Source: a bacterium
Lineage (GTDB): Bacteria > Patescibacteriota > Minisyncoccia > Phycocordibacterales > JBBTRF01
Direction: 5' to 3'
Assembly: GCA_037130265.1 (NCBI GenBank)
Contig: JBAXTI010000002.1
Span: 26,870 to 90,869 of the forward strand
DNA length: 64,000 nucleotides
The notes beneath the pieces were generated by a model. It did no database searches. It saw only the letters and a list, made by a program, of their open reading frames with translations, and was not told the DNA's origin. Numbering within the stretch: the first letter of the stretch is position 1; the number at the start of each line of letters is the position of its first letter. The position numbers and the translations under genes were made by a program. This document shows positions 1 to 64,000 of the stretch, piece by piece.

Positions 1-1
1 T

Positions 2-1684
2 GGACACCATCGTCTCTCGATCCTCGACATCGATCCGCGCTCGCATCAGCCGATGGCTTCGGCCGACGGAGCTTTGCGGATTGTTTTCAATGGCGAGATT
101 TACAATTTCAAGCAGGTGAAAGAACAGCTTTCCGGGAAATATCAATTCAAGACTACTTCAGATACGGAAGTGCTCCTGTGTGCCTATAAAGAATGGGGTG
201 TGAATATGACCGAGCAGATTCGCGGCATGTATGCTTTTGCGCTCTACGATACCGCACAGCAGAAGATCGTCCTCATGAGGGATCATGTGGGGATAAAGCC
301 GCTGTACTATTATGCGAAGGCCGGAGTGTTCGCCTTTGCTTCCGAAATGAAGGGTCTCACAGCACTTCTTTCAGCCAAAGGACTGTCTCTGAAGGTACTC
401 GCGGATTCCGTGGAGTTGTTCATTACCCTCGGGTATGTGCCGTCGCCGTACACTATCTACGAAGATGTCTTTCGAGTTGAGAGATCGTCCGTTGTAGAAT
501 ACGATCTCTCGGCAAGGGCAATTTCAAAAAAGGCGACATATCGCCAAAACGTTTCAGTAGTGAAAGGGGAAGAAGAATTTGCTCAATTACTAGAAACACA
601 AGTCCTCTCGCATCTTGTTTCTGACGTGCCGGTTGGGGTATTTTTTTCCGGCGGTACGGACTCCTCTCTCGTTGCCGCTATTTTGCAGAAGCATCGCATC
701 AGTTTGGAGACGTTTAGTATTGCCGTCGATCGAAAAGCTGAGGATCAGGCTTACTTCAAGCGTATTGGTGTGGCACTGCAACTGAAGACAAATGTGTTTT
801 CGTTTGGCGTCGACGAGTTTGATGCAGTGTACGAAGAGGTGATGTCGAAGATCGACGAGCCGACGCATGACAATTCTATTTTTCCGACCTATTTTGTCTC
901 GAAGAAGGCCGCCGAAAAAGTGAAGGTGGTGCTGTCTGGCGAAGGCGGTGATGAGTACTTTTTCGGTTATCACCGCGACACGGTATTGTCAAAGTTGTCT
1001 GCAAAGCAGGATTATAATATTACCTGGCTCGACCGCCTCTTTTTCCTGATGCCGAATGTGCGCTCGAAAAATGCACTCTTTGAGCGTTTTTTTATTCTTT
1101 TTGGCCAGCCGTTTAGTTTTTATCTGCTGCATATGTCGCCTTCGAAGGACCTCGCAAGTCTCGAGGGGTGGCGTCTCTGGAAGGGTTTGTTCAGGCAAAA
1201 TGCCACGACGCCACGTCTGCTCGATCAGGACTTTTATCTCGAAGGTGATCTGCTGAGAAAGACTGATTTTGCCACCTCGTATGTTTCGATAGAGGGTCGC
1301 GTACCACTCCTCGATGTAGATGTGGTGCGAAATAGTACACAATTTTCCGATCAGAGCCTTGTTGGAGGCGTTTCGAAAGCTTTTCTGAAAAAAATATTGA
1401 CACGATATTTGCCGAAGGAGCTGGTGTATCGCAACAAAAGCGGTTTCGGCATTGATCTCCGAGGCTTGTTCAAGAGCTCGCGCCTCTTGAAAAGAGAGTT
1501 GGTCGAGGCACAGCAATATCTGAGGGAACGCTTACTGTTGCGGCCGGAGCATGAGAACGCGGAGCGCTTGATGGCTCGTTATCCAAACCTGGCTTTCGCT
1601 CTCATCTCTTTATTCCGAGTGTTGAAGAATGTTGATTTCAGTGGTGGAGCCGATGACAGTCGTTCGTCTTCTGTATTTAAATAA
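2..1684 (+). CDS. asnB: asparagine synthase (glutamine-hydrolysing) family amidotransferase; 5' end lies outside the window
   Basis: The frame is open from position 2. The translation 'GHHRLSILDIDPRSHQPMASADGALRIVFNGEIYNF...SDTEVLL...' matches the AsnB glutaminase-domain core (RLSIIDLS..GHQPM...IVFNGEIYN). The downstream synthetase domain has the SGGTDSS PP-loop. The N-terminal Cys-containing start is missing at the window edge. Confidence 0.85.
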   Translation, partial: GHHRLSILDIDPRSHQPMASADGALRIVFNGEIYNFKQVKEQLSGKYQFKTTSDTEVLLCAYKEWGVNMTEQIRGMYAFALYDTAQQKIVLMRDHVGIKPLYYYAKAGVFAFASEMKGLTALLSAKGLSLKVLADSVELFITLGYVPSPYTIYEDVFRVERSSVVEYDLSARAISKKATYRQNVSVVKGEEEFAQLLETQVLSHLVSDVPVGVFFSGGTDSSLVAAILQKHRISLETFSIAVDRKAEDQAYFKRIGVALQLKTNVFSFGVDEFDAVYEEVMSKIDEPTHDNSIFPTYFVSKKAAEKVKVVLSGEGGDEYFFGYHRDTVLSKLSAKQDYNITWLDRLFFLMPNVRSKNALFERFFILFGQPFSFYLLHMSPSKDLASLEGWRLWKGLFRQNATTPRLLDQDFYLEGDLLRKTDFATSYVSIEGRVPLLDVDVVRNSTQFSDQSLVGGVSKAFLKKILTRYLPKELVYRNKSGFGIDLRGLFKSSRLLKRELVEAQQYLRERLLLRPEHENAERLMARYPNLAFALISLFRVLKNVDFSGGADDSRSSSVFK

Positions 1685-3875
1685 CATACGAATCAGCCTT
1701 CTTTTTGAAATGATGTCCTTGATTGTCGAAGTCCAAGTACAGTTCCTTTTTTTGAAAAGGGAATAGGCAGAGGAATAAAAAACGGGAGAACGGTTTCTTC
1801 GGATGTAATCTCAAAAAACGATTCAGTGTGAAAAATACAAGAAGTCTTTTTTCGAGAAAGAAGTTGTAGGGTGCAATAACCACTTGCTCCTTACGGTATT
1901 CTTCCATGTTCTCGCTCAATTGCCCCGCCCTCTTCCTAAAGGTGCTTACTTGTTTATTAAATGACCAAAGTGGTGCATGTTGGGAAAAAGCAAACCATAA
2001 AGCATAATCACCAGCAAGGCGATATTTTGAGATATCTGGACACGCCTTTTTCCAGAGTGATTTCTTCCAGAATACACTAGCCTGTTCCACAAAGTAAGCG
2101 CTTCGCCCGTAGGCTCCTTTCTGAAGCCAGTCACGTCGATATGTCAGACATGCCCCAGGAGAAATGACACTACCAACCTCATTGCTCGTTGAGTCGATTC
2201 CTTTAATCCACTCAACCTCTGGATCTGCAGAAAAAATGTTACAGACCGATGCAAAGGCGCCAGCAAGGTAGTTGTCGTCCGAATTAATGTAGGCGAATAT
2301 CTCGCCGGTTGCGCGGGCGAAGCCTTTTTCTATCGCATCGTACATCCCGCCATCTTTTTCGGAATACCACTTGAGCGTGACTTTTTTACAGCGTCCTGGA
2401 TACTCGCCTTTACACAACAGTTGCTCATAGGATTTCACAATGGCAATCGTTTCGTCGGTAGATCCACCATCTTGGATGATGTATTCAATTTCGAAATTGC
2501 CTTCTTGCGAAAGAACGCTATCCATTGTTTCTTTGATATATTTTTCGCCGTTGTAAACCGGGGTAATGATACTAAATTTTAATTCTTCCCCTGGTGTCAC
2601 TTTGCAAACGAACACTGCTTCGGTTCGGTAAAGATGCCTCTCTACTAGGGTGAAGCCAGCTCGAGTGAGTATCGATTCAACGGAAGATCGAACAGGGGAT
2701 CCTTTCGCGGAGTGTAGATGGAAAATAAGAGTGCTGTTGGTCACTGATCGTAACGTTAAAATGAGCTTCGTAGCGTCACGAAGTTCAGTAGGAGTGGTCG
2801 AACAGAACACAACATCTGCCGTTTTTTTATGCTGTTCAGATGATATGTCGATAACAGAAGTTGAAGTCGCTTCGAGTCTTCGTGCAAGGAGTGAATTTGA
2901 ATCATCAGACTTCCTTTTGTCAGTAAAGATCTCGGCAAACGATTTTCCTGGAACGTATCGTTGTATAAGAGCCTTTGCGTCTGGATGTTTCGGTCTCGTC
3001 ATGTTCCAGTTCATGGTCCAAAATATTTTGCGTACCATTTTGAAGATGAGACTTGAAAATGCTGGCGGGAGGCTACTGTACGTATACGAGGCTGCAAGTA
3101 GGTCCTTCATCGGTTCCCACTTGTCGCGTCTTTCGACAATGACCGTCCAGTTTTTTTTGAGAATAGGTAGAAGGCTTTCGTTGTTATCTCTCGCGTATCG
3201 ATGTACAAAAAGTTTCTGTCGCGGATTTTCATAGGGAAGACAGTCGATCAAAAACATAAACGAGGAATCTATGACGTGTATTTCTTCGGCATTCTCGATT
3301 ACGGTGCAATAGTCAAAAATGTTTTCCGTCAGGTTTTTATTTGGCTCGAACACTGCGCAATGTTTGCTTATCAACTCGCGCTTAATGAGATATTTTCTTT
3401 CCGGGTCTTCATGTAGAAAAGCGTAAGCCTCTTTGTGCGGGACTTTTTCAAAAAGGCCCCGCTCTCTTTCAAGATCCCTTTCAACAAAAAAGCTCTCCCA
3501 TTTTTTTAAGAGGGGGAGTCCGGCTATTTCGTAGAGCTGTTTTTCGAACTGGATACTATGTTTGCTCCAGATGAGATAGCTATGGCCAATGATCTTAATG
3601 ACATCAAATTCCATTTCTTCCTTTTGGGGATTGTCGAGAAAAACTGTATTCTCGTTGAGTTTCAAGGGTGTTTTGTCTATCTCGAAAACACGTAGATTTG
3701 TTAAGTCACGGTACATAAAGCGCACTGAAGGGTAGTTGTGTTTTTTGGCAAAAATGGTGACGTGTTCGTACTGCTTGCAATACTCCCTCACCATTCCATG
3801 GCATATGATCTGGTCACCCATTCCAAATGGGTAGTAGAGTAATACCTTGAGTGCTTTGTTGTTAGGGACATTCAT
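1677..3875 (-). CDS. multidomain glycosyltransferase: N-terminal GT9-like (heptosyltransferase-like) module, central unknown domain, C-terminal GT2 domain
   Basis: The N-terminal ~240 aa are paralogous to the adjacent 236-aa ORF and share the identical stretch EIHVIDSSFMFLIDCLPY. The GDxI motif near the N-terminus and the 'IDSSFMFL' motif resemble the GT9 'GNDSGPMHLAAA' region. The C-terminal ~300 aa read 'ITPVYNGEKYIKETMDSVLSQ...DGGSTDET...SDDNY', which is a GT2 signature, and are paralogous to the ORF at 20136-21077. The start could be the GTG at 3935; the ATG at 3875 aligns better with the paralog and avoids overlap with the upstream gene. Confidence 0.65.
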   Translation of the reverse strand: MNVPNNKALKVLLYYPFGMGDQIICHGMVREYCKQYEHVTIFAKKHNYPSVRFMYRDLTNLRVFEIDKTPLKLNENTVFLDNPQKEEMEFDVIKIIGHSYLIWSKHSIQFEKQLYEIAGLPLLKKWESFFVERDLERERGLFEKVPHKEAYAFLHEDPERKYLIKRELISKHCAVFEPNKNLTENIFDYCTVIENAEEIHVIDSSFMFLIDCLPYENPRQKLFVHRYARDNNESLLPILKKNWTVIVERRDKWEPMKDLLAASYTYSSLPPAFSSLIFKMVRKIFWTMNWNMTRPKHPDAKALIQRYVPGKSFAEIFTDKRKSDDSNSLLARRLEATSTSVIDISSEQHKKTADVVFCSTTPTELRDATKLILTLRSVTNSTLIFHLHSAKGSPVRSSVESILTRAGFTLVERHLYRTEAVFVCKVTPGEELKFSIITPVYNGEKYIKETMDSVLSQEGNFEIEYIIQDGGSTDETIAIVKSYEQLLCKGEYPGRCKKVTLKWYSEKDGGMYDAIEKGFARATGEIFAYINSDDNYLAGAFASVCNIFSADPEVEWIKGIDSTSNEVGSVISPGACLTYRRDWLQKGAYGRSAYFVEQASVFWKKSLWKKACPDISKYRLAGDYALWFAFSQHAPLWSFNKQVSTFRKRAGQLSENMEEYRKEQVVIAPYNFFLEKRLLVFFTLNRFLRLHPKKPFSRFLFLCLFPFQKKELYLDFDNQGHHFKKKADSYVI

Positions 3876-3886
3876 GGGGATCGTTT

Positions 3887-4597
3887 TTATTCGGTAATAA
3901 TAGTCCAACTCTTTTTCAGTATCGGGAGCTGCCACTCTGGGTTCTGTCGAGAATATCGATGTACAAAACGTTTCTGTTCAGGGTTCTTGTAAGGCAGGCA
4001 GTCAATAAGGAACATAAAAGAAGAGTCGATAACATGAATTTCCTTCGCTTTCTCTATGGTCCTACAATAGTCAAAAATATTGTCAGTGAGCTGTTTGTTG
4101 GGCGTAATAACGTAGTAATCTTTGCCGACATAGGTTCTTTTTATAACAAAGTTTCTACTTGGATCTTCGTGTAAGAATACGAAGTCCCCGATCGGTGCAA
4201 TCTGTCTAATGAGCGAATGTTCTCGATCAAGATCTCTTTTTACCAAAAAGCTCTCCCATTTTTTCTCCAACGGAACTTCGGCGATTGCATAGAATTGCTG
4301 TTCAATCTGAATTCCAGATGTTGCGTCCAGATTATCGAAACCAACAGTAAGAACTTTGTTGTATTTCAAATTCCCAAAACAGTTATTGAGAAAGATACGT
4401 ACTCGAGCCTGCGCATCGTCCCCCTTGATGACGGTAAGGTTTTGTAGGTCACGATACATGAAGGCTACCGAAGAATAGTTGTGGGCTTTTGCAAAGATAG
4501 TCACTCGATCATACCTTTTACAATACTCTCGGACGATGCCGTGGCACATGATGTGATCACCTAGCCCGAGGTGATGATAGATGAGAATACTAGACAT
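3887..4597 (-). CDS. GT9-like (heptosyltransferase-like) single-module protein, paralog of the N-terminal domain of the 1677-3875 gene
   Basis: The 236-aa ORF is by eye about half identical to the N-terminal domain of the neighbouring gene (LGLGDHIMCHGIVREYCKRY..., EIHVIDSSFMFLIDCLPYKNPEQKRFVHRY). It has an ATG start and the same orientation, indicating tandem duplication. Confidence 0.55.
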   Translation of the reverse strand: MSSILIYHHLGLGDHIMCHGIVREYCKRYDRVTIFAKAHNYSSVAFMYRDLQNLTVIKGDDAQARVRIFLNNCFGNLKYNKVLTVGFDNLDATSGIQIEQQFYAIAEVPLEKKWESFLVKRDLDREHSLIRQIAPIGDFVFLHEDPSRNFVIKRTYVGKDYYVITPNKQLTDNIFDYCRTIEKAKEIHVIDSSFMFLIDCLPYKNPEQKRFVHRYSRQNPEWQLPILKKSWTIITE

Positions 4598-4754
4598 AAT
4601 TCTTTTTTATTGTCTTAATTTATCTGCCATAGAAATGCACCATCTTCTGATGGGAGAAGTATAGCATTTCTTATATTTTATGCTAAAATGCCCGTATGAA
4701 CGAGGCTATTTGGGGGAATGGCGCTTGGCGTCGGAACTAAATTAACCGCATACT

Positions 4755-5495
4755 ATGAAGAAGATTCTCATTATAGGGGAAAGTTGTCGAGATATCTTTG
4801 TGTATTGCAAGGCGAATAGGTTGTGCCCCGATATTCCTGTTCCGGCACTCAGTATTGTGAGTCAAACAGAAAACCCGGGTATGGCAAAAAATGTCGAACG
4901 CAACATTCGGAGTATTTTTGAAAATTGCGACATTGTAACCAATGATGGTTGGGAGAAAGTGACAAAAACAAGATACATGCATCTCGATAGTAATCATATG
5001 TTCATTCGCGTCGACACCGACCACACTATTCCACGCATCGATGTTAAAAAAGTTCCTCTTGGATATGACATCGTCGGTATCTCTGATTACAACAAGGGCT
5101 TCCTCACTGACAAAGATATCCAATATCTTTGCGAACATCATCGTAATGTGTTTATTGATACAAAAAAAATACTGGGTGAGTGGGCAAACAAAGTGAAGTT
5201 CATCAAGATTAATAACTTCGAGTATGAACGCTCCAAGCACTCGATTCCGCCGAAACTCAAAAATAAGATTATCTATACAAAAGGAGAGGCGGGTGCGCAT
5301 TACAAGGGTAAGATGTACCCAGTAAGGCATAAAGTCGAAGTGAAGGATGTTTCCGGTGCGGGCGACAGTTTTTTCGCGGCACTTATCGTAAGGTATGCCG
5401 AGACGGAGGATATTGAAGAAGCTATCCATTTCGCGAATGAGTGCGCATCTAAGGTGGTGCAGCAAAAAGGGGTCTCGGTGATAAAAAGACCCTAG
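4755..5495 (+). CDS. PfkB-family sugar kinase (ribokinase/HldE-kinase-domain-like)
   Basis: The C-terminal 'DVSGAGDSFFAALIV' is the PfkB GAGD anion-hole motif. The N-terminus 'KILIIGESCRD' resembles the RfaE/HldE kinase-domain start. At 246 aa it is short for the family. Confidence 0.7.
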   Translation: MKKILIIGESCRDIFVYCKANRLCPDIPVPALSIVSQTENPGMAKNVERNIRSIFENCDIVTNDGWEKVTKTRYMHLDSNHMFIRVDTDHTIPRIDVKKVPLGYDIVGISDYNKGFLTDKDIQYLCEHHRNVFIDTKKILGEWANKVKFIKINNFEYERSKHSIPPKLKNKIIYTKGEAGAHYKGKMYPVRHKVEVKDVSGAGDSFFAALIVRYAETEDIEEAIHFANECASKVVQQKGVSVIKRP

Positions 5496-5608
5496 GTTCT
5501 TTCCTTAAATTTTGCTGCTGAATGAGGCTAGACACGGTGCTGTCCTTAGGATATTATTGCTCGGTAATTAGTGAATATAGCATATCTATTTTTTTACCTC
5601 GTTTTCTC

Positions 5609-6673
5609 ATGAAAGATCCGAAAAAGCCGATGAAAGCAGCTATTCTCGAGAAGATCGACGAACCTTTGGCGATTAGAGAGGTAGAGTTAACGGACCTTGT
5701 TTCTGGCCAGGTATTGGTTCGGGTGTTGGTGAGTGGTATTTGCGGAGCACAGCTTCAGGAGATTGCGGGCAATAAAGGCAATGCAAAATTCGTCCCTCAT
5801 CTCCTGGGTCACGAAGGCTGCGGCATTGTTGAGGCACACGCTCCCGATGTTACTACCGTGAAGGTTGGCGACAAGGTGGTCATGCATTGGATGAAAGGTG
5901 ATGGCATTGAGGCTGATTTTCCGGTCTATATTTTGAATGGTAAAAAAATCCGCAGTGGCAAGGTGACGACCTTTAGCGAATACTCAGTCGTCTCCGAGAA
6001 TCGCGTCACTGCCGTGCCACACGAGACGCCAAATGATCTCTGTGCGTTGCTTGGCTGCGGATTGTCGACGGCACTTGGAGTGATGGAGAATGAGGCACAG
6101 GTGAAGGTAGGTGAGAGTGTGATGATCGTGGGCGCCGGCGGCTTAGGACTCAATCTTTTGAACGCGGCGATAATCGCCGGCGCCAAGCCAATCATCCTCG
6201 TCGATGTACACGAAAGCAAACGCAAGATGGCGGAGGCTCTCGGCGCGCACCTTTTCATTAATTCAAAAGAAAAAGGTATCAAGGAAGAATTGATTGAAAA
6301 ACTGAATCTGAAAGATCTCGACGTCATTGTTGACACTTCTGGCAACAAGCACGCTGTGGAAGGAACCCTGCCATTGCTCGGCGGTAACGGCCGCTACATT
6401 TTTGTCGGCCAGCCGAAACCGGGTGAGACAATTGAGCTCAAGAACGCGCACCACATGTTTGACGGCAAGGGTAAGATGATTAAGGCCACTCAGGGCGGCA
6501 AATTCAATCCGACCAAGGACATCCCGCGTTATTTGCAAATGCATAAGACCGGCGCGCTTAAGATCCATCACATTATTAGCCACCGCATCGAGCTCGACAA
6601 GATTAACGAGGCGATTGACATGGTGCGCAACGGCCAGGCTGGCCGCATTATCATTGATATTTGCCCAGAATAA
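5609..6673 (+). CDS. zinc-dependent medium-chain alcohol/sugar dehydrogenase (MDR family)
   Basis: 'GICGAQLQEI', 'GHEGCGIVE' and 'GDKVV' are catalytic-Zn ligand region motifs. The Rossmann motif 'VMIVGAGGLGL' is present. The start is ambiguous among in-frame ATGs at 5522, 5609 and 5630 (MKAAIL). Confidence 0.8.
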   Translation: MKDPKKPMKAAILEKIDEPLAIREVELTDLVSGQVLVRVLVSGICGAQLQEIAGNKGNAKFVPHLLGHEGCGIVEAHAPDVTTVKVGDKVVMHWMKGDGIEADFPVYILNGKKIRSGKVTTFSEYSVVSENRVTAVPHETPNDLCALLGCGLSTALGVMENEAQVKVGESVMIVGAGGLGLNLLNAAIIAGAKPIILVDVHESKRKMAEALGAHLFINSKEKGIKEELIEKLNLKDLDVIVDTSGNKHAVEGTLPLLGGNGRYIFVGQPKPGETIELKNAHHMFDGKGKMIKATQGGKFNPTKDIPRYLQMHKTGALKIHHIISHRIELDKINEAIDMVRNGQAGRIIIDICPE

Positions 6674-6697
6674 AACGTTCTCCCGAGAACTCACCAC

Positions 6698-7690
6698 ATG
6701 ACTATCGTTGCTAAAACGAACAGTTCTAAAGCCTCTTCGCTTCTTGAGGCGTACAAAAAGATGCAGCTGATCCGCATCACAGAACAGGAGATCGCCAATT
6801 TTTATTTGGCAAACAAAGTGATGAGCTTCGTACACTTTTATGTCGGCCAAGAGGCGGTTGCGGTGGGTGTTTGTGCGGCGCTCGCAGCCGGCGACAAGGT
6901 CCTCGGCAACCATCGCTCGCACGGCCATTATTTAGCGAAGGGTGGCGACCTAAAGCGCATGGTCTGCGAGTTGCTTGGCAAATCGCACGGCTCTTCAAAA
7001 GGGAAGGGTGGCTCGATGCACATGATCGACAAGTCGGTGAATTTTGTCGGCTCGACCCCGATCCTCGGCAGCGTCGTGCCGCTCGCTTGCGGCGTCGCTT
7101 TCGAGCAGAAATATAATAAAAAGAATGATATTACTGTTTCGTTTGTCGGCGACGGCGCTTCCGAAGAGGGTGTGGTGTACGAGACAATCAACCTCGCGGC
7201 GTTGTTCAAGCTTCCGTACCTTATCGTCGTCGAGAACAATCTCTACTCGGTGAATTCAAAGATCAAAGACCGCCGGTCCGAAGGCTACAGCGTCGAAAAG
7301 ATCGTCACCGGTCTCGGTGCCCGTTACCTGAAAGCCGACGGTAACGACCTCGAAGACGTGCTCGCGATGGCGACCGAAGCAGTGAAGGTCATTCGCGCGG
7401 GTGGTGGACCAATAGTGCTCGAATGTATCACCTATCGTCACATGGCCCACAGTGCGCCGCTTTTTGACGACGCCCAAGGCTATCGCGAAGAAGATCCGAT
7501 TGAGAAGCGCTTGGAGCGCGACCCTATCAAGCGGTTGAAGCAGACCCTTTTAGCCGCCGACGTTTCGGAAGAGCAGTTCGCACAGATCGAAAAAGAGACT
7601 TTCGACACTATACTCGCCGCGATTGCTTTCGCGAAGGACGCACCATTTCCAGCGAAGGAGACTTTATATACTGACGTCTACGCGAAATAA
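6698..7690 (+). CDS. ThDP-dependent dehydrogenase E1 component alpha subunit (PDH/acetoin-DH E1-alpha-like)
   Basis: 'YVGQEAVAVG', 'HRSHGHYLAKGGD', 'GKGGSMHM', 'GDGASEEG' and 'YRHMAHS' fit the E1-alpha ThDP-binding fold. Confidence 0.8.
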   Translation: MTIVAKTNSSKASSLLEAYKKMQLIRITEQEIANFYLANKVMSFVHFYVGQEAVAVGVCAALAAGDKVLGNHRSHGHYLAKGGDLKRMVCELLGKSHGSSKGKGGSMHMIDKSVNFVGSTPILGSVVPLACGVAFEQKYNKKNDITVSFVGDGASEEGVVYETINLAALFKLPYLIVVENNLYSVNSKIKDRRSEGYSVEKIVTGLGARYLKADGNDLEDVLAMATEAVKVIRAGGGPIVLECITYRHMAHSAPLFDDAQGYREEDPIEKRLERDPIKRLKQTLLAADVSEEQFAQIEKETFDTILAAIAFAKDAPFPAKETLYTDVYAK

Positions 7691-7716
7691 AATCAGAATC
7701 ACGTTTCAATAAAAAC

Positions 7717-8790
7717 ATGCCCGAACGAATAATTAAATGTAACGAAGCGATTAAAGAAGCCACCGATCAAATGATGGCTGTTGACCCGAGTGTGTTCGTG
7801 ATCGGCCTCGGTGTTTCGTACAAGAATGGTGCGGACGGCACCACAGCAGGATTGAAAGCAAAATATCCGGAGCGAATCTTCGACGTCCCCGTCTCTGAAG
7901 CTGGCTTCACTGGCATGGCGGTGGGTGCGGCGATCAGTGGTTTGCGACCGATCGTTCATCATGGCCGTATCGAATTTGCCTTGCTCGCTTCTGATTTTAT
8001 TTTTACCCAAGCCGCAAAATGGAACTATATGTTTGGCGGCGACAATCCGGTGCCCGTGGTCTTCCGTATCGCCATCGGTCGTGCATGGGGCAATGGTCCG
8101 CAACACACACTCTCGACGTATTCGATGTTCGGCAATGTTCCAGGTTTGAAGGTGGTGATTCCGTCGACGCCGTACATGGCGAAAGGCTTGCTTGTCTCCG
8201 CTCTCCGCGACCGAAACCCTGTCGTATTCCTCGAGCCTCGCTATTCATATGCTATGAAGCAACACGTGCCCGAAGAGATCTACTCCGAACCGCTTGATAA
8301 GGCAAAGGTGTTTCGAACAGGGAAGAGTGTGACTGTTGTCGCGTACGGCGACGGATTTATTGGCGCGTTGCAGGCCTGTGAATTGCTCAATGCGGTAAAT
8401 GGCAATGGTACCGCCACCGCAGACCTTGCCGACATCGATCTGATCGACCTCGTGAGTATTAATCCCGTCGACCACGAGACTATCGCTCGCTCGGTGCAGA
8501 AGACCGGACACTTGTTGTGTATCGACACAACGATTGACTCGTTCAGCGTCGGTTCGGAAATAATCGCTAAGGTTGCGCAAAATACTGCGGTGCATTTGAA
8601 AAAGCCACCAGTTGCACTTGCCTGTCCGAATGTCGCGTGTCCAACCTCGACCGCACTCACCGAATCTTACTATCCGACCAAGGTGGATATCGCGAACGCC
8701 ATCCTCGCTCTGCAAGGGAAGCCGGCAATCACGCATCCGCTCACTTTTGATGATTTGCATACTCACGCGGCGTTTGTGATCCAGGGGTAA
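7717..8790 (+). CDS. ThDP-dependent dehydrogenase E1 component beta subunit (transketolase-like pyrimidine-binding plus C-terminal domain)
   Basis: 'DPSVFVIGLGVS', 'RIFDVPVSEAGFTGMAVGAAISGLRP', 'VVIPSTPYMAKGLL' and 'NPVVFLEP' fit E1-beta. The gene lies 27 nt downstream of the alpha gene, suggesting an operon. Confidence 0.8.
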   Translation: MPERIIKCNEAIKEATDQMMAVDPSVFVIGLGVSYKNGADGTTAGLKAKYPERIFDVPVSEAGFTGMAVGAAISGLRPIVHHGRIEFALLASDFIFTQAAKWNYMFGGDNPVPVVFRIAIGRAWGNGPQHTLSTYSMFGNVPGLKVVIPSTPYMAKGLLVSALRDRNPVVFLEPRYSYAMKQHVPEEIYSEPLDKAKVFRTGKSVTVVAYGDGFIGALQACELLNAVNGNGTATADLADIDLIDLVSINPVDHETIARSVQKTGHLLCIDTTIDSFSVGSEIIAKVAQNTAVHLKKPPVALACPNVACPTSTALTESYYPTKVDIANAILALQGKPAITHPLTFDDLHTHAAFVIQG

Positions 8791-8987
8791 AAAGGAGCTA
8801 GATCGTTCAGAAAAGCCCTAAAATTGGCCACAAAACTTCTATTGACAGTAGTATTGAAACATGCTACAACTCAACCTAGTCAGGAAATGCCCTGTTGGCA
8901 GGTCTTGAATTTTAAAAACGGCAAAAGCCGTAAAAAGCAACAAACCAGGCCCCAAAAAGGCCGCAAACCTCTTGAAAGGAGGCCGCA

Positions 8988-9788
8988 GTGCAACAGCACA
9001 CACTCAATGCCGTGACCCTTAACGTGGGCCGCGGATTTCCGGGTATCGAAAAGACGCTCGGGTTCTTCCATGGACAGGCCGCCGACGTCTTACTCTTGCA
9101 GGACCTTCGCGCCGATCACATCGGCGCGTTTCTCGTAATCTTCGGTCCTTCGGCGCATTTTGTGCCGATGTGTTACCACTTCTTCAGGGGTGGCATCGGC
9201 TGGGTGCCGGTCGGTGTCGGGATTTTCTCGAGACATCCACTGATCAACGTCTCGGCCTATGCCTACGTCGGTGCCGTGCAACCGGTCCAGAATCTGGATG
9301 GCTACGCACACGATGCTCAAGGTGCCTCCTTCGCGACGGACCTAGATCGTCTCCGCAAGACGGAATCTCGCCTCGCGGTCTTCGCCGACGTCGTCGTCCC
9401 GGGCTGTGTGCCCGTTCGTTTCGGTACCACTCACGGGGTTTGGACGCCCGGCGGTAAGGCCGACGATCATCAGCGCAAAGCCATGCGTATTCTCCGCAGT
9501 ATCATGGAGGAACGTATGATGGATGGTGCCGTAATGGCCGGCGACTTCAATGCCGCCGCTGGTGGCGAAATCCATCAGATGTTGACCGGATCCTCGGTTT
9601 ATAACTACCGGATGCCACACGGCATCACGAATACGGTGGATTGGGTGAAGCGTGGCAGATCCGGACCGCACTTGGTTGTGGACCAAATCTACGCTGCACA
9701 TCTCGACATTGCCGGTGTGGATGTGCATTCCGGAGTGAGCGATAACTTGGCGCTCACCTTCACGGTGCAGCTTCGGCCGGATCACTGA
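8988..9788 (+). CDS. endonuclease/exonuclease/phosphatase (EEP) family protein
   Basis: It has a GTG start preceded by AAAGGAGG 5 nt upstream. The motifs 'LNVGRG', 'VLLLQDL', 'AGDFNAA' and C-terminal 'SDNLALTF' (SDH-like) fit EEP. GC content is visibly higher here than in flanking genes, which explains the multiple overlapping spurious ORFs in other frames. Confidence 0.6.
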   Translation: MQQHTLNAVTLNVGRGFPGIEKTLGFFHGQAADVLLLQDLRADHIGAFLVIFGPSAHFVPMCYHFFRGGIGWVPVGVGIFSRHPLINVSAYAYVGAVQPVQNLDGYAHDAQGASFATDLDRLRKTESRLAVFADVVVPGCVPVRFGTTHGVWTPGGKADDHQRKAMRILRSIMEERMMDGAVMAGDFNAAAGGEIHQMLTGSSVYNYRMPHGITNTVDWVKRGRSGPHLVVDQIYAAHLDIAGVDVHSGVSDNLALTFTVQLRPDH

Positions 9789-9890
9789 TCGGCCTCATCC
9801 GCAACACTAATCCAAGCAGTTCTTTCGCGACTCCCCTGATCCCTTATCGGCCTTGCGGAGTTTTTTCTTTCCTTAGTTTCTCTGTCATTA

Positions 9891-10721
9891 CTACTTCCGC
9901 CACAGATACAGCGCGATTGGGAAGTAGTAGCTATTTTTGAATGTCTCTGCGATTTGAAAATTGAAATCACGATCAGCACCACGACCCATGAAAGACGGCC
10001 AGACTCTATTTTTAAGCTTTCTGAATTGCACTTTTTCTATGACCTCGCGCTTGAACATGGAGACACCAGCGGTGCCAGGGTAAGGTGATACGTTGCCGAA
10101 GAAGAGCTTGTTGAGCAGGCGCAGGCGTTTGTAGTGAAAGTGAGTCAATTCATTCAGGTGTGGAGAGATCTTGGCGACCAAACCTTTGGCTTTTTGTGAG
10201 AGCTTATAAATATCCGCTGGTCCAAGGATGTTACCGTCTATTTTGTATTCCGCTTTTGTGCCGACCAGATCTTCTTTGAAGCGTATGTAATCGGTAGTGA
10301 TATGTGTCGCGTTGTGTTTGATGAGAAGGTCGTGTTGAATCTCCAATCGGTTTAGTAGGGATGCATCATCGCCGTCTTGGAAGGTGATCAATTCGCCGCA
10401 CGCTTTGGCGAAGCCAAAATTGCGCGCGGCGTAACCGGCGTTGGTGTTTCGTTTCAGTATCGGATCGAGACGATCGACATCGTCGCTGGGTAAAGCATAG
10501 TAGTGGATCCGCGGATCTTCTTTTGATATTGCTTCCACAACCCGCCTCGTGTCGTCGATGCTATTGTCGTCCACCACGATCACCTCCATGTTCGTGTACG
10601 TCTGTCGAATGATTGATTCGATAGCTGTTTTGATCGTCGCACCATTGTTGTGCGCGGGAACAATGACCGAGATCAGTGGTCTTGCTGGAGTTGTCGCGGT
10701 ACTCGTCGAATCATTTTTCAT
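9891..10721 (-). CDS. family 2 glycosyltransferase
   Basis: 'ISVIVPAHNNGATIKTAIESIIRQTY..EVIVVDDNSIDDT' and 'FQDGDD' are the GT2 DXD region. Confidence 0.8.
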   Translation of the reverse strand: MKNDSTSTATTPARPLISVIVPAHNNGATIKTAIESIIRQTYTNMEVIVVDDNSIDDTRRVVEAISKEDPRIHYYALPSDDVDRLDPILKRNTNAGYAARNFGFAKACGELITFQDGDDASLLNRLEIQHDLLIKHNATHITTDYIRFKEDLVGTKAEYKIDGNILGPADIYKLSQKAKGLVAKISPHLNELTHFHYKRLRLLNKLFFGNVSPYPGTAGVSMFKREVIEKVQFRKLKNRVWPSFMGRGADRDFNFQIAETFKNSYYFPIALYLWRK

Positions 10722-12181
10722 GGGCGTAGTATATCATCAATGAATTGGCCGTAGGCGAAGGAAAAATGCTCTTTCGTGTGATGTTCTCGGACATAGTTCC
10801 AAGCAGCGCGCGCCATCTTTTCGAGCGTTTCCGGCGCTGTTTTTTCGATGGCACGCGCCTGGCGACAGATCGAATCTACTGTCGGCTTTTCTAGAATAAT
10901 CGCCGGTGCTTCTTCCAGTAAACCCGTCTGCTTGGTGACGATCGGAAACACGCCGGCGTGCATCGCCTGAATCACCGCCCCTGAAGTGCCTTCTGAGGCC
11001 GATGGGTAGATGAGGGTAGCACATGTATTTGCGATTGCGATGAATGTTGTATTTCCGACTACCATGTCCCCAGCCTTGTCTATCCTCGGTCGCGGATAGC
11101 AAGAGATGTTCGGTAATGTCAGTTCCTGAGCGTACGTCGATCGAAACTCTTTTTCGTATGTCGCAGGACCAACAATATGCAAGTGCAAATCCGGCATGGT
11201 CGCAAATGCTTCCACTACTAGATCGAGACCTTTGAGAATAGCGCCACCACCGCTGAAAAAGAGGAAGTGTTTTCGGGCTTCTGCGAAATTCTTGCTCGAG
11301 ATCTCAGAGATTTCAAATGTCTGTGTGACCGATATCGGAATATGTCGGATCGGCTTGTTGAATCGTGCGAACGTCGCGTGCACTGTTTTGTTGCCGAAGC
11401 CTTCGAGAAAATCGGCGTAAGCGGGGTTGTTTAGTCCAGCCTCGACTCTTTGTGCAGGTATAATAACGCCATGCCGCTGCTTCAGGTCGGCGAGTCGCGC
11501 GGCTTCAGCGGCATTCTGAAAGCCGCTCTCCGATGAAGTGATATGCATCACTTTTTTGCACGAAGCCTGAAGGGGTGAGGTGCCGTTGGCACTGGCGGTA
11601 CACCACCGCTCCAGATTTTGGCGGACATCGACGACGACGTTGTACGGCTTTCGAGGCATAAAAGAGGTATTCGACGCATCGATTACGTCGACTTCATACC
11701 CTCGCATCGAAAAGAGTCGCGCAATCTCGGAACATTCCCAATAGTTGGTGTGCGGGTCGGTGAACCTCTGCCAAGGAAGCAATGAAAAAGGGCCGGTGAG
11801 ATAGGATAAGAGCACTGTACCACGTCTCTGTGTCTTCGTGTGAATCGTTACCGTGCCATACAGTCGCCTGCGAACCTTGTTTCGATAAGTGATGAAGACT
11901 CGATAGTACCATTTTAGCCGTTCGAAGTGCACAGTGTCACTTTTTATCCATCGACGGATCTGCTGCCTGATTAGTGTTACTTGCGAACGAAAAATTTTCT
12001 CATAAAAAGCGTGGCCATATTCTTTGGAGAGCGTGACCCCGGTCGGCGTGCGCAGGCCATTGGCGACCACGAATGGTTGTTGAGGCCACCACGCCCATAT
12101 CTCCGCGAACACTTTTTTCGTATATTCCGGTCTACAGAAAATGATAAAAGCGACCGGTGAGGTGTTTTTATTCGGCGACAT
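10718..12181 (-). CDS. GT4-type (GT-B fold) glycosyltransferase with N-terminal extension
   Basis: The C-terminal 'YPSASEGTSGAVIQAMHAGVFPIV' is the GT4 EX7E-type motif. There is a 4-nt overlap with the downstream GT2 gene and a 14-nt overlap with the upstream asnB, suggesting an operon. Confidence 0.75.
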   Translation of the reverse strand: MSPNKNTSPVAFIIFCRPEYTKKVFAEIWAWWPQQPFVVANGLRTPTGVTLSKEYGHAFYEKIFRSQVTLIRQQIRRWIKSDTVHFERLKWYYRVFITYRNKVRRRLYGTVTIHTKTQRRGTVLLSYLTGPFSLLPWQRFTDPHTNYWECSEIARLFSMRGYEVDVIDASNTSFMPRKPYNVVVDVRQNLERWCTASANGTSPLQASCKKVMHITSSESGFQNAAEAARLADLKQRHGVIIPAQRVEAGLNNPAYADFLEGFGNKTVHATFARFNKPIRHIPISVTQTFEISEISSKNFAEARKHFLFFSGGGAILKGLDLVVEAFATMPDLHLHIVGPATYEKEFRSTYAQELTLPNISCYPRPRIDKAGDMVVGNTTFIAIANTCATLIYPSASEGTSGAVIQAMHAGVFPIVTKQTGLLEEAPAIILEKPTVDSICRQARAIEKTAPETLEKMARAAWNYVREHHTKEHFSFAYGQFIDDILRP

Positions 12182-13958
12182 GATATTTTTTGTGAGACTG
12201 CAACCAGATCTCTAGGCAGTAGAGCACCCAAATCTTGTAATTATATTCGTCACGGCCCTCATCGAAAAAGTGGTGGAGCATTTGATCTACGAACAGTTTA
12301 TTCAAGAAGGAAAATACCTCAGCCTGCGGATTGCCGAGCGTCTTTCGCACCTCTGCCTTGAAGCCGCCGGCGCGCAACCACTTTTTTACCGGCGCGCCAA
12401 AGCCCTGCTTGCGTCGATGTACGAACTCCTTCGGCATTACTTCGCCGAGGAGGTCTTTCAGAATGCGCTTATACATCACGTTGTTCGTCTTGTATTCTTC
12501 CGGCAGGTTATAGACATATTCAGCGAGTTTATGATCCAAAAAAGGCGAGCGGATCTCGAGCGAATTCATCATGCCCGCGCGGTCTGCCTTCACCAAAAGT
12601 AGGCCGGGCAGGTAGGTGGTGAGGTCGAACATATTTATTTTTTCAGCGGATGAAAGTTTCGAGTCTTTTACCTGCGAATTGAGGATGCTGATTTTGCTGG
12701 CGCACGAAGACGCAACCTTCCACAATTGCTTTCGCTCCGACGGGCTGAACACGCACACCATCTGTAAATAGCCTGACAAGGGATTCTGGAACATTTTTTC
12801 CACAAAGTTCTTTCGATACGACAAATTCTTGTGCCGAGTGTACCAGCCGTAGCCTAAAAAGAGTTCGTCTGCGCCGTCGCCGGACAGCGCCACTTTCACC
12901 TTGCTTGCCGCGAGACGTGATACTAGAAATTGCGGAAAATCCGAAGAATCAGCATGCGGCTCGTCGAAGTAGGCGATAGTCGAACGTAATTCATGGATCG
13001 CATCGTCTTTCGCTTGCAGCGGGTAGTGGTCCGTACCGATCTTCTTCGACGCCTCGAGTGCAAAGGGAAGTTCGTTGATGTAGTCCTGGTAGCCGACAGA
13101 AAAGGTTTTGATCGGCGCTTTCGAAAATGACTGCGCAATGTGGGTGACCAAGGTCGAGTCCACACCGCCCGACAGGAACGAGCCGATCTCGACGTCCGCA
13201 ATCATACGCTTTTTTACCGCTGCAGTGAGTAGGGTGCGCACCGTCTCGCGCGCCTCTTCATAAGTTGGGATTTTCTTTGTCCGTTTTTCCAGCTGCCAAT
13301 ATCGGGAAATTGAAAGTTTGCCTGAGTCCACAGTCGCCTGCGATGCTGGCGGCAAAGTATGCACATTCTTGTACACGGTCCTCCATGGTGGAATGTACAT
13401 GAGGGTTAAGTAGTCATCGAGCGCGCTTGGGTCGAGAACACCCTTGACCATGCCACTTTCGAAGATTGCCTTGATTTCCGAGGCAAAAATTAGCGCGCCG
13501 TGTTCATCGTGCGCATAATAGAGCGGTTTTTTGCCGAAGCGGTCGCGCGCCAAAAAGAGTCGCTGCTTCGCTTCGTCCCAGATCGCGAAAGCGAACATAC
13601 CTTCCAAATGGATCGGGCAGTCCTCGCCGTACTCCTGGTACGCCTTCAAAATGACCTCGGTGTCGGAGTTTGTCGAAAAAACGTGGCCTTTCGCAGTAAG
13701 TTCAGTGCGTAGTTCGCGATAGTTGTAGATCTCACCGTTGAAAGTGATCGTGAGCGGCGCTTTGTTGTCGCGCATTGGCTGATGTCCACCGGAGAGGTCA
13801 ATGATCGAGAGGCGAGTCTGGGCGAGGATGCATTGATCGAATTGCACAATCCCTTTGTCGTCCGGACCTCTCTTTGCCAAAGTGCCGAGCATCCGGGCGA
13901 GCGCCGCGTCGTCGTAGCTTTCAAGACTGATGCCGCTGATGCCGAGGATGCCGCACAT
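12168..13958 (-). CDS. asnB: asparagine synthase (glutamine-hydrolysing) family amidotransferase, full length
   Basis: The N-terminus 'MCGILGI' carries the Ntn Cys2. The motifs 'RLSIIDLSGGHQPM', 'ITFNGEIYNY' and PP-loop 'SGGVDSTLV' are present. This is the second AsnB paralog in the window. Confidence 0.9.
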   Translation of the reverse strand: MCGILGISGISLESYDDAALARMLGTLAKRGPDDKGIVQFDQCILAQTRLSIIDLSGGHQPMRDNKAPLTITFNGEIYNYRELRTELTAKGHVFSTNSDTEVILKAYQEYGEDCPIHLEGMFAFAIWDEAKQRLFLARDRFGKKPLYYAHDEHGALIFASEIKAIFESGMVKGVLDPSALDDYLTLMYIPPWRTVYKNVHTLPPASQATVDSGKLSISRYWQLEKRTKKIPTYEEARETVRTLLTAAVKKRMIADVEIGSFLSGGVDSTLVTHIAQSFSKAPIKTFSVGYQDYINELPFALEASKKIGTDHYPLQAKDDAIHELRSTIAYFDEPHADSSDFPQFLVSRLAASKVKVALSGDGADELFLGYGWYTRHKNLSYRKNFVEKMFQNPLSGYLQMVCVFSPSERKQLWKVASSCASKISILNSQVKDSKLSSAEKINMFDLTTYLPGLLLVKADRAGMMNSLEIRSPFLDHKLAEYVYNLPEEYKTNNVMYKRILKDLLGEVMPKEFVHRRKQGFGAPVKKWLRAGGFKAEVRKTLGNPQAEVFSFLNKLFVDQMLHHFFDEGRDEYNYKIWVLYCLEIWLQSHKKYHVAE

Positions 13959-13962
13959 AGGA

Positions 13963-15246
13963 TTATGGTTTTTGGGTAAATTGGAAATCGAACATTATTT
14001 TGGTCTGCGGAGGCGGAAGCTTCTTTGTGCGGTAGAATCCGTTGTTATCGAGGTTTATTACGGTCGCATCGAGGACTTTGTCAAAGACCTCGGAGTGCAT
14101 ACTGTCTGATGCCATGAAAAGGCTGAGCAAGTACTCGCCGCTCTGGAAATTGATATTTTTGACTTCCACCGAGATCTCTCCTTCGCCCGGTCGAAAATCC
14201 AGCCTCTGCTCGAGGACGTTGTTGGTGATGTTGGTGAGGTCTTCACCCTTGGTATTTTTGATATCGATGGATATCTTGGTGTCCTTGAACGTCTCATTCG
14301 TTTTATTGAAATAGGCGATGTCTAAAACGAGCGAGCCTTTTTCGTTCAAACCGCCACCTCGCAACTCGCATGAAGTGAAGCGCACCTTGCCGCTCCCTTT
14401 GCGGTCCTTGCGCGCACTGAGGTCCGCTTCGCCGAGTTCTTTTCGGGTGTGGAGGTAGAAGTCGATGACGTCCTTGGTGGAACCGACCATCTTCACCTTG
14501 CCGCCTTCTATGAGCACGCACTTGCTGCACAGTTTTTCAATCGCCGCCATGTTGTGGCTAACAAATAGAATGGTGCGACCCGTCTCCCTCACCACCTCTC
14601 CCATCTTGCCAAGACACTTCTTTTGGAAATCGGCATCACCGACGGCGAGCACTTCATCTACGAGTAAAATATCCGGCTCCATGTGTGCGGCAACAGAAAA
14701 GGCGAGGCGGACATACATGCCGCTGGAGTAATAGCGGACGGGCGTGTCGAGGAATTTTTCGACGCCAGAGAAGGCGACAATTTCGTCGAATTTTTTGGCG
14801 ATCTCATTCCGCGGCATGCCCAAGATCGCGCCATTCAAAAAGATATTTTCTCGTCCGGTCAATTCAGGATGAAAACCGGTACCCACCTCAAGCAGGGAAG
14901 CCACGCGGCCGCGCATGATGATCTCGCCTTCAGTCGGCGGAGTGATGCCTGTGAGGATTTTCAGTAAAGTGGATTTGCCCGCGCCGTTGGAGCCGATGAT
15001 GCCGATGATCTCGCCTCGCTGGACATGTAAATCGATATTTCTTAGTGCCCAAAACTCCTCTTTGGTATCCATACCGATCGCGGCTTTCGCTCTCAGCTTC
15101 ATGTAACGAAAAGGGTTTTTGAACATCGATGCGAGCACATCGCGTAACGCGACATAGCCGCCGCGATTGTGGCTGATTACATACTTCTTGCCGACGCCCT
15201 TAATTTCGATAATTGGTTGCATATTTTTTGGTGTGATTTCAATCAT
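13963..15246 (-). CDS. wzt: polysaccharide ABC exporter ATP-binding protein (Wzt/TagH-like) with C-terminal glycan-binding domain
   Basis: Walker A 'GSNGAGKST', the signature 'YSSGMYVRLAF' and Walker B 'ILLVDE' are present. An extra ~170-aa C-terminal beta-rich domain is typical of Wzt. The gene lies 9 nt downstream of the permease gene. Confidence 0.85.
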   Translation of the reverse strand: MIEITPKNMQPIIEIKGVGKKYVISHNRGGYVALRDVLASMFKNPFRYMKLRAKAAIGMDTKEEFWALRNIDLHVQRGEIIGIIGSNGAGKSTLLKILTGITPPTEGEIIMRGRVASLLEVGTGFHPELTGRENIFLNGAILGMPRNEIAKKFDEIVAFSGVEKFLDTPVRYYSSGMYVRLAFSVAAHMEPDILLVDEVLAVGDADFQKKCLGKMGEVVRETGRTILFVSHNMAAIEKLCSKCVLIEGGKVKMVGSTKDVIDFYLHTRKELGEADLSARKDRKGSGKVRFTSCELRGGGLNEKGSLVLDIAYFNKTNETFKDTKISIDIKNTKGEDLTNITNNVLEQRLDFRPGEGEISVEVKNINFQSGEYLLSLFMASDSMHSEVFDKVLDATVINLDNNGFYRTKKLPPPQTKIMFDFQFTQKP

Positions 15247-15255
15247 GGTATTTGC

Positions 15256-16092
15256 CTACAGGACATCAGCGAAATATTGTTCGACTTTTTTGAAATATAC
15301 CGTGCCGATCACTAGTAGGACGAGGCAAGCAGCAAAAGAGATCGACACGAGCTGCCAATTGATTGGCGCAGTTTCCAAAAGGGTGGCGCGCGCGGTCTGA
15401 ATGACCCCCATCATCGGATTGAGGGCGAGGAGCCAAGAGTATTTGCCAGCAATGCTCGCCGGATAGATCACCGGGGTCACGAAGAGCAGGGTTTGGATGA
15501 AGAATGGCAACACAAATCGCACATCGCGATATTTCACATTGAGCGCCGCGAGGAAAAGCCCGCCGCCGACCGCCGCCATAAAGGTGATCACTAGGAGGAG
15601 TGGGATGATTGCAATGCTGGCAAGGCCGGGAACATAGTCATAGTAGATCATCATGCCGGCGAGGATCACTGCGGCAATGGCGAAGTCTACGAGTTTGGTC
15701 GCCACTGATGAAAGCGGTAAAATTAATCGAGGAAAGTATACTTTAGTGATGATCGATTTATTGGAAATAAGAACGCTGCTGGTATCACTCAGTGCACCGG
15801 AGAAGAATTGCCAGAACAACAGGCCGACATACACGAAGATCGGGTAAGGCACGCCGTCGGAGGGAATGTTGGCAAGCTTACCGAAGAACAAGCTGAACAC
15901 CACCATGGTGATGAACGGCTGGAAGATCGCCCAGAGCGCGCCGATGCTGGTCTCTTTGTAGCGCACTTTCAGATCGCGCCAAGTGAAAAAGTAGAGCAGT
16001 TCTTTGTAGCGCCAGACCTCCTGTAAATCTTCGAAAGTTAGCACCTTTTTTGGGCGGATGAAGGTCTCGATTGTCTCAGTGTGTGTGTCCAT
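15256..16092 (-). CDS. wzm: ABC-2 type polysaccharide exporter permease (Wzm-like)
   Basis: It has six predicted TM segments. 'RDLKVRYKETSIGALWAIFQP' is the ABC-2/Wzm consensus. Confidence 0.85.
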   Translation of the reverse strand: MDTHTETIETFIRPKKVLTFEDLQEVWRYKELLYFFTWRDLKVRYKETSIGALWAIFQPFITMVVFSLFFGKLANIPSDGVPYPIFVYVGLLFWQFFSGALSDTSSVLISNKSIITKVYFPRLILPLSSVATKLVDFAIAAVILAGMMIYYDYVPGLASIAIIPLLLVITFMAAVGGGLFLAALNVKYRDVRFVLPFFIQTLLFVTPVIYPASIAGKYSWLLALNPMMGVIQTARATLLETAPINWQLVSISFAACLVLLVIGTVYFKKVEQYFADVL

Positions 16093-16122
16093 TGGTGTGT
16101 TGCGAAAAAGAATATTGAAATA

Positions 16123-16407
16123 TTACCACCTATTGAGCTTTTCCACGACCCCCTTTTTGGCGCTCAAGTAAGTGCGGGCGGCACCGCGTTCGAGTTCTGG
16201 AGAAACGAGGCGGAGTATCTCCTTGCCGAGAATACGGTATTGGCCGCCGACTTTGTTGGCACGCAACAAACCACGCTTCAGGAGGCGCTTGATTGTACTT
16301 TCGCTGATCCGCAAGATATCCTGTGTTTCGTTGGTCGTGTAGATACCAAGCGGCGCGACCCCAGTGACACCATTTTTAACGGAGACATTTTGTGACCCTT
16401 TGCTCAT
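16123..16407 (-). CDS. small helix-turn-helix DNA-binding protein (excisionase/MerR-superfamily HTH)
   Basis: 'DILRISESTIKRLLKRGLLRANKVGGQYRI' is an excisionase-family HTH. The ATG at 16407 is preferred over the ORF-track start. It is divergent from the GT2-GtrA gene. Confidence 0.5.
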   Translation of the reverse strand: MSKGSQNVSVKNGVTGVAPLGIYTTNETQDILRISESTIKRLLKRGLLRANKVGGQYRILGKEILRLVSPELERGAARTYLSAKKGVVEKLNRW

Positions 16408-16427
16408 ATATATTAATAATAACAAAA

Positions 16428-16457
16428 ATGTCAAAACATGTCAAAAGGTGTCAAGAT
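16428..16457. promoter_or_regulatory. three tandem 10-bp direct repeats (ATGTCAAAAC / ATGTCAAAAG / GTGTCAAGAT), candidate operator of the adjacent HTH protein
   Basis: Read directly. A fourth copy, ATGTCAAAA, overlaps the ATG of the GT2-GtrA gene at 16521. An inverted copy, GACATTTT, lies at 16384-16391 inside the 5' end of the HTH gene. Confidence 0.4.
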
Positions 16458-16520
16458 ACATTCAACCTCCAACTTCAATAATTGTCCCCTTCTTCCAAAT
16501 CTGCTATTCTAAAGCCTCAT

Positions 16521-17669
16521 ATGTCAAAATTGTCGATCATTATCCCTTGTTTCAACGAGGTGCGGACTATAGATGTCCTCATTGCTAGGGTGGAAGCGGC
16601 ACCCCTACCGAAAGGCTGGCAGAAGGAGCTGGTGATTGTTGATGATTACTCTACTGACGGGACTCGAGGTAAGCTTACGGCGTACGAAGGTAAACATACT
16701 GTCGTCTATCGAGAAAAGAATGGTGGCAAAGGCGCCGGTTTGAAGAGCGGCATGTTGAAGGTGTCGGGTGACTACGTCATCATTCAAGATGCCGATTTTG
16801 AATACGACCCCAACGAGTACCAGCTAATTTTGGGCGAGTTGGAGAAAAGCGGTCGAAAAAATGCAGTGGTTTTCGGCTCGCGCCTCATTGGGCAGAATAA
16901 ATTTTTTAACGCCGTCTATTTTTATGGCAATCGGACGATGACCGCGGCCTTCAATTTTCTGTTTGGTAGCCATATCACCGACATCACCACTTGCTACAAG
17001 CTCTTTCCTCGAGAAGCAGTACCTTTTCTCATGCGCTGGTCGGAGGATGGTTTTGTGTACGATGCAGTGTATCTGACCTACGAGCTTTTCCGTTTTGACA
17101 ATCACATCATTGAAGTGCCAATCACCTACACCGCGCGTACGCGAAAAGAGGGGAAGAAGGTCAATTGGAAGCACGGAGTGAAGGCATTCTACGCTATGGC
17201 TCATGTGAAGGTTGTCGAATCGATGATTGGCCGACCGATTGCCGATCTCTTTGCAAAATACGCCCAAATCGTGCGCTTTTTCATCTCCGGTGGCGCAGGG
17301 GTATTCACCAACCTGTTTTTACTCTACGTCCTCACGGAACTCGTGCATATTCACTATCTCGTATCAGCAACCGTCTCGTTCCTCGCAGCTGTTTGCGTGA
17401 ATTTTTTGATGCAAAAATTCTGGGCCTTCAAAGACGACCATGCCGACGCCGAGAAAGACGACCGCGAGCAGAAAGCCACATATATCCAGGCGATCCATTT
17501 TTTTGTAGTGCAGCTGGTGAATCTCATTGCGAATACTGGCCTGCTATATGTTGCTGTGACTCATCTCGGTTTACAGTACCTCTGGTCCGAAGCCATCATT
17601 TCCGCGTTACTTGCCTCCGTGACCTATTTTGTAAGTAAAAAATACATCTTTTCCAGCCAGAAAAATTAA
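16521..17669 (+). CDS. polyprenyl-phosphate glycosyltransferase (GT2, DPM1/ArnC/GtrB-like) fused to a C-terminal GtrA-like membrane domain
   Basis: 'LSIIIPCFNE', 'VIVDDYSTDGT' and 'IIQDADFEYDP' are GT2 signatures. The C-terminal ~130 aa have four hydrophobic helices typical of GtrA. The ORF-track start at 16482 is a TTG; the ATG at 16521 is preferred. Confidence 0.8.
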   Translation: MSKLSIIIPCFNEVRTIDVLIARVEAAPLPKGWQKELVIVDDYSTDGTRGKLTAYEGKHTVVYREKNGGKGAGLKSGMLKVSGDYVIIQDADFEYDPNEYQLILGELEKSGRKNAVVFGSRLIGQNKFFNAVYFYGNRTMTAAFNFLFGSHITDITTCYKLFPREAVPFLMRWSEDGFVYDAVYLTYELFRFDNHIIEVPITYTARTRKEGKKVNWKHGVKAFYAMAHVKVVESMIGRPIADLFAKYAQIVRFFISGGAGVFTNLFLLYVLTELVHIHYLVSATVSFLAAVCVNFLMQKFWAFKDDHADAEKDDREQKATYIQAIHFFVVQLVNLIANTGLLYVAVTHLGLQYLWSEAIISALLASVTYFVSKKYIFSSQKN

Positions 17670-19405
17670 CGCACCTTTCGAATCGTGTACAAGCTACCGA
17701 GGTGTTCGGCTTGTAAGAATTCTCTCAGAGGATGTGGCTCTTGGGGTGTCCAGCGGTAGCGGCCTTCTGAATGGAAACAGGTTTGTTTCTCGAGTTCAGT
17801 TGCGTTACAAGGTCTTTCGTCATCTTGCGTGATGAGCCAGATTGTTTTTGTTCCGAGATTCGTCTCCGGTGAAGTAAGCTTTTTCATTATAGTACCGAGC
17901 TCTTCTTGGTTGTATGCGAGGTAGGTGAGCGGCTTAAAGGCGACCTGCTCCTTCACAACGCCTGGATGCTGCATCAAAAAATCGAAACGGCCCATGCTTT
18001 GACGTTTTGGATCAAGTATGAGCATGGATCGGTCGTTCACTGGCAAGGTCATACGCAGCGCTGACCAATGTTCGACGAAGGCAATGCTTGGATCGTTGTA
18101 TTTTTTCATCAGCGTTTCGAGGAGTAGTTTTTCAGTCGACGGTTTCCAGTACAAAGAGATGGATTGAGTACCGATCACGAGGAAGAGGGTCGAGGCTAGC
18201 ACGATACCGCTCCAGCGTATGCACACACCCTGTTCGGAGATCCGTGCATCGAGTAATTCTGCCAATACCGCGATTGAAAAGGCACAGGCGGTGGTGAAAA
18301 TGACACTATACCGTGGTGCTGATCCAAAACCGATGGCTATATGGAAGATCAGATATACAAAAATCGGATGAGTGCATGCAATGAGTAGATACAGTCGGTC
18401 CTTTTTTTGGTTGGTTGCGCTATCGTCGAATTTTTTCATCAAGAAATAAATACCGATTAGCGCCAGGACAATATAGAGGAAGACTAGCGGCTGGCTCTGG
18501 ACTGCGGTGATCGCCGGCTTGTAGATGCGCGAGAGCCAGTCAATATGAACATCATCGCTTTTGTAGGAAATATTCGAAAATGAGCCACTCATCCAATTCA
18601 TGAAGATCGCGCGATAGATGAAGGAGATCTGCGTTATGCCGGCCACGATCACCCAGTACCAGTATTTTTTTACGTGCCGCCAGAGGTCGGCGAAGGTGAA
18701 GTGTTTCAGTGCGAGCGCGTAGATGCCGATGAGACCGATCGAAGCGGCGCCGACATAATTTTGGCAGAATGCGAGCACACCCATCCAGAAGAGCAATGCT
18801 ACGTATCGGTCCTTCTTCATAAATGGCTGGCCGAGGTGGCTCTGGTGTGTCTGATAATACTGTTGGGCGATAAATAGCGCGCTCGCCACCGCCATCAGCA
18901 TGAGGTGCGTTACCCAGACCTTTGCGGTGTGGAGCATCTGTAGCAGTAATACGTCAGAAAGTAGGAGTATGGCAAACAACGAGAGGGTGAGACCGAGTGT
19001 TTGCGGAATTTGCTTCTTTCGAAAGAAGAAGATACTGCCTGCCAGTGCGAAAAGAGCGGTTGCGCCGTTGATGAGGCGTAAAAAATGCAGTAATTCGCCA
19101 GTGTGAAGGGCGATATACACTTTGGTTGTCAGGATAGAGAAGCCCGACTTCAATACGATAGCAGTGATTATTGGGAGGATGGCCAAGGTGTCGATGTAAG
19201 TTTGCACGCCACCATAATAGTTGCCCGAATAGGAGAATTCCCAGCCCGGGAGGGTGCCTTTTTGGATCGCCGAGAGCGAGCTTGTGAGAAAGTAACTCTC
19301 ATCGACGATGATGTCGGGGTTATTGCCGTAGGGATTTGGTGAGAGGGTTGTTACGACAATAAACATTGCCACCAGTGCGACAAGGGTATGTTGTATATTC
19401 TTCAT
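17666..19405 (-). CDS. GT-C fold polytopic membrane glycosyltransferase (PMT/ArnT, GT39/GT83-like)
   Basis: It has more than 10 predicted TM helices in the first ~430 aa, then a soluble C-terminal domain. It is convergent with, and overlaps by 4 nt, the lipid-sugar synthase gene, which is the classic donor-synthase/GT-C pairing. The ATG at 19405 (MKNIQHT...) is preferred over 19570. Confidence 0.6.
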   Translation of the reverse strand: MKNIQHTLVALVAMFIVVTTLSPNPYGNNPDIIVDESYFLTSSLSAIQKGTLPGWEFSYSGNYYGGVQTYIDTLAILPIITAIVLKSGFSILTTKVYIALHTGELLHFLRLINGATALFALAGSIFFFRKKQIPQTLGLTLSLFAILLLSDVLLLQMLHTAKVWVTHLMLMAVASALFIAQQYYQTHQSHLGQPFMKKDRYVALLFWMGVLAFCQNYVGAASIGLIGIYALALKHFTFADLWRHVKKYWYWVIVAGITQISFIYRAIFMNWMSGSFSNISYKSDDVHIDWLSRIYKPAITAVQSQPLVFLYIVLALIGIYFLMKKFDDSATNQKKDRLYLLIACTHPIFVYLIFHIAIGFGSAPRYSVIFTTACAFSIAVLAELLDARISEQGVCIRWSGIVLASTLFLVIGTQSISLYWKPSTEKLLLETLMKKYNDPSIAFVEHWSALRMTLPVNDRSMLILDPKRQSMGRFDFLMQHPGVVKEQVAFKPLTYLAYNQEELGTIMKKLTSPETNLGTKTIWLITQDDERPCNATELEKQTCFHSEGRYRWTPQEPHPLREFLQAEHLGSLYTIRKVR

Positions 19406-19466
19406 TTCAGAATTGTAGCATGGCTGATATATGCACGGTGCCGCTCCAGTGTTGTATAATGCTTCA

Positions 19467-20102
19467 ATGCATACTGTGGCATGGAAAATCTGGCGCGGGC
19501 AGTCTCTGGCGAGGATCTTGATGAACCGAGCGTTGTCAGCATACACGATCACCGGAAGGGTGGTGGACATTGGCGGTGGACGTTCGCCGGATTATTTTGA
19601 GTATCTGAAAAAAGAAAAATTCACATCGATCGAGCTGGTAGACTTTTCTTTCTCAAGGATCGATTTCGAAAAGGATGCTCTACCATTTGCTGATGCGAGC
19701 GTCGATACAGTGCTCTGCATGAATACCCTTGAGCACGTCTACAATTATCGCTTTCTTACCGCCCAGATGTACCGCGTCCTTAAAAAAGACGGCAAGCTGA
19801 TCGGATTCGTGCCCTTTCTCATAAACTATCATCCCGACCCCCACGATTTTTTCAGGTATACCAAGGAATCCCTGACCAAGATATTTATTGAAGCTGGTTT
19901 TGCCGATATCTCGATTCGCTCTGTCGGTGGTGGGTCTTTTTTGGTGAACTACAATATGATCATGTTATCGCTGCCGAAGGTATTGCGCGTACTGATGTTC
20001 CCTTGTTATCTCATTCTCGACAGGCTTTTTTTGAAATTTAGGCCAAAGGCGGCTGAGCGCTATCCGCTCGGCTACGTCTTTGTCGCCACCACGCCAAAAT
20101 AG
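19467..20102 (+). CDS. class I SAM-dependent methyltransferase
   Basis: 'VVDIGGGRS' is motif I. 'VDTVLCMNTLEHV' and 'LKKDGKLI' are present. TATAAT at 19455-19460 lies 6 nt before ATG 19467, so the transcript may be leaderless. Confidence 0.7.
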   Translation: MHTVAWKIWRGQSLARILMNRALSAYTITGRVVDIGGGRSPDYFEYLKKEKFTSIELVDFSFSRIDFEKDALPFADASVDTVLCMNTLEHVYNYRFLTAQMYRVLKKDGKLIGFVPFLINYHPDPHDFFRYTKESLTKIFIEAGFADISIRSVGGGSFLVNYNMIMLSLPKVLRVLMFPCYLILDRLFLKFRPKAAERYPLGYVFVATTPK

Positions 20103-20135
20103 TCCTGAGCCATCAATATTCGTTATTTTTCGTGT

Positions 20136-21077
20136 ATGCTTAATGCTATGTCCTCACAATTCTACCCAAGAATTTCCATCGTTACCGTATGTTTTAATCG
20201 TGCGCAGTATATCGCCGAAACCATCGAGTCGGTGCTTTCTCAGGGTTATCCCAATTTGGAATACATCGTTATCGATGATAATTCGACCGACGGGAGCTGG
20301 GAAGTCATTCAGAAATACAAAGACAAACTCGCATACATTGAGCAAATTCCTGGAAAGCGGGATACGCCAGTGGAGTCCCTCAACTATGGCCTTTCAAAAA
20401 CAACCGGCGAGATCATGGCCACGATAAATGATAAGAATATTTACATGCCAAAAAGCCTTTTTGCTGTGGCCGGAGTATTTTCGGCTTTCCCTCAAGTAGA
20501 ATGGCTTACGGGTGTGGGTCTCATTATAGACAAGGGCGGTATTATTACTAATATTATCCCGATACGGAAGGGTTTTTATGAGCATCTTATCAATCTGCCT
20601 TGGAACATCCAGCACGAGTCCACTTTTTGGAGGCGTTCACTCTGGAAACGTACCGGTTCTCAGTACGACCCAAAGTATTCCTGGGTCTTCGACATGGGAT
20701 TATGGCGAAAATTCTTTTTTGAGGCACCACTATATCATCTCAATACGGTGGTGGGAGCCTATCGAAAGTTGCCTTCGGCTCGTACAACACTGAACAAGGA
20801 AGAATTCTATCATTACTGTGCTCTTGCACGCCAAGACATGCGCACGCAAGCAAAAAAAACAGATCTCGCATATGCAGAATTGTATCGAGCACTTAGATAT
20901 TTCAAGCCAATCTTGCGAAACATTCCCGACGCTGTATACGCAAGAATTCCTTTTTTAAAAAAAATGTCACACGATTCGATTGCCTTTCAAAACGTTACAA
21001 TTGATGACTTCGGTCCGGGCCACTTAAGGTTCCGTCGGTACAAAAGAAACCCATTCCGCACCATGTTTCCATGGTAA
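20136..21077 (+). CDS. family 2 glycosyltransferase, paralog of the C-terminal domain of the 1677-3875 gene
   Basis: 'ISIVTVCFNRAQYIAETIESVLSQ..EYIVIDDNSTDGS'. The conserved 'VEWLTG...FWRRSLWKR' block is shared with the 752-aa protein. Confidence 0.8.
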   Translation: MLNAMSSQFYPRISIVTVCFNRAQYIAETIESVLSQGYPNLEYIVIDDNSTDGSWEVIQKYKDKLAYIEQIPGKRDTPVESLNYGLSKTTGEIMATINDKNIYMPKSLFAVAGVFSAFPQVEWLTGVGLIIDKGGIITNIIPIRKGFYEHLINLPWNIQHESTFWRRSLWKRTGSQYDPKYSWVFDMGLWRKFFFEAPLYHLNTVVGAYRKLPSARTTLNKEEFYHYCALARQDMRTQAKKTDLAYAELYRALRYFKPILRNIPDAVYARIPFLKKMSHDSIAFQNVTIDDFGPGHLRFRRYKRNPFRTMFPW

Positions 21078-21089
21078 TTGCCTAGTATA

Positions 21090-22073
21090 TTAATAGAGCA
21101 TGATGGTCAGGTATTTGTTGGGGAAGTATGTTTTTTTGTTGAGATAGTAGTTCCAGTCCATTACCTCATTTTTTGCAATAACGTGTGGAATATCACCGTA
21201 GTAAGCCGCAAAATGGCTTAATGTACTGTCTGAGCCAATTACCGCATTGCACGAAGCCAGTGTAAAAAGGTCGGTGACAACATCATTCTTGCTCACGGTT
21301 ACATTGAGTTCGTAAAACAGCGAAAGGTCAACGGGTCCGTCCGAGGCGACGACGAATCCGACCTCCTGAGCACTCTTTCCGTAGTTCCGTAAATATTCTC
21401 TGAGGATTTCGACAAATCTCACCTGATCAACGAAATATTTTCCGTTCTTGAAGGTCTTGTAGTCGCTCTGACGGATGTGAACGCCTACGACGTGCGCGTA
21501 TTTTGAACGCAAAGGTTCAAGTAGGCTATCGACTTTTTTAGAAATACTCATCGTTGGGGCAATTATCCCCACTATTTTATGGTGATGCTTCCGTATACCG
21601 TCAGGATTACGAAATACACCACCATTTATCGCAGAAAAAAAAAGTATATCCTTATTCGAACCCTCCATTTTTTCAAGCAGATCGATTTTTTTAGAAGTTG
21701 CAACTGTCGGTGGTAGGTAATAGGGGTCAGTTGAACTTTCGTTCGAGTACACGATTGAATTTTTTCGAAAAAAAGTGATTGGCCTAACTACCACAGTTTT
21801 GTATCCGGTTCGCCAAAGACGGACGAACAATGATCCTTTTCTAAAATTTCTCAATCCAATTCGACGAAATGGCACGGAGAAAAAACGAAGTGTCCAGTTT
21901 TTAGAACAGAAGCCGTGAAAAGATGAAGTATGCTCAAAGAAAGAGTAATTTATACAAGGGTAATTTCGTTCAATGGCGTATGCTAAAATACTAATGTAAT
22001 TCCAGAGCTGGTTGGCTAACTCCCCGCCGTCGTGTTGGAGAATAATGACTCTCTTCAAATTCTTTTGCCTCAT
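21090..22073 (-). CDS. GT11-like alpha-1,2-fucosyltransferase family protein
   Basis: 'VGVHIRQSDY' matches HxRRGDY. 'GSDSTLSHFAAYYG' matches the GT11 C-terminal SxFxxxAAWL motif. The N-terminus 'VIILQHDGGELANQLWNY' resembles the GT11 'GGLGNQMFQY' start. The ATG at 22073 is preferred over the upstream ORF-track start at 22181. Confidence 0.65.
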   Translation of the reverse strand: MRQKNLKRVIILQHDGGELANQLWNYISILAYAIERNYPCINYSFFEHTSSFHGFCSKNWTLRFFSVPFRRIGLRNFRKGSLFVRLWRTGYKTVVVRPITFFRKNSIVYSNESSTDPYYLPPTVATSKKIDLLEKMEGSNKDILFFSAINGGVFRNPDGIRKHHHKIVGIIAPTMSISKKVDSLLEPLRSKYAHVVGVHIRQSDYKTFKNGKYFVDQVRFVEILREYLRNYGKSAQEVGFVVASDGPVDLSLFYELNVTVSKNDVVTDLFTLASCNAVIGSDSTLSHFAAYYGDIPHVIAKNEVMDWNYYLNKKTYFPNKYLTIMLY

Positions 22074-22205
22074 TTCGCTCTTCCCAACTAGCCACTTCAA
22101 AGGATTTTTAGACATATCCAAAAAGTATAAGGTGTATGGTCGGGTTTGTAAAATATTAAGCTCGGACTGAAAAGGTGGCACCTTCGGCTTCGGTGCGGTA
22201 TAGTT

Positions 22206-24488
22206 ATGCGCATGAATACTGAATATATTGCAAAATGGGTGGCGCGCATTGGCGTGTTCCTGCTCTTGGTGGTTCCGTTTGTTGTGGCCGACGGCAGTCT
22301 TTTTCCCAACTCATTCTTCCCGTTTATTACCGGCAAGGCATTCGTCTTCCGTATCCTTACGGAGATTATTTTGGCAGCGTGGCTCGTCCTCGCCTTTGTA
22401 GATGAACATTATCGCCCTCGCTCATCCTGGATCGCTCGGGCGGTTGGCATCTTCCTCCTTGTAATGTTTATTGCCGACCTCGGCAGTGCCAATCCATTTA
22501 AGAGTTTTTGGTCTAACTTCGAGCGCATGGAGGGTTTTGTTACCTTAGCGCACCTCGGCGCTCTTTTTCTTGCGGCCGGCTCGCTTTTGAAGACTGAAGC
22601 ACTGTGGAATCGTTTTTGGCAGAGCTCTTTGGTGGCGAGCGTGCTGATGGCGGCATACGGTTTCTTCCAGCTCGCTGGTTGGGCGGCGATCCATCAGGGG
22701 AGTACACGTCTTGATGCGGCACTTGGCAACTCTGCGTACCTCGCGGTGTACATGATCTTCCACGTCTTTATTGCGATTTTCCTCTTGCTTCGATACGTAA
22801 AAAAGTATGCAGGCACTACGCAGTGGTCGGCATGGTTGCCTTCTTTGTACGGCGTCGTAGCCCTGATTGATTTTATTGTTTTGTACTATACGGCAACACG
22901 AGGAGCTTTAATCGGTGTTGTCGCCGGCGTTCTTGTGATCGCTCTTGGATTGACCTTGGGGACTTTCTTTTCCTCGACATTGTCCGACAAAGAGCAGGTG
23001 TTGTTGCGAAAAATCGGTGGAAGCATTTTGATTGTTGTCCTACTCGGTATTGGCGCACTCTTTCTTGGTAAGAACAGCGACTTTGTGAAAAAGAGCGAGG
23101 TACTTTCTCGATTTAGTAATCTCGCTACTTTCAAAGTTGCGTCAATTGCTGAAGGCGAAGGGAAGTCCCGTTTCAATATCTGGTCAATGGCATTAGATGG
23201 GGTAAAAGAGCGACCGATCCTTGGTTGGGGACAGGAAAGTTTCAATTATCTCTTCTACAAGTACTACTCACCAGAGATGTACGACCAGGAGCCGTGGTTT
23301 GATCGCGCACACAACGTGTTTCTCGACTGGCTTGTGGCCGGTGGTTTTCTTGGCCTGCTTTCATACCTGTCGATTTTCGCAGCACTCATTGTATTGGTCT
23401 GGAAAAAACACATGCCATTCAGTTTGCCAGAGCGTCTCACTCTCATGGCATTGGTGGTTGCGTATTTTGTCCACAATATCTTCGTGTTCGATCAGCTCGT
23501 GAGTTATCTCTACTTCTTCCTTGTTCTCGCGTACATTCATGCGCTGTATCATCACACCCGCGAAGGGCAGGGTACGACCAAGATGGGTGAGTGGTGGAAG
23601 TCTCATCAAAAAACCCTTCAGGAAGGCGGTACCCCTATCGTTCTTGTGCTGTTTGTCGTGGTCGTGTGGTCGGTAAATTGGAGTGGTTTCGTGCAGGCGA
23701 CTGGCTTGATCGATGCTTTGACCCCACAGAAAGAAGGCTTGGCGAAAAATATCGGGATCTTCAAGGATCTGCTCGATCGACGCACTATGGGATTGTACGA
23801 GACACGCGAGCGTTTGGCGGAAGTGGCGGTGCAGATGAGTCGGGCCAATGTTGACCAGACACAAAAGACGGAGATCTTCAACCTTGCGTATGCTGAACTG
23901 AAAAAGCAGACCGAAGAGATTCCAACTGATGTTCGATATCTGTATTTCATCTCGTCGTTCCTGTCTTCGTATCAGCGATATTCCGAGGCGTTGCCGTATG
24001 CGATGAAGGCGGTGGAGTTGTCGCCAAAGAAGCAAATGCTCCTCATGAATCTCGGCAGCATTTATTTGAACATTGGCCAGGTGAAGGAAGCGTCGGCAGC
24101 ATACAAGACTGCATTTGATCTTGAGCCGAAGTATGAAGAGGCGCGATTGTCGTATGCGTTGTCTGCGGTATATGCGGGCGATGAAGTGCTGCAAAAACAG
24201 CTTCTCCAGTCGGTGTACGGAACAACCTTGATGAGCGATCAGCGATTCTTGCAGGCATATATCAATACAAAACAGCCGCAGAAAGCGATTCATGCTTTGA
24301 GTGCCTTGGTGGCGTCTACGGTTCCGGACGATATTCAACTTCGTCTGAAGTTGGCGTCGCTGTATCTGCAGATTGGAGACAAGGCGGGGGCGATAGCTCA
24401 GGTGAAAAAGGCTGGTGAGCTCCATCCGGAATTTGCTCAGGAGGTGCCAGGGTATCTGAAGGAGATTGCGAACTACAAAGGGAATTGA
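22206..24488 (+). CDS. O-antigen ligase / Wzy_C-family polytopic membrane protein with C-terminal TPR repeats (WaaL/PglL-like)
   Basis: About 12 TM helices are predicted. 'RAHNVFLDWLVAGGFLGLLSYL' matches the Wzy_C catalytic-loop region. The C-terminal ~250 aa contain TPR-like repeats (AYKTAFDLEPKYEEARLSYA...). Confidence 0.75.
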   Translation: MRMNTEYIAKWVARIGVFLLLVVPFVVADGSLFPNSFFPFITGKAFVFRILTEIILAAWLVLAFVDEHYRPRSSWIARAVGIFLLVMFIADLGSANPFKSFWSNFERMEGFVTLAHLGALFLAAGSLLKTEALWNRFWQSSLVASVLMAAYGFFQLAGWAAIHQGSTRLDAALGNSAYLAVYMIFHVFIAIFLLLRYVKKYAGTTQWSAWLPSLYGVVALIDFIVLYYTATRGALIGVVAGVLVIALGLTLGTFFSSTLSDKEQVLLRKIGGSILIVVLLGIGALFLGKNSDFVKKSEVLSRFSNLATFKVASIAEGEGKSRFNIWSMALDGVKERPILGWGQESFNYLFYKYYSPEMYDQEPWFDRAHNVFLDWLVAGGFLGLLSYLSIFAALIVLVWKKHMPFSLPERLTLMALVVAYFVHNIFVFDQLVSYLYFFLVLAYIHALYHHTREGQGTTKMGEWWKSHQKTLQEGGTPIVLVLFVVVVWSVNWSGFVQATGLIDALTPQKEGLAKNIGIFKDLLDRRTMGLYETRERLAEVAVQMSRANVDQTQKTEIFNLAYAELKKQTEEIPTDVRYLYFISSFLSSYQRYSEALPYAMKAVELSPKKQMLLMNLGSIYLNIGQVKEASAAYKTAFDLEPKYEEARLSYALSAVYAGDEVLQKQLLQSVYGTTLMSDQRFLQAYINTKQPQKAIHALSALVASTVPDDIQLRLKLASLYLQIGDKAGAIAQVKKAGELHPEFAQEVPGYLKEIANYKGN

Positions 24489-24546
24489 TAGAATAGGTAG
24501 GTGAGTGACTGACAACCTGTTGGACACCCAAAAAATGTATACGTGA

Positions 24547-24576
24547 GCCCCCGCCTTGGCGGGGTTTCGCGTTTTT
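24547..24576 (+). terminator. rho-independent terminator candidate after the ligase gene
   Basis: A GC-rich hairpin GCCCCCGCC-TTG-GCGGGG is followed by TTTCGCGTTTTT. Confidence 0.5.
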
Positions 24577-24774
24577 GGCCGGCGCGGTATGATAGTGGGA
24601 CGAGCGATACGGAGAGCTCGCCAAGGGACCTTTTGAGGTCCGTTGTGTCCGGCGATGGTGAGCGGCTGCACTCACATAATACATTACATTGGAGCCGACT
24701 CCGCTCACCATCACTCGACGCAATGCCGACCATCGACACCGCCTTTTGTTTTCCAACGCAATATATTTCCTGAC

Positions 24775-25830
24775 ATGATTGTTATCAAAAAAAATGTGCC
24801 ACTGGCCAGCCTGACAACATTCCGCGTCGGCGGGGAAGCCGCGTTTTTTTGCGAGGTGCGCACGACGGCGGAATTGGCGGAGGCGGCTGCTTTGTTTGCA
24901 AAAAATCGAGAACAATATCGAACATTTTATATTCTCGGCGAAGGTTCGAATACGCTGGTGTCTGATGGGGGGTATTCTGGCTTGGCGGTGCGCGTGTTGA
25001 TCAAGGGGGTGAAGTGGAAAGAAATCGTCGATGCCGCTGCGTGCGACAAAGTGGAGGTGGTGTCTGGTGCAGGCGAGCATTGGGATGATCTTGTCGGACT
25101 CGCGGTGGGCAAGGGGTACTATGGATTGGAAAATCTTTCCGGTATTCCTGGTACGGTCGGTGCGTCGCCTGTGCAGAATATCGGTGCATATGGTGCCGAG
25201 GTGAAAGACACCATTTCTTTTGTTGAAGCATTTCATTTTGAAACCGGCGAGACTCGCATGTTTACTCCAGAGGAGTGTTGTTTTGGATATCGAAGTAGTT
25301 TTTTCAAAAGTGTAGAAGGAAAAAAATGGGTGATCACGAAGGTTGGTTTTTTGCTCGACAAAAAAGGTAGGGTCAATATTGGCTACAAGGATCTGAAAGC
25401 GCGTTTTGCGGAGCGATATTCGAGTCAGGTGTCTCTTACTGAGGTGCGTGAAGCGGTGTTGGAGATTCGAAAGAATAAATTGCCGGATATTTCGCTACTT
25501 GGGACGGCCGGATCGTTTTTCAAGAACCCGATCATCCGTGCGGAATTGTACAAGGAGCTGCTGGAGGAATATCCAAGTATGCCAGGGTTCGCGGAGAGCG
25601 ATGGGCGAGTGAAAGTGCCGTTGGCGTGGGTGCTCGACAATGTGTGCGGGTTGAAAGGGTGGAAAGGTGACAACGGTCAAGTCGGTCTGTACGAGAAGCA
25701 GCCGCTCGCGCTGGTGAATTTTGGCGGCGCGACGGCTCAGGAAGTGTCCGACGCAGCTGAAATGGTCGCGGCGAAGGTGAAAGATATGACAGGGATTGAG
25801 GTGGAATGGGAAGTGCAAAAGCTCGGCTAG
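24775..25830 (+). CDS. murB: UDP-N-acetylenolpyruvoylglucosamine reductase
   Basis: 'LTTFRVGGEAAFF', 'ILGEGSNTLV' and 'GLENLSGIPGTVGASPVQNIGAYG' fit the FAD-binding MurB. The ATG at 24775 (MIVIKKNVPL) is preferred over the ORF-track extension. Confidence 0.85.
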   Translation: MIVIKKNVPLASLTTFRVGGEAAFFCEVRTTAELAEAAALFAKNREQYRTFYILGEGSNTLVSDGGYSGLAVRVLIKGVKWKEIVDAAACDKVEVVSGAGEHWDDLVGLAVGKGYYGLENLSGIPGTVGASPVQNIGAYGAEVKDTISFVEAFHFETGETRMFTPEECCFGYRSSFFKSVEGKKWVITKVGFLLDKKGRVNIGYKDLKARFAERYSSQVSLTEVREAVLEIRKNKLPDISLLGTAGSFFKNPIIRAELYKELLEEYPSMPGFAESDGRVKVPLAWVLDNVCGLKGWKGDNGQVGLYEKQPLALVNFGGATAQEVSDAAEMVAAKVKDMTGIEVEWEVQKLG

Positions 25831-25852
25831 GTATGCTACTATTGTCCGACCA

Positions 25853-28453
25853 ATGAAACCGACTGTTTTAGAGCGATTTGGCAAGCTATTTGGTGATGAC
25901 AACGAGAAAGCCTTGAAAAAGGTGCGTCTTTTGGTGCCCAAAATCAACGCCCTTGAGCCGGAAATAGAGAAGTTGACCAATGAGCAGCTCAAGGCAAAAA
26001 CAGCTGAATTTAAAGCACGTGTGGTGGCAGCGGGAGAAACTAGCGAGGCTCGAAAGGCTGCTCTAGATGCGTTGATTCCAGAAGCCTTCGCTGTTGTTCG
26101 TGAGGCGTCCCGTCGTACCCTCGGCCAGCGACATTTTGATGTTCAGCTAGTGGGCGGTGCGATTATCCACGGCGGGGGTATTGCGGAAATGCGTACCGGC
26201 GAGGGCAAGACCTTGGTGGCGACCTTGCCGGCATATTTGAATGCCCTCGCCGGTAAGGGCGTGCACGTGGTGACCGTAAACGACTACCTTTCTCGGCGAG
26301 ATGCGGTGTGGATGGGCAAGATTTATTCATTCCTTGGTCTATCGGTGAGTGTGCTCAATCACGAAACGTCTTATTTGTATGATCCAGCGCATGTCGCGCC
26401 GACCCAAACTGAAGCCGAAGTGCTCGAGAAGAAGGAAAGTGAACAAGGATTTTTCAAGGTGGTGCATGAATTCATGCGACCATGTAGCCGACGCGACGCG
26501 TATCTCGCTGATATTACTTATGGTACCAATCACGAATTCGGTTTCGATTATCTGCGCGACAATATTGAGTATGAATCAAAAATGCTCCGTCAGCGGGCGC
26601 CGTTCTGTGCCATCGTCGACGAGATCGATTCTATTTTGATCGACGAAGCGCGTACACCGCTTATTATCTCCGCGCCATCACGCGACTCTGGAGAAATGTA
26701 TGCGCAGTTTGCAAAGATTGCCACCACTCTCGAGCAAGAGACCGATTATACTGTCGACGAAAAATTCCGCTCGATTTCTTTGACCGATGCAGGTATTACT
26801 AAAGCCGAGAAGGCTCTCGGTGTCGACAATATTTATACTGAAAAAGGCATCGCCTATGTACATCATCTCGAGACGGCAGTACGAGCGAAGGCGCTGTATC
26901 ATCGCGAGAAGGAGTATGTGGTGAAAGATGGTGAGGTAATGATTGTGGATGAATTCACTGGTCGTCTTCAGCCTGGCCGCCGATGGTCCGAAGGATTGCA
27001 TCAGGCTGTCGAAGCAAAAGAAGGCGTGAAAGTACAGCAGGAATCTCGCACCTATGCTTCGATCACGTATCAAAATCTCTTCCGATTGTACCCAAAACTT
27101 TCCGGTATGACCGGTACTGCACTTACCTCAAAAGAGGAGTTTTTCAAAGTGTATGGATTGGAGACTGTTTCAATCCCAACCCATCGCGAGATCACGCGAA
27201 AGGATCACAACGACCAGATCTTCCAGACTGAGGCGGGGAAGTTTCAGGCGATTGCGCGCAAGGTGAAGGAGCTCAACACCAAAGGACAGCCGGTGCTCAT
27301 TGGTACGGTATCGATCGAGAAAAATCAGCTCTTGTCGGCCTTTTTGAAGCAGGAAGGTGTGAAGCATGAGTTGTTGAATGCGAAGCCCGAATACGCGGAG
27401 CGAGAGGGCGAGATCGTGGCACAGGCGGGCAAGCGCGGTGCGGTGACCATTTCGACCAACATGGCCGGCCGAGGCGTGGATATTAAATTGGGCGGTGCTA
27501 CCGCAACACCCGCTGAATACGAAGAAGTGAAGGCGCTCGGTGGTTTGTTTGTGCTCGGTACTGAGCGCCATGAAGCGCGTCGCATCGACAACCAGCTTCG
27601 AGGTCGCGCCGGCCGACAAGGTGACCCAGGAGACACGCAGTTCTTCGTCTCACTTGAGGACAATTTGATGCGTATTTTTGCTTCGGACACCGTGAAGAAG
27701 ATGATGGGCCGTTTGAATATTCCGGAAGATCAGGCGATCGAAAATATCATCATCACCAAATCGCTTGAAAGTGCACAGACGAAGATCGAAGGTTTTCATT
27801 TTGACGCCCGAAAGCAGGTGCTCGAATATGATGATGTGTTGAATCTTCAGCGATTGAGTATTTACGAGAAGCGCCGAAAAGTTTTGCTCGGTTCGCAATC
27901 TGATGTAGATGCCGCGCTCGAACAGTACGTCGCCGATTCTGGATCTGTCGAATTGGCTGAGGCGATCCGCAAAGTGATAGCAGAAAAGCGTGAGAAGCTC
28001 GGCGAGGCGGAATTTTATGCCACGATCCGCCGCTTGTTGCTCCAATCGGCCGACCTTTTCTGGGTGGAGCATCTCGAGGCGATGGATTATATCCGATCAA
28101 GTGTACGTTTACGTGCGTATGGTCAGCGTGATCCGCTCGTGGAATACAAGAAGGAGGGTTTGTTGTTGTTCAAGCAGATGGGGCTCAGTGTTCGCGAGCA
28201 GGTGTTGAAGCTGTTGCCAAACATTGGCGCTGGTGCCTTTGTGGCCGACGAAAAAGCGATGCGTGAAACACAGAAAAAGATGCATTTGGTCAGTGGCGAT
28301 GAGTCTGCGCCGGCCAATGCTGCGGCCTCGGCGGCAAATGCTGGAAGGACTGCGGGCGGTGGCGCTGCCGACGGCACCTTCGCCAAAGTCGGCCGAAACG
28401 ACGATTGTCCTTGTGGTAGCGGGAAGAAGTACAAGAAGTGTCATGGGCAGTAA
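25853..28453 (+). CDS. secA: preprotein translocase ATPase SecA
   Basis: 'MRTGEGKTLVATLPAYLNAL', 'TNMAGRGVDIKLGG' and the C-terminal zinc finger 'CPCGSGKKYKKCHGQ' are present. The ATG at 25853 is preferred over the TTG at 25796, which would overlap murB. Confidence 0.95.
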   Translation: MKPTVLERFGKLFGDDNEKALKKVRLLVPKINALEPEIEKLTNEQLKAKTAEFKARVVAAGETSEARKAALDALIPEAFAVVREASRRTLGQRHFDVQLVGGAIIHGGGIAEMRTGEGKTLVATLPAYLNALAGKGVHVVTVNDYLSRRDAVWMGKIYSFLGLSVSVLNHETSYLYDPAHVAPTQTEAEVLEKKESEQGFFKVVHEFMRPCSRRDAYLADITYGTNHEFGFDYLRDNIEYESKMLRQRAPFCAIVDEIDSILIDEARTPLIISAPSRDSGEMYAQFAKIATTLEQETDYTVDEKFRSISLTDAGITKAEKALGVDNIYTEKGIAYVHHLETAVRAKALYHREKEYVVKDGEVMIVDEFTGRLQPGRRWSEGLHQAVEAKEGVKVQQESRTYASITYQNLFRLYPKLSGMTGTALTSKEEFFKVYGLETVSIPTHREITRKDHNDQIFQTEAGKFQAIARKVKELNTKGQPVLIGTVSIEKNQLLSAFLKQEGVKHELLNAKPEYAEREGEIVAQAGKRGAVTISTNMAGRGVDIKLGGATATPAEYEEVKALGGLFVLGTERHEARRIDNQLRGRAGRQGDPGDTQFFVSLEDNLMRIFASDTVKKMMGRLNIPEDQAIENIIITKSLESAQTKIEGFHFDARKQVLEYDDVLNLQRLSIYEKRRKVLLGSQSDVDAALEQYVADSGSVELAEAIRKVIAEKREKLGEAEFYATIRRLLLQSADLFWVEHLEAMDYIRSSVRLRAYGQRDPLVEYKKEGLLLFKQMGLSVREQVLKLLPNIGAGAFVADEKAMRETQKKMHLVSGDESAPANAAASAANAGRTAGGGAADGTFAKVGRNDDCPCGSGKKYKKCHGQ

Positions 28454-28459
28454 AAAGTA

Positions 28460-29545
28460 ATGTCCGAACAAACTCACGACTGGAAATTCTATCTCACCTC
28501 GGCGGAGGCCTGGGAGGGGATGTTGTCTGTGTGCGAGCAGGCAAAGTCCTCGATCGATTTTGAAGAGTTTATTTTTGAGAATGATGCTGTGGGGGCGCGC
28601 TTTGCGGAGGTGCTTTCACGCAAAGCGCGCGAGGGCGTTCGTGTCCGCCTACTCATCGATATGGTCGGTAGTCTTTTCTTGCTTGGTGCACTGATTATCA
28701 ATCAGATGCGCGACGCGGGTGTCGAGGTGGTCTTTTTTAGTCCGGTTCGCCCTTGGAAATTTTTGCGTTTCAAAGTGTGGCTCCTGCGTGACCATCGCAA
28801 GCTCATGATAGTGGATCGTCACGTCGGCTTTGTTGGTGGGGTTTGTGTCGGCGAGCGCTATGCGGATTGGCGCGACACTTTTGTGCGCATCGAGGGGGCT
28901 ATCGTTGTACATATTCAGGAGGCTTTTGATCATATGTGGTGGACAGCGAAGAAAGATTCCGAAAAAGTGTTTCGTTTTCCGGAACATCGTACAACCGAAG
29001 ATGGTTTTCGTCTGCTCACGAATGCTCCGCATGCTCGCCAGCGCTTCATCAATTCGACCTTTGTGGACGTGATGCGCAACGCGAAACGCTCACTGTATCT
29101 CACTACGCCGTATTTTGTACCTGATCGAAAGTTCTTCCGTGTGCTCCGTCTCGCGGCTCGCCGTGGCGTGGATGTGCGGCTGTTGCTCCCCGAACGCTCG
29201 GATCACCCGTACGTGGATCTGGCATCGAACGCTCACTTCCGCAAAGCGCTGAAGTCTGGCGTGCGCATCTATCGGTATCCGAAGGTGATGATCCATTCCA
29301 AGACGATGATTGTGGATGACGAATGGTGTTCGGTGGGTAGTGCAAACCTCGATAACCTTAGCTCGTTTTCGAATTATGAGCTCAATCTCACCTCCGTGGA
29401 ACGTCGTTTTGTTGAAGAATTGCGGAATCAGTTTTTGGGCGATATCGCCGGCGCCAAAGAGGTGAAAGCCGAGGAATGGAAGAACCGCCCGGCCATCTTG
29501 AAGTTGCTCGAAACCCTCTGTTTGCCATTTGGTAGGTTCTTTTGA
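28460..29545 (+). CDS. phospholipase D / cardiolipin synthase family protein (two HKD motifs, no N-terminal TM)
   Basis: 'HRKLMIVD' and 'HSKTMIVDDEWCSVGSANLD' are the HKD motifs. It starts 6 nt after the secA stop. Confidence 0.8.
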   Translation: MSEQTHDWKFYLTSAEAWEGMLSVCEQAKSSIDFEEFIFENDAVGARFAEVLSRKAREGVRVRLLIDMVGSLFLLGALIINQMRDAGVEVVFFSPVRPWKFLRFKVWLLRDHRKLMIVDRHVGFVGGVCVGERYADWRDTFVRIEGAIVVHIQEAFDHMWWTAKKDSEKVFRFPEHRTTEDGFRLLTNAPHARQRFINSTFVDVMRNAKRSLYLTTPYFVPDRKFFRVLRLAARRGVDVRLLLPERSDHPYVDLASNAHFRKALKSGVRIYRYPKVMIHSKTMIVDDEWCSVGSANLDNLSSFSNYELNLTSVERRFVEELRNQFLGDIAGAKEVKAEEWKNRPAILKLLETLCLPFGRFF

Positions 29546-29591
29546 TATGATTCTCCTCGCACTCTCGATTTTGAGATGTCGCGCTGTTTAG

Positions 29592-30986
<1,395 letters not shown>

Positions 30987-31078
30987 TTAGGACATGCACG
31001 AGTCTTTTTTGGTCTTGCGTCTTTCTAATGGTTCGTCTATAATAATACTACTCTAGCCGTAAATCCGGCTCCGAGATT

Positions 31079-31108
31079 CCTCCCAGCGATGGGAGGTTTC
31101 GTTTTTTT
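31079..31108 (+). terminator. rho-independent terminator candidate after eno
   Basis: The hairpin CCTCCCAGCGATGGGAGG is followed by TTTCGTTTTTTT. Confidence 0.55.
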
Positions 31109-31505
31109 AGAAACTGCTCTTAATACTTTCCAATAATTTTTCAAAAGGATTTAGGTCCATCCTCCACATTTTTCGCAAAAGTCTCTGAGCACTTATTGTT
31201 CGTAATTGTGAAAAGATGATCCCTCGATACACTCCTTCATGAAGATGTTTGTAGATGTAACGATCGTCCTTTTCTTTTCCTGTCAGCGGAGCGATCAGAA
31301 GCTTGTCCTTATTATATTTTTTCAAGACGATGACAGGTCTCTCGAATTTTTCATGCTTTCCATCCTCCTCTCTTCCAACGTTAACGCCCAAGCTCGCCCA
31401 CCACACCTCGCGTACATTGAAAGGGGTAGAAAATTGAGCATGGTTAAGCTCTTTCTTCACGATATTCCACCTGTCGAAATCTTTCAGGTATTCCTGCGGG
31501 TTCAT
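31107..31505 (-). CDS. PemK/MazF-family endoribonuclease toxin-like protein with ~30-aa N-terminal extension; no adjacent antitoxin ORF
   Basis: 'VREVWWASLGVNVGREEDGK..ERPVIVL..LLIAPLTGK...SQLRTISAQRL' aligns motif-by-motif with MazF/EndoA (GDVYFADLSPVVGSEQGG..RPVLVIQ...IVAAIT...EQIRTIDKQRL). Confidence 0.65.
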   Translation of the reverse strand: MNPQEYLKDFDRWNIVKKELNHAQFSTPFNVREVWWASLGVNVGREEDGKHEKFERPVIVLKKYNKDKLLIAPLTGKEKDDRYIYKHLHEGVYRGIIFSQLRTISAQRLLRKMWRMDLNPFEKLLESIKSSF

Positions 31506-31527
31506 CTATCTAGCCTAACAAAACAGC

Positions 31528-31563
31528 GATAAAGAAACTGCTAAAAAAGGCTAAAGAAATACC
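31528..31563 (-). promoter_or_regulatory. two TTTCTTTA-type direct repeats about 22 bp apart upstream of the PemK-like gene
   Basis: The minus strand reads GGTATTTCTTTAGCC...CAGTTTCTTTATCGC. The same motif family recurs upstream of the second PemK-like paralog at 63813-63869. Confidence 0.35.
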
Positions 31564-31584
31564 TAATTTTTGTTAAAGGAATCA

Positions 31585-31623
31585 TTAAAATAAAAAACGC
31601 ACGGAGAACTAAATCTCCGCGCG
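31585..31623 (-). terminator. rho-independent terminator candidate for the MFS gene
   Basis: On the minus strand the hairpin CGCGCGGAGA-TTTAGT-TCTCCGTGCG is followed by TTTTTTATTTT. Confidence 0.5.
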
Positions 31624-31653
31624 TTTGCGTTTTCTCTCGATGTTACTCGAACG

Positions 31654-32874
31654 CTACTCCCGCAGCTTCCGATACCTTCGGCACAGCCACCAGGCGCCGA
31701 GCGCGAGCGAGGCGCCTGACCAAGCCCATGTCACAGGAATTCCGGCATATTTTGCCGAAAGTCCGGAGAGTCCTAGGCCGATTGCCCCGCCAATATGGTG
31801 TGCCATCTTTGCACAAGACTCTGTCGTTGCACGGATTTCCGAGTCGGTGATCATGCGATGTATTGTCGTCTGAGAGACAGGTCCAAACACGCCTCGAGGT
31901 ATCTGGCTCAGGGTGAACAAGATCAACGAGAAGGGGAAGGGGCAGACCGCACTTGCTATGACCAATATGCCTGTCCACACCATTGACCTCTTCAATGTCG
32001 AGATAGGCTCTGTTTTTGTGCCACCGAAACGCAGGGCGACCTCACCCCCGACAGCACCACAGACCATCCACAGGCTCAAGAGACCCGCAAGCCAAAACAC
32101 AGACACGTGTTCTTTGAAGAGTGGCTGCCAGAGCATGTTGGTGCCCATACAAGCGAACGATTGTATGGCTGAGAGGAGTGCGAGTGTTCTAATCGTCGGG
32201 TCTTTCCGCGCGAAGGTGACACTGGCGCAAACTTTTCGTTTTAGTTCAACCCAGTGCGCGCGTATCGCGTGCGACTTGCGGACGAAGTAGTTTTCCTGCA
32301 TCAGGTATTTTGCAAGTATGGCGTGCCCGAGCATGAGGATGCCACTGACAATCCAACAGCCGGGCGGATAGAGCGAATATATCCATGCGCCGGTGAGGCT
32401 GCCGAAGATCCCGAACACGACCCCCACGCTATTTTCTCGTGTGAACAGGCGTGCTTTGTATGCCTCAAGTTCATCGCCACTCATGCCGGCATGTTTCAAG
32501 CTGTCTACTAGCCAAGCGCCGAAGGCACCCGACACGCAGGTGCTGCCGATCGCCAAGATCGCTTCGGCTGTGGCGAATCCAATGAAGGAGTCGGACAATC
32601 CGTAGATGATGAGACCAAGTGACCACAGGAGACTCGCCAACACATACAATGATTTTCGTCCGAACGTGTCAGCGTAAGCGCCGGTCGGTATTTCTGCCAG
32701 AAAAAGTGTGCAGAAGAACGCGATGTTAACGCCGTTGGCGAGGGCGTAGTCGTGCAGGTGGTTCATCAGGAAGTCCATATAGACTGCTCCGTGAAATGAA
32801 CTACCGCAAAACGTGCCAACGCCTTCGAGCCCGAGGTAGAGTAGGCCGATCTGTCGAGGTGAATGCTGTTTCAT
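31654..32874 (-). CDS. MFS transporter
   Basis: Twelve TM helices are predicted. 'GAYADTFGRK' matches the MFS motif A region between TM2 and TM3. Confidence 0.8.
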   Translation of the reverse strand: MKQHSPRQIGLLYLGLEGVGTFCGSSFHGAVYMDFLMNHLHDYALANGVNIAFFCTLFLAEIPTGAYADTFGRKSLYVLASLLWSLGLIIYGLSDSFIGFATAEAILAIGSTCVSGAFGAWLVDSLKHAGMSGDELEAYKARLFTRENSVGVVFGIFGSLTGAWIYSLYPPGCWIVSGILMLGHAILAKYLMQENYFVRKSHAIRAHWVELKRKVCASVTFARKDPTIRTLALLSAIQSFACMGTNMLWQPLFKEHVSVFWLAGLLSLWMVCGAVGGEVALRFGGTKTEPISTLKRSMVWTGILVIASAVCPFPFSLILFTLSQIPRGVFGPVSQTTIHRMITDSEIRATTESCAKMAHHIGGAIGLGLSGLSAKYAGIPVTWAWSGASLALGAWWLCRRYRKLRE

Positions 32875-32945
32875 AACGATGTGACCGCTGTATTTTGTTG
32901 TGAAGAACTACACGGCCGCAAGATCATTCTTGCTAGTTGAACCGT

Positions 32946-32990
32946 ACTGAACGCGGAACGAAAAATCCCGACTTCGTTCAGTCGGGATTT
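32946..32990. promoter_or_regulatory. perfect 11-bp inverted repeat (AAATCCCGACT-tcgttc-AGTCGGGATTT) with an overlapping alternative 8-bp inverted repeat, in the divergent MFS/gpmI intergenic region
   Basis: Read directly. ACTGAACG (32946-32953) pairs with CGTTCAGT (32975-32982) as a mutually exclusive alternative structure. Confidence 0.3.
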
Positions 32991-33227
32991 GTCTAAATGG
33001 TATTGGTCTCAGAATTACTGATTACAATAGGGATTTACACACATTGCGACTGAATAAAATGGGCTGTCGGTGTCCTTTCGGGACGCGACAAAGGCGCCAT
33101 AGAGGGTGGCGTTTGATCCAATATTCATATGTTCGCATGGGTAATGCATGGGGCGAATTATAGCACTTATCAATACTAAAGTCAACACTAGAAATGCGAA
33201 GCGAATACGAGGTAGAATAGATGTTCT

Positions 33228-34844
33228 ATGATACAAAAAAAGACCCAAGTCACCCTCATTATCCTCGACGGTTGGGGCTATCGAGAAGACTCGAAAGATA
33301 ATGCAATCGCATCGGCAAAGACGCCGAACTTCACGCGACTGTGGAATGCCTCGCCACATGCGTTGCTCCAGGCGAGCGGTGAATATGTCGGTTTGCCAGA
33401 TGGGCAGATGGGCAATAGTGAGATCGGCCACGCCACGATTGGTGCGGGAAAAGTGATCGACACCGAGCTTGTGCGTATCGGCAAGGCAATCCGTACTGGC
33501 GAGTTCGACAAGAATCCTGCTTTCATCGCGCTCTTCGATCATGTCAAAAAGAATCACTCGACACTGCACGTGCAGGGGCTGCTTTCCGATGGCGGAGTAC
33601 ATAGCCATCAGGAGCACCTTTACGCATTTTTGAAGGCCGCGAAGAAAAATGGTGTCACTCGTGTTGCTATTCACGCTTTCACCGACGGTCGAGACACGCC
33701 ACCTCAGAGTGCGGCGAAGTATTTGAAGAATCTCGAAAAGGTTCTCGCCGAAGTCGGCGTTGGTTTTATCGCGACAGTGTCTGGCCGATTCTACGCGATG
33801 GATCGCGACAACAATTGGGACCGTCTCGCCAAGGCAGAGCAGGCGATGTTTGAATGCAAGGGCAATGTCTGCACGATCAAGCCGTCGGCACATGTGGAGG
33901 CGCTCTACAAGCAGGGCAAGCTCGACGAACATCTTGAGCCGATCGTGTGCATGGGTCTCAGTGCCGATGGGTCCGAGGGTTCAGGGCCAGGTGCAAACGG
34001 CTGTGCTATCGAGGAAAACGACGCGGTCCTCTTCTTCAACTTCCGCGCTGACCGTGCACGCATGCTCTCACAGAAAATGCTCGAGAAGCAAGCGAAGAAC
34101 AATGTCTGCTTCGCTACTTTTACCGAATATTCGACTGAGTTCAAATGTCTCGTGGCGTTTCCGCCAGCGACCATCGAGACTACACTTGCCGGCGAAATTT
34201 CCAAAGCAGGTCTGACCCAGGCCCACATCGCGGAGACTGAAAAATTCCCACATGCTACCTACTTCCTCAACGGCGGACGCGAGGAGCCGTACGCAGGCGA
34301 GCGACATATTATGCTCGCGAGCCGTAAAGATGTGCCAACCCACGACCTCGCACCAAAGATGCGCGCAGAAGCTATTGCTGACAAGGCGATTGAGGAAATC
34401 AGTGCAGGTACGGACTTTATTTTCATCAACTTCGCCAATCCCGACATGGTGGGACACACGGCCAATGTTCCAGCGATCATCGAAGCGATCGAAGAGACCG
34501 ACAAACAGCTCGGCCGAGTGATGGATGCAATTGTTGCGCGTGCTGCCAAGGCGGGTACCAGAAACCTGGCGTTTATTACCGCCGATCACGGCAATGCGGA
34601 GATCAACATTGACCCAATCACCGGCACCAAGCACACTTCGCATACGTTGAGCCCGGTCCCTGCGATTTTGGCTGGCGCAGTGGGGCAGGGCGCGGTTGGA
34701 CAGGCGAGTACGACAAATGACTCGAAAAACGCCGCATCTTTGCCAAAAATCCACGATGGTGGCCTCTCCGATATTGCACCGACTATTCTAGCACTCATGA
34801 ATCTTCCACAGCCTGCGACAATGACAGGAAAAAGTCTGCTATAA
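33228..34844 (+). CDS. gpmI: 2,3-bisphosphoglycerate-independent phosphoglycerate mutase
   Basis: 'LIILDGWGY', 'GNSEIGHATIGAGKV', 'SDGGVHSH' and 'ITADHGNAE' are present. It has a BPG-independent PGM N-terminal domain. Confidence 0.9.
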   Translation: MIQKKTQVTLIILDGWGYREDSKDNAIASAKTPNFTRLWNASPHALLQASGEYVGLPDGQMGNSEIGHATIGAGKVIDTELVRIGKAIRTGEFDKNPAFIALFDHVKKNHSTLHVQGLLSDGGVHSHQEHLYAFLKAAKKNGVTRVAIHAFTDGRDTPPQSAAKYLKNLEKVLAEVGVGFIATVSGRFYAMDRDNNWDRLAKAEQAMFECKGNVCTIKPSAHVEALYKQGKLDEHLEPIVCMGLSADGSEGSGPGANGCAIEENDAVLFFNFRADRARMLSQKMLEKQAKNNVCFATFTEYSTEFKCLVAFPPATIETTLAGEISKAGLTQAHIAETEKFPHATYFLNGGREEPYAGERHIMLASRKDVPTHDLAPKMRAEAIADKAIEEISAGTDFIFINFANPDMVGHTANVPAIIEAIEETDKQLGRVMDAIVARAAKAGTRNLAFITADHGNAEINIDPITGTKHTSHTLSPVPAILAGAVGQGAVGQASTTNDSKNAASLPKIHDGGLSDIAPTILALMNLPQPATMTGKSLL

Positions 34845-34851
34845 TCTGAGC

Positions 34852-35907
34852 ATGTCGATTGCTCCTCCGAATCGTCTCCAACTGAATTTTTTTTACGTTC
34901 TCCTCGCGGTAATTTCTTTGACGTGTGTGCTTATTTTTCTTCCGTACGTCAGCGCGTTGTTTTTGGCGCTGGTGTTGTCGGTGATTTTTTACCCGCTCTA
35001 CCAGAGGCTTCGAAAGATGACATTCGGGTTCGATAGTGTCGCATCGGCGGCGACTGTAGTTTGTATCAGTATTCTTATTTTGGTGCCGTTGAGCATCTTG
35101 CTGTACTTCCTTTTTCAAGAAGTGAAGTCGGTATACAGCTACTTCACCGATGGTGGCGGCAGTGTCGTGTGGGCGGATTATCTCGGCCGAATGCAGGGGT
35201 TGCTCGGCCGTGTGTTGCCTGATAATTTGGTACCAGAAACAACGATTGGTGATTTGGAAAATTATCTCAACCAATTTTATCAGTGGATCGGTGCGCACTT
35301 CCAAGTCATTTTCACCAATGTACTGAGTATCTCCGGCAACCTATTCATTTTCGTTTTAGGATTGTATTTCTTCTTTCGAGATGGTGATAAGTTTCGAAAG
35401 ATGGTGCTCAAATTGTCGCCACTCAATGACCGCTACGACGAAACAATTTTGAGACGAATGGCCGTGTCCGTGAACTCCGTCGTGAAAGGTTCGCTTTTTG
35501 TGGCTGTGTTGCAGGGCGTATTGATGGGTATTGGTTTTTGGGTATTCGGCGTACCGAACCCTGTCCTCTGGGGCATGGTCTCGGTGCTTGTATCGCTGGT
35601 TCCTGGCGTCGGTATTGCAATCACTTTTGTGCCGGCCGCTCTGTATCTCGCACTCTCGCACGGACTCGGTTCAGCGGCCGGCATCTTTATCTGGAGTATG
35701 TGTGTTGTTGGGGTAACAGACAATATTGTCCGCCCACTCATTATCGAGCGTGGTGTGGCGATTCATCCATTCTTGATTCTCCTTTCCGTATTCGGCGGTC
35801 TCGGTCTCTTCGGCATTATCGGCTTCTTGGTAGGTCCAATCATCCTCAGCCTTCTTTTCGTGCTTATGGAAATGTACTCAGACATTGTCACTCCTCGGGC
35901 GGAATAA
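34852..35907 (+). CDS. AI-2E family transporter (PerM/YhhT-like, UPF0118)
   Basis: About 8 TM helices are predicted. 'NIVRPLII' and 'HPFLILLSVFGGLGLFG' are conserved C-terminal motifs. Confidence 0.7.
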   Translation: MSIAPPNRLQLNFFYVLLAVISLTCVLIFLPYVSALFLALVLSVIFYPLYQRLRKMTFGFDSVASAATVVCISILILVPLSILLYFLFQEVKSVYSYFTDGGGSVVWADYLGRMQGLLGRVLPDNLVPETTIGDLENYLNQFYQWIGAHFQVIFTNVLSISGNLFIFVLGLYFFFRDGDKFRKMVLKLSPLNDRYDETILRRMAVSVNSVVKGSLFVAVLQGVLMGIGFWVFGVPNPVLWGMVSVLVSLVPGVGIAITFVPAALYLALSHGLGSAAGIFIWSMCVVGVTDNIVRPLIIERGVAIHPFLILLSVFGGLGLFGIIGFLVGPIILSLLFVLMEMYSDIVTPRAE

Positions 35908-35948
35908 AGATATCCCCAAGTGGCAGGTCGGTATGCTATATTGAGTGG

Positions 35949-36857
35949 ATGAAATGGTTTCAAACAACGTGCATTGTTGCGCATAGTGGCAGTTTCCATC
36001 CCGACGACCTGTTGTCGGTGGCCACACTCCGGGCGCTACTCAAGGCTCGAGGTGTACGCTGTGTGAAGGTGGTGCGTACGCGTGAGCAGTCGGAAATCGC
36101 GAAGGCAGATTTTGTTGTTGATGTCGGTGGAGAATACGATCCTTCACGAAATCGATTTGATCATCACCAGGCCGCAGGTGCCGGTGTGCGGGCAAATGGT
36201 ATTCCGTACGCTTCTTTTGGTTTGGTGTGGAAGGCATATGGTGCAGAGTTGTGCGGTTCGGAGAAAGTGGCAGCCGCGATCGATGGTGAATTGGTGCAGG
36301 TAGTGGACGCGATTGATAACGGTGTGGAAATTTGTTCGTCGGTCATCGGCGATGTGCACCCGTATTCTTTTGGGCACGCACTTTCCGCCTTTTTGCCAAG
36401 CTGGAAAGAGCTCGCCGATACCAAGGTGACAGCAGACACTGCTTTTGCTGAAGCGCTAGTATTCGCTGAGACGGTGCTGACTCGAGAGATCATTCGCACA
36501 AAAGATGCCGAAGAGGGTCGGGTGAATGTGGAGAGGGCGTATCGAGAGGCGGTAGATAAGAGAGTTGTTGTGCTCGATCAGTCCTACGTGTGGGGTGACG
36601 TGCTTCGTGGGTACTCAGAGCCGCTCTACGTAATCTATCCGCAGGGTGGAGAAAAGTGGCATGTAAAGGCAGTGCGCAATGATCCGAATTCATTTAAGAA
36701 TCGCAAGGATTTTCCAGTGTCGTGGGCGGGGAAGCGTGATGCAGAATTCGCCCAATTGACCGGCGTTTCTGATGCGCTCTTTTGCCACAAGAACCTATTT
36801 CTGGCAGTGGCCAGTTCGCTCGAAGGAGCCAAAAAGCTCGCGAAATTGGCCATTTAG
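35949..36857 (+). CDS. MYG1-family (UPF0160) metal-dependent hydrolase
   Basis: 'VAHSGSFHPDDLLSVATLRALL' matches the MYG1 'GTHNGTFHCDEALACALLR' N-terminal motif. The ORF-track N-terminal extension from 35538 overlaps the previous gene in another frame and is rejected. Confidence 0.6.
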   Translation: MKWFQTTCIVAHSGSFHPDDLLSVATLRALLKARGVRCVKVVRTREQSEIAKADFVVDVGGEYDPSRNRFDHHQAAGAGVRANGIPYASFGLVWKAYGAELCGSEKVAAAIDGELVQVVDAIDNGVEICSSVIGDVHPYSFGHALSAFLPSWKELADTKVTADTAFAEALVFAETVLTREIIRTKDAEEGRVNVERAYREAVDKRVVVLDQSYVWGDVLRGYSEPLYVIYPQGGEKWHVKAVRNDPNSFKNRKDFPVSWAGKRDAEFAQLTGVSDALFCHKNLFLAVASSLEGAKKLAKLAI

Positions 36858-36884
36858 GCGTTTTTAACGTATAGTGTTGGAACT

Positions 36885-37922
36885 ATGGCCTTTATAGACG
36901 ACATTGTTATTCATTTGAAGGCCGGCAACGGCGGTCACGGCGTGGTCCGTTGGCGTGCAGAAAAGGGCAAGCCAAAGGCGGGTGCCGCAGGCGGAAACGG
37001 TGGCCACGGGGGCTCGGTTTTTCTGCATGCGATCCGTGATATCGGTGTGTTGGTACGCTATGCCACCGAGAAGAAATTTAGCTCGGAAGATGGCCTTTCT
37101 GGCATGAAGAAGAGTATGGATGGTCGCGGCGGCAAGGATTTACATCTCGATATCCCGCTCGGCTCGATTGTCACCAACATGACGACTGGCGATGTCTATC
37201 AATTTTTGAAAGATGGCGAAGACATCTGTGTGCTTGATGGTGGTCGCGGTGGTCTCGGTAATGAATATTTCAAATCATCGACCAACGTCACCCCACTTCA
37301 GCAGACCGATGGTAAAAAGGGGCAGGAGGCGGATTTTCATATCGAATTGCAGCTTATCGTAGACGCGGGTTTTGCGGGCTTTCCCAATGCCGGCAAATCC
37401 AGCCTTTTGAACGCGCTCACGAATGCTCGCGCGAAGGTGGCGAGCTATCAATTTACCACACTCGAACCAAACCTCGGCGACTTTTACGGTTTCATTCTCG
37501 CGGATATTCCAGGACTCATCGAAGGTGCGTCGGCTGGCAAAGGTCTCGGTCATAAATTTTTGCGACACATCGCCCGCACCAAACTCGTATTTCATTGCAT
37601 TTCTCTCGAGAATGAAGACATCATGCAGGCGTACAAGACGATTCGTGGTGAGCTCGAGGCATACAGTCCTGAATTGGCTGAGAAAAAAGAGCTCATTATT
37701 CTCACAAAGACCGACGTGCTCACTCCCGAGCAGGTAGAGACTGCTGTGAAGAAGATGAAGAAGCTCAAGAAAGATGTGCTCACTGTTACCATTGCAGATG
37801 ATGCTTCAGTAAAGGCGTTTGCCGATAAGCTCGTTGCGATTTTGCGAGCAGAAGAGAAGGCTTTTGCGGTGGCGGCGGAAAAAGCGGCTCTCGAAAATGA
37901 AGGCGAGTTCAAGAAAGACTAA
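36885..37922 (+). CDS. obg: GTPase Obg/CgtA
   Basis: The Obg fold N-terminus 'FIDDIVIHLKAGNGGHGVV...GGNGGHGG' is present. G1 is 'GFPNAGKSSLL' and G3 is 'DIPGLIEGA'. Confidence 0.9.
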   Translation: MAFIDDIVIHLKAGNGGHGVVRWRAEKGKPKAGAAGGNGGHGGSVFLHAIRDIGVLVRYATEKKFSSEDGLSGMKKSMDGRGGKDLHLDIPLGSIVTNMTTGDVYQFLKDGEDICVLDGGRGGLGNEYFKSSTNVTPLQQTDGKKGQEADFHIELQLIVDAGFAGFPNAGKSSLLNALTNARAKVASYQFTTLEPNLGDFYGFILADIPGLIEGASAGKGLGHKFLRHIARTKLVFHCISLENEDIMQAYKTIRGELEAYSPELAEKKELIILTKTDVLTPEQVETAVKKMKKLKKDVLTVTIADDASVKAFADKLVAILRAEEKAFAVAAEKAALENEGEFKKD

Positions 37923-37992
37923 AGAAAAGATCAAGGAGAGATAGAGAAATGTGAGAGGGGCAAAATTATCAGAGATATGAGAGAATAGCGGT

Positions 37993-39474
37993 ATGACGAA
38001 GTATATCCCTACAATCGGATTGGAGATTCATGCGGAGCTCGCGACGCGGACGAAAATGTTCTGCGCCTGCACGAACAATACCGACGAGAAATCGCCCAAC
38101 ACTAATGTCTGTCCAGTCTGCATGGGACACCCAGGCACCCTACCGGTGATCAATAAGCAGGCAGTGAAGCTCGTGCTCAAAATGGGGGCGGCTGCCGGTG
38201 GCAAGCTCGCAGATTTCACAGAATTTGATCGAAAGAATTATTTTTATCCGGATATCCCGAAGGGGTACCAAATCAGCCAATACAAATATCCGCTCGTGCA
38301 AGGTGGGGAGATTGGTGGTGTTGCGCTCACACGCATTCATCTCGAGGAAGATACTGCAAAATCAACACACGACGCTGGTCTGGATAGTCTGGTGGATTTC
38401 AATCGCGCAGGGTTGCCGCTCATGGAATTGGTGACTGAGCCAGTGATTCACGACGCGCAGACCGCTTCTCGTTTTGCGAAAGAATTGCAGCTCCTCCTCC
38501 AGAGCCTCGGCGCGGGCGAAGCTAACATGGAAAAGGGTGAGATGCGTGTAGAAGCAAACATTTCGATCGCTCCCGAAGGTGCGACGACGTTCGGTACGAA
38601 GGTGGAGGTGAAAAATCTCAATTCGTTCCGTGCGGTGGAGCGAGCGATTGCATACGAAATCGCCCGACATACGAAGATTCTCGATGCTGCCGAACATGCG
38701 AAAGGCGCGGGCAGTGCAGTTCCGACAGAAAAGATCGTTCAGGAAACTCGTGGCTGGGACGAAAAAACGCAGTCGACTTTTTCTCAGCGTGCCAAGGAAG
38801 ATTCGCATGACTATCGATACTTTCCTGACCCTGATCTGCCGAAGCTCTATATCAGCGAGATCCCAGAATTTTCTCTCGCAACTCTGACGGCCGAATTGCC
38901 AGAGCTTCCGTGGCAGAAACGTGAGCGATACCAGAAGACATATGGACTTACACCAAAAGAAGCCGAAGTGCTGGTCGGTAGTCCAGAAATCGGCTCGTAC
39001 TTTGAGTCAATTTTGAAGGGGTTACCTACCGCCGATTCAAAAAGCGTGAAGCTTGCGGCGAATTACCTCCTCTCAGATTACGTAGGATTACTCAAGTCGG
39101 TCGCCGTAGGGGGCGAGATTTCTGCTGAAATGCTTGCAAAGATTCCGGCAGTAGCTTTTTCAGAATTGATCCAAATGATCGCTGGCGGGAAGCTTTCGTC
39201 TCGGGCTGCAAAAGATATTATTGCGATCATGTACAAAGAGGGTGGTACGCCGCAAAAAATCGCCGATTCTCTAGGACTCATCCAGAAAAGTGATGAGGGT
39301 GAGCTCAAGAAAATCATGGCGGATATTATTGCGCAGAATGCAAAAGTGGTGGCGGATTATCGTGCTGGCAAGGCGGCAGCGCTGCAGTCGTTCATCGGAC
39401 AAGGTATGAAGGCAACAAAAGGCGGCGCGAACCCGGAAATTCTCAAAAAAATCGCTCTCGAGCTACTCGCATAA
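37993..39474 (+). CDS. gatB: Asp-tRNA(Asn)/Glu-tRNA(Gln) amidotransferase subunit B
   Basis: 'IGLEIHAEL', 'MFCAC', 'NTNVCPVCMGHPGTLP' and 'FDRKNYFYPDIPKGYQISQ' are present. Confidence 0.9.
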   Translation: MTKYIPTIGLEIHAELATRTKMFCACTNNTDEKSPNTNVCPVCMGHPGTLPVINKQAVKLVLKMGAAAGGKLADFTEFDRKNYFYPDIPKGYQISQYKYPLVQGGEIGGVALTRIHLEEDTAKSTHDAGLDSLVDFNRAGLPLMELVTEPVIHDAQTASRFAKELQLLLQSLGAGEANMEKGEMRVEANISIAPEGATTFGTKVEVKNLNSFRAVERAIAYEIARHTKILDAAEHAKGAGSAVPTEKIVQETRGWDEKTQSTFSQRAKEDSHDYRYFPDPDLPKLYISEIPEFSLATLTAELPELPWQKRERYQKTYGLTPKEAEVLVGSPEIGSYFESILKGLPTADSKSVKLAANYLLSDYVGLLKSVAVGGEISAEMLAKIPAVAFSELIQMIAGGKLSSRAAKDIIAIMYKEGGTPQKIADSLGLIQKSDEGELKKIMADIIAQNAKVVADYRAGKAAALQSFIGQGMKATKGGANPEILKKIALELLA

Positions 39475-39582
39475 GTAATTCCTTCGAGTTGTCCACACTT
39501 TTGGTGAAAAAAAGCTGGGGGTAAGGAATGATTTTTGTAGTATACTATGTGTATTCGGTCCTTCCGTAATATATACATAATA

Positions 39583-40032
39583 ATGATGAGCAAAATTGGA
39601 AATGTTGCGGCGGTCGGTCTCCTGGTAGCTGCGGGGTACTCTCTTTCGCTGGGAAGTGAAGGGCGGGCACAATTGGCGGCCGCTTCGATGGTCGTCGTTG
39701 ATTCTGGTTCATCAATATTGGCCAGCGCTCGAGATTTTACCGGAGAGTTTTCTGAAGCCGTCCAGCACCTTTCTTTTGCGAATGTGTATGCGATAGTTGG
39801 CGAGCTCTCTGGAATAGCTTCTCCAGATAAGCAAACGTCTGAGGGGTTGGTTGTTGCCGAAAAAACAGATGGGCTCGCGGATGCAAATCAGGAGGAGAAG
39901 ATACGGAGTTCTTTTTCTGACAAAGTGATCATTCATCAGGATGCTTCAAAAAAATCCGGGACGATTACGCCGGTGTTCAGAGGCGAAGAGGGTGATAAGT
40001 ATATGTACGTGATGGTTCCAGTAAAGAAATAA
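39583..40032 (+). CDS. hypothetical small membrane-anchored/secreted protein
   Basis: It has an N-terminal hydrophobic helix (MMSKIGNVAAVGLLVAAGYSL) and no recognisable motif. It is the first gene of a co-directional surface-protein array. Confidence 0.4.
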   Translation: MMSKIGNVAAVGLLVAAGYSLSLGSEGRAQLAAASMVVVDSGSSILASARDFTGEFSEAVQHLSFANVYAIVGELSGIASPDKQTSEGLVVAEKTDGLADANQEEKIRSSFSDKVIIHQDASKKSGTITPVFRGEEGDKYMYVMVPVKK

Positions 40033-40046
40033 ACTAAATAAACAAA

Positions 40047-40721
40047 ATGAACATTCAGGTGAAAAACAACATTGGCCAATCAGTCGCCCTTTCCTTGGTG
40101 GTCAGTCTCGTCATGTTTGCTTTTTTCCCGATTTTTGAGCCGGGATTCGCGGTCGCGGCTACGGCTGCGGATAACGTCGTTGTTACATTAAACGTCAGTG
40201 CCGGTATTTCGATCACTTCACCAACTGACGCCACGATGAGTAATACGATCGGCGTGTCGGTAAACAAAGCGATTGCCACCACCACGTGGAACGTGAAGAC
40301 TAATAACGTCGCCGGCTACACACTTGCCTTGAAATCTGCGACTTCTTCTACCCCGGCAATGAAGCAGGATACTGACAACACAAAAGTGATTGCGGACAAT
40401 ACCACAGGTGCCGTCACTCCAGCCTTGTGGGGTACGATGGGGGCGAGTACCGCTGAGTTTGGTTACAGTGGATACGGCACCGATGTGTCGTCGGGGACGT
40501 ACGGATCGGATACTAGCTGTGGTGCGACAAGCACTCCCTCGACGGCACTCAAGTACACTTCTTTGAGAGTCACCGACCGGACGCTTTCTTCTCGTTCGTC
40601 GACCACCACCCAGGCAGGGGTCGATACCGTCGTGTGCTACGCCGTGGAGCAGGGTAGTAACTTCTACATCGCCTCTGGAACCTACACAGCCACCCTTACG
40701 GCCACTGCTACAACTCAGTAA
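40047..40721 (+). CDS. secreted WxL-domain-like surface protein (paralog A)
   Basis: It has a Sec signal peptide with AxA site. 'TWNVKTNNVAGYTLALKSA' resembles the proximal WxL block (aGWxLtVsas) with W replaced by Y. The C-terminus 'SGTYTATLTATATTQ' resembles the distal 'GTYxgtLTWTLxD' block with W replaced by A. It is paralogous to the ORF at 41746-42501. Confidence 0.5.
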   Translation: MNIQVKNNIGQSVALSLVVSLVMFAFFPIFEPGFAVAATAADNVVVTLNVSAGISITSPTDATMSNTIGVSVNKAIATTTWNVKTNNVAGYTLALKSATSSTPAMKQDTDNTKVIADNTTGAVTPALWGTMGASTAEFGYSGYGTDVSSGTYGSDTSCGATSTPSTALKYTSLRVTDRTLSSRSSTTTQAGVDTVVCYAVEQGSNFYIASGTYTATLTATATTQ

Positions 40722-40745
40722 TAACTAGGTGTATAATACGAGTAT

Positions 40746-41735
40746 ATGAAACCCATATTTTCGCCATCTTTCCTCATACTCATCAGTGCATTTTCCATCG
40801 GCTCAATTGCGTTGCCATTTTCTTTTGCGGCAGCAGCGAATTCGGATTTTCAAATCAGTCCGGTGAATGTGGAGTCAGTAGGGGACTTTGTTCTTGAGCC
40901 AGGAAAGATTGATCTATATCTTGAGCCGGGAGAGACTGTCACGCGGACGATTTTTGTGACGAATCGTAATCCACGAAAAGTGGCATTTAAGATTGAGACA
41001 GAAGATATCGAAGGAAACAATGATCCAATAAACCCAGTCACCCTCCTTGGTAGTAAGGTGGGACCATATCCGTTCAAGGACGCTCTCCGTACGCCTAGTG
41101 ATCGATTTACTCTGGATTTTGGAGAGAAGGTTGCTATCCCGATCCAAATCAAGATCCCGCAAAATGCCTCGCCGGGTGGACACTACGCCGCGGTGATTAT
41201 TTCTAACGAACCGGACAAGGCAGAGAAAAATGTCGGCGGTGCTCGAGTAATCTCACGTCTCGGTGCTCTGTTTTTTGTGAGAGTAAAGGGTGAAATAAAA
41301 GAAGAGGGTCAGCTGAAAGAGATCCGCATTGCTGGTCCGTCGCATTGGTTTTACGAAAAAGGGCCATTCACTTTTGAAACGCTATTTGAAAATACCGGTA
41401 CGGTGCATCTCGTGCCGTATGGACAGATTCGATTGAAAAACATTTTCGGTGAAACAGTTGGTAGTGTCCCCGTAGACGGATACTTCTCTCTCCCTGGTTC
41501 TCTGAGGTACCGACAGGTGGCGTGGTCGTCTGGTTTTCTACTCGGCAGATATACAGCTACTGCAGAAATGTATCGAGGGTACAAAAACTCGAACGACATC
41601 AGCGATACAAGAACTGTTTCTTTTTGGGTGATACCAAAAATGCTGTTGCTTGAAATATTTGTAGTGATATTGCTGATTGTTCTTGCGATTCGCTACGTTT
41701 CGACTCACTTCGAATTCCGAAAGCGCGAAGTATAA
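40746..41735 (+). CDS. DUF916/DUF3324-like cell-surface protein with signal peptide and C-terminal TM anchor plus basic tail
   Basis: It has a signal peptide, a ~270-aa beta-rich ectodomain, a C-terminal helix 'LLLEIFVVILLIVLAI' and the tail 'RYVSTHFEFRKREV'. The architecture and the position between two WxL-like genes match CscA-type proteins. This is a sequence-level inference only. Confidence 0.5.
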   Translation: MKPIFSPSFLILISAFSIGSIALPFSFAAAANSDFQISPVNVESVGDFVLEPGKIDLYLEPGETVTRTIFVTNRNPRKVAFKIETEDIEGNNDPINPVTLLGSKVGPYPFKDALRTPSDRFTLDFGEKVAIPIQIKIPQNASPGGHYAAVIISNEPDKAEKNVGGARVISRLGALFFVRVKGEIKEEGQLKEIRIAGPSHWFYEKGPFTFETLFENTGTVHLVPYGQIRLKNIFGETVGSVPVDGYFSLPGSLRYRQVAWSSGFLLGRYTATAEMYRGYKNSNDISDTRTVSFWVIPKMLLLEIFVVILLIVLAIRYVSTHFEFRKREV

Positions 41736-41745
41736 TAAGGCTTTT

Positions 41746-42501
41746 ATGAGAACTCTGCTCCTTTCGATTCTGAGCCTTTGCGTCATCTCAGTCGCGTTTC
41801 CGCTCACTGTTTTTTCTGCAGTGATGAGTAGTGGAAGCTATCAGATCCAGCTCGACTCAGTGAATGTCGGAGGTCTCGATTCCGCAAGTGCAAGTTATGC
41901 GAGTCAAGATACGTTGGGTGAAACGGGGAGTGGTGGCTCTGCAAGTGCCTCCTACAATCTGAATGCTGGGTATCAGCAGATGGAACCTTCCAGCATCTCA
42001 ATCACTAGTCCGTCGGGTGCTACGATGGGGGCCGTGAGTGGATTTTCCGGTGGGACAAGTAATGGTTCCACTACATGGACAGTCATCACGGATAATTCTG
42101 CCGGATATTCGCTTTCAGTGAGGGCGTCGAGTGCTCCGGCGATGCTGGGTCAATTGAACGGCAGTTTTATTGCGAATTATGTGCCAGCCACTTCTGATCC
42201 AGATTATACTTTCGGTGTTGGTTCCGCGAGTTCGGTTTTCGCGTATACACCAGAAGGGAATCATGTGGTGCAGCGATACAAAGATAATGGCGCCGCGTGC
42301 AATGTGGGGAGCGGAACGACGGCGGATGCTTGTTGGGATGGCTTCTCGACATCAAACGTGCAAGTGTCGGGTAGTGCCAGTGCAAACATGCCGTCAGGCA
42401 CAGATACGACACTAAAATATCGTGTCGGTATCGGCGCTTCAAAATTCCAAGACTCCGGTACCTATGAGGCGACTATCATCGTGACAGCAACGACGTTATA
42501 A
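41746..42501 (+). CDS. secreted WxL-domain-like surface protein (paralog B)
   Basis: A signal peptide is present. It carries 'TWTVITDNSAGYSLSVRASS' and C-terminal 'SGTYEATIIVTATTL'. TATAAT at 41731-41736 lies 9 nt upstream of the ATG. Confidence 0.5.
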   Translation: MRTLLLSILSLCVISVAFPLTVFSAVMSSGSYQIQLDSVNVGGLDSASASYASQDTLGETGSGGSASASYNLNAGYQQMEPSSISITSPSGATMGAVSGFSGGTSNGSTTWTVITDNSAGYSLSVRASSAPAMLGQLNGSFIANYVPATSDPDYTFGVGSASSVFAYTPEGNHVVQRYKDNGAACNVGSGTTADACWDGFSTSNVQVSGSASANMPSGTDTTLKYRVGIGASKFQDSGTYEATIIVTATTL

Positions 42502-42508
42502 TACCAGC

Positions 42509-43951
42509 ATGCTCAGATTTGCTATTTGTGCCGCGTTCATATTTGCAACGCCACTCTCGCTTTTTGCGGCGACAGATTCTGATTCGGTGCAGATCCTTCT
42601 CAGTGTCAATAACATTGCTTCGACAAGCGCGACCACTACTCCACCGACAGATGGCGGGGGGCATTCGAACGCCGCTACTACAGGGAATGGTTCTCCTGTC
42701 GGACCAATTTCTCCGACTGGAAATACAAAGATTACCGTACCGATTTTTGATGGGAATGTGGTGGTTGTACCAGTGCAAAAAGAGCCCGGCACTCTGATAT
42801 TTCGATGGAAAACAACAGTCCCTGTGACGGGAACGCTAGAGTGGGGAGAAACTATTTTATATGAGATTGGGAGTAGGAACATTGCCAAAAATGTGGCTCA
42901 AAATAAGGCTAATTTTGAATACACATATCAGCAGACAGTAAAAACATTTCAACCTGGAGAGCGATATTTTTATCGTGTCAAGGTTACCGATGAAGACGGT
43001 AGGGTGTCCGGATATCAGGGGGTGTATGATGTGCCACTGTCACCGGCGATCGGTCCTCTAGAAAACGTGTCTGGTTTCTCGATTAAAAAAACAAAATATG
43101 ATTCTGAAAAACGCGAAGGTCGGGTGTTGCTGAAGTGGCAGAATCCAGATTCAGATACTTTTTCTGAAGTACGAGTGGTTCGCTCACCGTTTCATTTTCC
43201 GAAAGATGTACTCGATGGAAAGGTGGTGTACGAAGGAGGCGATGAAGCGGTGCTGGATGTGATACCTGCGCCCGCAGAGGATCAATATTACTATGCAGTA
43301 TTTGCAAAAACAAAAGACGGAAGATATTCTTCAGGCTCGATAGCAACATCTCGTCAGGTATTTGGGGGTACCGATACGTTCGAAAAAACAAGTCGCGTAA
43401 AGGACGGACTTGCACATTTTTCGCATCTCACTGCAAATAATTTTATGTTCATACGGCACGATGGGACGGATAGGGTGCCACTCTCAGCATTGTCTTTGGC
43501 ACCAGCGCAGGTGGAGGCGGGCGAAGTGGTCACCCTCTCCGCAGACTACGAATTGTTTCCCGAAGTGTTGAAGACGATATTGGTACATATTACGCCATCA
43601 AAATTCTCGTCAGCGATACTTCCTGATGCTGCTGGGCCGGCCAAAAATACCGAAAGTTTTTTGCTCAGTGTCAATGCCGACAGTAGTTCGTATGAAGCCA
43701 CGTTTTTCGTGCCAAGTGAAGGAGGTAGGTATGACATCGAGGTGCAAATTCTTGACTATCACAACGATATGTTGCAAAAAATCGTCACTCAAAACGCTTT
43801 TGAGGTAGAGGAATCTAAAACGAAGTTTGATGTTGCATTAAAAAACGCCAAGAGTCAATTTTTTGTAGATAAAAAACCCTTACTGTTAGCCATATTTTTA
43901 CTATTCATCCTCCTGACTCTTGCGCTTCGCAAAATAGTGAGTTTTTCTTAG
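42509..43951 (+). CDS. secreted fibronectin-III/Ig-like repeat protein with C-terminal transmembrane anchor
   Basis: It has a signal peptide and a Thr/Pro/Gly-rich linker. FN3-like segments include WKTTVPVTGTLEWGE...YFYRVKVTDEDG. The C-terminal helix is 'LLLAIFLLFILLTLAL' followed by RK. Confidence 0.5.
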   Translation: MLRFAICAAFIFATPLSLFAATDSDSVQILLSVNNIASTSATTTPPTDGGGHSNAATTGNGSPVGPISPTGNTKITVPIFDGNVVVVPVQKEPGTLIFRWKTTVPVTGTLEWGETILYEIGSRNIAKNVAQNKANFEYTYQQTVKTFQPGERYFYRVKVTDEDGRVSGYQGVYDVPLSPAIGPLENVSGFSIKKTKYDSEKREGRVLLKWQNPDSDTFSEVRVVRSPFHFPKDVLDGKVVYEGGDEAVLDVIPAPAEDQYYYAVFAKTKDGRYSSGSIATSRQVFGGTDTFEKTSRVKDGLAHFSHLTANNFMFIRHDGTDRVPLSALSLAPAQVEAGEVVTLSADYELFPEVLKTILVHITPSKFSSAILPDAAGPAKNTESFLLSVNADSSSYEATFFVPSEGGRYDIEVQILDYHNDMLQKIVTQNAFEVEESKTKFDVALKNAKSQFFVDKKPLLLAIFLLFILLTLALRKIVSFS

Positions 43952-44002
43952 AAAAAAGTCGATATAATCCACAGTCTGAATTGTCAAAATACTGCTAAAA
44001 TA

Positions 44003-44011
44003 AAGGCTAAT
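44003..44011 (+). promoter_or_regulatory. extended -10 element TGCTAAAAT upstream of the giant ORF
   Basis: Read directly. It lies 22 nt upstream of ATG 44034. The same TGnTA(T/A)AAT form recurs before the LamG and gap genes. Confidence 0.3.
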
Positions 44012-44033
44012 CGGACGGAAACGACGATTAGAA

Positions 44034-47000
44034 ATGAAGCGTGTTTTTCACACAATTTCTTCGAGCGTAAAAAAAGCCTTTCTGGTCTTTTTCCTACTCA
44101 ACTTTGTTTTCTCTCCAGTCTTCAACGATATCCTTCTCAGCTCGAATCTCGGCGCTCCTTTGGCGGCGAGTGTTGCAGAGGCAGCTTTCAATCAGCAGAT
44201 CAACTACCAGGGCAAGCTCACCGACACATCCAACGTGGCTGTGTCAAATGGTTCGTACAACATCGAATTCAAGTTGTACACCTCGCTCACCGGCGGCACT
44301 GCGATCTGGACCGAGACTTGGTGTAAGGGAACTTCGTGTTCCGGTACTGGCACTGACAGCCGTGTCACTGTTTCAAACGGCTTGTTCAGTACGATGCTCG
44401 GCAGCACGACGGCTTTGACTGGTGTAGATTTCAATCAGCCATTGTATCTCGGTGTAAATATCGGTGGATCGGCAAGTACCCCAACTTGGGATGGTGAAAT
44501 GACCCCGCGAAAAATTCTCGGTGCAGTCCCGGCTGCATTCGAAGCGAAGCGACTCAACGGTTTGAACGACACACAGTTCTTGCGAACCGATACCACCAAT
44601 GCAACCTCGACCGCATCGACGTTCATCACTCTCACGCAGTCTGGTGCTGGAAATATTTTGAATCTCGTCGGACAAGGTTCCGCGAGTGTCTTCACCGCAC
44701 TCTCAAGCGGCAACGTCGGCATCGGCACCACCTCCCCTGGCCAGAAGCTTTCAGTCGCCGGAGATATTTTGGGAAACAACATTATCGGTAGTTATTTTAC
44801 GGCGACAACTTCAACTGCCACTTCGACTTTTAAAGGCTTGAGCGCAACTGCTATTGCTGCCAACAAATACATTACCTCCGACGGTACATTCCAATTCACC
44901 TCACCATACGCGGGGACACTCAATGTCACTACTCAACAGATTGGTCAAAACGCAATACTCAGCGCGACATCGCAGACGGGTAAGATTTTCAGCTTCGTCT
45001 CCAACGATACTTTGGCAACCATTAGTACTCAACCCGGTGTGCCGCTCGTGTTGAATACTGCGGGCAGTGAGAGGATTCGAATCGGTACCGCTGGTCTTGT
45101 CGGTATCGGAACTACAACCCCATGGAGGACCCTTTCCGTCAACGGCTCATCAGACCTCGGCACCAACGCTCTTGCTGGATACTTCACCGCCACCTCATCA
45201 ACCGCCTCCGTCTTCCCATACGCCTCCACCACCGCACTCACGGTATCTGGTACCAATGGTCTCCAGCTCGCATCAGCATTGAACGGTCCTCTTCAGGCAA
45301 ATGGGGGACTTGTCTCTGCCACCACCTCAGTCGGCGTTTTGTACGGTGGCACCGGCCTCACCTCTGCGCCTTCATACGGTCAGCTTCTCATGGGCAATGC
45401 CTCAAATGGATACACTTTGTCTGCCACCTCTTCTCTCGGCCTTCTCGGTTCATCGACGGTCTCGTCACTCACCTCAAGCTATGTGCCAAAGTGGGGAGGT
45501 TCAGCGTTTTCAAATAGCAATCTGTATGATGATGGGACAAATATCGGTATTGGAACCACGACCGGACTGTCGAAACTTACCGTAAACGGCATCGCACGGT
45601 TTAACAGCAATCAGGATCCAGGCGATTATTTCTACACCAATGGGATTTCAAGTGATGGTCGTATTGAATTCCGTTCTGCTGATAATGGCAACGGCGGAAA
45701 TCAGCGAATATTTATGTCTTCTGGGTACAGTACTGGTTGTGTCGGATTTGGAAATAGTGCCGATAGCGCTTCCAATAACTCTTTGAGTTGTGGAGGTAGT
45801 ACGGGCAACTCCATCGTCGCGACTCCAGGTGCACTTTCGATGGTTTCGGTGAATATTGGAGGTATTCCTGGTGTTGGAACAACTAAGGGTTTAAACATCG
45901 CTACTCCATATAGTGCAAGTGGCATCTCAACTAGCTCAAATAGTATGGTCGACATTAGTACTTTTTCAGTCATTGCAAACGCCGCAACAGGTCAACGTCC
46001 GGGTATTCATTTTACAGCGCTTCAGTACGCTTTTGGTGTCGGTGATACGTACGCAGGTGCCGGTGATGGTTACAGTACTCGGGCAATGACGATCGCAAGT
46101 AGTACTGAGATTGGTATCGGTACCAGTACTCCATACGCAAAGCTCTCACTTCTCGGCACTTCTGCGACAATGTCGACCTTTGCGCTTGTGCCAAAGGCTT
46201 CTCAGACCGCGAATATTTTGGATATTTACAACACCGCCTCGACTCCTGTCCTTACCTCGGTGATTACTGCCGCAGGCAAGTGGGGTATCGGCACTACTTC
46301 TCCAGGACAGATGTTGTCTGTCGGCGGAGATATCTTGGGTAATGTCCACATCGGTACATACTTCACTGCAACCTCCACTGCCGTGGCTTCTACCTTCCCA
46401 TACGCCTCAACCACTGCACTCTCAGTCTCTGGAGCTTCATACTTCACTGGCCTTTCAACCTTCGCCAACCTCCTCGCAACCGGCTCCTCAACTCTCCAAA
46501 ACCTCACTTTCATCAACGCCACTGGTACCAACGCGACGACAACGAACTTCTTCGCGACCACCGCTTCATCGACAAATCTCTTTGCTTCAAATCTTGCGGT
46601 GGGAGGAAACGTGCTGACAACAAGTGGGGGAAATGTCGGCATCGGGACGGCGAGTCCAAATGCTAAATTACACGTATCTGCTCCTTTAGATGATTTAGCT
46701 CCTCCCGCTCTCGGCACAATTAGTGCAAACACATCGGCATATTTCACAAATCAAAATCCACTCTACGGTTTGATGGTTGGAAGTTTGACAGGTGGCCCTA
46801 CTTATTTGCAAGTACAAAGAACAGATAGTGCCACAGCGTATAGTTTATTGTTGAATCCAAACGCAGGCAACGTCGGCATCGGCACCACTTCTCCAGCCAC
46901 CACTTTGTCTGTTGCCGGCTCTGGATACTTCACTACTGGTATTGGTGCGGGTGTACTCAATACCACCACAGGTACTATCAAGGCAAGCGTGAGCTATGAC

Positions 47001-50000
47001 ACGTCAGATTCTACTGGTCTGTACAAGATAAATGGCTCAACGATGTTGTCTGCTTCGACCACTAACGCCAACTATTTCTTCGGTACGAGCCCGGCAACGC
47101 TTCAAACAACCTTCTCAGGCACAAACAACTTTGGCCTCGGCTTGAACGACCTCAACGCCAATACCACAGGCTCTGGAAACGTCGCGATGGGTCGAGACGC
47201 GATGTTGGCAAATACTACGGGCGCCACAAACGTGGCGATCGGTTATTTGGCGTTCCGCAATGCAACCACTTCAGGTTCTGATAACGTGGCGATCGGTAAC
47301 TTGGCGCTTGCGGGGACGGCGAGCGTTGCAAACACGGGCAGTAACAACGTTGCCATTGGTCCATCAGCTCTGTTTGCTAACACATCGGGTGCTAGTAATG
47401 TCGCTATTGGTCCGAGTGCGCTCGCCTCAAACACCACCGGACAATTCAATATCGGTATTGGAAATCAGGCCATGACATCAAACGCGGCAGGACAGAACAA
47501 CACGGTCCTCGGTGTCAGCTCGATGAAGTATACGAAAACGGGTAACTACAACGTTGCCATCGGTACTTCGGCGAACCAGTACAACATGTCAGCTACCTCT
47601 ACGACTATCGTTGGAGAAGAGGCTGCGCAGGGTGTGAATAATGTTTCTTACTTCCAAAATGTAACTGCTTTGGGGTACCGTTCGTTGTATGCCATTACAA
47701 CAGCAGATGACACCACGGCTGTCGGTTATGGTTCTGGTGGGTCAGTAACGAGTGGAGTACAAAACACCTTTGTGGGTTCAAACTCAGGTGGAGGTGTTAC
47801 GACGGGTTCAGGCAACACACTCATTGGATACAACACAACCGCGACCGGAGCTACAATCTCAAATGCTATCGCTATCGGTTCGGGAGCGTCGGTAGGTTGT
47901 TCGAACTGTGCGGTGTTGGGCGGTACGAGTGGATCCGCAGTGATTGTCGGTGTGGGCACTTCTACTCCATATGCAAAGTTGAGTATTCAAAACGGTGTTG
48001 CCGCTACTACTACTATGGCACTTGTTCCTGCTGCTTTACAAACTGCCAACATCCTCGACATCTACAACACCGCCTCGACTCCTGTCCTTACCTCGGTGAT
48101 TACTTCCGCAGGCAAGTGGGGTATCGGCACCACTTCTCCAGGACAGATGTTGTCTGTCGGCGGCGACATCTTGGGTAACGTCCATATCGGTACATACTTC
48201 ACCGCGACCTCAACTACCGTCGCCTCAACCTTCCCATACGCTTCTACTACAGCACTCTCAGTCTCTGGAGCTTCATACTTCACCGGCCTTGCCACCCTTG
48301 GTAACGCTTCTACCACCCAGATCGGCTCGACCGGTTCTGCTTACTTCGTGACAAGTGGAACGGGAAGTGTGGGTATCGGCACCACCTCTCCCGCTACCAC
48401 ACTCTCTGTCGTTGGTAGCATTTACAATACAGGCGGTATCGGAGTAGGAAAGCTAAATACTACAGCCAACACCATTGACCTCGGTGTGGGTGCCACAGGT
48501 GCTACGTCAGGACTATACAAAATCAACGGTACCACTGTCGTCTCCGCTTCCTCGACCCTCAGTAACTTCTTCTTTGGAACGCTTCCTCCAACACTCAGTA
48601 CAACCATGACAGGTTCTAACAACAACGGTATCGGTGCTGGTGCATTAAACTCTCTCACCACAGGTCTTGAGAACAATGCTATCGGAGTAAACGCTGCTGC
48701 AAACCTCACAACTGGACAGTACAACATCGCTATTGGGCGAGATGCGATGCTCGCTAATACCGTCGGTAATAGAAACATTGCTATTGGCTATTTGGCAGAC
48801 CGAAACGCTACATCTTCATCTGTAGATAACATTATGATTGGTCAGAGTGCGGGTGCAGGTGTTGCGGCGAGTGGTCGAATCAGCACCTCTATTGGAAACA
48901 TCGGTATTGGTAACAGTTCCCTAAAACTTGTAACGTCTGGTACATATAATACGGCGGTTGGGTATGGCACTGCTTCAAACCTAGCAGATGGTTCACAGAA
49001 TATGTTCTTCGGAGCCTTTTCGGGAGCAGCCATGACTTCGGGAGGAGGAAACGCTGCGATTGGGTACAATGCAATGGGACTCACAACGTCGGGTTCAAAC
49101 AACCTAGCAGTCGGCACGAATTCTCTAATGGGAAACATCACAGGTATACGAAACGTATGTGTCGGTACGGGCTGTTCACAGTATAACCAATCAGCAACTT
49201 CCACTGTTGCCATTGGATATGCGGCGGCACAGGGTTCAAGTAACTACAGCGCACAAGGTATCGTAGCAATAGGAGATGCGGCACTCAGCTCGGTAACAAC
49301 AGCTTCGGACTACAATACCGCTATCGGGTATCAAGCTGGATACAGCAACGCAAACGGTACAGGAAATACATACATTGGCGCAAGTGCTGGTGTCAACAAT
49401 ACGTCAGGTTCAAATAACATCATGATTGGGCGAGCTACAGACTTTGCTGGCAACATTTCCTACTACATGAACATTGGAAACTTCCTATACGCTACCTCAA
49501 CAACGGCAGGAAGTGCCTTCGGGTCGTTCGGCATCGCTACCACAACACCTTCTGCTCGGTTCTCAATTAAGGGACTAGGTACTGGTACTGGTCGTTTACT
49601 CGCTTTCTCCGACTCAAGCAACGTGGAGCGACTGACGATGTTTGATAACGGTAATGTCGGCATCGGCACCACTTCTCCATGGCGAACACTTTCGGTGAAC
49701 GGCTCATCTGACCTCGGTACCAACGCTCTCGCTGGATACTTCACCGCAACCTCGACCACCGCTTCCACCCTCCCATACGCTTCCACCACCGCACTCTCCG
49801 TCTCCGGAGCTTCATACTTCACCGGCCTTTCAACCTTTGCCAACCTCCTCGCAACCGGCTCCACCACCCTCCAAAACTTCACCTTCGTAAATGCAACTGG
49901 TACCAGTGCTACCACCACCAACTTCTTTGCAACCACGGCGTCTTCAACTAACCTCTTTGCAAGTACCGCCAATCTCAACGCAGCAACCATCGGTACTACT

Positions 50001-53000
50001 CTCGGAGTCACCGGTGCTACTACTCTCTCCTCAACTCTCAATGTCACCGGCCTCACCACCCTTGGCAACGCTTCTACTACCCAGATCGGCTCAACCGGTT
50101 CTGCGTACTTTGCGACGAGTGGGGGGAATGTGGGCATCGGGACGACATCGCCTGGTTCGAAACTTGATGTAAACGGAGATATCAATGCGAACACTTATTA
50201 TCGTTATAAAGGCGGGATATTTGTCAACGCATCATCAACTAAACAGAATATGTTCGTCGGTATGGGTGCTGGAAATCTCACCACAACTGGAATTGGTAAT
50301 ACTGCGATTGGATATAATTCTGGCGCTGCACTAACAACTCAAAATGCCAGCATTAATCCTTTTCCAGTTCAAGCTGACACATTCATTGGAACGAACGCTG
50401 GCGCAGCGAATACTTCAGGAGATTCTAACGTTTTTGTAGGTTACAATGCTGGCGCAGTAAATACTTGTGGTCGCTCGACAGTTGCAATCGGTGCCTATGC
50501 TGGGGCGAGCTATGTGAGTGAGCCTGGATGTCCAGATATTGAAAATGGACTAAACGTCTTTATCGGTTCAGCTGCTGGACAATATATTACTGCTGGTTTG
50601 CATAACGTCTTTATTGGTGAAGATACTGGGCTACTCATGCAAAGTGGCTCGAACAACACCTTCCTTGGTTCGCATGCGGGCACAGGAATACTTACTGGCA
50701 ATGAAAGCACATACATCGGCGGTAGTGCTGGAGATTTCGCTTCAACTACTGGTGATGGAAACATCGGTATCGGAGTAAGATCTGCTCTATATCTTGATGG
50801 TTCCGCACAGTATAACGTTTTTCTTGGGAATGGCGCTGGCGCAGGTACTGAGGCTAATCCTAACGTAGCTTCGTTTAACACAGCTGTTGGTACTGGGGCA
50901 GGTTATCTGTTGACTACAGCCACTGGCGCAACTTTCTTGGGCTATCAAGCTGGATTGCAGGTCACCACTGGATACAGTAACACTCTTGTCGGTTATCAAG
51001 CCGGGTGGAATCTAGTGAGCGGTGTAAATAACACCTTCTTGGGTTATCAGGCTGGTTATAATACAACTGGTTCAGCAAATATTTTCCTTGGTGATCAGGC
51101 GGGAGCTTCTAATACTACTGGCTCAAACCAGTTTGTGGCCGGTGGAGATCATGCAAACTATCTCATTAGCGATGTATATTTCGGTCGAGGTATAAACAGC
51201 GCGACTCCTAGCACGTACACTATCCACGGAACTGGTGGCCTCGGTACAAATATTACTGGTGGTGATATCAATATTGCTGGTGGAGCAGGAACAGGATCTG
51301 GAGTGGGTGGAAATATCATTTTCCAGACTTCGAATACTGGGAGCTCAGGAACTACTTTGAATACGCTCTCCGAAAAAATAAGAATTACTAATTCTGGGAA
51401 AATAGGCATCGGTACTACAACCCCATGGAGGACGCTCTCCGTGAACGGATCATCCGATCTCGGTACCAACGCTCTCGCTGGATACTTCACCGCAACCTCG
51501 ACCACCGCTTCCACCCTCCCATACGCTTCCACCACCGCACTCTCCGTCTCCGGAGCTTCATACTTCACCGGCCTTTCAACCTTTGCCAACCTCCTCGCCA
51601 CCGGATCTTCCACCCTCCAGAACTTCACCTTCGTGAATGCTACTGGTACCTCAGCTACCACCACCAACTTCTTTGCTACTACTGCATCTTCTACTAACCT
51701 CTTCGCAAGTACCGCTACATTCAACGCCGCTTCAATTGGTACCACTCTTTCAGTCACTGGCCTTACCACTCTCGGCAACGCTTCTACTACTCAGATTGGT
51801 TCAACTGGTTCTGCATACTTTGCGACGAGTGGGGGGAATGTGGGCATCGGGACGACGACGCCAGATGGAAATTTAACTGTATATAATCCGTCAGGAGCAA
51901 GCACAGTAGATATTATGGGAAGTAGTGCTGGGTCATTGCTTAGGATTTCCCAGGGAAGCACTTTGGCTCAAGGAACAATTGATTTGGGAGTACACTCACC
52001 ACAGGCTGGTTTATTCCGTAGTGGCGGCACAAGTGGATTTGTTGCGTACGATACTGGGACTGGTGACACTATATTGAATAATGTTTTCGGTGGATCTAGT
52101 TTGTTGAGATTAAATTACGGTGGGACTACGGCTTTGGCAATAAATAGTAGTGGCAACGTCGGCATCGGCACCACCTCTCCTGGCCAGAAGCTTTCAGTGG
52201 CGGGAGATATCTTGGGTAATGTCCACATCGGTACATACTTCACTGCAACCTCCACTGCCGTGGCTTCTACCTTCCCATACGCCTCAACCACTGCACTCTC
52301 AGTCTCTGGAGCTTCATACTTCACCGGCCTTTCAACCTTTGCCAACCTCCTCGCAACCGGCTCCACCACCCTCCAAAACTTCACCTTCGTAAATGCAACA
52401 GGAACTAATGCAACGACAACGAATTTCTTTGCAACTACGGCGAGTTCAACTAATCTTTTTGCTTCAACTGCCACCCTCAACACTGCTTCAATTGCAAATA
52501 CTCTCAATGTCACCGGCCTCACCACCCTTGGCAACGCTTCTACTACCCAGATCGGCTCAACCGGTTCTGCGTACTTTGCGACGAGTGGGGGGAATGTGGG
52601 CATCGGGACGACGAGCCCGACGACGGCTTTGTTGGCAATCCAAAATAGTTCTGGACATTCATTCGATATATTTAGCACCGCAAATGGTTCTGCTGGGACA
52701 GCGATGACGATCAATGTAAATACTAGTTCAGCAAAAGCTCTGCAGATCAATTCAAATACGACAGACACCCCAATTACTGTGACTCACGTAGATCCTGGAA
52801 ACGTCCGAAATGCGGATATTTTCGGTATCAATATAAGTGAGACCCTAAACTCGATTGGCAATATCGGTGCCAATGATTACAAGTACGGTGGCGGAAACTT
52901 TGAGGTAACACAAAATGCTTCACCAGCTACTGCAAAAGATGTGTTCGGTGTTCGAGGAGTTTCAACAGCAAACAATGTTAATTTTACTGCGTACGGCGGA

Positions 53001-56000
53001 TATTTTAGTGGTAACTCAACGAACGGTACAGCTTACGGTGTCTATTCAGCTGCCGGAAAGAACTATTTTAACGGCAACCTCGGCATCGGCACCACCACTC
53101 CAGGCCAGAAGCTTTCGGTAGCGGGGGATATTTTGGGTAACAATATTATCGGCTCATACTTCACGGCGACTTCGACAACCGCTTCCTCGACTCTCAATTC
53201 CGCCCTTGGCATCGGCACGACAACCCCAAGTGCACGTTTGGCGATCACTGGATACGGCACCGCTGACACTGGCCGAGCTTTTGCGATCGCCAATAGTTCA
53301 AATGCTGAAAAGCTTTACGTGACAGACAGTGGCAAGACACGATTCAGTAATTTTGTGGCAATTAACTCTGATCCAAGCACAAACAACGGCACCGGCGCGA
53401 CTCTGTACGTAAAGCAGACTACGGGCTCGACAGGGTTCCCGTTCCAGGTTGTGAACACTTCAGATACAAACCTGTTCAGTGTAGATACATCTGGAAATAC
53501 AAACACAGCTGGCTCCGTCACCGCTTCTGCAAATGGATTCATTACTTCGTCCAGTGGAGGCGCTGCCTTCTTGCGCTTGACGCATACCTCCGGACGCTCA
53601 TTTGAAGTTCGCAGTAATAGTTCTTCGTATTTCTCTATCTACGACGCGACAGCTTCTGCTGATCGGTTGGTTGTGGCTGGCATTGGCACTGTTGGTATCG
53701 GCACCACCACCCCCTACGCTCAACTTTCTATTGTCAGCGGTGCCGCAGCCACCACCACTCTTGCCCTCAAGCCAGCCGCATCTCAAACCGCCAATATCCT
53801 GGATATCTACAGCAATGACGCAACTCCTGTCTTGAAATCGGTCATCACAGCGGCGGGCAAGTTCGGCCTCGGCACCACCTCCCCTTGGCGCACCCTCTCC
53901 GTGAACGGCTCATCAGACCTCGGTACCAACGCTCTTGCAGGGTACTTCACAGCTACTTCATCAACTGCCTCAGTCTTCACATATGCATCGACGACCGCAA
54001 TCTCTGCATCGGGTTCGGCATACTTTGCTACGAGTGGGGGAAATGTGGGTATCGGCACCACCTCTCCTTGGCGAACTCTCTCGGTCAACGGCTCATCCGA
54101 CCTCGGTACCAACGCTCTCGCTGGTTCCTTTACCGCAACTTCTACGACTGCCACTTCCACCTTTGCTGGCTTTATTGACGTCAATGGTACCGGCTCCAAT
54201 GCCACTTCCACCTTTGCTTCAAATCTTTGGGTGAAGGGTGCGATGAAGATCGGTACAAACTCGATCTATCTGAATGGTGCAGCGACTTCCACCTTCGGTG
54301 CAGGTATCAATCTCACCACTGGCTGCTTCTCGGTGAACGGTACTTGTGTTGGTGGTTCGAGTGCGGCAGTGGCAATTGGTAGTGCTATTACTGGCGGTAC
54401 CGCTGGCTCAGCGCTTTTCGTGGACGTTTCTGGAAATATTGCTCAGGACAATACGAATTTCTTCTGGGACAACTCGAGCAAATATTTAGGAATCCAAACT
54501 GCCACCCCAGGGTATCCTCTTGATGTAAATGGCACCGCTCATGCGACGACCTTGAACGCGGGCACCATTACCGACGGTGCAGGCTTTACTGTTACCGGAG
54601 GCACTATTGGTGGGGGTGTATGGAACGGCACAGCAATCGGTACAACGTACGGTGGCACTGGTATTAACTCTTCAGGCTCAACTGGTGTGGCTCAGATATC
54701 TTCAGGAACCTGGAGCGTCGGAGCTATCGATATTAGTTCCTCAAGCAATGTCACGGGCACATTGTCAGTGGCAAATGGCGGTACTGGCGCGACCTCATAC
54801 ACCGCTGGGTCAATTACTTTCTCAGATGGTACGAATCTTACGCAGGATAATGCAAACCTGTTCTGGAACAACTCGAGCAAATATTTAGGAATCCAAACTG
54901 CCACCCCAGGGTATCCTCTTGATGTAAATGGCACCGCTCATGCGACGACCTTGAACGCGGGCACCATTACCGACGGTGCAGGCTTTACTGTTACCGGAGG
55001 CACTATTGGTGGGGGTGTATGGAACGGCACAGCAATCGGTACAACGTACGGTGGCACTGGTATTAACTCTTCAGGCTCAACTGGTGTGGCTCAGATATCT
55101 TCAGGAACCTGGAGCGTCGGAGCTATCGATATTAGTTCCTCAAGCAATGTCACGGGCACATTGTCAGTGGCAAATGGCGGTACTGGCGCGACCTCATACA
55201 CCGCTGGGTCAATTACTTTCTCAGATGGTACGAATCTTACGCAGGATAATGCAAACCTGTTCTGGAATAATTCCACAAAGGCTTTGGGAATTGGCGATAC
55301 TGCTCCTGGTGCGAAGCTTTCGGTAGTGGGTAATGCATCGATTGGTTATGCGACTGGTCAGACCGCGCCGACAAACGGATTGTTAGTGGCTGGTAGTGTC
55401 GGCATCGCCACCACTTCTCCAAGCCTCGCAACGTTTACTGTTGAGGGAGGTTCAGGTGCCACAACAGCTTTCTTCACAGGGAGCGTCAATAGCTATCAGG
55501 AGGTGCTTAATCAAAATCGAAGCAATGGTACGAGTGCTTCGACTGACTTTGTTGCAGTAAACAATATCGGTAATGCAAGTTCTTACTACGTGAATTTGGG
55601 TATTAATAGTTCTGGTAATGCCGACCCTTCTTACACCCTCTTCTCCGCAAATGACGCCTACCTATACTCGAGTGATTCAGCCTTAAACCTCGGTACTGCA
55701 AGCACTACCAACACGAACGCAGTCATCAAATTCTTCACTGCTGGCACGGTCGCTGGCAAGGAGCGTGCCCGGTTCAGTTCGACGGGTAACTTCGGCATCG
55801 GCACGACCTCCCCTGGCCAGCTCCTTTCAGTCGCAGGTGATATTTTGGGCAACAATATTATTGGCAGCTACTTTACGGCGACGAGTACGACAGCGACATC
55901 GACCCTCGCTGGGGGATTTACCATGGGTTCAAGTGGTCTTAATGCGTATGCAAACGGCAAGGTTGGCATCGGCACAACCACCCCACAGTGGCTGCTCAAC

Positions 56001-58466
56001 TTGCAGTCATCGACCGCTCCACAGCTTGCTTTGTCGGCTGGTGCAGGTATAGCACAGTGGGCATTTAGAAATGCCGGTGGCGACCTCTACTTTTCTACCA
56101 CCACCACCGCCGGTACAGCGACCACGAGCACCGCCGCTTTCTCGGTCTCTGGTTCCGGCTTCGGTACCACCACTCTTCGCGGGTTGACCATCTCTGGCCA
56201 GGCAACCTCAACTTCGAATGTCGGCTTCAATCTCACAGCGGGTTGCTTCGCGGTGAACGGCACTTGTGTTGGAAGCAATAATGGTACTTCTCAGTGGACC
56301 ACTACGGGTTCAGATATTTACTACACCACCGGCAAAGTGGGTGTAGGCACCACAACTCCATGGGCTAACTTCTCAGTGGGTACTCATAACCTGGCGATCA
56401 CCACACCGTCTTTCGTGATTGCTTCTTCGTCGGCGGCCCTCGCGACGTCAACTCAGTTTATTGTCACAAATGGCAAGGTCGGAATAGGTACTTCGACTCC
56501 AAACTGGATGCTCCAGGTGGCGAACACCCGTCCGTCCTTTGCGCTTTCTGACACCAATGCCGGTGCCAACTTGAAACACTGGACACTTTCGTCGCAGGGC
56601 GGTAATTTCTACTTTGCAACATCTTCCGATGCGTTGGCAACATCGACCACCCCGGCAGGCATGTTTAATAGCAGTGGTTGGTTTGGTATCGGTACCACCT
56701 CACCATGGGCACCGCTGTCGGTTGCCGGTATTAGTGCGGCTACTTCTTTCTACGCCACCGCGACTACTTCGACTTCTACTATGGCCGGCAGCTTGAATGT
56801 GGGTAACGGTGCGCTCTTCTACGATTATGCCGGTGCGTACACTAGTATCGACAACTTGCAGATCGGTGCGATGGCTTTCGATACCAACGCCGGTGCTGTG
56901 AGCTGGGCAGATATGCCAATCACTTCAGCGGCTGCCGCAAGTACTACGGAAAGCTACACCGCACAGTTGGGAGGTAATGCCGTGCTCACTATCTACGGTG
57001 AAGCTGATGGCGCCGGCGGCGTGAACACCCTCCGTGTTGGTATCGGTACCACCTCTCCGGCTGGTGCTGCGGCTGGTCCGCTCACCATGGCTTCGGGGGC
57101 GTATGTTACTACCGGTGGTACTTGGACCAACGCTTCGAGCCGAGCTGGGAAGGAGAATTTTACAGCACTCGATTCACTTGATGTGTTGCAGAAGATCAAC
57201 GCCCTTGATGTGACCCGATGGAATTACAAGAGTGAGTCAGCAGGTACTACTCATATTGGTCCAGTGGCAGAGGACTTCTACGCTGCGTTTGGTACTGGTA
57301 GTGGTCCAGGTTCTATCTCGACCATCGACCCTTCCGGTGTCGCGCTTATTGGTATACAGGCGCTGTCTCGAGGCTTTGATATCTCTCATGCAGGTACAAC
57401 CACCCCTTCTATTCAGTCACTCTTTGTGGGCACCACCACTCCGGCTCTTTCGATCGACGCTGCTGGCAATATCGGTATCGGTACTTCCTCTCCGGCATAC
57501 AAGCTTCATGTGTTAGGTGATATCGCGGCAACTTCTTTTGTAAATATCAGTACACGTGAGGCCAAGAAGGATATTAGCTATCTCTCAGCAGCGGAAAACG
57601 AAAGCGCACTGAACAAAATAAAGGGCCTCAATGTTGCGACGTATCGATACAATATTGAGTCGGAAAGTAACCCGCTTCGACTGGGTCTCATCGCTGAGGA
57701 GGCACCTGCCGAGATCCTCGCGGCTTCAGGAAAGGGTGTGGATATTTACAAGCTTTCAACCTTTATCCTCGCCGGAGTGAAGGCACAGCAGGTGAAAATC
57801 GAGTCCCTCGAATCTCGAGTCGCGCACCTCGAGGCGGTGCAGGGCGGTGGTTCAACATCGAATGGTGCCGCCGGCATTGCCGAATATCTCAGCTCGATGG
57901 GCGCCCAGCTCTCCGCTTCGGTGTCACGATTCCGCAATGTCCTCGCTGAGTCCCTCACCGTCGGTACTGCCGAGAAGCCATCGGGCATCACTCTCTATGA
58001 CGAAGTCACCAAGCAGCCATACTGCTTGAAGATTTCTGGTGGTGCACCGGTGAGTGTGCCTGGCGAATGTGCTGCAGTATCTGCAGGCGGTACTTCAGGT
58101 ACCACTAATACCACGACAGGCGGGACCACTCCTGGTGGTTCAGGGACTACGACTACTCCAGTGGTAGGTGATACCGTTGCACCGGTCATTACAATCAATG
58201 GCAACAACCCGGCAAATATCGACAAGGGGGCTTCGTATAATGACCTCGGCGTAACCGTGACCGATAATATCGATAATAACCTCGGTATTACCACCACAGG
58301 CGATCAGATAGACACCACCGTTGCAGGCACTTATACTGTTCATTACAGTGCGACAGACGCAGCAGGGAATACCACAAATGCAACTCGCACGGTGATTGTG
58401 TCAGAAGTCTCTGTACCGAGTGCGGCTCCTGATGTCTCTGTGTCTACGAGCACAACTACTCCATAA
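44034..58466 (+). CDS. giant (4810 aa) repeat-rich secreted/anchored surface fibre protein with two tandem peptidase-S74-like intramolecular chaperone segments and a C-terminal DUF5011-like Ig domain
   Basis: It is a single uninterrupted ORF with an N-terminal hydrophobic segment. About 4300 aa of Gly/Thr/Ser/Ala/Asn-rich degenerate repeats follow, built on 'GNVGIGTTSPGxKLSVAGDILGN' and 'WRTLSVNGSSDLGTNALAGYFTATS' modules. A 'LSVANGGTGATS' motif is present. Residues ~4366-4445 (NASSRAGKENF...IGIQAL) and ~4505-4600 (NISTREAKKDI...ESRVAHLE) each carry the S-x-R-x-x-K Ser-Lys dyad pattern and downstream blocks typical of tail-spike chaperone domains. The C-terminus 'VITINGNNPANIDKGASYNDLGVTVTDNID..GTYTVHYSATDAAGNTTNATRTVIV' is DUF5011-like. 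Confidence 0.85.
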   Translation: MKRVFHTISSSVKKAFLVFFLLNFVFSPVFNDILLSSNLGAPLAASVAEAAFNQQINYQGKLTDTSNVAVSNGSYNIEFKLYTSLTGGTAIWTETWCKGTSCSGTGTDSRVTVSNGLFSTMLGSTTALTGVDFNQPLYLGVNIGGSASTPTWDGEMTPRKILGAVPAAFEAKRLNGLNDTQFLRTDTTNATSTASTFITLTQSGAGNILNLVGQGSASVFTALSSGNVGIGTTSPGQKLSVAGDILGNNIIGSYFTATTSTATSTFKGLSATAIAANKYITSDGTFQFTSPYAGTLNVTTQQIGQNAILSATSQTGKIFSFVSNDTLATISTQPGVPLVLNTAGSERIRIGTAGLVGIGTTTPWRTLSVNGSSDLGTNALAGYFTATSSTASVFPYASTTALTVSGTNGLQLASALNGPLQANGGLVSATTSVGVLYGGTGLTSAPSYGQLLMGNASNGYTLSATSSLGLLGSSTVSSLTSSYVPKWGGSAFSNSNLYDDGTNIGIGTTTGLSKLTVNGIARFNSNQDPGDYFYTNGISSDGRIEFRSADNGNGGNQRIFMSSGYSTGCVGFGNSADSASNNSLSCGGSTGNSIVATPGALSMVSVNIGGIPGVGTTKGLNIATPYSASGISTSSNSMVDISTFSVIANAATGQRPGIHFTALQYAFGVGDTYAGAGDGYSTRAMTIASSTEIGIGTSTPYAKLSLLGTSATMSTFALVPKASQTANILDIYNTASTPVLTSVITAAGKWGIGTTSPGQMLSVGGDILGNVHIGTYFTATSTAVASTFPYASTTALSVSGASYFTGLSTFANLLATGSSTLQNLTFINATGTNATTTNFFATTASSTNLFASNLAVGGNVLTTSGGNVGIGTASPNAKLHVSAPLDDLAPPALGTISANTSAYFTNQNPLYGLMVGSLTGGPTYLQVQRTDSATAYSLLLNPNAGNVGIGTTSPATTLSVAGSGYFTTGIGAGVLNTTTGTIKASVSYDTSDSTGLYKINGSTMLSASTTNANYFFGTSPATLQTTFSGTNNFGLGLNDLNANTTGSGNVAMGRDAMLANTTGATNVAIGYLAFRNATTSGSDNVAIGNLALAGTASVANTGSNNVAIGPSALFANTSGASNVAIGPSALASNTTGQFNIGIGNQAMTSNAAGQNNTVLGVSSMKYTKTGNYNVAIGTSANQYNMSATSTTIVGEEAAQGVNNVSYFQNVTALGYRSLYAITTADDTTAVGYGSGGSVTSGVQNTFVGSNSGGGVTTGSGNTLIGYNTTATGATISNAIAIGSGASVGCSNCAVLGGTSGSAVIVGVGTSTPYAKLSIQNGVAATTTMALVPAALQTANILDIYNTASTPVLTSVITSAGKWGIGTTSPGQMLSVGGDILGNVHIGTYFTATSTTVASTFPYASTTALSVSGASYFTGLATLGNASTTQIGSTGSAYFVTSGTGSVGIGTTSPATTLSVVGSIYNTGGIGVGKLNTTANTIDLGVGATGATSGLYKINGTTVVSASSTLSNFFFGTLPPTLSTTMTGSNNNGIGAGALNSLTTGLENNAIGVNAAANLTTGQYNIAIGRDAMLANTVGNRNIAIGYLADRNATSSSVDNIMIGQSAGAGVAASGRISTSIGNIGIGNSSLKLVTSGTYNTAVGYGTASNLADGSQNMFFGAFSGAAMTSGGGNAAIGYNAMGLTTSGSNNLAVGTNSLMGNITGIRNVCVGTGCSQYNQSATSTVAIGYAAAQGSSNYSAQGIVAIGDAALSSVTTASDYNTAIGYQAGYSNANGTGNTYIGASAGVNNTSGSNNIMIGRATDFAGNISYYMNIGNFLYATSTTAGSAFGSFGIATTTPSARFSIKGLGTGTGRLLAFSDSSNVERLTMFDNGNVGIGTTSPWRTLSVNGSSDLGTNALAGYFTATSTTASTLPYASTTALSVSGASYFTGLSTFANLLATGSTTLQNFTFVNATGTSATTTNFFATTASSTNLFASTANLNAATIGTTLGVTGATTLSSTLNVTGLTTLGNASTTQIGSTGSAYFATSGGNVGIGTTSPGSKLDVNGDINANTYYRYKGGIFVNASSTKQNMFVGMGAGNLTTTGIGNTAIGYNSGAALTTQNASINPFPVQADTFIGTNAGAANTSGDSNVFVGYNAGAVNTCGRSTVAIGAYAGASYVSEPGCPDIENGLNVFIGSAAGQYITAGLHNVFIGEDTGLLMQSGSNNTFLGSHAGTGILTGNESTYIGGSAGDFASTTGDGNIGIGVRSALYLDGSAQYNVFLGNGAGAGTEANPNVASFNTAVGTGAGYLLTTATGATFLGYQAGLQVTTGYSNTLVGYQAGWNLVSGVNNTFLGYQAGYNTTGSANIFLGDQAGASNTTGSNQFVAGGDHANYLISDVYFGRGINSATPSTYTIHGTGGLGTNITGGDINIAGGAGTGSGVGGNIIFQTSNTGSSGTTLNTLSEKIRITNSGKIGIGTTTPWRTLSVNGSSDLGTNALAGYFTATSTTASTLPYASTTALSVSGASYFTGLSTFANLLATGSSTLQNFTFVNATGTSATTTNFFATTASSTNLFASTATFNAASIGTTLSVTGLTTLGNASTTQIGSTGSAYFATSGGNVGIGTTTPDGNLTVYNPSGASTVDIMGSSAGSLLRISQGSTLAQGTIDLGVHSPQAGLFRSGGTSGFVAYDTGTGDTILNNVFGGSSLLRLNYGGTTALAINSSGNVGIGTTSPGQKLSVAGDILGNVHIGTYFTATSTAVASTFPYASTTALSVSGASYFTGLSTFANLLATGSTTLQNFTFVNATGTNATTTNFFATTASSTNLFASTATLNTASIANTLNVTGLTTLGNASTTQIGSTGSAYFATSGGNVGIGTTSPTTALLAIQNSSGHSFDIFSTANGSAGTAMTINVNTSSAKALQINSNTTDTPITVTHVDPGNVRNADIFGINISETLNSIGNIGANDYKYGGGNFEVTQNASPATAKDVFGVRGVSTANNVNFTAYGGYFSGNSTNGTAYGVYSAAGKNYFNGNLGIGTTTPGQKLSVAGDILGNNIIGSYFTATSTTASSTLNSALGIGTTTPSARLAITGYGTADTGRAFAIANSSNAEKLYVTDSGKTRFSNFVAINSDPSTNNGTGATLYVKQTTGSTGFPFQVVNTSDTNLFSVDTSGNTNTAGSVTASANGFITSSSGGAAFLRLTHTSGRSFEVRSNSSSYFSIYDATASADRLVVAGIGTVGIGTTTPYAQLSIVSGAAATTTLALKPAASQTANILDIYSNDATPVLKSVITAAGKFGLGTTSPWRTLSVNGSSDLGTNALAGYFTATSSTASVFTYASTTAISASGSAYFATSGGNVGIGTTSPWRTLSVNGSSDLGTNALAGSFTATSTTATSTFAGFIDVNGTGSNATSTFASNLWVKGAMKIGTNSIYLNGAATSTFGAGINLTTGCFSVNGTCVGGSSAAVAIGSAITGGTAGSALFVDVSGNIAQDNTNFFWDNSSKYLGIQTATPGYPLDVNGTAHATTLNAGTITDGAGFTVTGGTIGGGVWNGTAIGTTYGGTGINSSGSTGVAQISSGTWSVGAIDISSSSNVTGTLSVANGGTGATSYTAGSITFSDGTNLTQDNANLFWNNSSKYLGIQTATPGYPLDVNGTAHATTLNAGTITDGAGFTVTGGTIGGGVWNGTAIGTTYGGTGINSSGSTGVAQISSGTWSVGAIDISSSSNVTGTLSVANGGTGATSYTAGSITFSDGTNLTQDNANLFWNNSTKALGIGDTAPGAKLSVVGNASIGYATGQTAPTNGLLVAGSVGIATTSPSLATFTVEGGSGATTAFFTGSVNSYQEVLNQNRSNGTSASTDFVAVNNIGNASSYYVNLGINSSGNADPSYTLFSANDAYLYSSDSALNLGTASTTNTNAVIKFFTAGTVAGKERARFSSTGNFGIGTTSPGQLLSVAGDILGNNIIGSYFTATSTTATSTLAGGFTMGSSGLNAYANGKVGIGTTTPQWLLNLQSSTAPQLALSAGAGIAQWAFRNAGGDLYFSTTTTAGTATTSTAAFSVSGSGFGTTTLRGLTISGQATSTSNVGFNLTAGCFAVNGTCVGSNNGTSQWTTTGSDIYYTTGKVGVGTTTPWANFSVGTHNLAITTPSFVIASSSAALATSTQFIVTNGKVGIGTSTPNWMLQVANTRPSFALSDTNAGANLKHWTLSSQGGNFYFATSSDALATSTTPAGMFNSSGWFGIGTTSPWAPLSVAGISAATSFYATATTSTSTMAGSLNVGNGALFYDYAGAYTSIDNLQIGAMAFDTNAGAVSWADMPITSAAAASTTESYTAQLGGNAVLTIYGEADGAGGVNTLRVGIGTTSPAGAAAGPLTMASGAYVTTGGTWTNASSRAGKENFTALDSLDVLQKINALDVTRWNYKSESAGTTHIGPVAEDFYAAFGTGSGPGSISTIDPSGVALIGIQALSRGFDISHAGTTTPSIQSLFVGTTTPALSIDAAGNIGIGTSSPAYKLHVLGDIAATSFVNISTREAKKDISYLSAAENESALNKIKGLNVATYRYNIESESNPLRLGLIAEEAPAEILAASGKGVDIYKLSTFILAGVKAQQVKIESLESRVAHLEAVQGGGSTSNGAAGIAEYLSSMGAQLSASVSRFRNVLAESLTVGTAEKPSGITLYDEVTKQPYCLKISGGAPVSVPGECAAVSAGGTSGTTNTTTGGTTPGGSGTTTTPVVGDTVAPVITINGNNPANIDKGASYNDLGVTVTDNIDNNLGITTTGDQIDTTVAGTYTVHYSATDAAGNTTNATRTVIVSEVSVPSAAPDVSVSTSTTTP
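54468..55267 (+). repeat. perfect tandem duplication of a ~399-bp (133-codon) unit inside the giant ORF
   Basis: The two ORF-track entries 54577-54888 and 54976-55326 have identical translations offset by exactly 399 nt. Direct comparison shows sequence identity from about 54468 to about 55267. Confidence 0.8.
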
Positions 58467-58471
58467 TCCAC

Positions 58472-60565
58472 ATGCACACTTACTTCTCTAAAATTTGTTT
58501 CGGCGTCAGTCTCACGGTTCTTTTATTGTGCAGTGTGGTTCCTGTGTATGGAGCTGCAAAAATCAATACACCAGTGACTGGTCAAATGAATACAGGGCTT
58601 GTTGGGTACTGGACATTCGATGCTCCTGATACGAGTTTTGTATCGAATACTGTTACTGACAAGTCGGGAAGTGGTAATACCGGAACAATGATCAGTATGG
58701 CTACAAGCACCTCACGAGTCCTCGGCAAGCTTGGACAGGCACTCTCTTTTGATGGGGTGGCGAAATATATCTCATTGCCAAATCTCGATAGGCAGGCCCC
58801 TTTGTCCATCGCTTTTTGGACAAAAAGAGGGAGAACCGGGCAGGCGAGTGACAACATTATTGGGGGGAGTTGCGGATCGTGGGGGATTGGATTCAATGCA
58901 AATAATACACTTTTTTTGACAAACACGTGCGTGAATGTCGCAAACTCAACGGGTACTATTGCGGATACTACAAAATGGCATCATGTAGTCGTCACCTACG
59001 ATGGTTCGAATGCTCGTTTTTATTTCGACGGAGCTCTGGATTCTTCTCCGGTGTATGCAAGCGGTACGTTCAATAGTAGTGCGGTGGCGTATACGATTGG
59101 CAGAGTAAATGTTACTGCCTATTACAAGGGTTCGCTCGATGATGTGCGTGTGTACAGTAAAGTTTTGAGTCAGAGAGAGGTGACCACTTTGTATACACTT
59201 GGCCAAGAAACCATCCAGAAGTCACAGAATAATAAGGTGACTAGCGGCCTGACGCATCTGTGGACATTTGATGGTGCTGATCTCAATACAATTACAAAAA
59301 CCGTGTATGATCGAGCTGGGACCACCAACGGTACTATTGTGGCTTTGGCGACAAGTACTCAGTTGGTAAACGGCGCTCTTGGTCAGGCTTTTAATTTTAA
59401 TGGAACTAGTCAGTATGCTTCTTTAGCCGATATTAATACAGCCCTTAATCCACCGGCAAGTATTGCTCTATGGATAAAGCGCGGACAAACCAGCGCTGCC
59501 GCTGATGAGGGTATAATCGGGTACTCCGGTTCTGGATGCACCGGTCAAAATGTGTGGGGGGTCGGTATTGCTTCTGGAGCGAATGCGAATAAACCATTTC
59601 TTACTGAGGTTGGTATTGGCGCGCAGTATCCAACAGGCACTATTACCGATCGTAATTGGCATCATTTGGTACTAACGCTAGATGGTACGAATATTCGTTT
59701 CTATATTGATGGAGTTTTGGACTCCACGGTGGCAAATGCTACTACCTTTACCTGCGTTGCTTCTTCTGCGTTTGCCATTGGAACAGTTAATACTAGTGGT
59801 TGGTACAAGGGAGCGGTCGATGACATCCGTATGTATAATAGAGTTTTGTCTGCGAATGAGGTTAAAAGTCTCTATTCGATTGGTAAATCTACCATCCAGA
59901 AATCACAGAATACAAAGGTAAATACGGGGCTTGTTGGACTATGGTCTTTTGATGGGGCAGACATGACTTCAACTGTAGCCACCGACCGAAGTGGCAATGG
60001 TTATAATGGCACACTCACGAACATGACCCTCAAGAATGTAGTCACCCCAGGAAAGATTGGCCAGGCTCTCCAGTTTCAAGGTGGTTCGGCGTATATACTC
60101 ACCGCTAACGATATTATGAGTAATCCGACCGGTCTAACGATCGCATTTTGGATGAAGTCGGCCACTATCCCTGCATCAACCCAACGCGTGTTCTCCGTTG
60201 AAGGAGCTTACGTGATCACTCTGACCACGGCCGGCAAACTGCAGGGCATTGTGGATGGTGCAGAAGCCGAGTACGCGCAGACTTCTGTTATCAGCGATAA
60301 CAAGTGGCACCACGTCGCGTTTACGCATAATGGCGCAATTGCGGGTGGAAGGATCTATGTCGATGGGGTGGCGAGTAGTACGTTTACGGGTTCCTCGTAT
60401 AGTGGATTCTATAATATTAACTCTCTGACACGCCCTGTCGCCATCGGTGGAAATGTTTCCCCGAACCCCATCTCGCCATTTATTGGCTCGCTCGACGATG
60501 TTCGGCTGTATAATAGAGTCATCACCAATGCAGAGATCACTCGTCTCTATAGCATAGGAAAATAA
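58472..60565 (+). CDS. secreted protein with three tandem LamG-like (concanavalin A-like lectin/glucanase, Laminin_G_3-type) domains
   Basis: A signal peptide is present. Three repeats each begin 'GL(V/T)G(Y/L)W(T/S)FDGAD' and end 'DDVR(V/M)Y(S/N)(K/R)VLS..E(V/I)..LY'. It lies 5 nt after the giant ORF stop. Confidence 0.8.
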   Translation: MHTYFSKICFGVSLTVLLLCSVVPVYGAAKINTPVTGQMNTGLVGYWTFDAPDTSFVSNTVTDKSGSGNTGTMISMATSTSRVLGKLGQALSFDGVAKYISLPNLDRQAPLSIAFWTKRGRTGQASDNIIGGSCGSWGIGFNANNTLFLTNTCVNVANSTGTIADTTKWHHVVVTYDGSNARFYFDGALDSSPVYASGTFNSSAVAYTIGRVNVTAYYKGSLDDVRVYSKVLSQREVTTLYTLGQETIQKSQNNKVTSGLTHLWTFDGADLNTITKTVYDRAGTTNGTIVALATSTQLVNGALGQAFNFNGTSQYASLADINTALNPPASIALWIKRGQTSAAADEGIIGYSGSGCTGQNVWGVGIASGANANKPFLTEVGIGAQYPTGTITDRNWHHLVLTLDGTNIRFYIDGVLDSTVANATTFTCVASSAFAIGTVNTSGWYKGAVDDIRMYNRVLSANEVKSLYSIGKSTIQKSQNTKVNTGLVGLWSFDGADMTSTVATDRSGNGYNGTLTNMTLKNVVTPGKIGQALQFQGGSAYILTANDIMSNPTGLTIAFWMKSATIPASTQRVFSVEGAYVITLTTAGKLQGIVDGAEAEYAQTSVISDNKWHHVAFTHNGAIAGGRIYVDGVASSTFTGSSYSGFYNINSLTRPVAIGGNVSPNPISPFIGSLDDVRLYNRVITNAEITRLYSIGK

Positions 60566-60589
60566 ATTACGCACGTTTGAAGAAAACAC

Positions 60590-60598
60590 TGCTATAAT
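60590..60598 (+). promoter_or_regulatory. extended -10 element TGCTATAAT upstream of the second LamG gene
   Basis: Read directly. It lies 13 nt before ATG 60612. An identical 12-mer, CTGCTATAATTA, sits at 62690-62701. Confidence 0.35.
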
Positions 60599-60611
60599 TA
60601 ATTCCACTCTA

Positions 60612-62687
60612 ATGATCAGAGAGACTTACAAAAATTCCTCACCTCTGGCAGTTTTATTCCTGCTCGGGACCATTTTCTTGCCGATTTTTGCCCACGCATC
60701 AGCGAAGGTGAATGTCTTGGCTCGACCGAAAAACACCTCAGGCCTCATAGGGTATTGGTCTCTGAATGGTGCGGATATGAACGCTACAACTGCATTCGAT
60801 CGTAGTGGAAATGGATACGACGGGACTTTTCAAGCCATGGGCCTCAGGAATGTTATATCGGGAAAAGTCGGACAAGCTCTTTCTTTCGATGGTTCAACTG
60901 CGTATATTTCACTTCCGAACCTTGATCGTCAAGCACCTCTTACGTGGTCATTTTGGGTAAAGCGAGCAAGATTGGGCCAGGCGAACGAGGATTTTTTTGG
61001 CGGTGACAGTAGTGGTGCGTGGGGTTTTGGATTCAATGCTGACAATACGATGTTTCTTACAAACGTCGGAATTAACAGCGTGAGTTCGACTGGTGCCATT
61101 GCAGATACAGACTGGCACCATATTGTGGTGACGTATGATGGATCAGACGTCAGTTTTTATTTTGATGGAGTTTTGGACTCGGCGCTGAGCTATTCCAGCG
61201 GCACGTATAATAGTAGCGGTGCCGCATATGCAATCGGCAGGGTGAATGTCAGTGCATATTTTGAGGGTAGGCTTGATGAAGTGCGCATGTATGATCGTGT
61301 ATTGGCTGCCCCCGAGGTGAGGACTTTGTATCAGGACTCGGCAGCGAAAATTTTAGGTCCATCGTCTGGGAACTCTAATGTGTCTAGTGGTCTTATTGGT
61401 TTTTGGTCTTTCAATAAGGAGGATGTGGTAAATGGAGCGCTTGTCGATCGAAGTATTTCGGGAAATACAGCATATCTTCAAAATATTGCTACTTCAACGG
61501 TTTACAGCGCTGGTCGTATTGGGCGAGGCCTTACTTTTGATGGTTCTGATGACTATGCGGTGACAGGCGCTACGACCTGGGGTATTACGAACACTCTTTC
61601 GATGTCTGCGTGGATTAAGACAACGGCTAATGCTGTTTCGATCGCTGAGCTTGGGCGCGTCACTGTCTTGGACGAGGCTTTGCTGTACATTCATAATAAC
61701 AGTGCGGCAATCTTCTTTTCTCAAGGGGCTGGTGTATATACTGGAGTATATGGTTCTAGGCAGGTCAATGACGGTCAGTGGCATCACGTGGTCGCTGTTT
61801 CGACTGGGCCAAGTATTGCCTGTGCAAATGTAAGGATATATGTGGACGGTGTTCGTGATACTGAGAATTGTATTACTGAAAATGTGTCGAGTCTAAGTGA
61901 CGCATCGCCACGCAGATTCTTTATTGGTTGGCGAGCTTGGGGTGGTGGTACCTCTGAGATATACAATGGTAGTGTCGATGACGTGCGTCTGTATGGTCGT
62001 GCGATAAGTGCTAGTGAAGCTCTGCAGCTGTACCGCATGGGAATTACTACAAAAGCCAATGTTTCGCAGAATACTAAGGGTCGTAACGGTCTCGTGGGTC
62101 TATGGTCTTTTGACGGGGCCGATATGGTGGCCGGGACAACAGCGTATGATAGGAGTGGTAATGGGTATGATGGCATATTGAGTGGTCTGTCTGCTCCGAA
62201 GATTGGCGTGGGAAAAATTGGTCAAGCGCTTCGGCTGCATGGGACGAGCGGTTATGTAAGTGTCTCCAATCTCGATATGAACACCTTAAGTACTTTTGGT
62301 TGGATTAACACGACTGTAGTGGGCAATCAGGTTATCGTGGCGACTCTGGCAAATGGTGGGTGGTCATTCTTCCTAGGGGCAGGTAATAACCTCACATTTC
62401 TCAAGAGAGGTATCGGTGGGGTGACTTCAAGTGCTACTATCGGGACTAATGGCTGGCATTATGTCGGGGTTACCTATGATGGTGCGACGGCAAAATTTTA
62501 CATCGACGGTGTTTTGGATAGTTCAAATGCCTATAGTCAGACATTCAACAATGGCTCCGTTGGGTACGGTTTGGGTGGTATTGAGATCGGTGGATACACC
62601 GTCACTGGCCGACTTGATGATGTTCGCGTCTATAATAGGGTCCTCACGGCGAGCGAAATTAGAACGATGTATAACCAAGCTAAATAA
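60612..62687 (+). CDS. secreted triple LamG-like domain protein, paralog of 58472-60565
   Basis: It has the same signal peptide plus three-repeat organisation (GLIGYWSLNGADM..., DDVRLYGRAISASE..., DDVRVYNRVLTASEIRTMY). Confidence 0.8.
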   Translation: MIRETYKNSSPLAVLFLLGTIFLPIFAHASAKVNVLARPKNTSGLIGYWSLNGADMNATTAFDRSGNGYDGTFQAMGLRNVISGKVGQALSFDGSTAYISLPNLDRQAPLTWSFWVKRARLGQANEDFFGGDSSGAWGFGFNADNTMFLTNVGINSVSSTGAIADTDWHHIVVTYDGSDVSFYFDGVLDSALSYSSGTYNSSGAAYAIGRVNVSAYFEGRLDEVRMYDRVLAAPEVRTLYQDSAAKILGPSSGNSNVSSGLIGFWSFNKEDVVNGALVDRSISGNTAYLQNIATSTVYSAGRIGRGLTFDGSDDYAVTGATTWGITNTLSMSAWIKTTANAVSIAELGRVTVLDEALLYIHNNSAAIFFSQGAGVYTGVYGSRQVNDGQWHHVVAVSTGPSIACANVRIYVDGVRDTENCITENVSSLSDASPRRFFIGWRAWGGGTSEIYNGSVDDVRLYGRAISASEALQLYRMGITTKANVSQNTKGRNGLVGLWSFDGADMVAGTTAYDRSGNGYDGILSGLSAPKIGVGKIGQALRLHGTSGYVSVSNLDMNTLSTFGWINTTVVGNQVIVATLANGGWSFFLGAGNNLTFLKRGIGGVTSSATIGTNGWHYVGVTYDGATAKFYIDGVLDSSNAYSQTFNNGSVGYGLGGIEIGGYTVTGRLDDVRVYNRVLTASEIRTMYNQAK

Positions 62688-62700
62688 TTCTGCTATAATT

Positions 62701-63774
62701 ATGACCATGAAAAAAACACGAGTAGCGATTAATGGTTTCGGGCGAATCGGACGAGCTTTTTTGAAGGTTGCACGCGAGCGAGCGTTGAGTGGCGAGACGG
62801 GTGCAGATGATCTCGAGGTTGTGGCGATCAATGACCTTGGTGATATCAAGAGTTTTGCATACTTGCTCAAATATGACACTGCGTATGGTCCGAGTGGAAT
62901 CGATGTGAAAGTGAAGGCCGACAATTCCGCACTTATTATAGACGGCAAGGAGGTGGCGTTTGTGAGCGAGAAAGACGCGACAAAATTGCCTTGGATGAAG
63001 CTCGGTGTTGATGTGGTAGTGGAATCGACTGGCCTGTTCACGAGCTACGACAAGGCTCAGGTGCATATCACTGCAGGAGCGAAGCGTGTGGTAATTTCCG
63101 CGCCGGCGAAGGACGAAGCCGGAGTCGCCGGCGCACCTGCTGTGAAGGGCGAAACTGTTTTAATGGCCATGAACGAAGAGATGCTCGCCACTTGCCAGAT
63201 CACTTCAAATGCATCTTGTACTACCAATGCGGGCTCTCCTTTGTTGGCAATCTTGGACGAAGCTTTGGGTGTAGAAAAAGCGTTACTCAACACTGTGCAT
63301 GGTTACACTGCCAGCCAGTCTTTGGTAGATGGACCAAATAAGAAAGATTTCCGTGAGGGTCGTGCAGCTGCTCAAAACATCGTCCCATCTTCGACTGGTG
63401 CGGCAATCGCCGTCACCAAAATCATCACTCATTTGCAAGGGCTTTTTGACGGCGTGTCGATGCGCGTTCCTGTGGTGACTGGCTCTATTGTTGACGTCAC
63501 TTTTATATCGAAGAAAAATACTACCACTGAGGAAGTGAATACCATTTTGAAGAACGCCGCTCGCGCGCCACGCTGGAAGGGTATTTTTACCGTCACCGAG
63601 GAGCCTTTGGTCTCGAGCGATATCATTGGCAATCCGCATGCCTCTATCGCCGACCTCGCCTTCACTCGTGTCGTCGGTGGCAATTTGGTCAAAGTGATGG
63701 CTTGGTACGACAACGAAATGGGGTACACCTACACCCTCGTGGATCATGTGGCGAAGGTGGGGAAGTTGGTCTAA
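62701..63774 (+). CDS. gap: glyceraldehyde-3-phosphate dehydrogenase
   Basis: 'RVAINGFGRIGRAFLK' is the NAD-binding region. 'SNASCTTN' is the catalytic Cys motif. 'WYDNEMGY' is at the C-terminus. TGCTATAAT abuts the ATG at 62701, so the true start may be the next in-frame ATG at 62707 (MKKTRV) as a leaderless transcript. Confidence 0.9.
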   Translation: MTMKKTRVAINGFGRIGRAFLKVARERALSGETGADDLEVVAINDLGDIKSFAYLLKYDTAYGPSGIDVKVKADNSALIIDGKEVAFVSEKDATKLPWMKLGVDVVVESTGLFTSYDKAQVHITAGAKRVVISAPAKDEAGVAGAPAVKGETVLMAMNEEMLATCQITSNASCTTNAGSPLLAILDEALGVEKALLNTVHGYTASQSLVDGPNKKDFREGRAAAQNIVPSSTGAAIAVTKIITHLQGLFDGVSMRVPVVTGSIVDVTFISKKNTTTEEVNTILKNAARAPRWKGIFTVTEEPLVSSDIIGNPHASIADLAFTRVVGGNLVKVMAWYDNEMGYTYTLVDHVAKVGKLV

Positions 63775-63812
63775 TACTGCCCTAATTTTCTTTTTAGCTA
63801 GAACTCATCAAA

Positions 63813-63869
63813 ACTTGAGCATTTCTTAGTCGTTTCTTTAACATTTCTTAGCGATTTCTTGATCGGACG
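63813..63869 (+). promoter_or_regulatory. array of four or five (A/G)TTTCTT(A/T)(G/A) direct repeats at ~11-bp periodicity upstream of the second PemK-like gene
   Basis: ATTTCTTAG (63813), GTTTCTTTA (63824), ATTTCTTAG (63835), ATTTCTTGA (63846) and GTTTCCTAT (63861) are followed by TATAAT at 63875-63880. The motif is the same as upstream of the first paralog. Confidence 0.35.
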
Positions 63870-63886
63870 TTTCCTATAATAGAGGG

Positions 63887-64000
63887 ATGTCTCAAAAAGA
63901 TTTTGATGGGTGGAGCGAAGTTAAAAAACGCACAAATGCTGAGTCGCCACGACTCTACACGGTACGTGAGATTTGGTGGTGCCGACTTGGAGTAAATATT
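63887..64000 (+). CDS. PemK/MazF-like toxin paralog, 3' end lies outside the window
   Basis: The translation 'MSQKDFDGWSEVKKRTNAESPRLYTVREIWWCRLGVNI' parallels 'KDFDRWNIVKKELNHAQFSTPFNVREVWWASLGVNV' of the 31107-31505 gene, including the unusual N-terminal extension. Confidence 0.5.
   Translation, partial: MSQKDFDGWSEVKKRTNAESPRLYTVREIWWCRLGVNI

Follow-up and report, generated by a model that had tools for sequence, protein, structure and literature searches.

The first 24,488 nucleotides of the window (the whole 64,000-nucleotide stretch of DNA analysed) belong to a genuine surface-sugar-coat locus, designed like the S-layer glycosylation loci of Paenibacillus. It probably directs the synthesis of a cell-surface glycoconjugate, by the route of Gram-positive S-layer glycans, in an uncultured, ultra-small CPR bacterium that is likely to lack an outer membrane, with a ligase moving the chain to an acceptor, most plausibly surface proteins. 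The overall gene combination is not new, as P. alvei carries an equivalent set; the locus also contains two enzyme families without a name and a conserved, uncharacterised five-gene sugar cassette.

The locus spans approximately 30 kb of a metagenome assembly and extends about 5.6 kb beyond the left edge of the window, where the same contig encodes the rest of an AsnB homologue, then a GT4 transferase, a methyltransferase and three further GT4 enzymes. Positions 1–24,488 hold 20 tightly packed open reading frames (ORFs), and Pfam and NCBIfam profiles reproduced the family calls for 18 of them; the two calls with no profile match, for the GT9-like protein X and the GT-C protein, hold at the level of the fold. 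An earlier sequence-only reading had counted seventeen genes here, which is incorrect: it overlooked an endonuclease/exonuclease/phosphatase (EEP) family gene (8988–9788) and an HTH_17 gene (16123–16407). Its tally of four GT2 enzymes is right if the GT2-GtrA protein is included and wrong otherwise. At least nine divergent or convergent units lie on both strands rather than a single operon, so that joint regulation is only presumptive, a point against our preferred explanation. All intergenic gaps among the 20 genes are below 200 bp and no convincing terminator was found at any gene boundary.

What the analysis establishes is which gene families are present, the two folds predicted for them, the synteny and the division into modules. 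Three modules stand out: a Wzy_C+TPR ligase, a GT2-GtrA/GT-C cassette and a GT9-fold/MDR/E1/PfkB cassette. The locus is a mosaic: the two closest relatives (L002 and L010) lack the GT2-GtrA/GT-C cassette, an indel of 5.8 kb. The earlier interpretation is partly supported; the family assignments agree with it, and it needs revision for this mosaic structure and for a ligase that is not particular to the locus. Homologues of the unusual genes come almost entirely from CPR/Patescibacteria lineages, where a label exists, and it is plausible that the host has no outer membrane.

Assembly, export and side-branch decoration

A heteropolysaccharide would be assembled on the cytoplasmic side, with undecaprenyl phosphate as its carrier, by soluble transferases of the GT4, GT2, GT11-like and GT9-fold types, some with more than one domain. 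AsnB homologues and methyltransferases may modify the polymer, with one methylation possibly capping the chain, before Wzt, through its C-terminal glycan-binding domain, and Wzm would carry the finished lipid-linked chain over the membrane. We infer each of these enzymatic steps, their order and the acceptor, as well as the roles in 'amidation' and 'methylation'. The proposed logic of lipid-carrier assembly, Wzm/Wzt export, Wzy_C transfer and outer decoration fits every testable family assignment. It is a point against this scheme that neither the window nor the adjoining 6 kb on the left yielded an initiating polyprenyl-phosphate sugar-1-phosphate transferase.

Export is encoded by a six-gene unit on the minus strand (9891–16407), in which the genes overlap or lie no more than 30 bp apart. 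By Pfam assignment it comprises an HTH_17 regulator (16123–16407), Wzm (15256–16092), Wzt with a C-terminal glycan-binding Wzt_C domain (13963–15246), AsnB2 (12168–13958), a GT4 (10718–12181) and a GT2 (9891–10721). The unit is collinear in L002 and L010, at 71–90% identity. Upstream lies a divergent control region (16416–16455) containing three (A/G)TGTCAA boxes, found at the same position in L002, and a sigma70-like promoter on the minus strand (TTGACA-17-TATTAT with TG) that is the best scoring within 1–20 kb. A second amidotransferase of the AsnB type, AsnB1 (1–1684, plus strand; Pfam Asn_synthase/GATase_7), is 32% identical to AsnB2. Its frame is open from base 2 and its 5′ end falls outside the window; the complete gene in the contig (L006) encodes 600 aa.

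The accessory cassette (16361–22193) was delimited by blastn: homology to L002 ends at 16360 and restarts at 22194, and both close relatives lack the intervening genes. Its GC content is 0.41–0.49, compared with approximately 0.50–0.52 in the flanks, and the nearest collinear homologues are in Paceibacterota (L004; 46% identity for the GT-C, 52% for GT2-GtrA and 41% for the GT11-like protein). The first gene (16521–17669, plus strand; Pfam Glycos_transf_2 and GtrA_DPMS_TM) encodes a predicted GT2-family polyprenyl-phosphate sugar synthase fused to a GtrA-type flippase domain, with DPMS (5mlz), ArnC and GtrB as top PDB matches. Next to it, on the minus strand (17666–19405), is a membrane glycosyltransferase of predicted GT-C fold that matches no Pfam model, whether PMT_2, YfhO or another signature. 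Structurally it comes closest to eukaryotic ALG12, rather than to ArnT or YfhO, and an invariant acidic pair lies within the first outer loop. Members of this family have been seen solely among metagenomic proteins, CPR-labelled or unlabelled; distant CPR loci have the gene beside GT2-GtrA or GtrA, and in L005 it adjoins Wzy_C-murB-secA. The cassette continues with Pfam-assigned SAM methyltransferase (19521–20102, plus strand) and GT2 (20136–21077, plus strand) genes and ends with a GT11-like GT-B gene (21090–22115, minus strand). This GT11 call, already part of the sequence-only reading, is borderline (24.2 bits against a Pfam cutoff of 23.9), and L004 and L008 show an equally weak call beside their homologues of the cassette genes. 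The GT2-GtrA and GT-C pair, acquired in this strain, would attach a side branch of one sugar on the outer side of the membrane, with the polyprenyl-phosphate sugar as donor.

The Wzy_C+TPR ligase and its acceptor

The candidate Wzy_C-family ligase, or O-oligosaccharyltransferase (22206–24488, plus strand; Pfam Wzy_C and TPR), scores 76 bits for Wzy_C against a cutoff of 31.7. Hydropathy indicates at least 10 transmembrane segments and an extracytoplasmic loop of about 80 residues (aa 295–374), followed by one more transmembrane segment and a C-terminal TPR domain of about 260 aa. Residues R232, R302, R322 and H369 are invariant, the last within an EPWFDRAHN motif, and the sequence H-N-X9-G-XX-G presumably corresponds to the WaaL motif H[NSQ]X9GXX[GTY]. 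Rather than being particular to this locus, the ligase gene is widely conserved in CPR bacteria, usually upstream of murB-secA. At least 4,217 homologues of approximately 715–760 aa, titled 'O-antigen ligase family protein', occur in CPR metagenome-assembled genomes; in 39 related metagenomic loci the gene lies upstream of secA in 32, and both murB and secA are downstream in 25. A point against our preferred explanation is that, in the cultured Saccharibacterium Southlakia, the ligase-family gene is shorter, has no TPR and is not beside murB or secA. The genes upstream of the orthologues vary: of 43 loci, 14 have Wzx-like genes there and 3–4 have Wzm/Wzt. A position that stays fixed while the upstream glycan genes change is the pattern expected of a donor-tolerant ligase rather than a repeat-unit-specific polymerase, and thus suggests donor tolerance. 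The enzyme would detach the whole chain from its lipid carrier and pass it en bloc to the acceptor, for which Ser/Thr/Tyr residues of secreted surface proteins are the likeliest sites. Candidate acceptors are Ser/Thr-rich signal-peptide proteins, one of 4,810 aa, encoded 15–40 kb downstream.

The same pathway could instead serve a non-protein acceptor, the polymer being joined to peptidoglycan or a membrane glycolipid (as a secondary cell-wall polymer or lipoglycan) by the Wzy_C+TPR enzyme or by an LCP-type enzyme encoded elsewhere. We consider this possible but rather unlikely. It would account for the position of the ligase gene next to murB, a peptidoglycan precursor gene, in those 25 of 39 loci and in L005, although this adjacency may merely mirror conserved housekeeping gene order. 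Among NCBIfam models, TagH-type teichoic acid exporters match Wzt best, and the polymers that monoderms export by ABC transporters (teichoic acids, rhamnose polysaccharides) are as a rule attached to the wall (PMC8035078). The window contains no recognisable gene for an S-layer protein or pilin; however, nor does it contain an LCP gene, and the Wzy_C+TPR architecture has been reported for the protein O-oligosaccharyltransferases WsfB and PglL (PMC2943079).

It is improbable that the Wzy_C+TPR protein is a Wzy/TuaE-type polymerase for a Wzx-dependent glycan, lying beside the ABC locus incidentally while another factor attaches the ABC-exported polymer. Pfam Wzy_C includes polymerases and by itself does not tell them from ligases, sequence comparison detects no resemblance to the solved structures of WaaL, PglL or Wzy, and Wzx-like genes precede the orthologue in the 14 loci noted above and also in L003 and L005. 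Wzy polymerases, though, diverge together with their repeat unit, whereas these orthologues keep 36–84% identity along the entire protein, and their loop motifs are invariant, despite complete change of the upstream glycan genes. Moreover, the adjacent pathway here and in L002 and L010 is of the ABC type, which needs no polymerase, and there is no Wzx gene in the window.

The conserved sugar cassette

X (3887–4597, minus strand) is a compact 236-aa GT-B protein from a large family with no Pfam model, whose predicted fold is closest to GT9. The earlier suggestion of a duplicated GT9-like module holds at fold level: the N-terminus of the adjacent 752-aa protein (1677–3875, minus strand) is 55% identical to X. 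This three-part glycosyltransferase consists of a long-form X module with a GT9-like fold (aa 1–~270), an extension of about 160 aa and a GT2 domain (aa ~435–732; Pfam match aa 455–572), and is 45% identical over aa 1–428 to a 406-aa long-form homologue (P0088).

On the plus strand, divergent to X, are a PfkB-family sugar kinase (4755–5495; Pfam PfkB), a zinc-type MDR dehydrogenase (5537–6673; Pfam ADH_N and ADH_zinc_N, with class III ADH-like PDB matches) and TPP-dependent E1 alpha (6698–7690; Pfam E1_dh, 232.7 bits) and E1 beta (7717–8790; Pfam Transket_pyr and Transketolase_C) subunits. The kinase has TIGR02198 (rfaE_dom_I) as its best NCBIfam match (100.6 bits, under its cutoff) and the heptose-7-P kinase HldA (4e84) as its top PDB match; the NCBIfam PDH E1 alpha/beta matches of the E1 pair are likewise under cutoff. 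This cassette would supply and install an unusual sugar, possibly bearing a pyruvate-derived two-carbon unit. The following EEP gene (8988–9788, plus strand; Pfam Exo_endo_phos, 29.9 bits), possibly encoding a phosphatase, has the highest GC content of the locus (0.586); kept in L002 at 73% but missing from X cassettes elsewhere, it is a lineage-specific addition. That the locus is not one system, and that the PfkB/MDR/E1/EEP block is ordinary carbon metabolism (acetoin/pyruvate) placed among glycan genes by chance, is very unlikely: the E1 and MDR proteins do have models of pyruvate dehydrogenase E1 and alcohol dehydrogenase as their best matches, and the window holds no nucleotidyltransferase or NDP-sugar dehydratase, but MDR-E1α-E1β lies divergent to X, about 50 bp away, within glycan loci in all six CPR contexts examined (with PfkB in five), the E1 pair always adjoining X and MDR, the cassette proteins are 63–70% identical across CPR lineages, no E2 or E3 component is nearby, and the two-carbon branching of sugars by E1 pairs has precedent (PMC4802897).

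Comparison with known systems

X resembles the GT9 heptosyltransferases (WaaC/WaaF/TibC) in predicted fold and in an N-terminal G-x-G-D motif that aligns with the GT9 N-terminus, but is about 100 residues shorter, fails PF01075 and, when compared with two GT9 proteins by hhalign, reaches only 0.6% probability. Heptose-7-P kinases of the ADP-heptose pathway (HldA/RfaE-I) are the nearest relatives of the kinase next to X, although GmhA, GmhB, an adenylyltransferase domain and HldD are missing from the locus. Two-carbon branched-sugar pathways (Plm8/Plm9, AviB1/AviB2, kosinostatin), in which E1 alpha/beta pairs add two-carbon branches to sugars, share the lone E1 pair in a sugar-biosynthesis cluster and the reductase beside it; their E1 pairs act on NDP-4-keto-deoxyhexoses from same-cluster dehydratases, which are missing here, and that source describes no partnership with a PfkB kinase and GT9-fold transferase (PMC4802897).

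The polyprenyl-phosphate sugar synthase/GtrA/GT-C trio agrees with multi-component transmembrane glycosylation systems such as CsbB/GtcA/YfhO, GtrB/GtrA/GtrX and ArnC/ArnT (reviewed in PMC8035078), which likewise encode a GT-A synthase, a GtrA-type flippase and a GT-C adjacently and have the acidic pair in the first outer loop of the GT-C. The GtrA domain here is fused to the synthase, and the GT-C differs in its want of a Pfam signature and its proximity to ALG12. WaaL and PglL/PilO share with the ligase the Wzy_C domain, many transmembrane helices and a sizeable outer loop that carries conserved Arg and a His; the differences are the additional TPR residues, the lack of detectable similarity to solved WaaL and, relative to WaaL, a host probably without lipid A-core.

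The closest parallel is with the slg loci of P. alvei CCM 2051T and G. stearothermophilus NRS 2004/3a (PMC2943079). Several features set the present locus apart: its CPR host, a flippase domain joined to GT2 in one protein, a GT-C from a family without a name, a GT9-fold/MDR/E1/PfkB cassette that lacks an slg counterpart, a ligase at the conserved murB-secA position rather than within a mobile cluster, and no sign of a WsaP/WsfP-type initiating transferase, rml genes or an S-layer gene. The pathway logic nevertheless agrees with the published S-layer glycan model: both have ABC export through Wzm/Wzt, transferases with several domains, a homologue of asparagine synthase (AsnB-like WsfA in P. 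alvei), a Wzy_C enzyme with C-terminal TPR as the (here presumed) final transferase (the O-oligosaccharyltransferase WsfB), a polyprenyl-phosphate sugar synthase and a second membrane enzyme for side branches (WsfH/WsfD, for lipid-linked glucose), a putative methyl cap as a signal for Wzt (in G. stearothermophilus a 2-O-methyl cap is proposed to be recognised in this way) and a low-GC, partly multi-operon layout (PMC2943079).

Gene content, relatives and transcription of the locus

Open reading frame (ORF) listing together with Pfam and NCBIfam profile searches revealed 20 tightly packed genes in bases 1-24,488. Since both give the same families as a sequence-only reading of this DNA, that family list is reproduced; its count of seventeen genes was too low, with the EEP (endonuclease/exonuclease/phosphatase family) and HTH genes overlooked. 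AsnB1 is truncated by the window edge (reading frame open from base 2). It is followed by a three-part transferase of 732 aa (1677-3875) and a 236-aa protein, here called X (3887-4597), both on the minus strand, and then by five plus-strand genes (4755-9788) for a PfkB kinase, an MDR dehydrogenase, E1 alpha, E1 beta and the EEP-family protein. A six-gene minus-strand unit (9891-16407) encodes HTH_17, Wzm, Wzt (with a Wzt_C domain), AsnB2, GT4 and GT2 proteins. Next come a GT2-GtrA fusion (16521-17669, plus) and a polytopic membrane protein of 579 aa, GT-C (17666-19405, minus). A methyltransferase, a GT2 and a weak GT11-like gene separate GT-C from a Wzy_C+TPR protein of 760 aa, the putative ligase (22206-24488, plus), downstream of which lie murB, secA, a PLD-type gene and enolase. 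The window belongs to a metagenome contig of 165 kb in ENA. To the left of the window, the same contig carries the remainder of AsnB1 (600 aa), a GT4, a methyltransferase, three further GT4 genes and then a PKD/LTD surface protein, giving a total locus of approximately 30 kb and 25 genes. An initiating WecA/WbaP-type sugar-1-phosphate transferase was not found among the scanned window ORFs or in gene calls extending 6 kb leftward. In E. coli, wecA is encoded away from its glycan locus, and by analogy the initiating enzyme may be encoded elsewhere here too. A small minus-strand gene in the ENA assembly (approx. 31107-31505), between enolase and an MFS transporter, has a weak PemK-toxin Pfam match.

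Two related loci, one from a Saccharibacteria metagenome-assembled genome (MAG; L002, E1 alpha to enolase) and one metagenomic (L010, AsnB2 to enolase), are collinear with the window across the available sequence, with proteins 70-93% identical. Where the organism is named, homologues of the unusual genes come nearly all from CPR/Patescibacteria (Paceibacterota, Kaiserbacteria, Minisyncoccota, Parcubacteria and others); a single homologue carries the label Nitrospira sp. The window had no match in Rfam or tRNA scans and hence yields no taxonomic marker.

A single operon can be rejected, as the genes fall into at least nine transcription units. Promoter-like sites are no commoner in the window than in shuffled sequence; terminator-like sites are somewhat commoner, and none lies convincingly at a gene boundary. 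Because these predictions are weak, the operon structure is taken from spacing and strand alone. The interval between the HTH_17 and GT2-GtrA genes (16416-16455) contains the sigma70-like promoter that scores best in the first 20 kb, together with three (A/G)TGTCAA boxes; L002 has two such boxes at the corresponding position. The HTH_17 protein, whose gene is the first of the Wzm/Wzt unit, may use the boxes as its operator.

Export, the conserved putative ligase and candidate acceptors

The export genes are clear, with Wzm matching PF01061 (69.9 bits) and Wzt PF00005 (81.8 bits) in genes 9 bp apart. Wzt also has a C-terminal Wzt_C domain (PF14524, 38.8 bits against a cutoff of 30.4), as does its counterpart in L002. 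A C-terminal carbohydrate-binding domain on Wzt is a trait of the subclass of exporters that handle capped chains. By analogy, the polymer would leave the cytoplasm as a finished chain on its lipid carrier, probably with a cap at its end. A candidate for adding this cap is one of the methyltransferases, with WsaE of G. stearothermophilus as the analogue for a chain-capping methyltransferase (PMC2943079).

The ligase has a Wzy_C domain (PF04932, 76.2 bits) within a polytopic membrane protein. Its hydropathy profile shows at least 10 transmembrane (TM) regions, a large outer loop of approximately 80 aa (aa 295-374) and one more TM region before C-terminal TPR repeats, which have Pfam matches at aa ~530-745. 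A C-terminal TPR has been reported for WsfB and PglL (PMC2943079). Within this loop or close to it, R232, R302, R322, R367 and H369, the last within the motif EPWFDRAHN, are invariant across 14 homologues, and we infer, though not from an alignment, that these arginines and histidine match the catalytic residues of WaaL. A profile search of the TM part against the PDB returned no sequence at E<=10. A -10-like TATAGT (within 22175-22215, kept in L002) ends 1 base upstream of the annotated ATG of the ligase, and a second ATG 6 bases 3' of it is the start of the homologue in L003, another related locus; the ligase mRNA may be leaderless or nearly so.

Full-length relatives of the ligase (36-84% identity) are carried by 80 metagenomic loci. 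Among the 39 with enough downstream sequence, 32 have secA 3' of the ligase in the same orientation, and 25 have both murB and secA there. Of 43 loci, 14 have Wzx-like genes upstream of the ligase and just 3-4 have Wzm/Wzt there; one distant CPR locus has the order secA-murB-Wzy_C-GT-C-GtrA-AsnB-GT2-GT9-Wzx. The ligase sequence and position are thus constant while the upstream glycan genes vary, so we read the Wzy_C+TPR protein, on its sequence and context, as a putative donor-tolerant terminal transferase rather than a polymerase. The family comprises at least 4,217 clusters of uniform length (~715-760 aa), and its pipeline name is already ‘O-antigen ligase family protein’. In a species-representative genome collection, relatives were found in only two MAGs, both labelled uncultured Candidatus Saccharibacteria (79% and 41% identity). 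An anchor of ligase, murB and secA common to all Saccharibacteria can be rejected, as it fails in cultured Southlakia, where the O-antigen-ligase-family gene SEML1_0863 (450 aa) sits beside a sugar transferase, with neither murB nor secA adjacent, and is classed as giving a growth deficit in two of three Tn-seq columns. The anchor is therefore a property of many CPR loci, most of them environmental. A literature search combining Saccharibacteria or CPR bacteria with this ligase or O-antigen ligase found no relevant paper.

There are two candidates for the acceptor of the chain. By analogy, it may be a protein: the architecture of the ligase resembles WsfB and PglL, and downstream there is a run of Ser/Thr-rich proteins with signal peptides, among them one of 4,810 aa and two with LamG domains. 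A cell wall acceptor is likewise a candidate: the ligase has murB in its neighbourhood, and polymers exported by ABC transporters usually end up on the wall in monoderm bacteria. Searches of the window for LCP, S-layer and pilin genes were negative, and a prepilin-motif scan of it gave a single, false match inside a transferase. CPR bacteria are not known to have LPS or an outer membrane; with a CPR host and no lipid A-related gene nearby, an LPS O-antigen is rejected.

The 4,810-aa ORF (44034-58466, plus) has a signal-peptide-like N-terminus and is 27% Ser+Thr and 14% Gly. Pfam matches are limited to two Peptidase_S74 (endosialidase chaperone) stretches, of which the one near aa 4368 is the best, a bacterial surface Ig-like domain at the C-terminus and a weak match of the whole protein to HCBP_related. 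The ORF probably encodes a giant surface protein, which is a possible glycan acceptor. The block around it (39547-43951 and 58472-62687, plus) includes a run of five ORFs that begin with signal-peptide-like sequences and lack Pfam matches and, 3' of the giant ORF, two proteins of approximately 690 aa, each with three Laminin_G_3 (concanavalin-like lectin) domains. These genes look like a surface or adhesion block.

The GT-C and X cassettes

The segment 16,361-22,193 (GT2-GtrA, GT-C, methyltransferase, GT2 and GT11-like genes) is absent from L002 and L010, whose DNA homology with the window stops exactly there. Its GC content is below that of the flanks, and three of its genes have their closest collinear homologues on a Paceibacterota contig. 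From these features it looks like an acquired decoration cassette. The 579-aa protein has no Pfam, NCBIfam or PDB-sequence match, and none of its 81 homologues, which come from CPR lineages where named, has a Pfam domain; one is fused to GtrA and two to GT4. An AlphaFold model built with 32 homologues as input was confident (pLDDT 88, pTM 0.90) and has a GT-C fold, with an invariant Asp-Glu pair in the first outer loop. The earlier assignment to GT-C stands on this model and acidic motif. The adjacent GT2-GtrA gene encodes a GtrA domain (PF04138, 77.9 bits) fused to a GT2 protein, with best PDB matches to DPMS 5mlz (E 1.5e-13), ArnC and GtrB. The pair matches the multi-component transmembrane glycosylation systems (GT-A, GtrA and GT-C), in which completed polymers receive single sugars on the outer side of the membrane (PMC8035078). 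By analogy, GT2-GtrA and GT-C would form a side-branch trio attaching a single sugar to the polymer outside the membrane. The same functional layout occurs in L091, a locus from another CPR genome, where (positions 10638-12548) the X cassette has as neighbours Wzm/Wzt and a PMT_2-type GT-C fused to a GtrA domain, the GT-C being of a different family.

The 732-aa protein next to X is a long-form X fused to GT2; its N-terminus shares 55% identity with protein X, and it is 45% identical over aa 1-428 to a 406-aa homologue. X itself has a predicted GT-B fold closest to GT9 (heptosyltransferase) structures and is approximately 100 residues shorter than GT9 enzymes. The GT9-like call of the sequence-only reading therefore holds for the fold, but GT9 family membership is unproven: X has no match to PF01075 or any Pfam family even at E<=5, and hhalign of its family against two GT9 proteins gave a probability of 0.6%. 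Since only an N-terminal G-D motif was aligned with these two proteins, we do not file X as a GT9. PDB sequence searches with X, GT-C and the TM part of the ligase were empty or irrelevant. The X family has 2,801 representatives at 50% clustering, nearly all of 220-250 aa, and fusions to GT2, GT47 or GT34 domains occur in some of them, which fits a role in glycan building.

X lies approximately 50 bp from a divergent MDR-E1 alpha-E1 beta set in all six contexts examined (this contig, Minisyncoccota, a Vogelbacteria-like contig, Taylorbacteria, a further CPR genome and a transposase-flanked contig). Five of them also have PfkB, and the sixth has an SDR in its place. Between these CPR lineages the cassette proteins are 63-70% identical and X itself 51-64%, conservation comparable to that of SecA (56-70%). 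In the contig L092 (positions 7789-10898) the cassette is flanked by several integrase/transposase genes (rve, HTH_Tnp_1), which suggests that it can be mobile as one unit. At 0.586, against 0.49 for the window, the GC content of the EEP gene (8988-9788, plus) exceeds that of every other gene in the locus. The gene is kept in L002, is missing where other CPR lineages carry the X cassette, and appears to be a lineage-specific addition.

The PfkB-family kinase is closest to heptose-7-phosphate kinases (HldA/RfaE-I-like), and this kinase is all that the locus has of the ADP-heptose supply genes (GmhA, HldE kinase and adenylyltransferase, GmhB, HldD). The E1 alpha and beta subunits stand alone in a sugar cluster, with no E2, E3 or lipoyl genes in the locus, as do Plm8/9 and AviB1/B2. 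Such pairs attach pyruvate-derived two-carbon branches to sugars in the paulomycin, avilamycin and kosinostatin pathways (PMC4802897). Unlike the Plm8/9 and AviB1/B2 route, the window has no NDP-hexose 4,6-dehydratase gene for 4-keto sugar supply; epimerase/dehydratase-family genes lie near the X cassette in four related loci (L009, L090, L091 and L092). Our best guess, made by analogy and with low confidence, is that the cassette would yield a sugar extended or branched by two carbons, with the MDR dehydrogenase reducing it and the kinase acting on it.

Overall reading and precedent

Judged from gene order and homology, the locus combines three modules in a mosaic: the ligase anchor, the GT-C cassette and the X cassette. 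It is conceivable, if on balance doubtful, that the ligase ends a general CPR surface glycosylation system fed by hypervariable loci and that the X cassette makes and installs an undescribed surface sugar. The feeding loci would then be of Wzx or ABC type, and the system a monoderm counterpart of an O-antigen locus plus WaaL. For the sugar, one possibility is a pyruvate-derived, two-carbon-extended or branched form phosphorylated at the anomeric position.

CPR bacteria live attached to other microbes, and their surface determines the host that is bound. In the one species with Tn-seq data, the EPS-type genes SEML1_0081-0083 are essential or give a growth deficit on inactivation. Papers on pili term glycosylation in Saccharibacteria unexplored (PMC11623550). 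The locus supplies a parts list for one CPR surface glycan and a conserved terminal enzyme as a target, and its layout of variable locus and conserved anchor could account for strain-level surface diversity. It also brings out two large nameless protein families, GT-C, with only CPR-labelled or unlabelled metagenomic proteins, and the 236-aa GT9-fold transferase, with approximately 2,800 cluster representatives. The chemistry of the five-gene X cassette is amenable to in vitro work. The parts of most interest are the conserved ligase anchor, the nameless GT-C family and the X/MDR/E1/PfkB cassette.

The observation that first drew attention here, a Wzy_C-type ligase together with ABC export and a GT2-GtrA/GT-C pair, is confirmed, and the accompanying interpretation of a polymer exported, ligated and then decorated outside the membrane is reasonable and supported in part. 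The S-layer locus of P. alvei encodes wsfA (an AsnB homologue), wsfB (Wzy_C plus TPR, an O-oligosaccharyltransferase) and wzm/wzt, with wsfH/wsfD for branching by lipid-linked glucose (PMC2943079). The window locus shares these parts, so the highlighted combination was already known, and the locus is not new as a kind of system.

Follow-up and report, generated by a model that had tools for sequence, protein, structure and literature searches.

A putative usherless donor-strand appendage with a giant tail-fibre-like protein and a separate, strain-variable glycan locus on a Paceibacteria chromosome

Among the ultrasmall Patescibacteria (CPR), the closest described system is the Pam pilus of Ca. 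Mycosynbacter amalyticus (Troman et al., bioRxiv 10.64898/2026.03.03.709456), whose operon encodes PapD-like chaperones and PamR, all with transmembrane (TM) anchors, along with the tip pilin PamT; a tail fibre-like protein is co-localised with these. The published model gives this fibre-like neighbour no role, and the preprint stresses Saccharimonadia and Microgenomatia, with no mention of Paceibacteria. In the PamA protein of M. amalyticus, extra density was seen on Ser356, consistent with a modification (bioRxiv 10.64898/2026.03.03.709456). A second point of reference is provided by the WxL/WxLIP systems of Firmicutes. The commonest WxL cluster consists of one WxLIP and two small partner proteins (Protein Sci 2023, PMC10599100), and in an AF2 model of the complex a strand/loop of the WxLIP completes the beta-sandwich of the WxL protein (Protein Sci 2023, PMC10599100; PDB 9i1y, 9i25).

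In this work, we analysed a 64-kb stretch of DNA (hereafter, the window) from the chromosome of an ultrasmall member of the Patescibacteria, class Paceibacteria. The window holds two separate loci, a glycan locus at ~1.7-24.5 kb and a surface-fibre locus at 39.6-62.7 kb. A sequence-only reading had placed them 15 kb apart with housekeeping genes in between, and this was confirmed: the gap measures 15.1 kb (24488 to 39583) and is filled by 13 mostly housekeeping genes, among them MurB, SecA, Cls/PLD, enolase, iPGM, Obg and GatB. The interpretation that we favour, and to which we attach a moderately high probability, is that this CPR chromosome encodes an usherless donor-strand appendage bearing a giant fibre, plus a separate, strain-variable glycan locus.

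The fibre locus and its conserved cassette

The fibre locus is a single same-strand run made up of a five-gene cassette (p149, p224, p329, p251 and p480), the gene of the giant fibre and the genes of two lectin-like proteins, all of whose products have N-terminal hydrophobic, signal-like segments. Promoter and terminator scans around the locus returned no more than expected by chance. The run opens with p149 (39583..40032, + strand), a small protein supported by an ORF and a gene call, which matched nothing in Pfam, NCBIfam or PHROG and is restricted to close relatives (tblastn matches in 14 of 85 loci).

Two of the cassette proteins resemble pilins. The pilin-like subunit p224 (40047..40721, +) has a signal peptide, one pilin-type beta domain and, in its N-terminal part, a short strand conserved across its family (D-x-VVVTL-x-V). 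The PamT-like pilin p251 (41746..42501, +) has a signal peptide, a conserved N-terminal extension of ~55 residues, left without ordered structure by the monomer model, and a pilin domain of the chaperone-usher type whose fold matches that of CsuA/B. The two proteins are paralogues, as indicated by the comparison of their families with hhalign (probability 99.4%, E 8.5e-22, 32% identity over 165 columns), and p251 is in addition a distant homologue of PamT, with 38 bits against a curated cutoff of 240 bits. Two-domain major pilins of the PamA/PamB type are absent from the cassette, which therefore may not build a long pilus.

Between the two pilin genes lies that of p329 (40746..41735, +), a chaperone-like protein in which a signal peptide precedes two Ig-like beta-sandwiches and a C-terminal TM helix serves as membrane anchor. 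In its AF2 model (pLDDT 88.4), the helix spans residues 298-321 and a loop at ~151-170 is of low confidence. When the model was compared with the PDB by Foldseek, the top match was the E. faecium WxLIP (9i1y/9i25, E 1e-12), including an entry bound to a long WxL protein, followed by RbmA and the chaperones CsuC, CfaA, FimC and Caf1M (E 1e-9 to 1e-6). At the sequence level, p329 matched EfmWxLIP1 in phmmer (E 0.004) and, weakly and under the cutoff, the Pfam DUF916/WxLIP_PGBD family (E 0.004); DUF3324 was not detected in it, and no Pam-named NCBIfam model matched at E up to 1. The last cassette protein, p480 (42509..43951, +; 480 aa), has a signal peptide, a weak FN3-like region (Pur_ac_phosph_N and PhoD_N, E 0.003) and a C-terminal TM helix at 459-477. 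The alignment of its family revealed a conserved N-terminal V-x-L-x-V strand, and the window protein carries an S/T/P-rich linker where most homologues have a Cys-rich motif. No Pam-named NCBIfam model matched p480 at E up to 0.1; in architecture it is PamR-like and a candidate base anchor. The anchoring partners that the sequence-only reading had placed beside the fibre are thus retained in p329, which is WxLIP/DUF916-like at the fold level, and in the TM-anchored p480, but the label "WxL-like" was not confirmed: none of the 36 members of the p251 family has a Pfam WxL match, and no dual W-x-L motif was seen.

The gene order p224-p329-p251-p480-fibre N-terminus recurs in ~80 Paceibacteria species. 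Among 85 loci, p224 was found in 84, p329 in all, p251 in 84, p480 in 78 and the fibre N-terminus in 64, most missing cases being short contigs. The p224 homologue is immediately 5' of the chaperone gene in 84 of the 85 loci and the p480 homologue follows p251 in 78, while the fibre gene begins 0.1-2.7 kb past p480 in ~92% of the loci with sufficient downstream sequence. Four or five loci have the cassette without a neighbouring fibre (L027, L053, L055, L085).

The 4810-aa product of the giant gene (44034..58466, +) is a tail-fibre-like surface protein according to Pfam (two Peptidase_S74 domains and a C-terminal Bact_surface_Ig-like domain), PHROG (tail spike, E 5.6e-43; tail fibre, E 8.5e-10) and PDB sequence matches (Bdellovibrio bd2133, 8ond, and 8ojn). 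Ser and Thr account for 27.4% of its residues, compared with 12.9% in the remaining window proteins, and for 27-30% when p224 and p251 are considered as well. The protein contains 28 G-I-G-T-x-x-P motifs, and its gene has divergent internal DNA repeats with 61-97% identity. The two tandem S74 domains, of the intramolecular-chaperone type (57135..57833, +; two stretches of PF13884), start at ~aa 4368 and 4506, each with a Ser-x4-Lys (SSRAGK at 4368 and STREAK at 4506) that we presume to be an autocleavage dyad, as in the chaperone domains of endosialidases and tail fibres. We regard the giant as a putative distal adhesin.

Its N-terminal module (aa 1-245; 44034..44768, +), composed of a signal sequence and a domain at ~aa 47-175 with the motif INYQGKL, is 40-88% identical to the start of the gene found after the p480 homologue in 59-62 loci. 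Only these N-terminal ~175-245 residues are kept beside the cassette across species, while the length and the rest of the fibre vary, as would be expected if this domain docked onto a partner that is itself conserved. Synteny is what marks the module as a candidate docking domain; it has no similarity to the pilin and chaperone families (hhalign probability ~2%). Downstream of the giant, each of the two secreted LamG proteins (58472..62687, +) has a signal-like N-terminus and three copies of Laminin_G_3, a ConA-like lectin domain (Pfam E 9e-73 and 1e-67). Homologues close to the cassette were found only in L080 and L072, and these lectin-like proteins are accessory and clade-specific. Both the Ser/Thr richness of the fibre and the lectin modules near it had been correctly anticipated by the sequence-only reading.

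The glycan locus

The 1.7-24.5 kb region is a strain-variable surface-glycan locus with Wzm, Wzt (with Wzt_C), six glycosyltransferases, two AsnB-like amidotransferases, a methyltransferase and a Wzy_C+TPR ligase, and sugar-metabolism genes extend past the window edge. Its ABC-transporter-dependent core (9891..16092, - strand), identified by Pfam as GT2, GT1, an AsnB-like amidotransferase, Wzt (Wzt_C) and Wzm, is collinear in the close relative L086, with 71-90% identity. A variable island of ~6 kb (16482..22181, no single strand assigned) comprises, also by Pfam, a GT2+GtrA protein of the polyprenyl-phosphate sugar synthase type, a multi-TM protein of 579/634 aa from an unannotated family, a methyltransferase, a GT2 and a GT11; it is partly of lower GC (0.425 at 20-22 kb), and in L086 no part of it lies between Wzm and the ligase. 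The multi-TM protein had been described as a PMT-like GT-C, an assignment that we could not sustain: searches with the 634-aa ORF and 22 homologues gave matches neither to the GT-C families of Pfam nor to PDB chains, and the sole features that fit a GT-C are the multi-TM topology and a D-E-x-x-F motif that is invariant in the family. This family has 40 representatives among 1.84 billion proteins, some of them fused to GT4/GtrA domains.

The island is followed by a protein (22206..24488, +) with a Wzy_C domain of the O-antigen-ligase family (Pfam E 3e-21) and C-terminal TPRs, in which Pfam detected neither PglL_A nor Wzy_C_2. Since an ABC-transporter pathway needs no Wzy polymerase, this protein is likely a ligase, which we take to be comparable to WsaB, the S-layer O-OTase of Geobacillus. 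That the export-ligation pathway is complete was not confirmed: no priming phosphoglycosyltransferase family was found among the Pfam-scanned window ORFs. Homologues of the ligase, with ~40% full-length identity, are spread across Paceibacteria (more than 4249 matches, against 416 for the cassette, in searches that differed in sensitivity), and the ligase-MurB-SecA block is kept in L086, L088, L092 and L093. The sugar genes 5' of the ligase form a different set in each sampled lineage: one lineage uses a Wzx flippase, another an ABC transporter. The Wzy_C-TPR protein is a lineage-wide enzyme outside the fibre operon.

One proposed appendage, two loci

The glycan and fibre loci are independent by synteny, being neighbours only in a clade-specific arrangement. 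In none of the 80 cassette-bearing species does the cassette lie within 10 kb of any window glycan gene, except for L075, in which the neighbour is a Wzy_C paralogue with 28% identity; likewise, no cassette is found within 10 kb of the ligase in the lineages sampled outside the window's own clade. Synteny lends no support to the earlier proposal that the two loci form one glycosylated attachment system, with the glycan locus as the glycosylation machinery of the fibre and the Wzy_C-TPR protein as a protein O-oligosaccharyltransferase acting on the giant, the pilins or both. Such a proposal is consistent with the high Ser+Thr content of the giant, p224 and p251, with the S/T/P-rich linker of the window p480, with the density on PamA Ser356 and with the likely ligase nature of the Wzy_C protein, whose TPR domain could bind protein acceptors. 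Moreover, the genome bin of the nearest relative carries both loci. Nevertheless, the same bin retains the cassette and the fibre without the supposed GT-C island, thirteen genes stand between the loci, and the ligase is devoid of the PglL_A and Wzy_C_2 signature domains; its breadth, its synteny with MurB-SecA and its interchangeable glycan genes suggest the behaviour of a general ligase. We consider a single organelle unlikely. Only slightly better placed, and likewise improbable, is a cassette that builds a Pam-type pilus alone, the giant being an independent adhesin that became adjacent through surface-gene clustering or co-regulation. The fibreless cassettes, a giant N-terminal domain unlike pilins or chaperone and the absence of a role for the fibre-like neighbour in the Pam model point in this direction, but the short and recurrent distance between p480 and the fibre gene, and the conservation of the fibre N-terminus alone, argue for a connection between them.

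The top structural match of p329 also raises the question of a non-filamentous wall complex of the WxL type, in which p224 and p251 would bind peptidoglycan and, held by the WxLIP-like protein, fix the giant to the wall. The layout of one WxLIP with two small partners and the WxLIP loop that completes the WxL beta-sandwich fit this possibility. The p251 family, however, is without WxL features and its sequence homology favours PamT, so that we give the wall complex little credence. Even less credible, to the point of being nearly negligible, is the giant as a remnant prophage tail fibre, despite its S74 domains and PHROG tail-spike/tail-fibre matches. Pfam and PHROG revealed no integrase, capsid, terminase or tail-tube domains in the 64 kb, where tRNAs and baseplate genes are also absent, and none of these was found in the 10 kb beyond the window. 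Together with the housekeeping genes on the flanks and a gene order common to ~80 species, this agrees with the chromosomal, non-prophage nature already attributed to the fibre by the sequence-only reading.

According to the donor-strand interpretation that we favour, the 39.6-62.7 kb run would produce a surface appendage by donor-strand complementation without an usher, the strand contacts being suggested by folds and conservation. The two-domain chaperone p329, anchored in the membrane, would hold the incomplete Ig-like folds of p224 and p251, and the TM anchor p480 would tie the assembly to the membrane through its conserved N-terminal strand. Through its N-terminal domain the giant would sit on this assembly, displaying a variable distal part, probably trimeric and folded with the aid of the S74 domains, that may bind host or partner cells, with the two LamG proteins as clade-specific accessories. 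The ABC-transporter pathway and the 6-kb island would feed the lineage-wide ligase.

Comparison with known systems

With the ABC-transporter glycan pathways that use a Wzy_C ligase (WaaL, WsaB, PglL), the glycan locus shares Wzm, Wzt with Wzt_C, glycosyltransferases, the ligase itself and a methyltransferase, a possible chain terminator. It differs in the C-terminal TPR domain of a ligase without PglL-specific domains, in the lack of a priming transferase in the window, in an organism not known for LPS, and in the class-wide position of the ligase beside MurB-SecA, with interchangeable glycan genes upstream.

The Bdellovibrio fibre proteins are trimeric and recognise prey. Like them (8ond bd2133; 8ojn/8onb/8onc) and the S74 phage tail fibres, the giant is long, has tail-fibre modules and S74 domains, and is encoded in a cell genome, with direct sequence matches to the Bdellovibrio chains. 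The window protein is far larger, its tandem S74 domains precede an Ig-like domain, and it is coupled to a putative donor-strand cassette in an organism without an outer membrane. The lack of an outer membrane and of an usher also separates the window organism from those with chaperone-usher pili, especially of the archaic Csu/CupE type, whose chaperones are free in the periplasm, whereas that of the window is membrane-anchored; sequence similarity to these pili is undetectable.

The likeness to the Firmicutes WxL/WxLIP (DUF916-DUF3324) systems lies in the two Ig-like domains and C-terminal TM helix of p329 and in the combination of a WxLIP-like protein, two small beta-sandwich partners and a large host-binding protein. 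In the window, however, the partners are without WxL motifs or Pfam WxL matches, WxLIP_PGBD in p329 is below threshold with DUF3324 undetected, there is no LPXTG protein, and the conserved module of the giant is N-terminal, while theirs is a C-terminal WxL domain.

The sequence-only reading had considered its arrangement previously undescribed, a claim weakened by the preprint, which describes a CPR Pam operon with a co-localised tail fibre-like protein (bioRxiv 10.64898/2026.03.03.709456). Pam and the window locus share a CPR host, N-terminal signal-like segments on all components, the lack of an usher, a chaperone that resembles PapD/FimC and carries a C-terminal TM helix, a single-domain pilin homologous to PamT (here p251), a TM-anchored protein that has weak FN3-like matches and an N-terminal strand (here p480), a co-localised tail fibre-like protein, and MFS and MazE/F-type genes in the upstream neighbourhood. 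The window locus differs in its sequence similarity, confined to PamT and far under the curated cutoff, in the absence of an ATP-synthase neighbour and of two-domain majors of the PamA/PamB/PamE type, in having one chaperone instead of two, and in its host class, Paceibacteria; it has instead two paralogous single-domain pilins and a very large fibre that directly adjoins the cassette.

Gene content of the window and side features

The closest named relatives of the window proteins belong to Paceibacteria/Parcubacteria-group Patescibacteria, that is, Taylorbacteria, Nomurabacteria and Nealsonbacteria. The general view of ultrasmall CPR bacteria is of a life attached to other microbes, and to our knowledge the means by which they recognize and attach to their hosts are largely unknown. 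A Pfam scan of ORFs of 100 aa or more that plausibly code for protein placed in the glycan locus (~1.7-24.5 kb) two AsnB-like amidotransferases, GT2, GT1 and GT11 glycosyltransferases, Wzm, Wzt with a Wzt_C domain, a GT2+GtrA protein of the polyprenyl-phosphate-sugar-synthase type, a methyltransferase and a 760-aa Wzy_C protein of the O-antigen-ligase family with C-terminal TPRs (22206-24488, +; hereafter the ligase). The ligase is followed by MurB, SecA, a PLD-type synthase, enolase, a MazF toxin, an MFS transporter, iPGM, an AI-2E transporter, MYG1, Obg and GatB. Position 39583 opens a run of genes on one strand, with intergenic gaps of 6-83 nt, which encodes the small protein p149, the pilin-like p224, the chaperone-like p329, the pilin-like p251 and the membrane-anchored p480 (together, the cassette), then a giant tail-fibre-like protein of 4810 aa (44034-58466, +) and two proteins with three Laminin_G_3 domains each. 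Promoter and terminator scans for operon signals gave no excess over chance. The next 10 kb beyond the window carry GAPDH, RpiB, Rpe, transketolase and FBA.

Several smaller features were also observed. The MazF/PemK toxin gene (31107-31505, −) adjoins the MFS gene and has no annotated antitoxin; in L067, a cassette-bearing relative, three MazF copies lie in tandem (9002-10355). A 236-aa ORF without Pfam match (3887-4597, −) is 55% identical to residues 31-268 of the neighbouring 752-aa GT2 protein (1677-3935, −), and is a duplicate of the uncharacterised N-terminal module of that protein. The match of a 246-aa ORF (4755-5495, +) to the PfkB kinase profile covers just the final third of the profile (positions 213-296 of 302), and this ORF may be a truncated gene or pseudogene. 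A 305-aa ORF (33015-33932, −) lies antisense to the iPGM gene, which it overlaps, and matches no family; it is probably not a gene.

The cassette and the neighbouring giant fibre in Paceibacteria

A search of the p329 alignment against one genome per species returned 80 loci, all attributable to Paceibacteria-type MAGs bar a few whose labels resemble misbinning or generic naming. When all window proteins were compared with the loci by tblastn, p224, p329, p251 and p480 were recovered in this order in 84, 85, 84 and 78 of 85 loci, respectively. In 59-62 loci the gene after p480 begins with a homologue of the first ~175-245 residues of the giant protein, at 40-88% identity. The complete fibre genes of other loci encode 962 to 2482 aa, and many more extend past the end of the locus. 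Conservation of the fibre is limited to this N-terminal module (motif INYQGKL), the pattern expected of a docking module with conserved partners and a diversifying distal part. The sequence-only reading had proposed dedicated anchoring partners beside the fibre, and the conserved order p224-p329-p251-p480-fibre, with one WxLIP-like partner, agrees with it. The N-terminal domain was also considered as a pilin-like or chaperone-binding domain; this was rejected for lack of sequence support (hhalign probability ~2% against the p251 family and ~1% against the p329 family).

Four or five loci, including L027, L053, L055 and L085, carry the cassette with no adjacent fibre, and these four are natural comparison cases for the dependence of the fibre on the cassette. 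In L027 the cassette is followed by an apparent ABC ATPase and two FtsX-like permeases, with a possible periplasmic adaptor before them (N-terminal sequences only). Near the cassette, LamG proteins occur in no more than two or three loci, and p149 is confined to close relatives.

The giant protein had been described as Ser/Thr-rich, and its Ser+Thr content is indeed 27.4%, against 12.9% in the other window proteins. G-I-G-T-x-x-P occurs in it 28 times, and Pfam places in it two stretches of the S74 intramolecular-chaperone type and, at the C-terminus, an Ig-like domain. Its matches include PHROG tail-spike (E 5.6e-43) and tail-fibre families and the PDB chains 8ond (Bdellovibrio bd2133) and 8ojn. 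Such a protein could belong to a prophage, a reading that we rejected: Pfam and PHROGs found no phage structural, packaging or integration gene within the window or the 10 kb beyond it, and no tRNA lies in the window. The earlier view of a chromosomal, tail-fibre-like putative adhesin is sustained. A literature search for giant tail-fibre adhesins in Patescibacteria returned nothing relevant.

The S74 domain is normally C-terminal and cleaved off, and its non-terminal placement in the giant is unusual. The tandem S74-type domains (57135-57833) each have a Ser-x4-Lys motif and are followed by more sequence, including the Ig-like domain. Inside the gene, a pair of 300-nt repeats (flagged at 54435-55133) is 97% identical, so that the exact gene length, which comes from one short-read assembly of a repeat-rich gene within which the Logan contigs of SRR12676966 break, may be assembly-sensitive.

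The glycan locus and its relation to the fibre

The glycan locus had been described as a complete export-ligation pathway. No priming phosphoglycosyltransferase family (Glycos_transf_4 or Bac_transf) was found among the Pfam-scanned ORFs of the window; thus, the ABC-transporter glycan pathway is not complete within the window and the description is not confirmed. The supposed PMT-like GT-C enzyme, orf634 (17666-19405, −), has ~8 TM segments and an invariant D35-E36-x-x-F39 after the first of them; it probably starts at Met56, for a length of 579 aa. The multi-TM architecture and the D-E-x-x-F motif fit the label. Neither orf634 nor its 22 homologues matched a Pfam GT-C family or, in a PDB profile search, any PDB chain, which leaves GT39 membership unsupported. 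By the Pfam scan of these 23 members, the PDB profile and the phmmer search, orf634 belongs to an unannotated family. A role as a glycan-related membrane enzyme is plausible: fusions to GT4 or GtrA domains occur in some homologues, and a divergent GT2+GtrA gene is the neighbour of orf634. The family is a candidate for a new GT-C-like glycosyltransferase family. An exhaustive phmmer search of 1.84 billion proteins found just 40 representatives, so that it is a rare family. The ligase has more than 4249 homologues across Parcubacteria at ~40% full-length identity; hit counts from separate searches are not strictly comparable.

The ligase itself had been taken for a protein-O-OTase-like enzyme. 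PglL/PilO-type protein O-oligosaccharyltransferases combine a Wzy_C core with a PglL_A or Wzy_C_2 signature domain and an adjacent acceptor protein; in the ligase Pfam matched only the Wzy_C and TPR families, and the nearest candidate protein acceptor lies 15 kb away. WaaL, PglL and WsaB are not reliably separable by sequence, so the enzyme may act on proteins.

In contigs of Taylorbacteria, Lloydbacteria and Campbellbacteria, MurB and SecA come after the ligase, just as they do here, and the Wzy_C-TPR-MurB-SecA block (window 22206-28453) is kept across distant Paceibacteria lineages (L086, L088, L092 and L093). Upstream of the ligase each contig differs: one has TagF-like and CMP-nonulosonate genes, a second has GT1, GT9, methyl- and sulfotransferases along with a Wzx flippase, and the third has large surface proteins. 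No cassette protein was found within 10 kb in the Taylorbacteria, Lloydbacteria and Campbellbacteria contigs. In L086, the nearest relative (79-93% identity), the glycan locus is collinear, with the whole 16.1-22.2 kb island missing (GT2+GtrA, orf634, a methyltransferase, GT2 and GT11), and the MAG retains cassette and fibre on another contig. Window 16100-22200 looks like a strain-variable glycan island. An 88-aa HTH gene stands in its place between Wzm and the ligase in L086, and part of the island has a lower GC content (0.425 at 20-22 kb).

Within 10 kb of the 80 cassette loci we found no homologue of the window glycan genes, bar a single Wzy_C paralogue of 28% identity and generic matches to ABC ATPases. 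An apparent Wzt near the cassettes in 12 loci was rejected as a generic ABC ATPase, with 22-28% identity in the nucleotide-binding domain only. This synteny check bears on the proposal that the glycan and fibre loci form one glycosylated attachment system: the two are independent in synteny, bar the clade of the window, and the proposal is not supported. Proximity of ligase and fibre operon is limited to one clade. Because the MurB-SecA block is conserved and the glycan cassettes are interchangeable, the ligase behaves as a general class-wide enzyme, and a sugar locus set in such a class-wide block should not be read as fibre-specific. The fibre or the pilins may be among the substrates of the ligase, in view of the Ser/Thr richness of both and of the unexplained density on Ser356 of PamA, a pilin of the Pam pilus (bioRxiv 10.64898/2026.03.03.709456). 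A paper on the type IV pili of Saccharibacteria gives CPR pilin glycosylation sites as predicted only and describes CPR glycosylation as unexplored.

Relation to Pam, WxL and chaperone-usher systems

The Pam system comes from a 2026 preprint (bioRxiv 10.64898/2026.03.03.709456), in which two filaments of Ca. Mycosynbacter amalyticus were solved, an usher-less donor-strand pilus was proposed and the PamT family was named. Its proposed parts are the pilins PamA, PamB and PamE, the tip pilin PamT with its single, truncated Ig domain, the PapD/FimC-like chaperones PamC and PamD, with a C-terminal TM helix, and PamR, an RbmA-like, TM-anchored protein with an extra N-terminal strand and two FnIII domains. 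The major pilins have an N-terminal beta-sandwich, a linker donor strand and, at the C-terminus, a truncated Ig domain. The pam operon consistently has a tail fibre-like protein co-localised with it, and in close relatives MFS and MazE-like genes lie upstream of it (bioRxiv 10.64898/2026.03.03.709456).

The cassette protein p251 matches NCBIfam NF058579, "CPR-type pilus protein PamT" (E 9e-10), as do 34 of the 36 members of its family. With 38 bits against a curated cutoff of 240, p251 is a distant homologue of PamT and not an equivalog. Its AF2 model has the fold of a donor-strand pilin; searched by sequence against the PDB, it found nothing significant. By hhalign (probability 99.4%), p224 is paralogous to the pilin domain of p251; a short strand at its N-terminus is conserved. 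Each of the two has one pilin domain of ~170 residues and there are no other pilins in the cassette, whereas the Pam pilus has two-domain major pilins (PamA/PamB/PamE). PamT was the sole Pam-named NCBIfam match of the cassette proteins, in a database that may hold no PamA/PamB models.

The AF2 model of p329, built from 36 homologues (pLDDT 88.4), comprises a signal segment, two beta-sandwich domains and a TM helix at 298-321. Its best Foldseek matches in the PDB were the E. faecium WxLIP structures 9i1y and 9i25 (E 1e-12), the latter bound to a long WxL protein, followed by RbmA and then by CsuC, CfaA, FimC, Caf1M, CupB2 and PapD-type chaperones. With Pam chaperones it shares the PapD/FimC-like fold and the C-terminal TM helix, and p329 fits the description of PamC/PamD as well as, by fold, that of a DUF916-like protein; no Pam-named NCBIfam model matched the members of its family. 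p480 (42509-43951) has a C-terminal TM helix, a conserved N-terminal V-x-L-x-V strand and weak FN3-type Pfam matches. A sequence search of the PDB found nothing for it, and it appears PamR-like in architecture only. In most p480 homologues the N-terminal strand is followed by a Cys-rich motif, G-C-N-N-N-x-I-C-E ... S-C-P-x-D-C, in place of which the window protein has an S/T/P/G-rich linker (aa 30-70).

In Firmicutes, the commonest WxL cluster encodes a single WxLIP together with a pair of WxL proteins, of which one is small and the other is large and has host-binding domains; WxLIP itself consists of DUF916 (PGBD), DUF3324 (HBD) and a TM helix, and in an AF2 prediction a WxLIP loop turns into a strand that completes the WxL beta-sandwich (PMC10599100). 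The DUF916-like character attributed to this locus is found in p329 at the level of fold (9i1y) and falls short in sequence, with 17.6 bits against the 27.3-bit cutoff of Pfam PGBD, a marginal phmmer match to WxLIP (E 0.004) and no Pfam match to DUF3324. The WxL-like label is not borne out: no Pfam WxL domain was matched in 36 members of the p251 family, whose alignment has a single conserved T-W-T-V and no C-terminal W-x-L, and no WxL chain is among the top fold matches of p251.

CPR cells lack an outer membrane, and Pfam found no usher domain in any window ORF. The fibre locus (39.6-62.7 kb) is best classed with donor-strand systems of the Pam/WxLIP kind, as a reduced variant from Paceibacteria to which a giant fibre is coupled; where the donor-strand mechanism goes beyond folds, homology and synteny, we infer it. 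A more far-reaching version, which we consider possible but rather unlikely, is that the cassette is a minimal usher-less donor-strand machine, in which a membrane-anchored chaperone, a pair of single-domain pilins and a TM anchor would mount a phage-tail-fibre-like adhesin of several thousand residues on the cell through its conserved N-terminal domain, and also an evolutionary bridge that would make WxL/WxLIP clusters, the Pam pilus and chaperone-usher pili one strand-complementation superfamily. Less likely still is an added layer in which the class-wide Wzy_C-TPR ligase would attach strain-variable O-glycans to the subunits.

A compact cassette of Pam/WxLIP-type chaperone and pilin parts is conserved in some 80 sampled Paceibacteria species, coupled with a tail-fibre-like protein that is huge and variable. 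Should the fibre be mounted on what the cassette encodes, it would be a concrete candidate for the host-specificity determinant of an uncultured clade of very large size, the newly described Pam family would gain a reduced form in another class, and the poorly understood Gram-positive WxL clusters would be tied to donor-strand assembly. The negative result on the adjacent sugar locus matters too, as it reveals glycan genes that are interchangeable upstream of a class-wide block.

The Pam preprint (bioRxiv 10.64898/2026.03.03.709456) makes no mention of WxL or DUF916, and our literature search found no paper joining WxLIP with the donor strand. WxL clusters have at least two proteins whose Trp-x-Leu motif is dual, which the p251 family lacks, and the small partners in the cassette are PamT/Csu-like, whereas those of the Firmicute clusters are WxL proteins. 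The cassette nevertheless shares the logic of WxL clusters, and p329 matches WxLIP best; with the Pam system it shares a co-localised tail fibre-like protein, and with chaperone-usher pili an incomplete-Ig pilin and an Ig-like chaperone. Since it combines a WxLIP-like chaperone with PamT/Csu-like partners, the cassette may connect the WxL and Pam literatures.

Follow-up and report, generated by a model that had tools for sequence, protein, structure and literature searches.

The host of the locus is a Patescibacteria (CPR) MAG, and the term window refers to the whole 64-kb stretch of DNA that was analysed. Five forward-strand genes encode a PfkB kinase, an MDR Zn-ADH, E1 alpha, E1 beta and an EEP-fold protein, and two genes on the opposite strand adjoin them (Table 1). 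An earlier note on this DNA had listed the same five genes, and both this content, as judged by Pfam and NCBIfam, and the grouping are borne out: ADH-E1a-E1b-PfkB-EEP recurs as a single operon in L216, one of the related loci (labeled with L numbers, such as L003, L005 and L216) that were compared with the window.

Table 1. Features of the locus, with positions numbered from the first nucleotide of the window
Feature	Coordinates	Strand	Basis or domains
752-aa multidomain glycosyltransferase	1677..3935	-	GT2 = PF00535, residues 455-572, C-terminal
unk236, 236-aa protein	3887..4597	-	AF2 + Foldseek; divergent from cassette
Short PfkB kinase, 246 aa, HldA/RfaE-domain-I-like	4755..5495	+	Pfam, NCBIfam
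MDR Zn-ADH, first core gene	5630..6673	+	Pfam ADH_N + ADH_zinc_N
ThDP-dependent E1 alpha, stand-alone glycan-associated clade	6698..7690	+	PF00676 (E1_dh), E=6e-69
E1 beta, pyrimidine-binding + C-terminal domain	7717..8790	+	PF02779 (Transket_pyr), PF02780 (Transketolase_C)
EEP-fold phosphoesterase, accessory	8988..9788	+	PF03372 (Exo_endo_phos), 29.9 bits vs 24.5 cutoff

Core and accessory genes

The mechanical ORF of the ADH begins at 5522, and the MKAAIL start of its homologues is at 5630. The protein is similar to ordinary class I/III alcohol dehydrogenases, a likeness that would suit small-molecule substrates as well. It has no structural-Zn cysteines, and C38, H61 and C143, the ligands of the catalytic Zn, do not vary among homologues. 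Asp192, located after beta-2, is also invariant and suggests a preference for NAD(H), by which the enzyme could make a carbonyl acceptor rather than reduce a branch.

The E1 pair retains the ThDP-activating and catalytic residues, namely the beta Glu (SEAGF), the beta His (QHT) and the alpha His (AHS). Remodelling is seen in the loops that make up the lipoyl channel of PDH and in the active-site/phosphorylation loop of E1 alpha, which reads YRHMAHSAP where PDH has YRYxGHSMSDP. No lipoyl domain is found on E1 beta by Pfam search, whereas the Rhizobium PDH E1 beta used for comparison carries one.

The kinase has its best NCBIfam match to TIGR02198 (rfaE_dom_I, heptose-7-P kinase) at 100.6 bits, far under the cutoff of 345, and its best PDB sequence match to Burkholderia HldA (4e84); a GAGD motif is visible in its translation. 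Orthologues with 58-67% identity lie directly after E1 beta in L005, L097, L209, L210, L211 and L216, and the short kinase never occurs together with the long canonical HldA-like PfkB, which is present in L007, L212 and L214. The kinase is thus accessory to the module and exchangeable.

The EEP gene has its own RBS and follows a 197-nt gap. The AF2 model of its product (pLDDT 95.4) is most similar in Foldseek to EEP phosphodiesterases/phosphatases such as TDP2, ANGEL2 and Nocturnin. The gene accompanies the core in the window, L003, L213 and L216, and a GmhB-type HAD is found in none of these EEP-bearing loci; EEP may stand in for GmhB in some loci. The window protein carries SDN instead of the nearly invariant SDH, with Asn at the catalytic His, so the phosphatase role proposed below may fail here.

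The reverse-strand protein unk236 has no match in Pfam, NCBIfam or PDB sequences. Those of its 740 homologues that are given source names are all hypothetical, and the named phyla among them are all CPR except for one Nitrospira-labelled MAG. For its AF2 model (pLDDT 93.5), the top seven Foldseek matches are all GT9 proteins, including WaaF 1psw (E=2.8e-5), TibC, WaaC and a Veillonella GT9, and unk236 is predicted from this model to be a new compact GT9-like (heptosyltransferase-like) glycosyltransferase. It adjoins the core in the window, L003, L005, L097, L188, L213 and L216, and 19 equal contig sizes are common to the E1 alpha and unk236 match lists. The N-terminal domain of the 752-aa glycosyltransferase (approximately 3132-3845) is an unk236 paralogue; tblastn with the L005 and L003 homologues matches 3132-3845 at 46-53% identity.

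Conservation and genetic context

The conserved unit is ADH-E1 alpha-E1 beta, which is 59-93% identical across lineages. The kinase and EEP genes are accessory, each missing from several loci and hence non-obligatory. The ADH gene is directly upstream of E1 alpha in 14/14 related loci that have the region present, and the stop and start codons of these two genes often overlap. E1 beta follows E1 alpha in every locus, and the two E1 genes often overlap.

All 15 independent core contexts are glycan loci, in which the core is most often partnered by genes of the ADP-heptose pathway and by GT9 or GT9-like transferases. Near the core in related loci, heptose genes score 184 bits (GmhA), 158 bits (GmhB) and 259 bits (HldD), PF01467 proteins score 189 bits with the RfaE-II equivalog model, over its cutoff of 181.5, and GT9 is also present, its place being taken in some loci by GT9-like unk236. 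GT9-ADH-E1a-E1b-HldC-like forms a single operon in L215, and L216 carries unk236-ADH-E1a-E1b-PfkB-EEP with HldD-like and HldC-like genes. The 64-kb window contains no GmhA, GmhB, HldC, HldD, canonical GT9 or SDR, so the heptose link for this genome comes from its HldA-like kinase, from the GT9-like fold and from synteny in the relatives.

Base composition

The five genes had been proposed to form a GC-rich, horizontally acquired block. The elevated GC holds in a relative sense only: positions 5630-9788 have a value of 0.529, at the 99.5th percentile of same-length windows, but the core matches housekeeping genes and is not exceptional. Its GC values (ADH 0.509, E1a 0.532, E1b 0.528) compare with 0.516 for SecA, 0.525 for Eno and 0.540 for iPGM among the housekeeping genes of the window (mean 0.503, sd 0.028), and its synonymous-codon fit z values are +0.6, +0.4 and +0.3, respectively. 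The ADH-E1ab core therefore has native composition and codon usage. The kinase does not belong to the GC-rich cassette; with a GC of 0.424 it falls in a low-GC left block (1677-5495; 0.422, 0.2nd percentile), together with the 752-aa glycosyltransferase gene (0.428). The EEP gene has a GC of 0.586 (99.9th percentile), and the right flank, at 0.48-0.51, barely differs from the cassette. The contrast is thus produced by the low-GC left block, kinase included, and the high-GC EEP gene.

Acquisition of the block is further contradicted by the closest relative, L213, in which the core is 90-93% identical and the EEP and GT9-like genes are 58-60% identical, while the kinase gene is absent. The core is the best-conserved part of the locus; it is the flanks that have been exchanged. 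The core trio was not recently imported.

Stand-alone status of the E1 pair

The E1 pair is stand-alone, as the earlier note had described it. Searches by tblastn with Pfam-verified E2 and E3 find neither in the 64-kb window, and both are absent from 15 independent related loci. E2 is present in 0/13 fetched CPR-clade loci, 0/15 independent contexts overall and 0/40 metagenome E1 loci that share the clade motif of E1 alpha (HRSHGHYLAKGGD), compared with 62/73 PDH-like loci in the comparison set.

E1 alpha is 64-92% identical to its Patescibacteria homologues, after which identity falls to ~40% for PDH. Its phylogeny, a check suggested in the earlier note, places it not within housekeeping PDH but in a CPR clade with bootstrap 100/100. 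This clade nests within a glycan-associated E1 superclade that is apart from PDH in 93/100 replicates, that has glycan genes in 34/40 loci and that pairs DegT with E1ab in 21/40.

Proposed function

The trio recurs, usually beside heptose-sugar genes, and so probably makes an unusual sugar for the surface glycan. The constant presence of the pair within glycan loci makes a sugar-tailoring role like that of AviB1/AviB2 reasonable. We consider the chances about even that ADH-E1ab is an E2/E3-independent ThDP carboligase module that attaches two carbons from pyruvate to a sugar of the heptose pathway. In the mechanism that follows, the donor, the acceptor, the site attacked and the sequence of steps are our inferences. 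E1ab would decarboxylate pyruvate, for which the malic enzyme in L214 is a possible source, to hydroxyethylidene-ThDP. Having no lipoyl-E2 recipient, it would ligate the hydroxyethylidene unit to the carbonyl of a heptose-pathway sugar phosphate or nucleotide, and this acyloin-type addition would either branch the sugar with an acetyl or 1-hydroxyethyl group or lengthen its chain. The ADH would either oxidise a sugar hydroxyl to give the acceptor carbonyl or reduce the new keto group, with the remaining redox step performed by a BudC/FabG-like SDR in loci having one. The short HldA-like PfkB would then phosphorylate O-1, EEP (or GmhB in other loci) would take off the distal phosphate, and the sugar would be activated by an HldC-like adenylyltransferase, of which the window has none. 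Transfer would be performed by GT9 or GT9-like proteins, here unk236 and the N-terminus of the 752-aa glycosyltransferase.

Alternative explanations

In a strict AviB1/AviB2-like form of sugar tailoring, E1ab would attach acetyl to C-4 of an NDP-4-keto-6-deoxyhexose and the MDR ADH would reduce this branch to 1-hydroxyethyl, so that a yersiniose- or paulomycose-like sugar results. Stand-alone E1 pairs in glycan loci have precedent. The 4,6-dehydratase-like extended SDRs, cupins and DegT near the core in L003, L097 and L215 agree with this, as does the frequent DegT pairing in the superclade. The NDP-4-keto-sugar setting supposed in the earlier note is, however, not found: the window encodes neither an NDP-hexose 4,6-dehydratase nor an NDP-hexose synthase, a nucleotidyltransferase or any other deoxysugar enzyme, and the recurrent partners are ADP-heptose genes and GT9. 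The ADH has an NAD-type Asp and no NADPH signature, and the known ketoreductase Pau7 is an AKR, not an MDR enzyme. This form of branching is unlikely.

Another explanation, which is quite unlikely, is that E1ab supplies a precursor, condensing a 2-oxoacid unit with an aldose phosphate in a transketolase/DXS-like reaction. The resulting ketose or heptose phosphate would feed the kinase/phosphatase/adenylyltransferase route in genomes where the normal sedoheptulose-7-P supply is missing. This explanation draws on the homology of E1 alpha/beta to split transketolase and DXS (weak Pfam/NCBIfam matches), on the lack of GmhA near the core in the window, L005, L097 and L216, and on an operon order in which ADH and E1 precede the kinase. 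GmhA is nevertheless present in L007, L209, L211, L212 and L214, which implies normal S7P entry; L210 has a split transketolase besides E1ab; and the invariant ADH would be left without a clear role.

There is a poor chance that the product is not a sugar. An AcoAB-like E1, the MDR ADH and a BudC-like SDR would make a small diol or acyloin, which PfkB phosphorylates and a PF01467 enzyme activates with a nucleotide, so that it is joined to the glycan as a phosphodiester. Classical SDRs in some loci match the BudC and FabG models, the ADH is like small-molecule ADHs, PF01467 includes glycerol-3-P cytidylyltransferases and EEP has a phosphodiesterase fold. Against this, the PF01467 proteins reach the RfaE-II cutoff, the kinase matches HldA and RfaE-I best, GT9/GT9-like transferases co-occur with GmhA, GmhB and HldD, and no earlier case of a phospho-diol/acyloin substituent on a glycan is known to us.

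A still poorer chance is given to fermentation, with E1ab as a pyruvate decarboxylase, the ADH reducing acetaldehyde to ethanol or handling acetoin to regenerate NAD+, and the glycan position incidental. CPR bacteria are generally known as fermenters, and translational coupling joins a class I/III-like NAD-type Zn-ADH to a ThDP enzyme of the pyruvate type; yet the contexts are glycan loci in 15/15 cases, the core shares an operon with genes for an HldA-like kinase, for an HldC-like protein or for GT9, and the sister superclade is likewise glycan-associated. Finally, it is very improbable that the pair is an ordinary PDH/acetoin-dehydrogenase E1 with E2 and E3 encoded elsewhere in the genome, for although the curated NCBIfam models that fit it best describe PDH E1 alpha (y-type) and beta, and E1 alpha matches human PDH E1 alpha at E=3e-49, both scores are under the equivalog cutoffs (315 bits against 394 for TIGR03182; 248 against 321 for NF006667), and the separate clade, the lack of E2 in 15/15 contexts and the remodelled active-site/phosphorylation loop argue against it.

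Comparison with known systems

PDH E1 (alpha2beta2, y-type) and AcoA/AcoB share the fold, the ThDP/Mg motifs and the catalytic His and Glu with the window pair, and alphaproteobacterial PDH E1 alpha is 38-42% identical to its E1 alpha. The window pair differs in having no E2/E3 and no beta lipoyl domain, in its separate clade, sub-cutoff scores and remodelled lipoyl-channel loops, and in its glycan context.

The ADP-L-glycero-beta-D-manno-heptose pathway (GmhA, HldA/HldE, GmhB, HldC, HldD) and GT9 are represented as a whole set around the core in related loci, and in the window by the HldA-like kinase and two GT9-like domains. The window kinase is ~60 aa shorter than canonical HldA, and the transferase is a compact 236-aa GT9-like protein lacking a Pfam match. 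Neither a ThDP enzyme nor an MDR ADH is known to us in the canonical pathway.

The AviB1/AviB2 and Pau11/Pau12 pairs are PDH-E1-like proteins of 325 and 345 aa that are proposed to add pyruvate-derived two-carbon branches, and knockout of pau11 abolishes paulomycin production (PMC4425429, PMC4753412). Together with AlmDI/DII of aldgamycin, these avilamycin and paulomycin proteins belong to Streptomyces deoxysugar pathways and, like the window pair, consist of a stand-alone E1 alpha (~325 aa) and beta (~345 aa) without E2/E3 within a sugar cluster; the likeness to AviB1/AviB2 and Pau11/12 is one of description (size and context). The Streptomyces pairs serve antibiotics and TDP-hexose 4,6-dehydratase chemistry, whereas the window pair is from Patescibacteria and a cell-surface glycan, and its type is accompanied by an HldA-like kinase, EEP/GmhB, HldC-like, HldD-like and GT9(-like) proteins and obligately by an MDR Zn-ADH in place of an AKR.

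In yersiniose A synthesis by Yersinia pseudotuberculosis, YerE and YerF attach an acetyl group from pyruvate in a ThDP-dependent reaction and then reduce it to 1-hydroxyethyl (PMC4753412). YerE is a single-chain, acetolactate-synthase-type flavoprotein that acts on a CDP-3,6-dideoxy-4-keto-hexose, whereas the window enzyme is of the E1 alpha/beta type. As is proposed for the window module, YerE/YerF modify a sugar of a cell-surface polysaccharide.

Identity of the E1 alpha/beta pair

The five genes proposed in the earlier note, namely a short PfkB-type sugar kinase, a zinc-dependent MDR dehydrogenase (ADH), the alpha and beta subunits of a ThDP-dependent E1 enzyme (E1ab) and an EEP-family protein, are confirmed by Pfam, NCBIfam and their translations. 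By Pfam and alignment, the two E1 subunits have the folds and residues of 2-oxoacid dehydrogenase E1 components. The ThDP-binding and catalytic residues are kept in translations and alignment, including the GDGA..NN motif, the alpha-subunit His (AHS), and the Glu (SEAGF) and His (QHT) of the beta subunit. The curated equivalog cutoffs for pyruvate dehydrogenase (PDH) are missed (TIGR03182, 315 against 393.85; NF006667, 248 against 321).

Coordinates of features in the window and in related loci used for comparison
Locus	Feature	Position	Strand	Details
Window	AsnB-type glutamine amidotransferase	53-1684	+	Runs past window start
Window	Tandem GT9-like domains	1677-4597	-	Free-standing unk236 and N-terminus of adjacent 752-aa GT2 protein
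Window	Low-GC block	1677-5495		GC 0.422, 0.2nd percentile; holds 752-aa glycosyltransferase, unk236 and kinase
Window	unk236	3887-4597	-	GT9-like AF2 fold
Window	Short PfkB kinase	4755-5495		246 aa; PF00294
Window	MDR zinc ADH	5630-6673		ORF from 5522; homologues start at MKAAIL (5630)
Window	E1 alpha	6698-7690		PF00676, 6e-69
Window	E1 beta	7717-8790		PF02779 and PF02780; without lipoyl domain
Window	EEP protein	8988-9788		PF03372, 29.9 > 24.5
Window	AsnB-type glutamine amidotransferase	12168-13958	-
Window	Second low-GC island	20136-22181		GC 0.41-0.44; codon z -1.2, -2.0; GT2 and GT11 (fucosyltransferase-like)
Window	Giant ORF	44034-58466	+	4810 aa; no Pfam match in first 1000 residues
Window	LamG proteins	58472-60565, 60612-62687		About 690 aa; triple LamG/concanavalin-like domains
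L003, L216	Unannotated family	4047-5141, 2278-3363		361-364 aa; pair 43% identical
L209	IS element	4987-7134		HTH_Tnp_1 and rve integrase
L210, L211	Unannotated family	11902-12666, 11878-12660		254-260 aa; pair 53% identical; faint DUF6165 similarity
L210	Split transketolase	14406-16153	-	N- and C-terminal halves as separate genes
L212, L214	Unannotated family	10044-10874, 10022-10855	-	276-277 aa; pair 73% identical
L214	Malic enzyme	3184-4314	-	Between HldC-like and GmhA genes

A tblastn search of the 64 kb window with Pfam-verified E2 and E3 queries finds neither gene, and both are absent from all 15 independent genomic contexts examined for the CPR (Patescibacteria) clade of this E1 alpha, as the earlier note's description of a pair lacking E2 and E3 would have it. 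The control for this absence is a peptide-pattern scan of genome contigs with E1 alpha, which also matched alphaproteobacterial PDH and returned at least 79 PDH loci; a single member of the clade (locus L009) is among the matches listed. In the PDH-like control loci of at least 6 kb, E2 adjoins E1 in 62 of 73 and E3 in 30 of 73. A second scan, of metagenome contigs with the motif HR.HGHYLA.GGD, is specific against PDH, recovers about five members of the CPR clade and reveals a superclade, a wider group of glycan-associated E1 proteins that have this motif in common at 35-47% identity. Among 40 motif-sharing metagenome loci, none has E2, 34 have glycan genes and 21 have a DegT aminotransferase, mostly as the immediate neighbour of the E1ab pair; several also carry SIS and PF01467 genes. 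A large non-CPR group of stand-alone E1ab pairs lies within loci L089-L208 (e.g. L103, L114, L117, L132, L146, L147 and L182), and AviB-type enzymes may be among the motif-sharing non-CPR members.

The best matches of E1 alpha are proteins from Patescibacteria, Minisyncoccota and Paceibacteria MAGs, with one at 92% identity followed by a plateau at 64-72%, while identity to alphaproteobacterial PDH is about 40%. A neighbor-joining (NJ) tree was built from 124 E1 alpha sequences, and 57 of these were used for a 100-replicate bootstrap. The CPR clade and the PDH clade are each recovered in 100/100 replicates with the window's E1 alpha outside the latter, and the CPR clade together with the motif-sharing metagenome proteins is split from PDH and the others in 93/100. 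The residue differences between the clade and PDH cluster in active-site loops (for example YRHMAHSAP versus YRYxGHSMSDP, and STP versus GHG). The earlier note had set E1 subunits firmly inside housekeeping PDH, with E2/E3 nearby, against its own reading, and the separate clades and the lack of E2 in the window and the 15 contexts run against that arrangement.

Gene order, composition and origin of the module

All 15 contexts are glycan loci, and in each of the 14 that include the region upstream of E1 alpha the adjoining gene there is ADH, in many cases with the stop codon of one gene overlapping the start codon of the next. Compared with the window, the closest relative, L213, is 93% identical in ADH, 90% in E1 alpha and 91% in E1 beta, but only 60% in unk236, an uncharacterised 236-aa protein encoded divergently from the cassette, and 58% in the EEP protein, and it lacks the kinase. 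The core is thus stable while its flanks are exchanged, which is the opposite of what the earlier note proposed in calling the cassette a GC-rich, horizontally acquired block. The gene order of L216, a locus found through a 42%-identical EEP homologue, is unk236 (minus strand) followed by ADH-E1a-E1b-PfkB-EEP and then HldD-like and HldC-like genes, so that all six window genes recur jointly in another lineage.

Horizontal import of the ADH-E1ab core is also rejected by GC, GC3 and codon usage. The GC contents of ADH (0.509), E1 alpha (0.532) and E1 beta (0.528) compare with a window mean of 0.493 and a housekeeping mean of 0.503 (sd 0.028), the housekeeping references including SecA (0.516), Eno (0.525) and iPGM (0.540). 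The synonymous-codon fit of the three core genes to the housekeeping set (z +0.3 to +0.6) is on par with that of SecA and Eno. The true outliers are the low-GC blocks and the EEP gene, the one gene with an abnormally high GC content (0.586, 99.9th percentile). The contrast that the earlier note saw does exist, but its reading as an imported GC-rich cassette is unsupported. The second low-GC island, like the first block, looks like a swapped-in glycosyltransferase segment. Between 4400 and 10000, promoter-like sites are not commoner than in shuffled sequence, and terminator-like sites (16 against 6.1 expected) lie within genes rather than in intergenic gaps.

Several further features were recorded in the related loci. 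An IS element is inserted beside the module in L209, which is also the sole context where ADH and E1 alpha differ in direction, ADH being inverted relative to SDR-E1a-E1b. Three unannotated protein families each recur near the module in two loci, one of them immediately after E1 beta (L212 and L214). The L214 heptose/E1ab locus contains the only malic enzyme gene seen, which may be a local source of pyruvate or NAD(P)H. A split transketolase shares the L210 locus with SDR-ADH-E1a-E1b-PfkB, which speaks against E1ab being a mere stand-in for transketolase.

Heptose-pathway partners

Five loci (L007, L209, L211, L212 and L214) place the core among heptose genes. The neighbours in this group match GmhA (TIGR00441, 184 bits), GmhB (158 bits; L209 and L211 only), the RfaE domain II adenylyltransferase (189 bits, above the 181.5 cutoff) and HldD (259 bits), and also include GT9 heptosyltransferases and FkbM-type methyltransferases. 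In L215, GT9-ADH-E1a-E1b-HldC-like form one operon. For the SIS and HAD genes, a route of the Kdo type (KdsD/KdsC/KdsB) was also weighed and rejected, as these neighbours match GmhA, GmhB, RfaE-II and HldD instead.

The 64 kb window itself contains no GmhA, GmhB, HldC, HldD, canonical GT9 or SDR gene. The top curated match of its short kinase is TIGR02198 (RfaE domain I, heptose-7-phosphate kinase), its top PDB sequence match is Burkholderia HldA (4e84), and its translation contains a GAGD motif. It remains below the HldA/RfaE-I equivalog level (100.6 versus 345 bits), at 246 aa versus about 310, and matches in two stretches. Orthologues of this kinase (58-67% identity) lie immediately after E1 beta in six loci, and in L209, L211 and L216 they are surrounded by GmhA/GmhB/HldC/HldD-type genes. 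A long, canonical HldA-like PfkB occurs in three to four other loci and never together with the short form, which suggests that the two kinases are functionally equivalent.

In the ADH, the catalytic zinc ligands (C38, H61 and C143) are invariant and the structural-zinc cysteines are absent. The Rossmann motif is GAGGLG, the invariant Asp192 after beta-2 is a signature of NAD(H) use, and the closest solved relatives are class I/III ADHs. A weak match to HpnZ prompted consideration of a phosphonate route (PEP mutase, phosphonopyruvate decarboxylase and ADH), which was rejected because no context contains PEP mutase. Four loci carry an SDR, which is of the classical BudC/FabG-like type and not an NDP-sugar SDR.

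PDB sequence searches were uninformative for the EEP protein and unk236, and fold prediction was therefore used for both. The AF2 model of the EEP protein (pLDDT 95.4) matches EEP enzymes, which are generic phosphoesterases, with a Foldseek E of about 1e-11. Residue 253 is Asn, giving SDN in place of the family's SDH, whose catalytic His is at least 90% conserved; SDH is retained in a 73%-identical relative, L003 and L213, and the SDN sequence is identical (100%) in two assemblies, L001 and L002. Judged from this substitution, the window's EEP protein may be impaired, and could be inactive or repurposed. EEP genes (four loci) and GmhB-type HAD genes (two loci) never occur in the same locus.

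The GT9-like protein and the surrounding locus

Searches with unk236 give no match in Pfam (including PF01075), NCBIfam or PDB sequences. Its AF2 model (pLDDT 93.5) has a predicted GT-B fold nearest to WaaC, WaaF and TibC, and the top seven Foldseek PDB matches are all GT9 (WaaF, TibC, WaaC and Veillonella GT9; E 3e-5 to 7e-4, probability 1.0, TM 0.44-0.54), although the protein has 236 aa compared with 320-350 aa for a normal GT9. Its 740 homologues are all hypothetical where the source gives a name, and their named phyla are CPR throughout except for one Nitrospira-labelled MAG. The match lists of unk236 and E1 alpha have 19 size-matched contigs in common. Loci without a canonical GT9 tend to carry a unk236-type protein, and either of the two is present in 12 of the 15 contexts. 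The window has two GT9-like domains in tandem, unk236 itself and the N-terminal part of its neighbour, a GT2 protein of 752 aa; both copies show about 46-53% identity to their L003 and L005 homologues. Residues from about 300 to 450 of the larger protein, between its GT9-like copy and the GT2 domain, carry no annotation.

The first 24.5 kb are a glycan locus of the ABC-transporter (Wzm/Wzt) type. It contains GT1, GT2 and GT11 genes, a Wzy_C-TPR protein and two AsnB-like amidotransferases, which suggest that the glycan includes amidated sugar acids. Housekeeping genes, including those for SecA, enolase, iPGM, Obg, GatB and GAPDH, fill the remainder. This part also holds a giant ORF followed by two LamG proteins, which are probably large surface proteins of the CPR organism.

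Proposed function and alternatives

These results establish a ThDP E1ab-ADH module that stands alone and is dedicated to glycans, is native to Patescibacteria and conserved widely among them, and is recurrently wired to an ADP-heptose-type activation and transfer system. By analogy, the most likely reaction of E1ab would be the addition of two carbons from pyruvate to the carbonyl group of a sugar. The ADH, being of the NAD type, could generate that carbonyl or, alternatively, reduce the product. AcoAB-type E1 enzymes perform acyloin chemistry, and in Kdo8N biosynthesis KdnB oxidises a sugar CH2OH, a precedent for an ADH that makes the carbonyl. The operon order (SDR)-ADH-E1a-E1b-PfkB-(EEP/HldD) hints that tailoring might precede anomeric phosphorylation. 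As a general mechanism, a two-carbon carboligase acting on a heptose-pathway sugar is put at even chances. The more specific product, an undescribed C-branched or two-carbon-extended heptose-derived (C9) sugar, is proposed tentatively; it would be activated in an ADP-heptose-like manner by the short HldA-like kinase, EEP or GmhB, and an HldC-like enzyme, transferred by a compact GT9-like protein, and constitute a phylum-wide surface-glycan trait of minimal genomes.

The sugar-tailoring idea of the earlier note survives in its stand-alone E1 within a glycan locus, with the sugar context revised to heptose. Its own version, C-branching of an NDP-4-keto-hexose, is unlikely: neither an NDP-hexose synthase nor a 4,6-dehydratase to supply the substrate is found in the window, and 4,6-dehydratase-like SDRs occur among the relatives in L003, L097 and L215 only. 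A role of the module in precursor supply is quite improbable, and assembly of a non-sugar phospho-substituent, for all the kinase and EEP genes beside the core, is given a very low probability. A fermentation module has little to recommend it among loci that are all devoted to glycans. A hidden PDH is scarcely credible given the separate clade and the lack of E2 and E3 in the window and the 15 contexts.

Significance and relation to known systems

CPR genomes are about 1 Mb in size, these bacteria rely on host-cell contact, and to our knowledge almost nothing is known of their surface chemistry. Across lineages the ThDP module retains 59-93% identity within glycan loci that otherwise change fast, which points to a specific sugar of importance to these organisms. 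The incompletely covered literature, including that on PDH E1, acetoin dehydrogenase, heptose and heptosyltransferases, yielded no description of the module in CPR. The MAG proteins currently go by no more than 'dehydrogenase E1 component' and 'transketolase C-terminal domain-containing protein', and at JGI their close homologues are listed as pyruvate dehydrogenase or acetoin oxidoreductase subunits. The existing annotation of E1ab is likely a misannotation that the present analysis corrects, and PDH-type labels could falsely imply PDH activity in CPR metabolic reconstructions.

If the proposal of a branched or extended heptose is true, the pair would represent the first sugar C-C ligase of the E1 type in an ADP-heptose context and would offer tractable enzymes for the still unproven AviB1/AviB2-type reaction, and the roughly 740 unk236-type proteins would make up a new family of GT9-like transferases. 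The analogues for two-carbon transfer by E1ab are AviB1 (AAK83190)/AviB2 (AAK83191) and Pau11/Pau12 (PMC4425429, PMC4753412). E1ab resembles the AviB1/AviB2-type pairs in that its alpha and beta subunits are encoded without E2 or E3 in a cluster for sugar biosynthesis.
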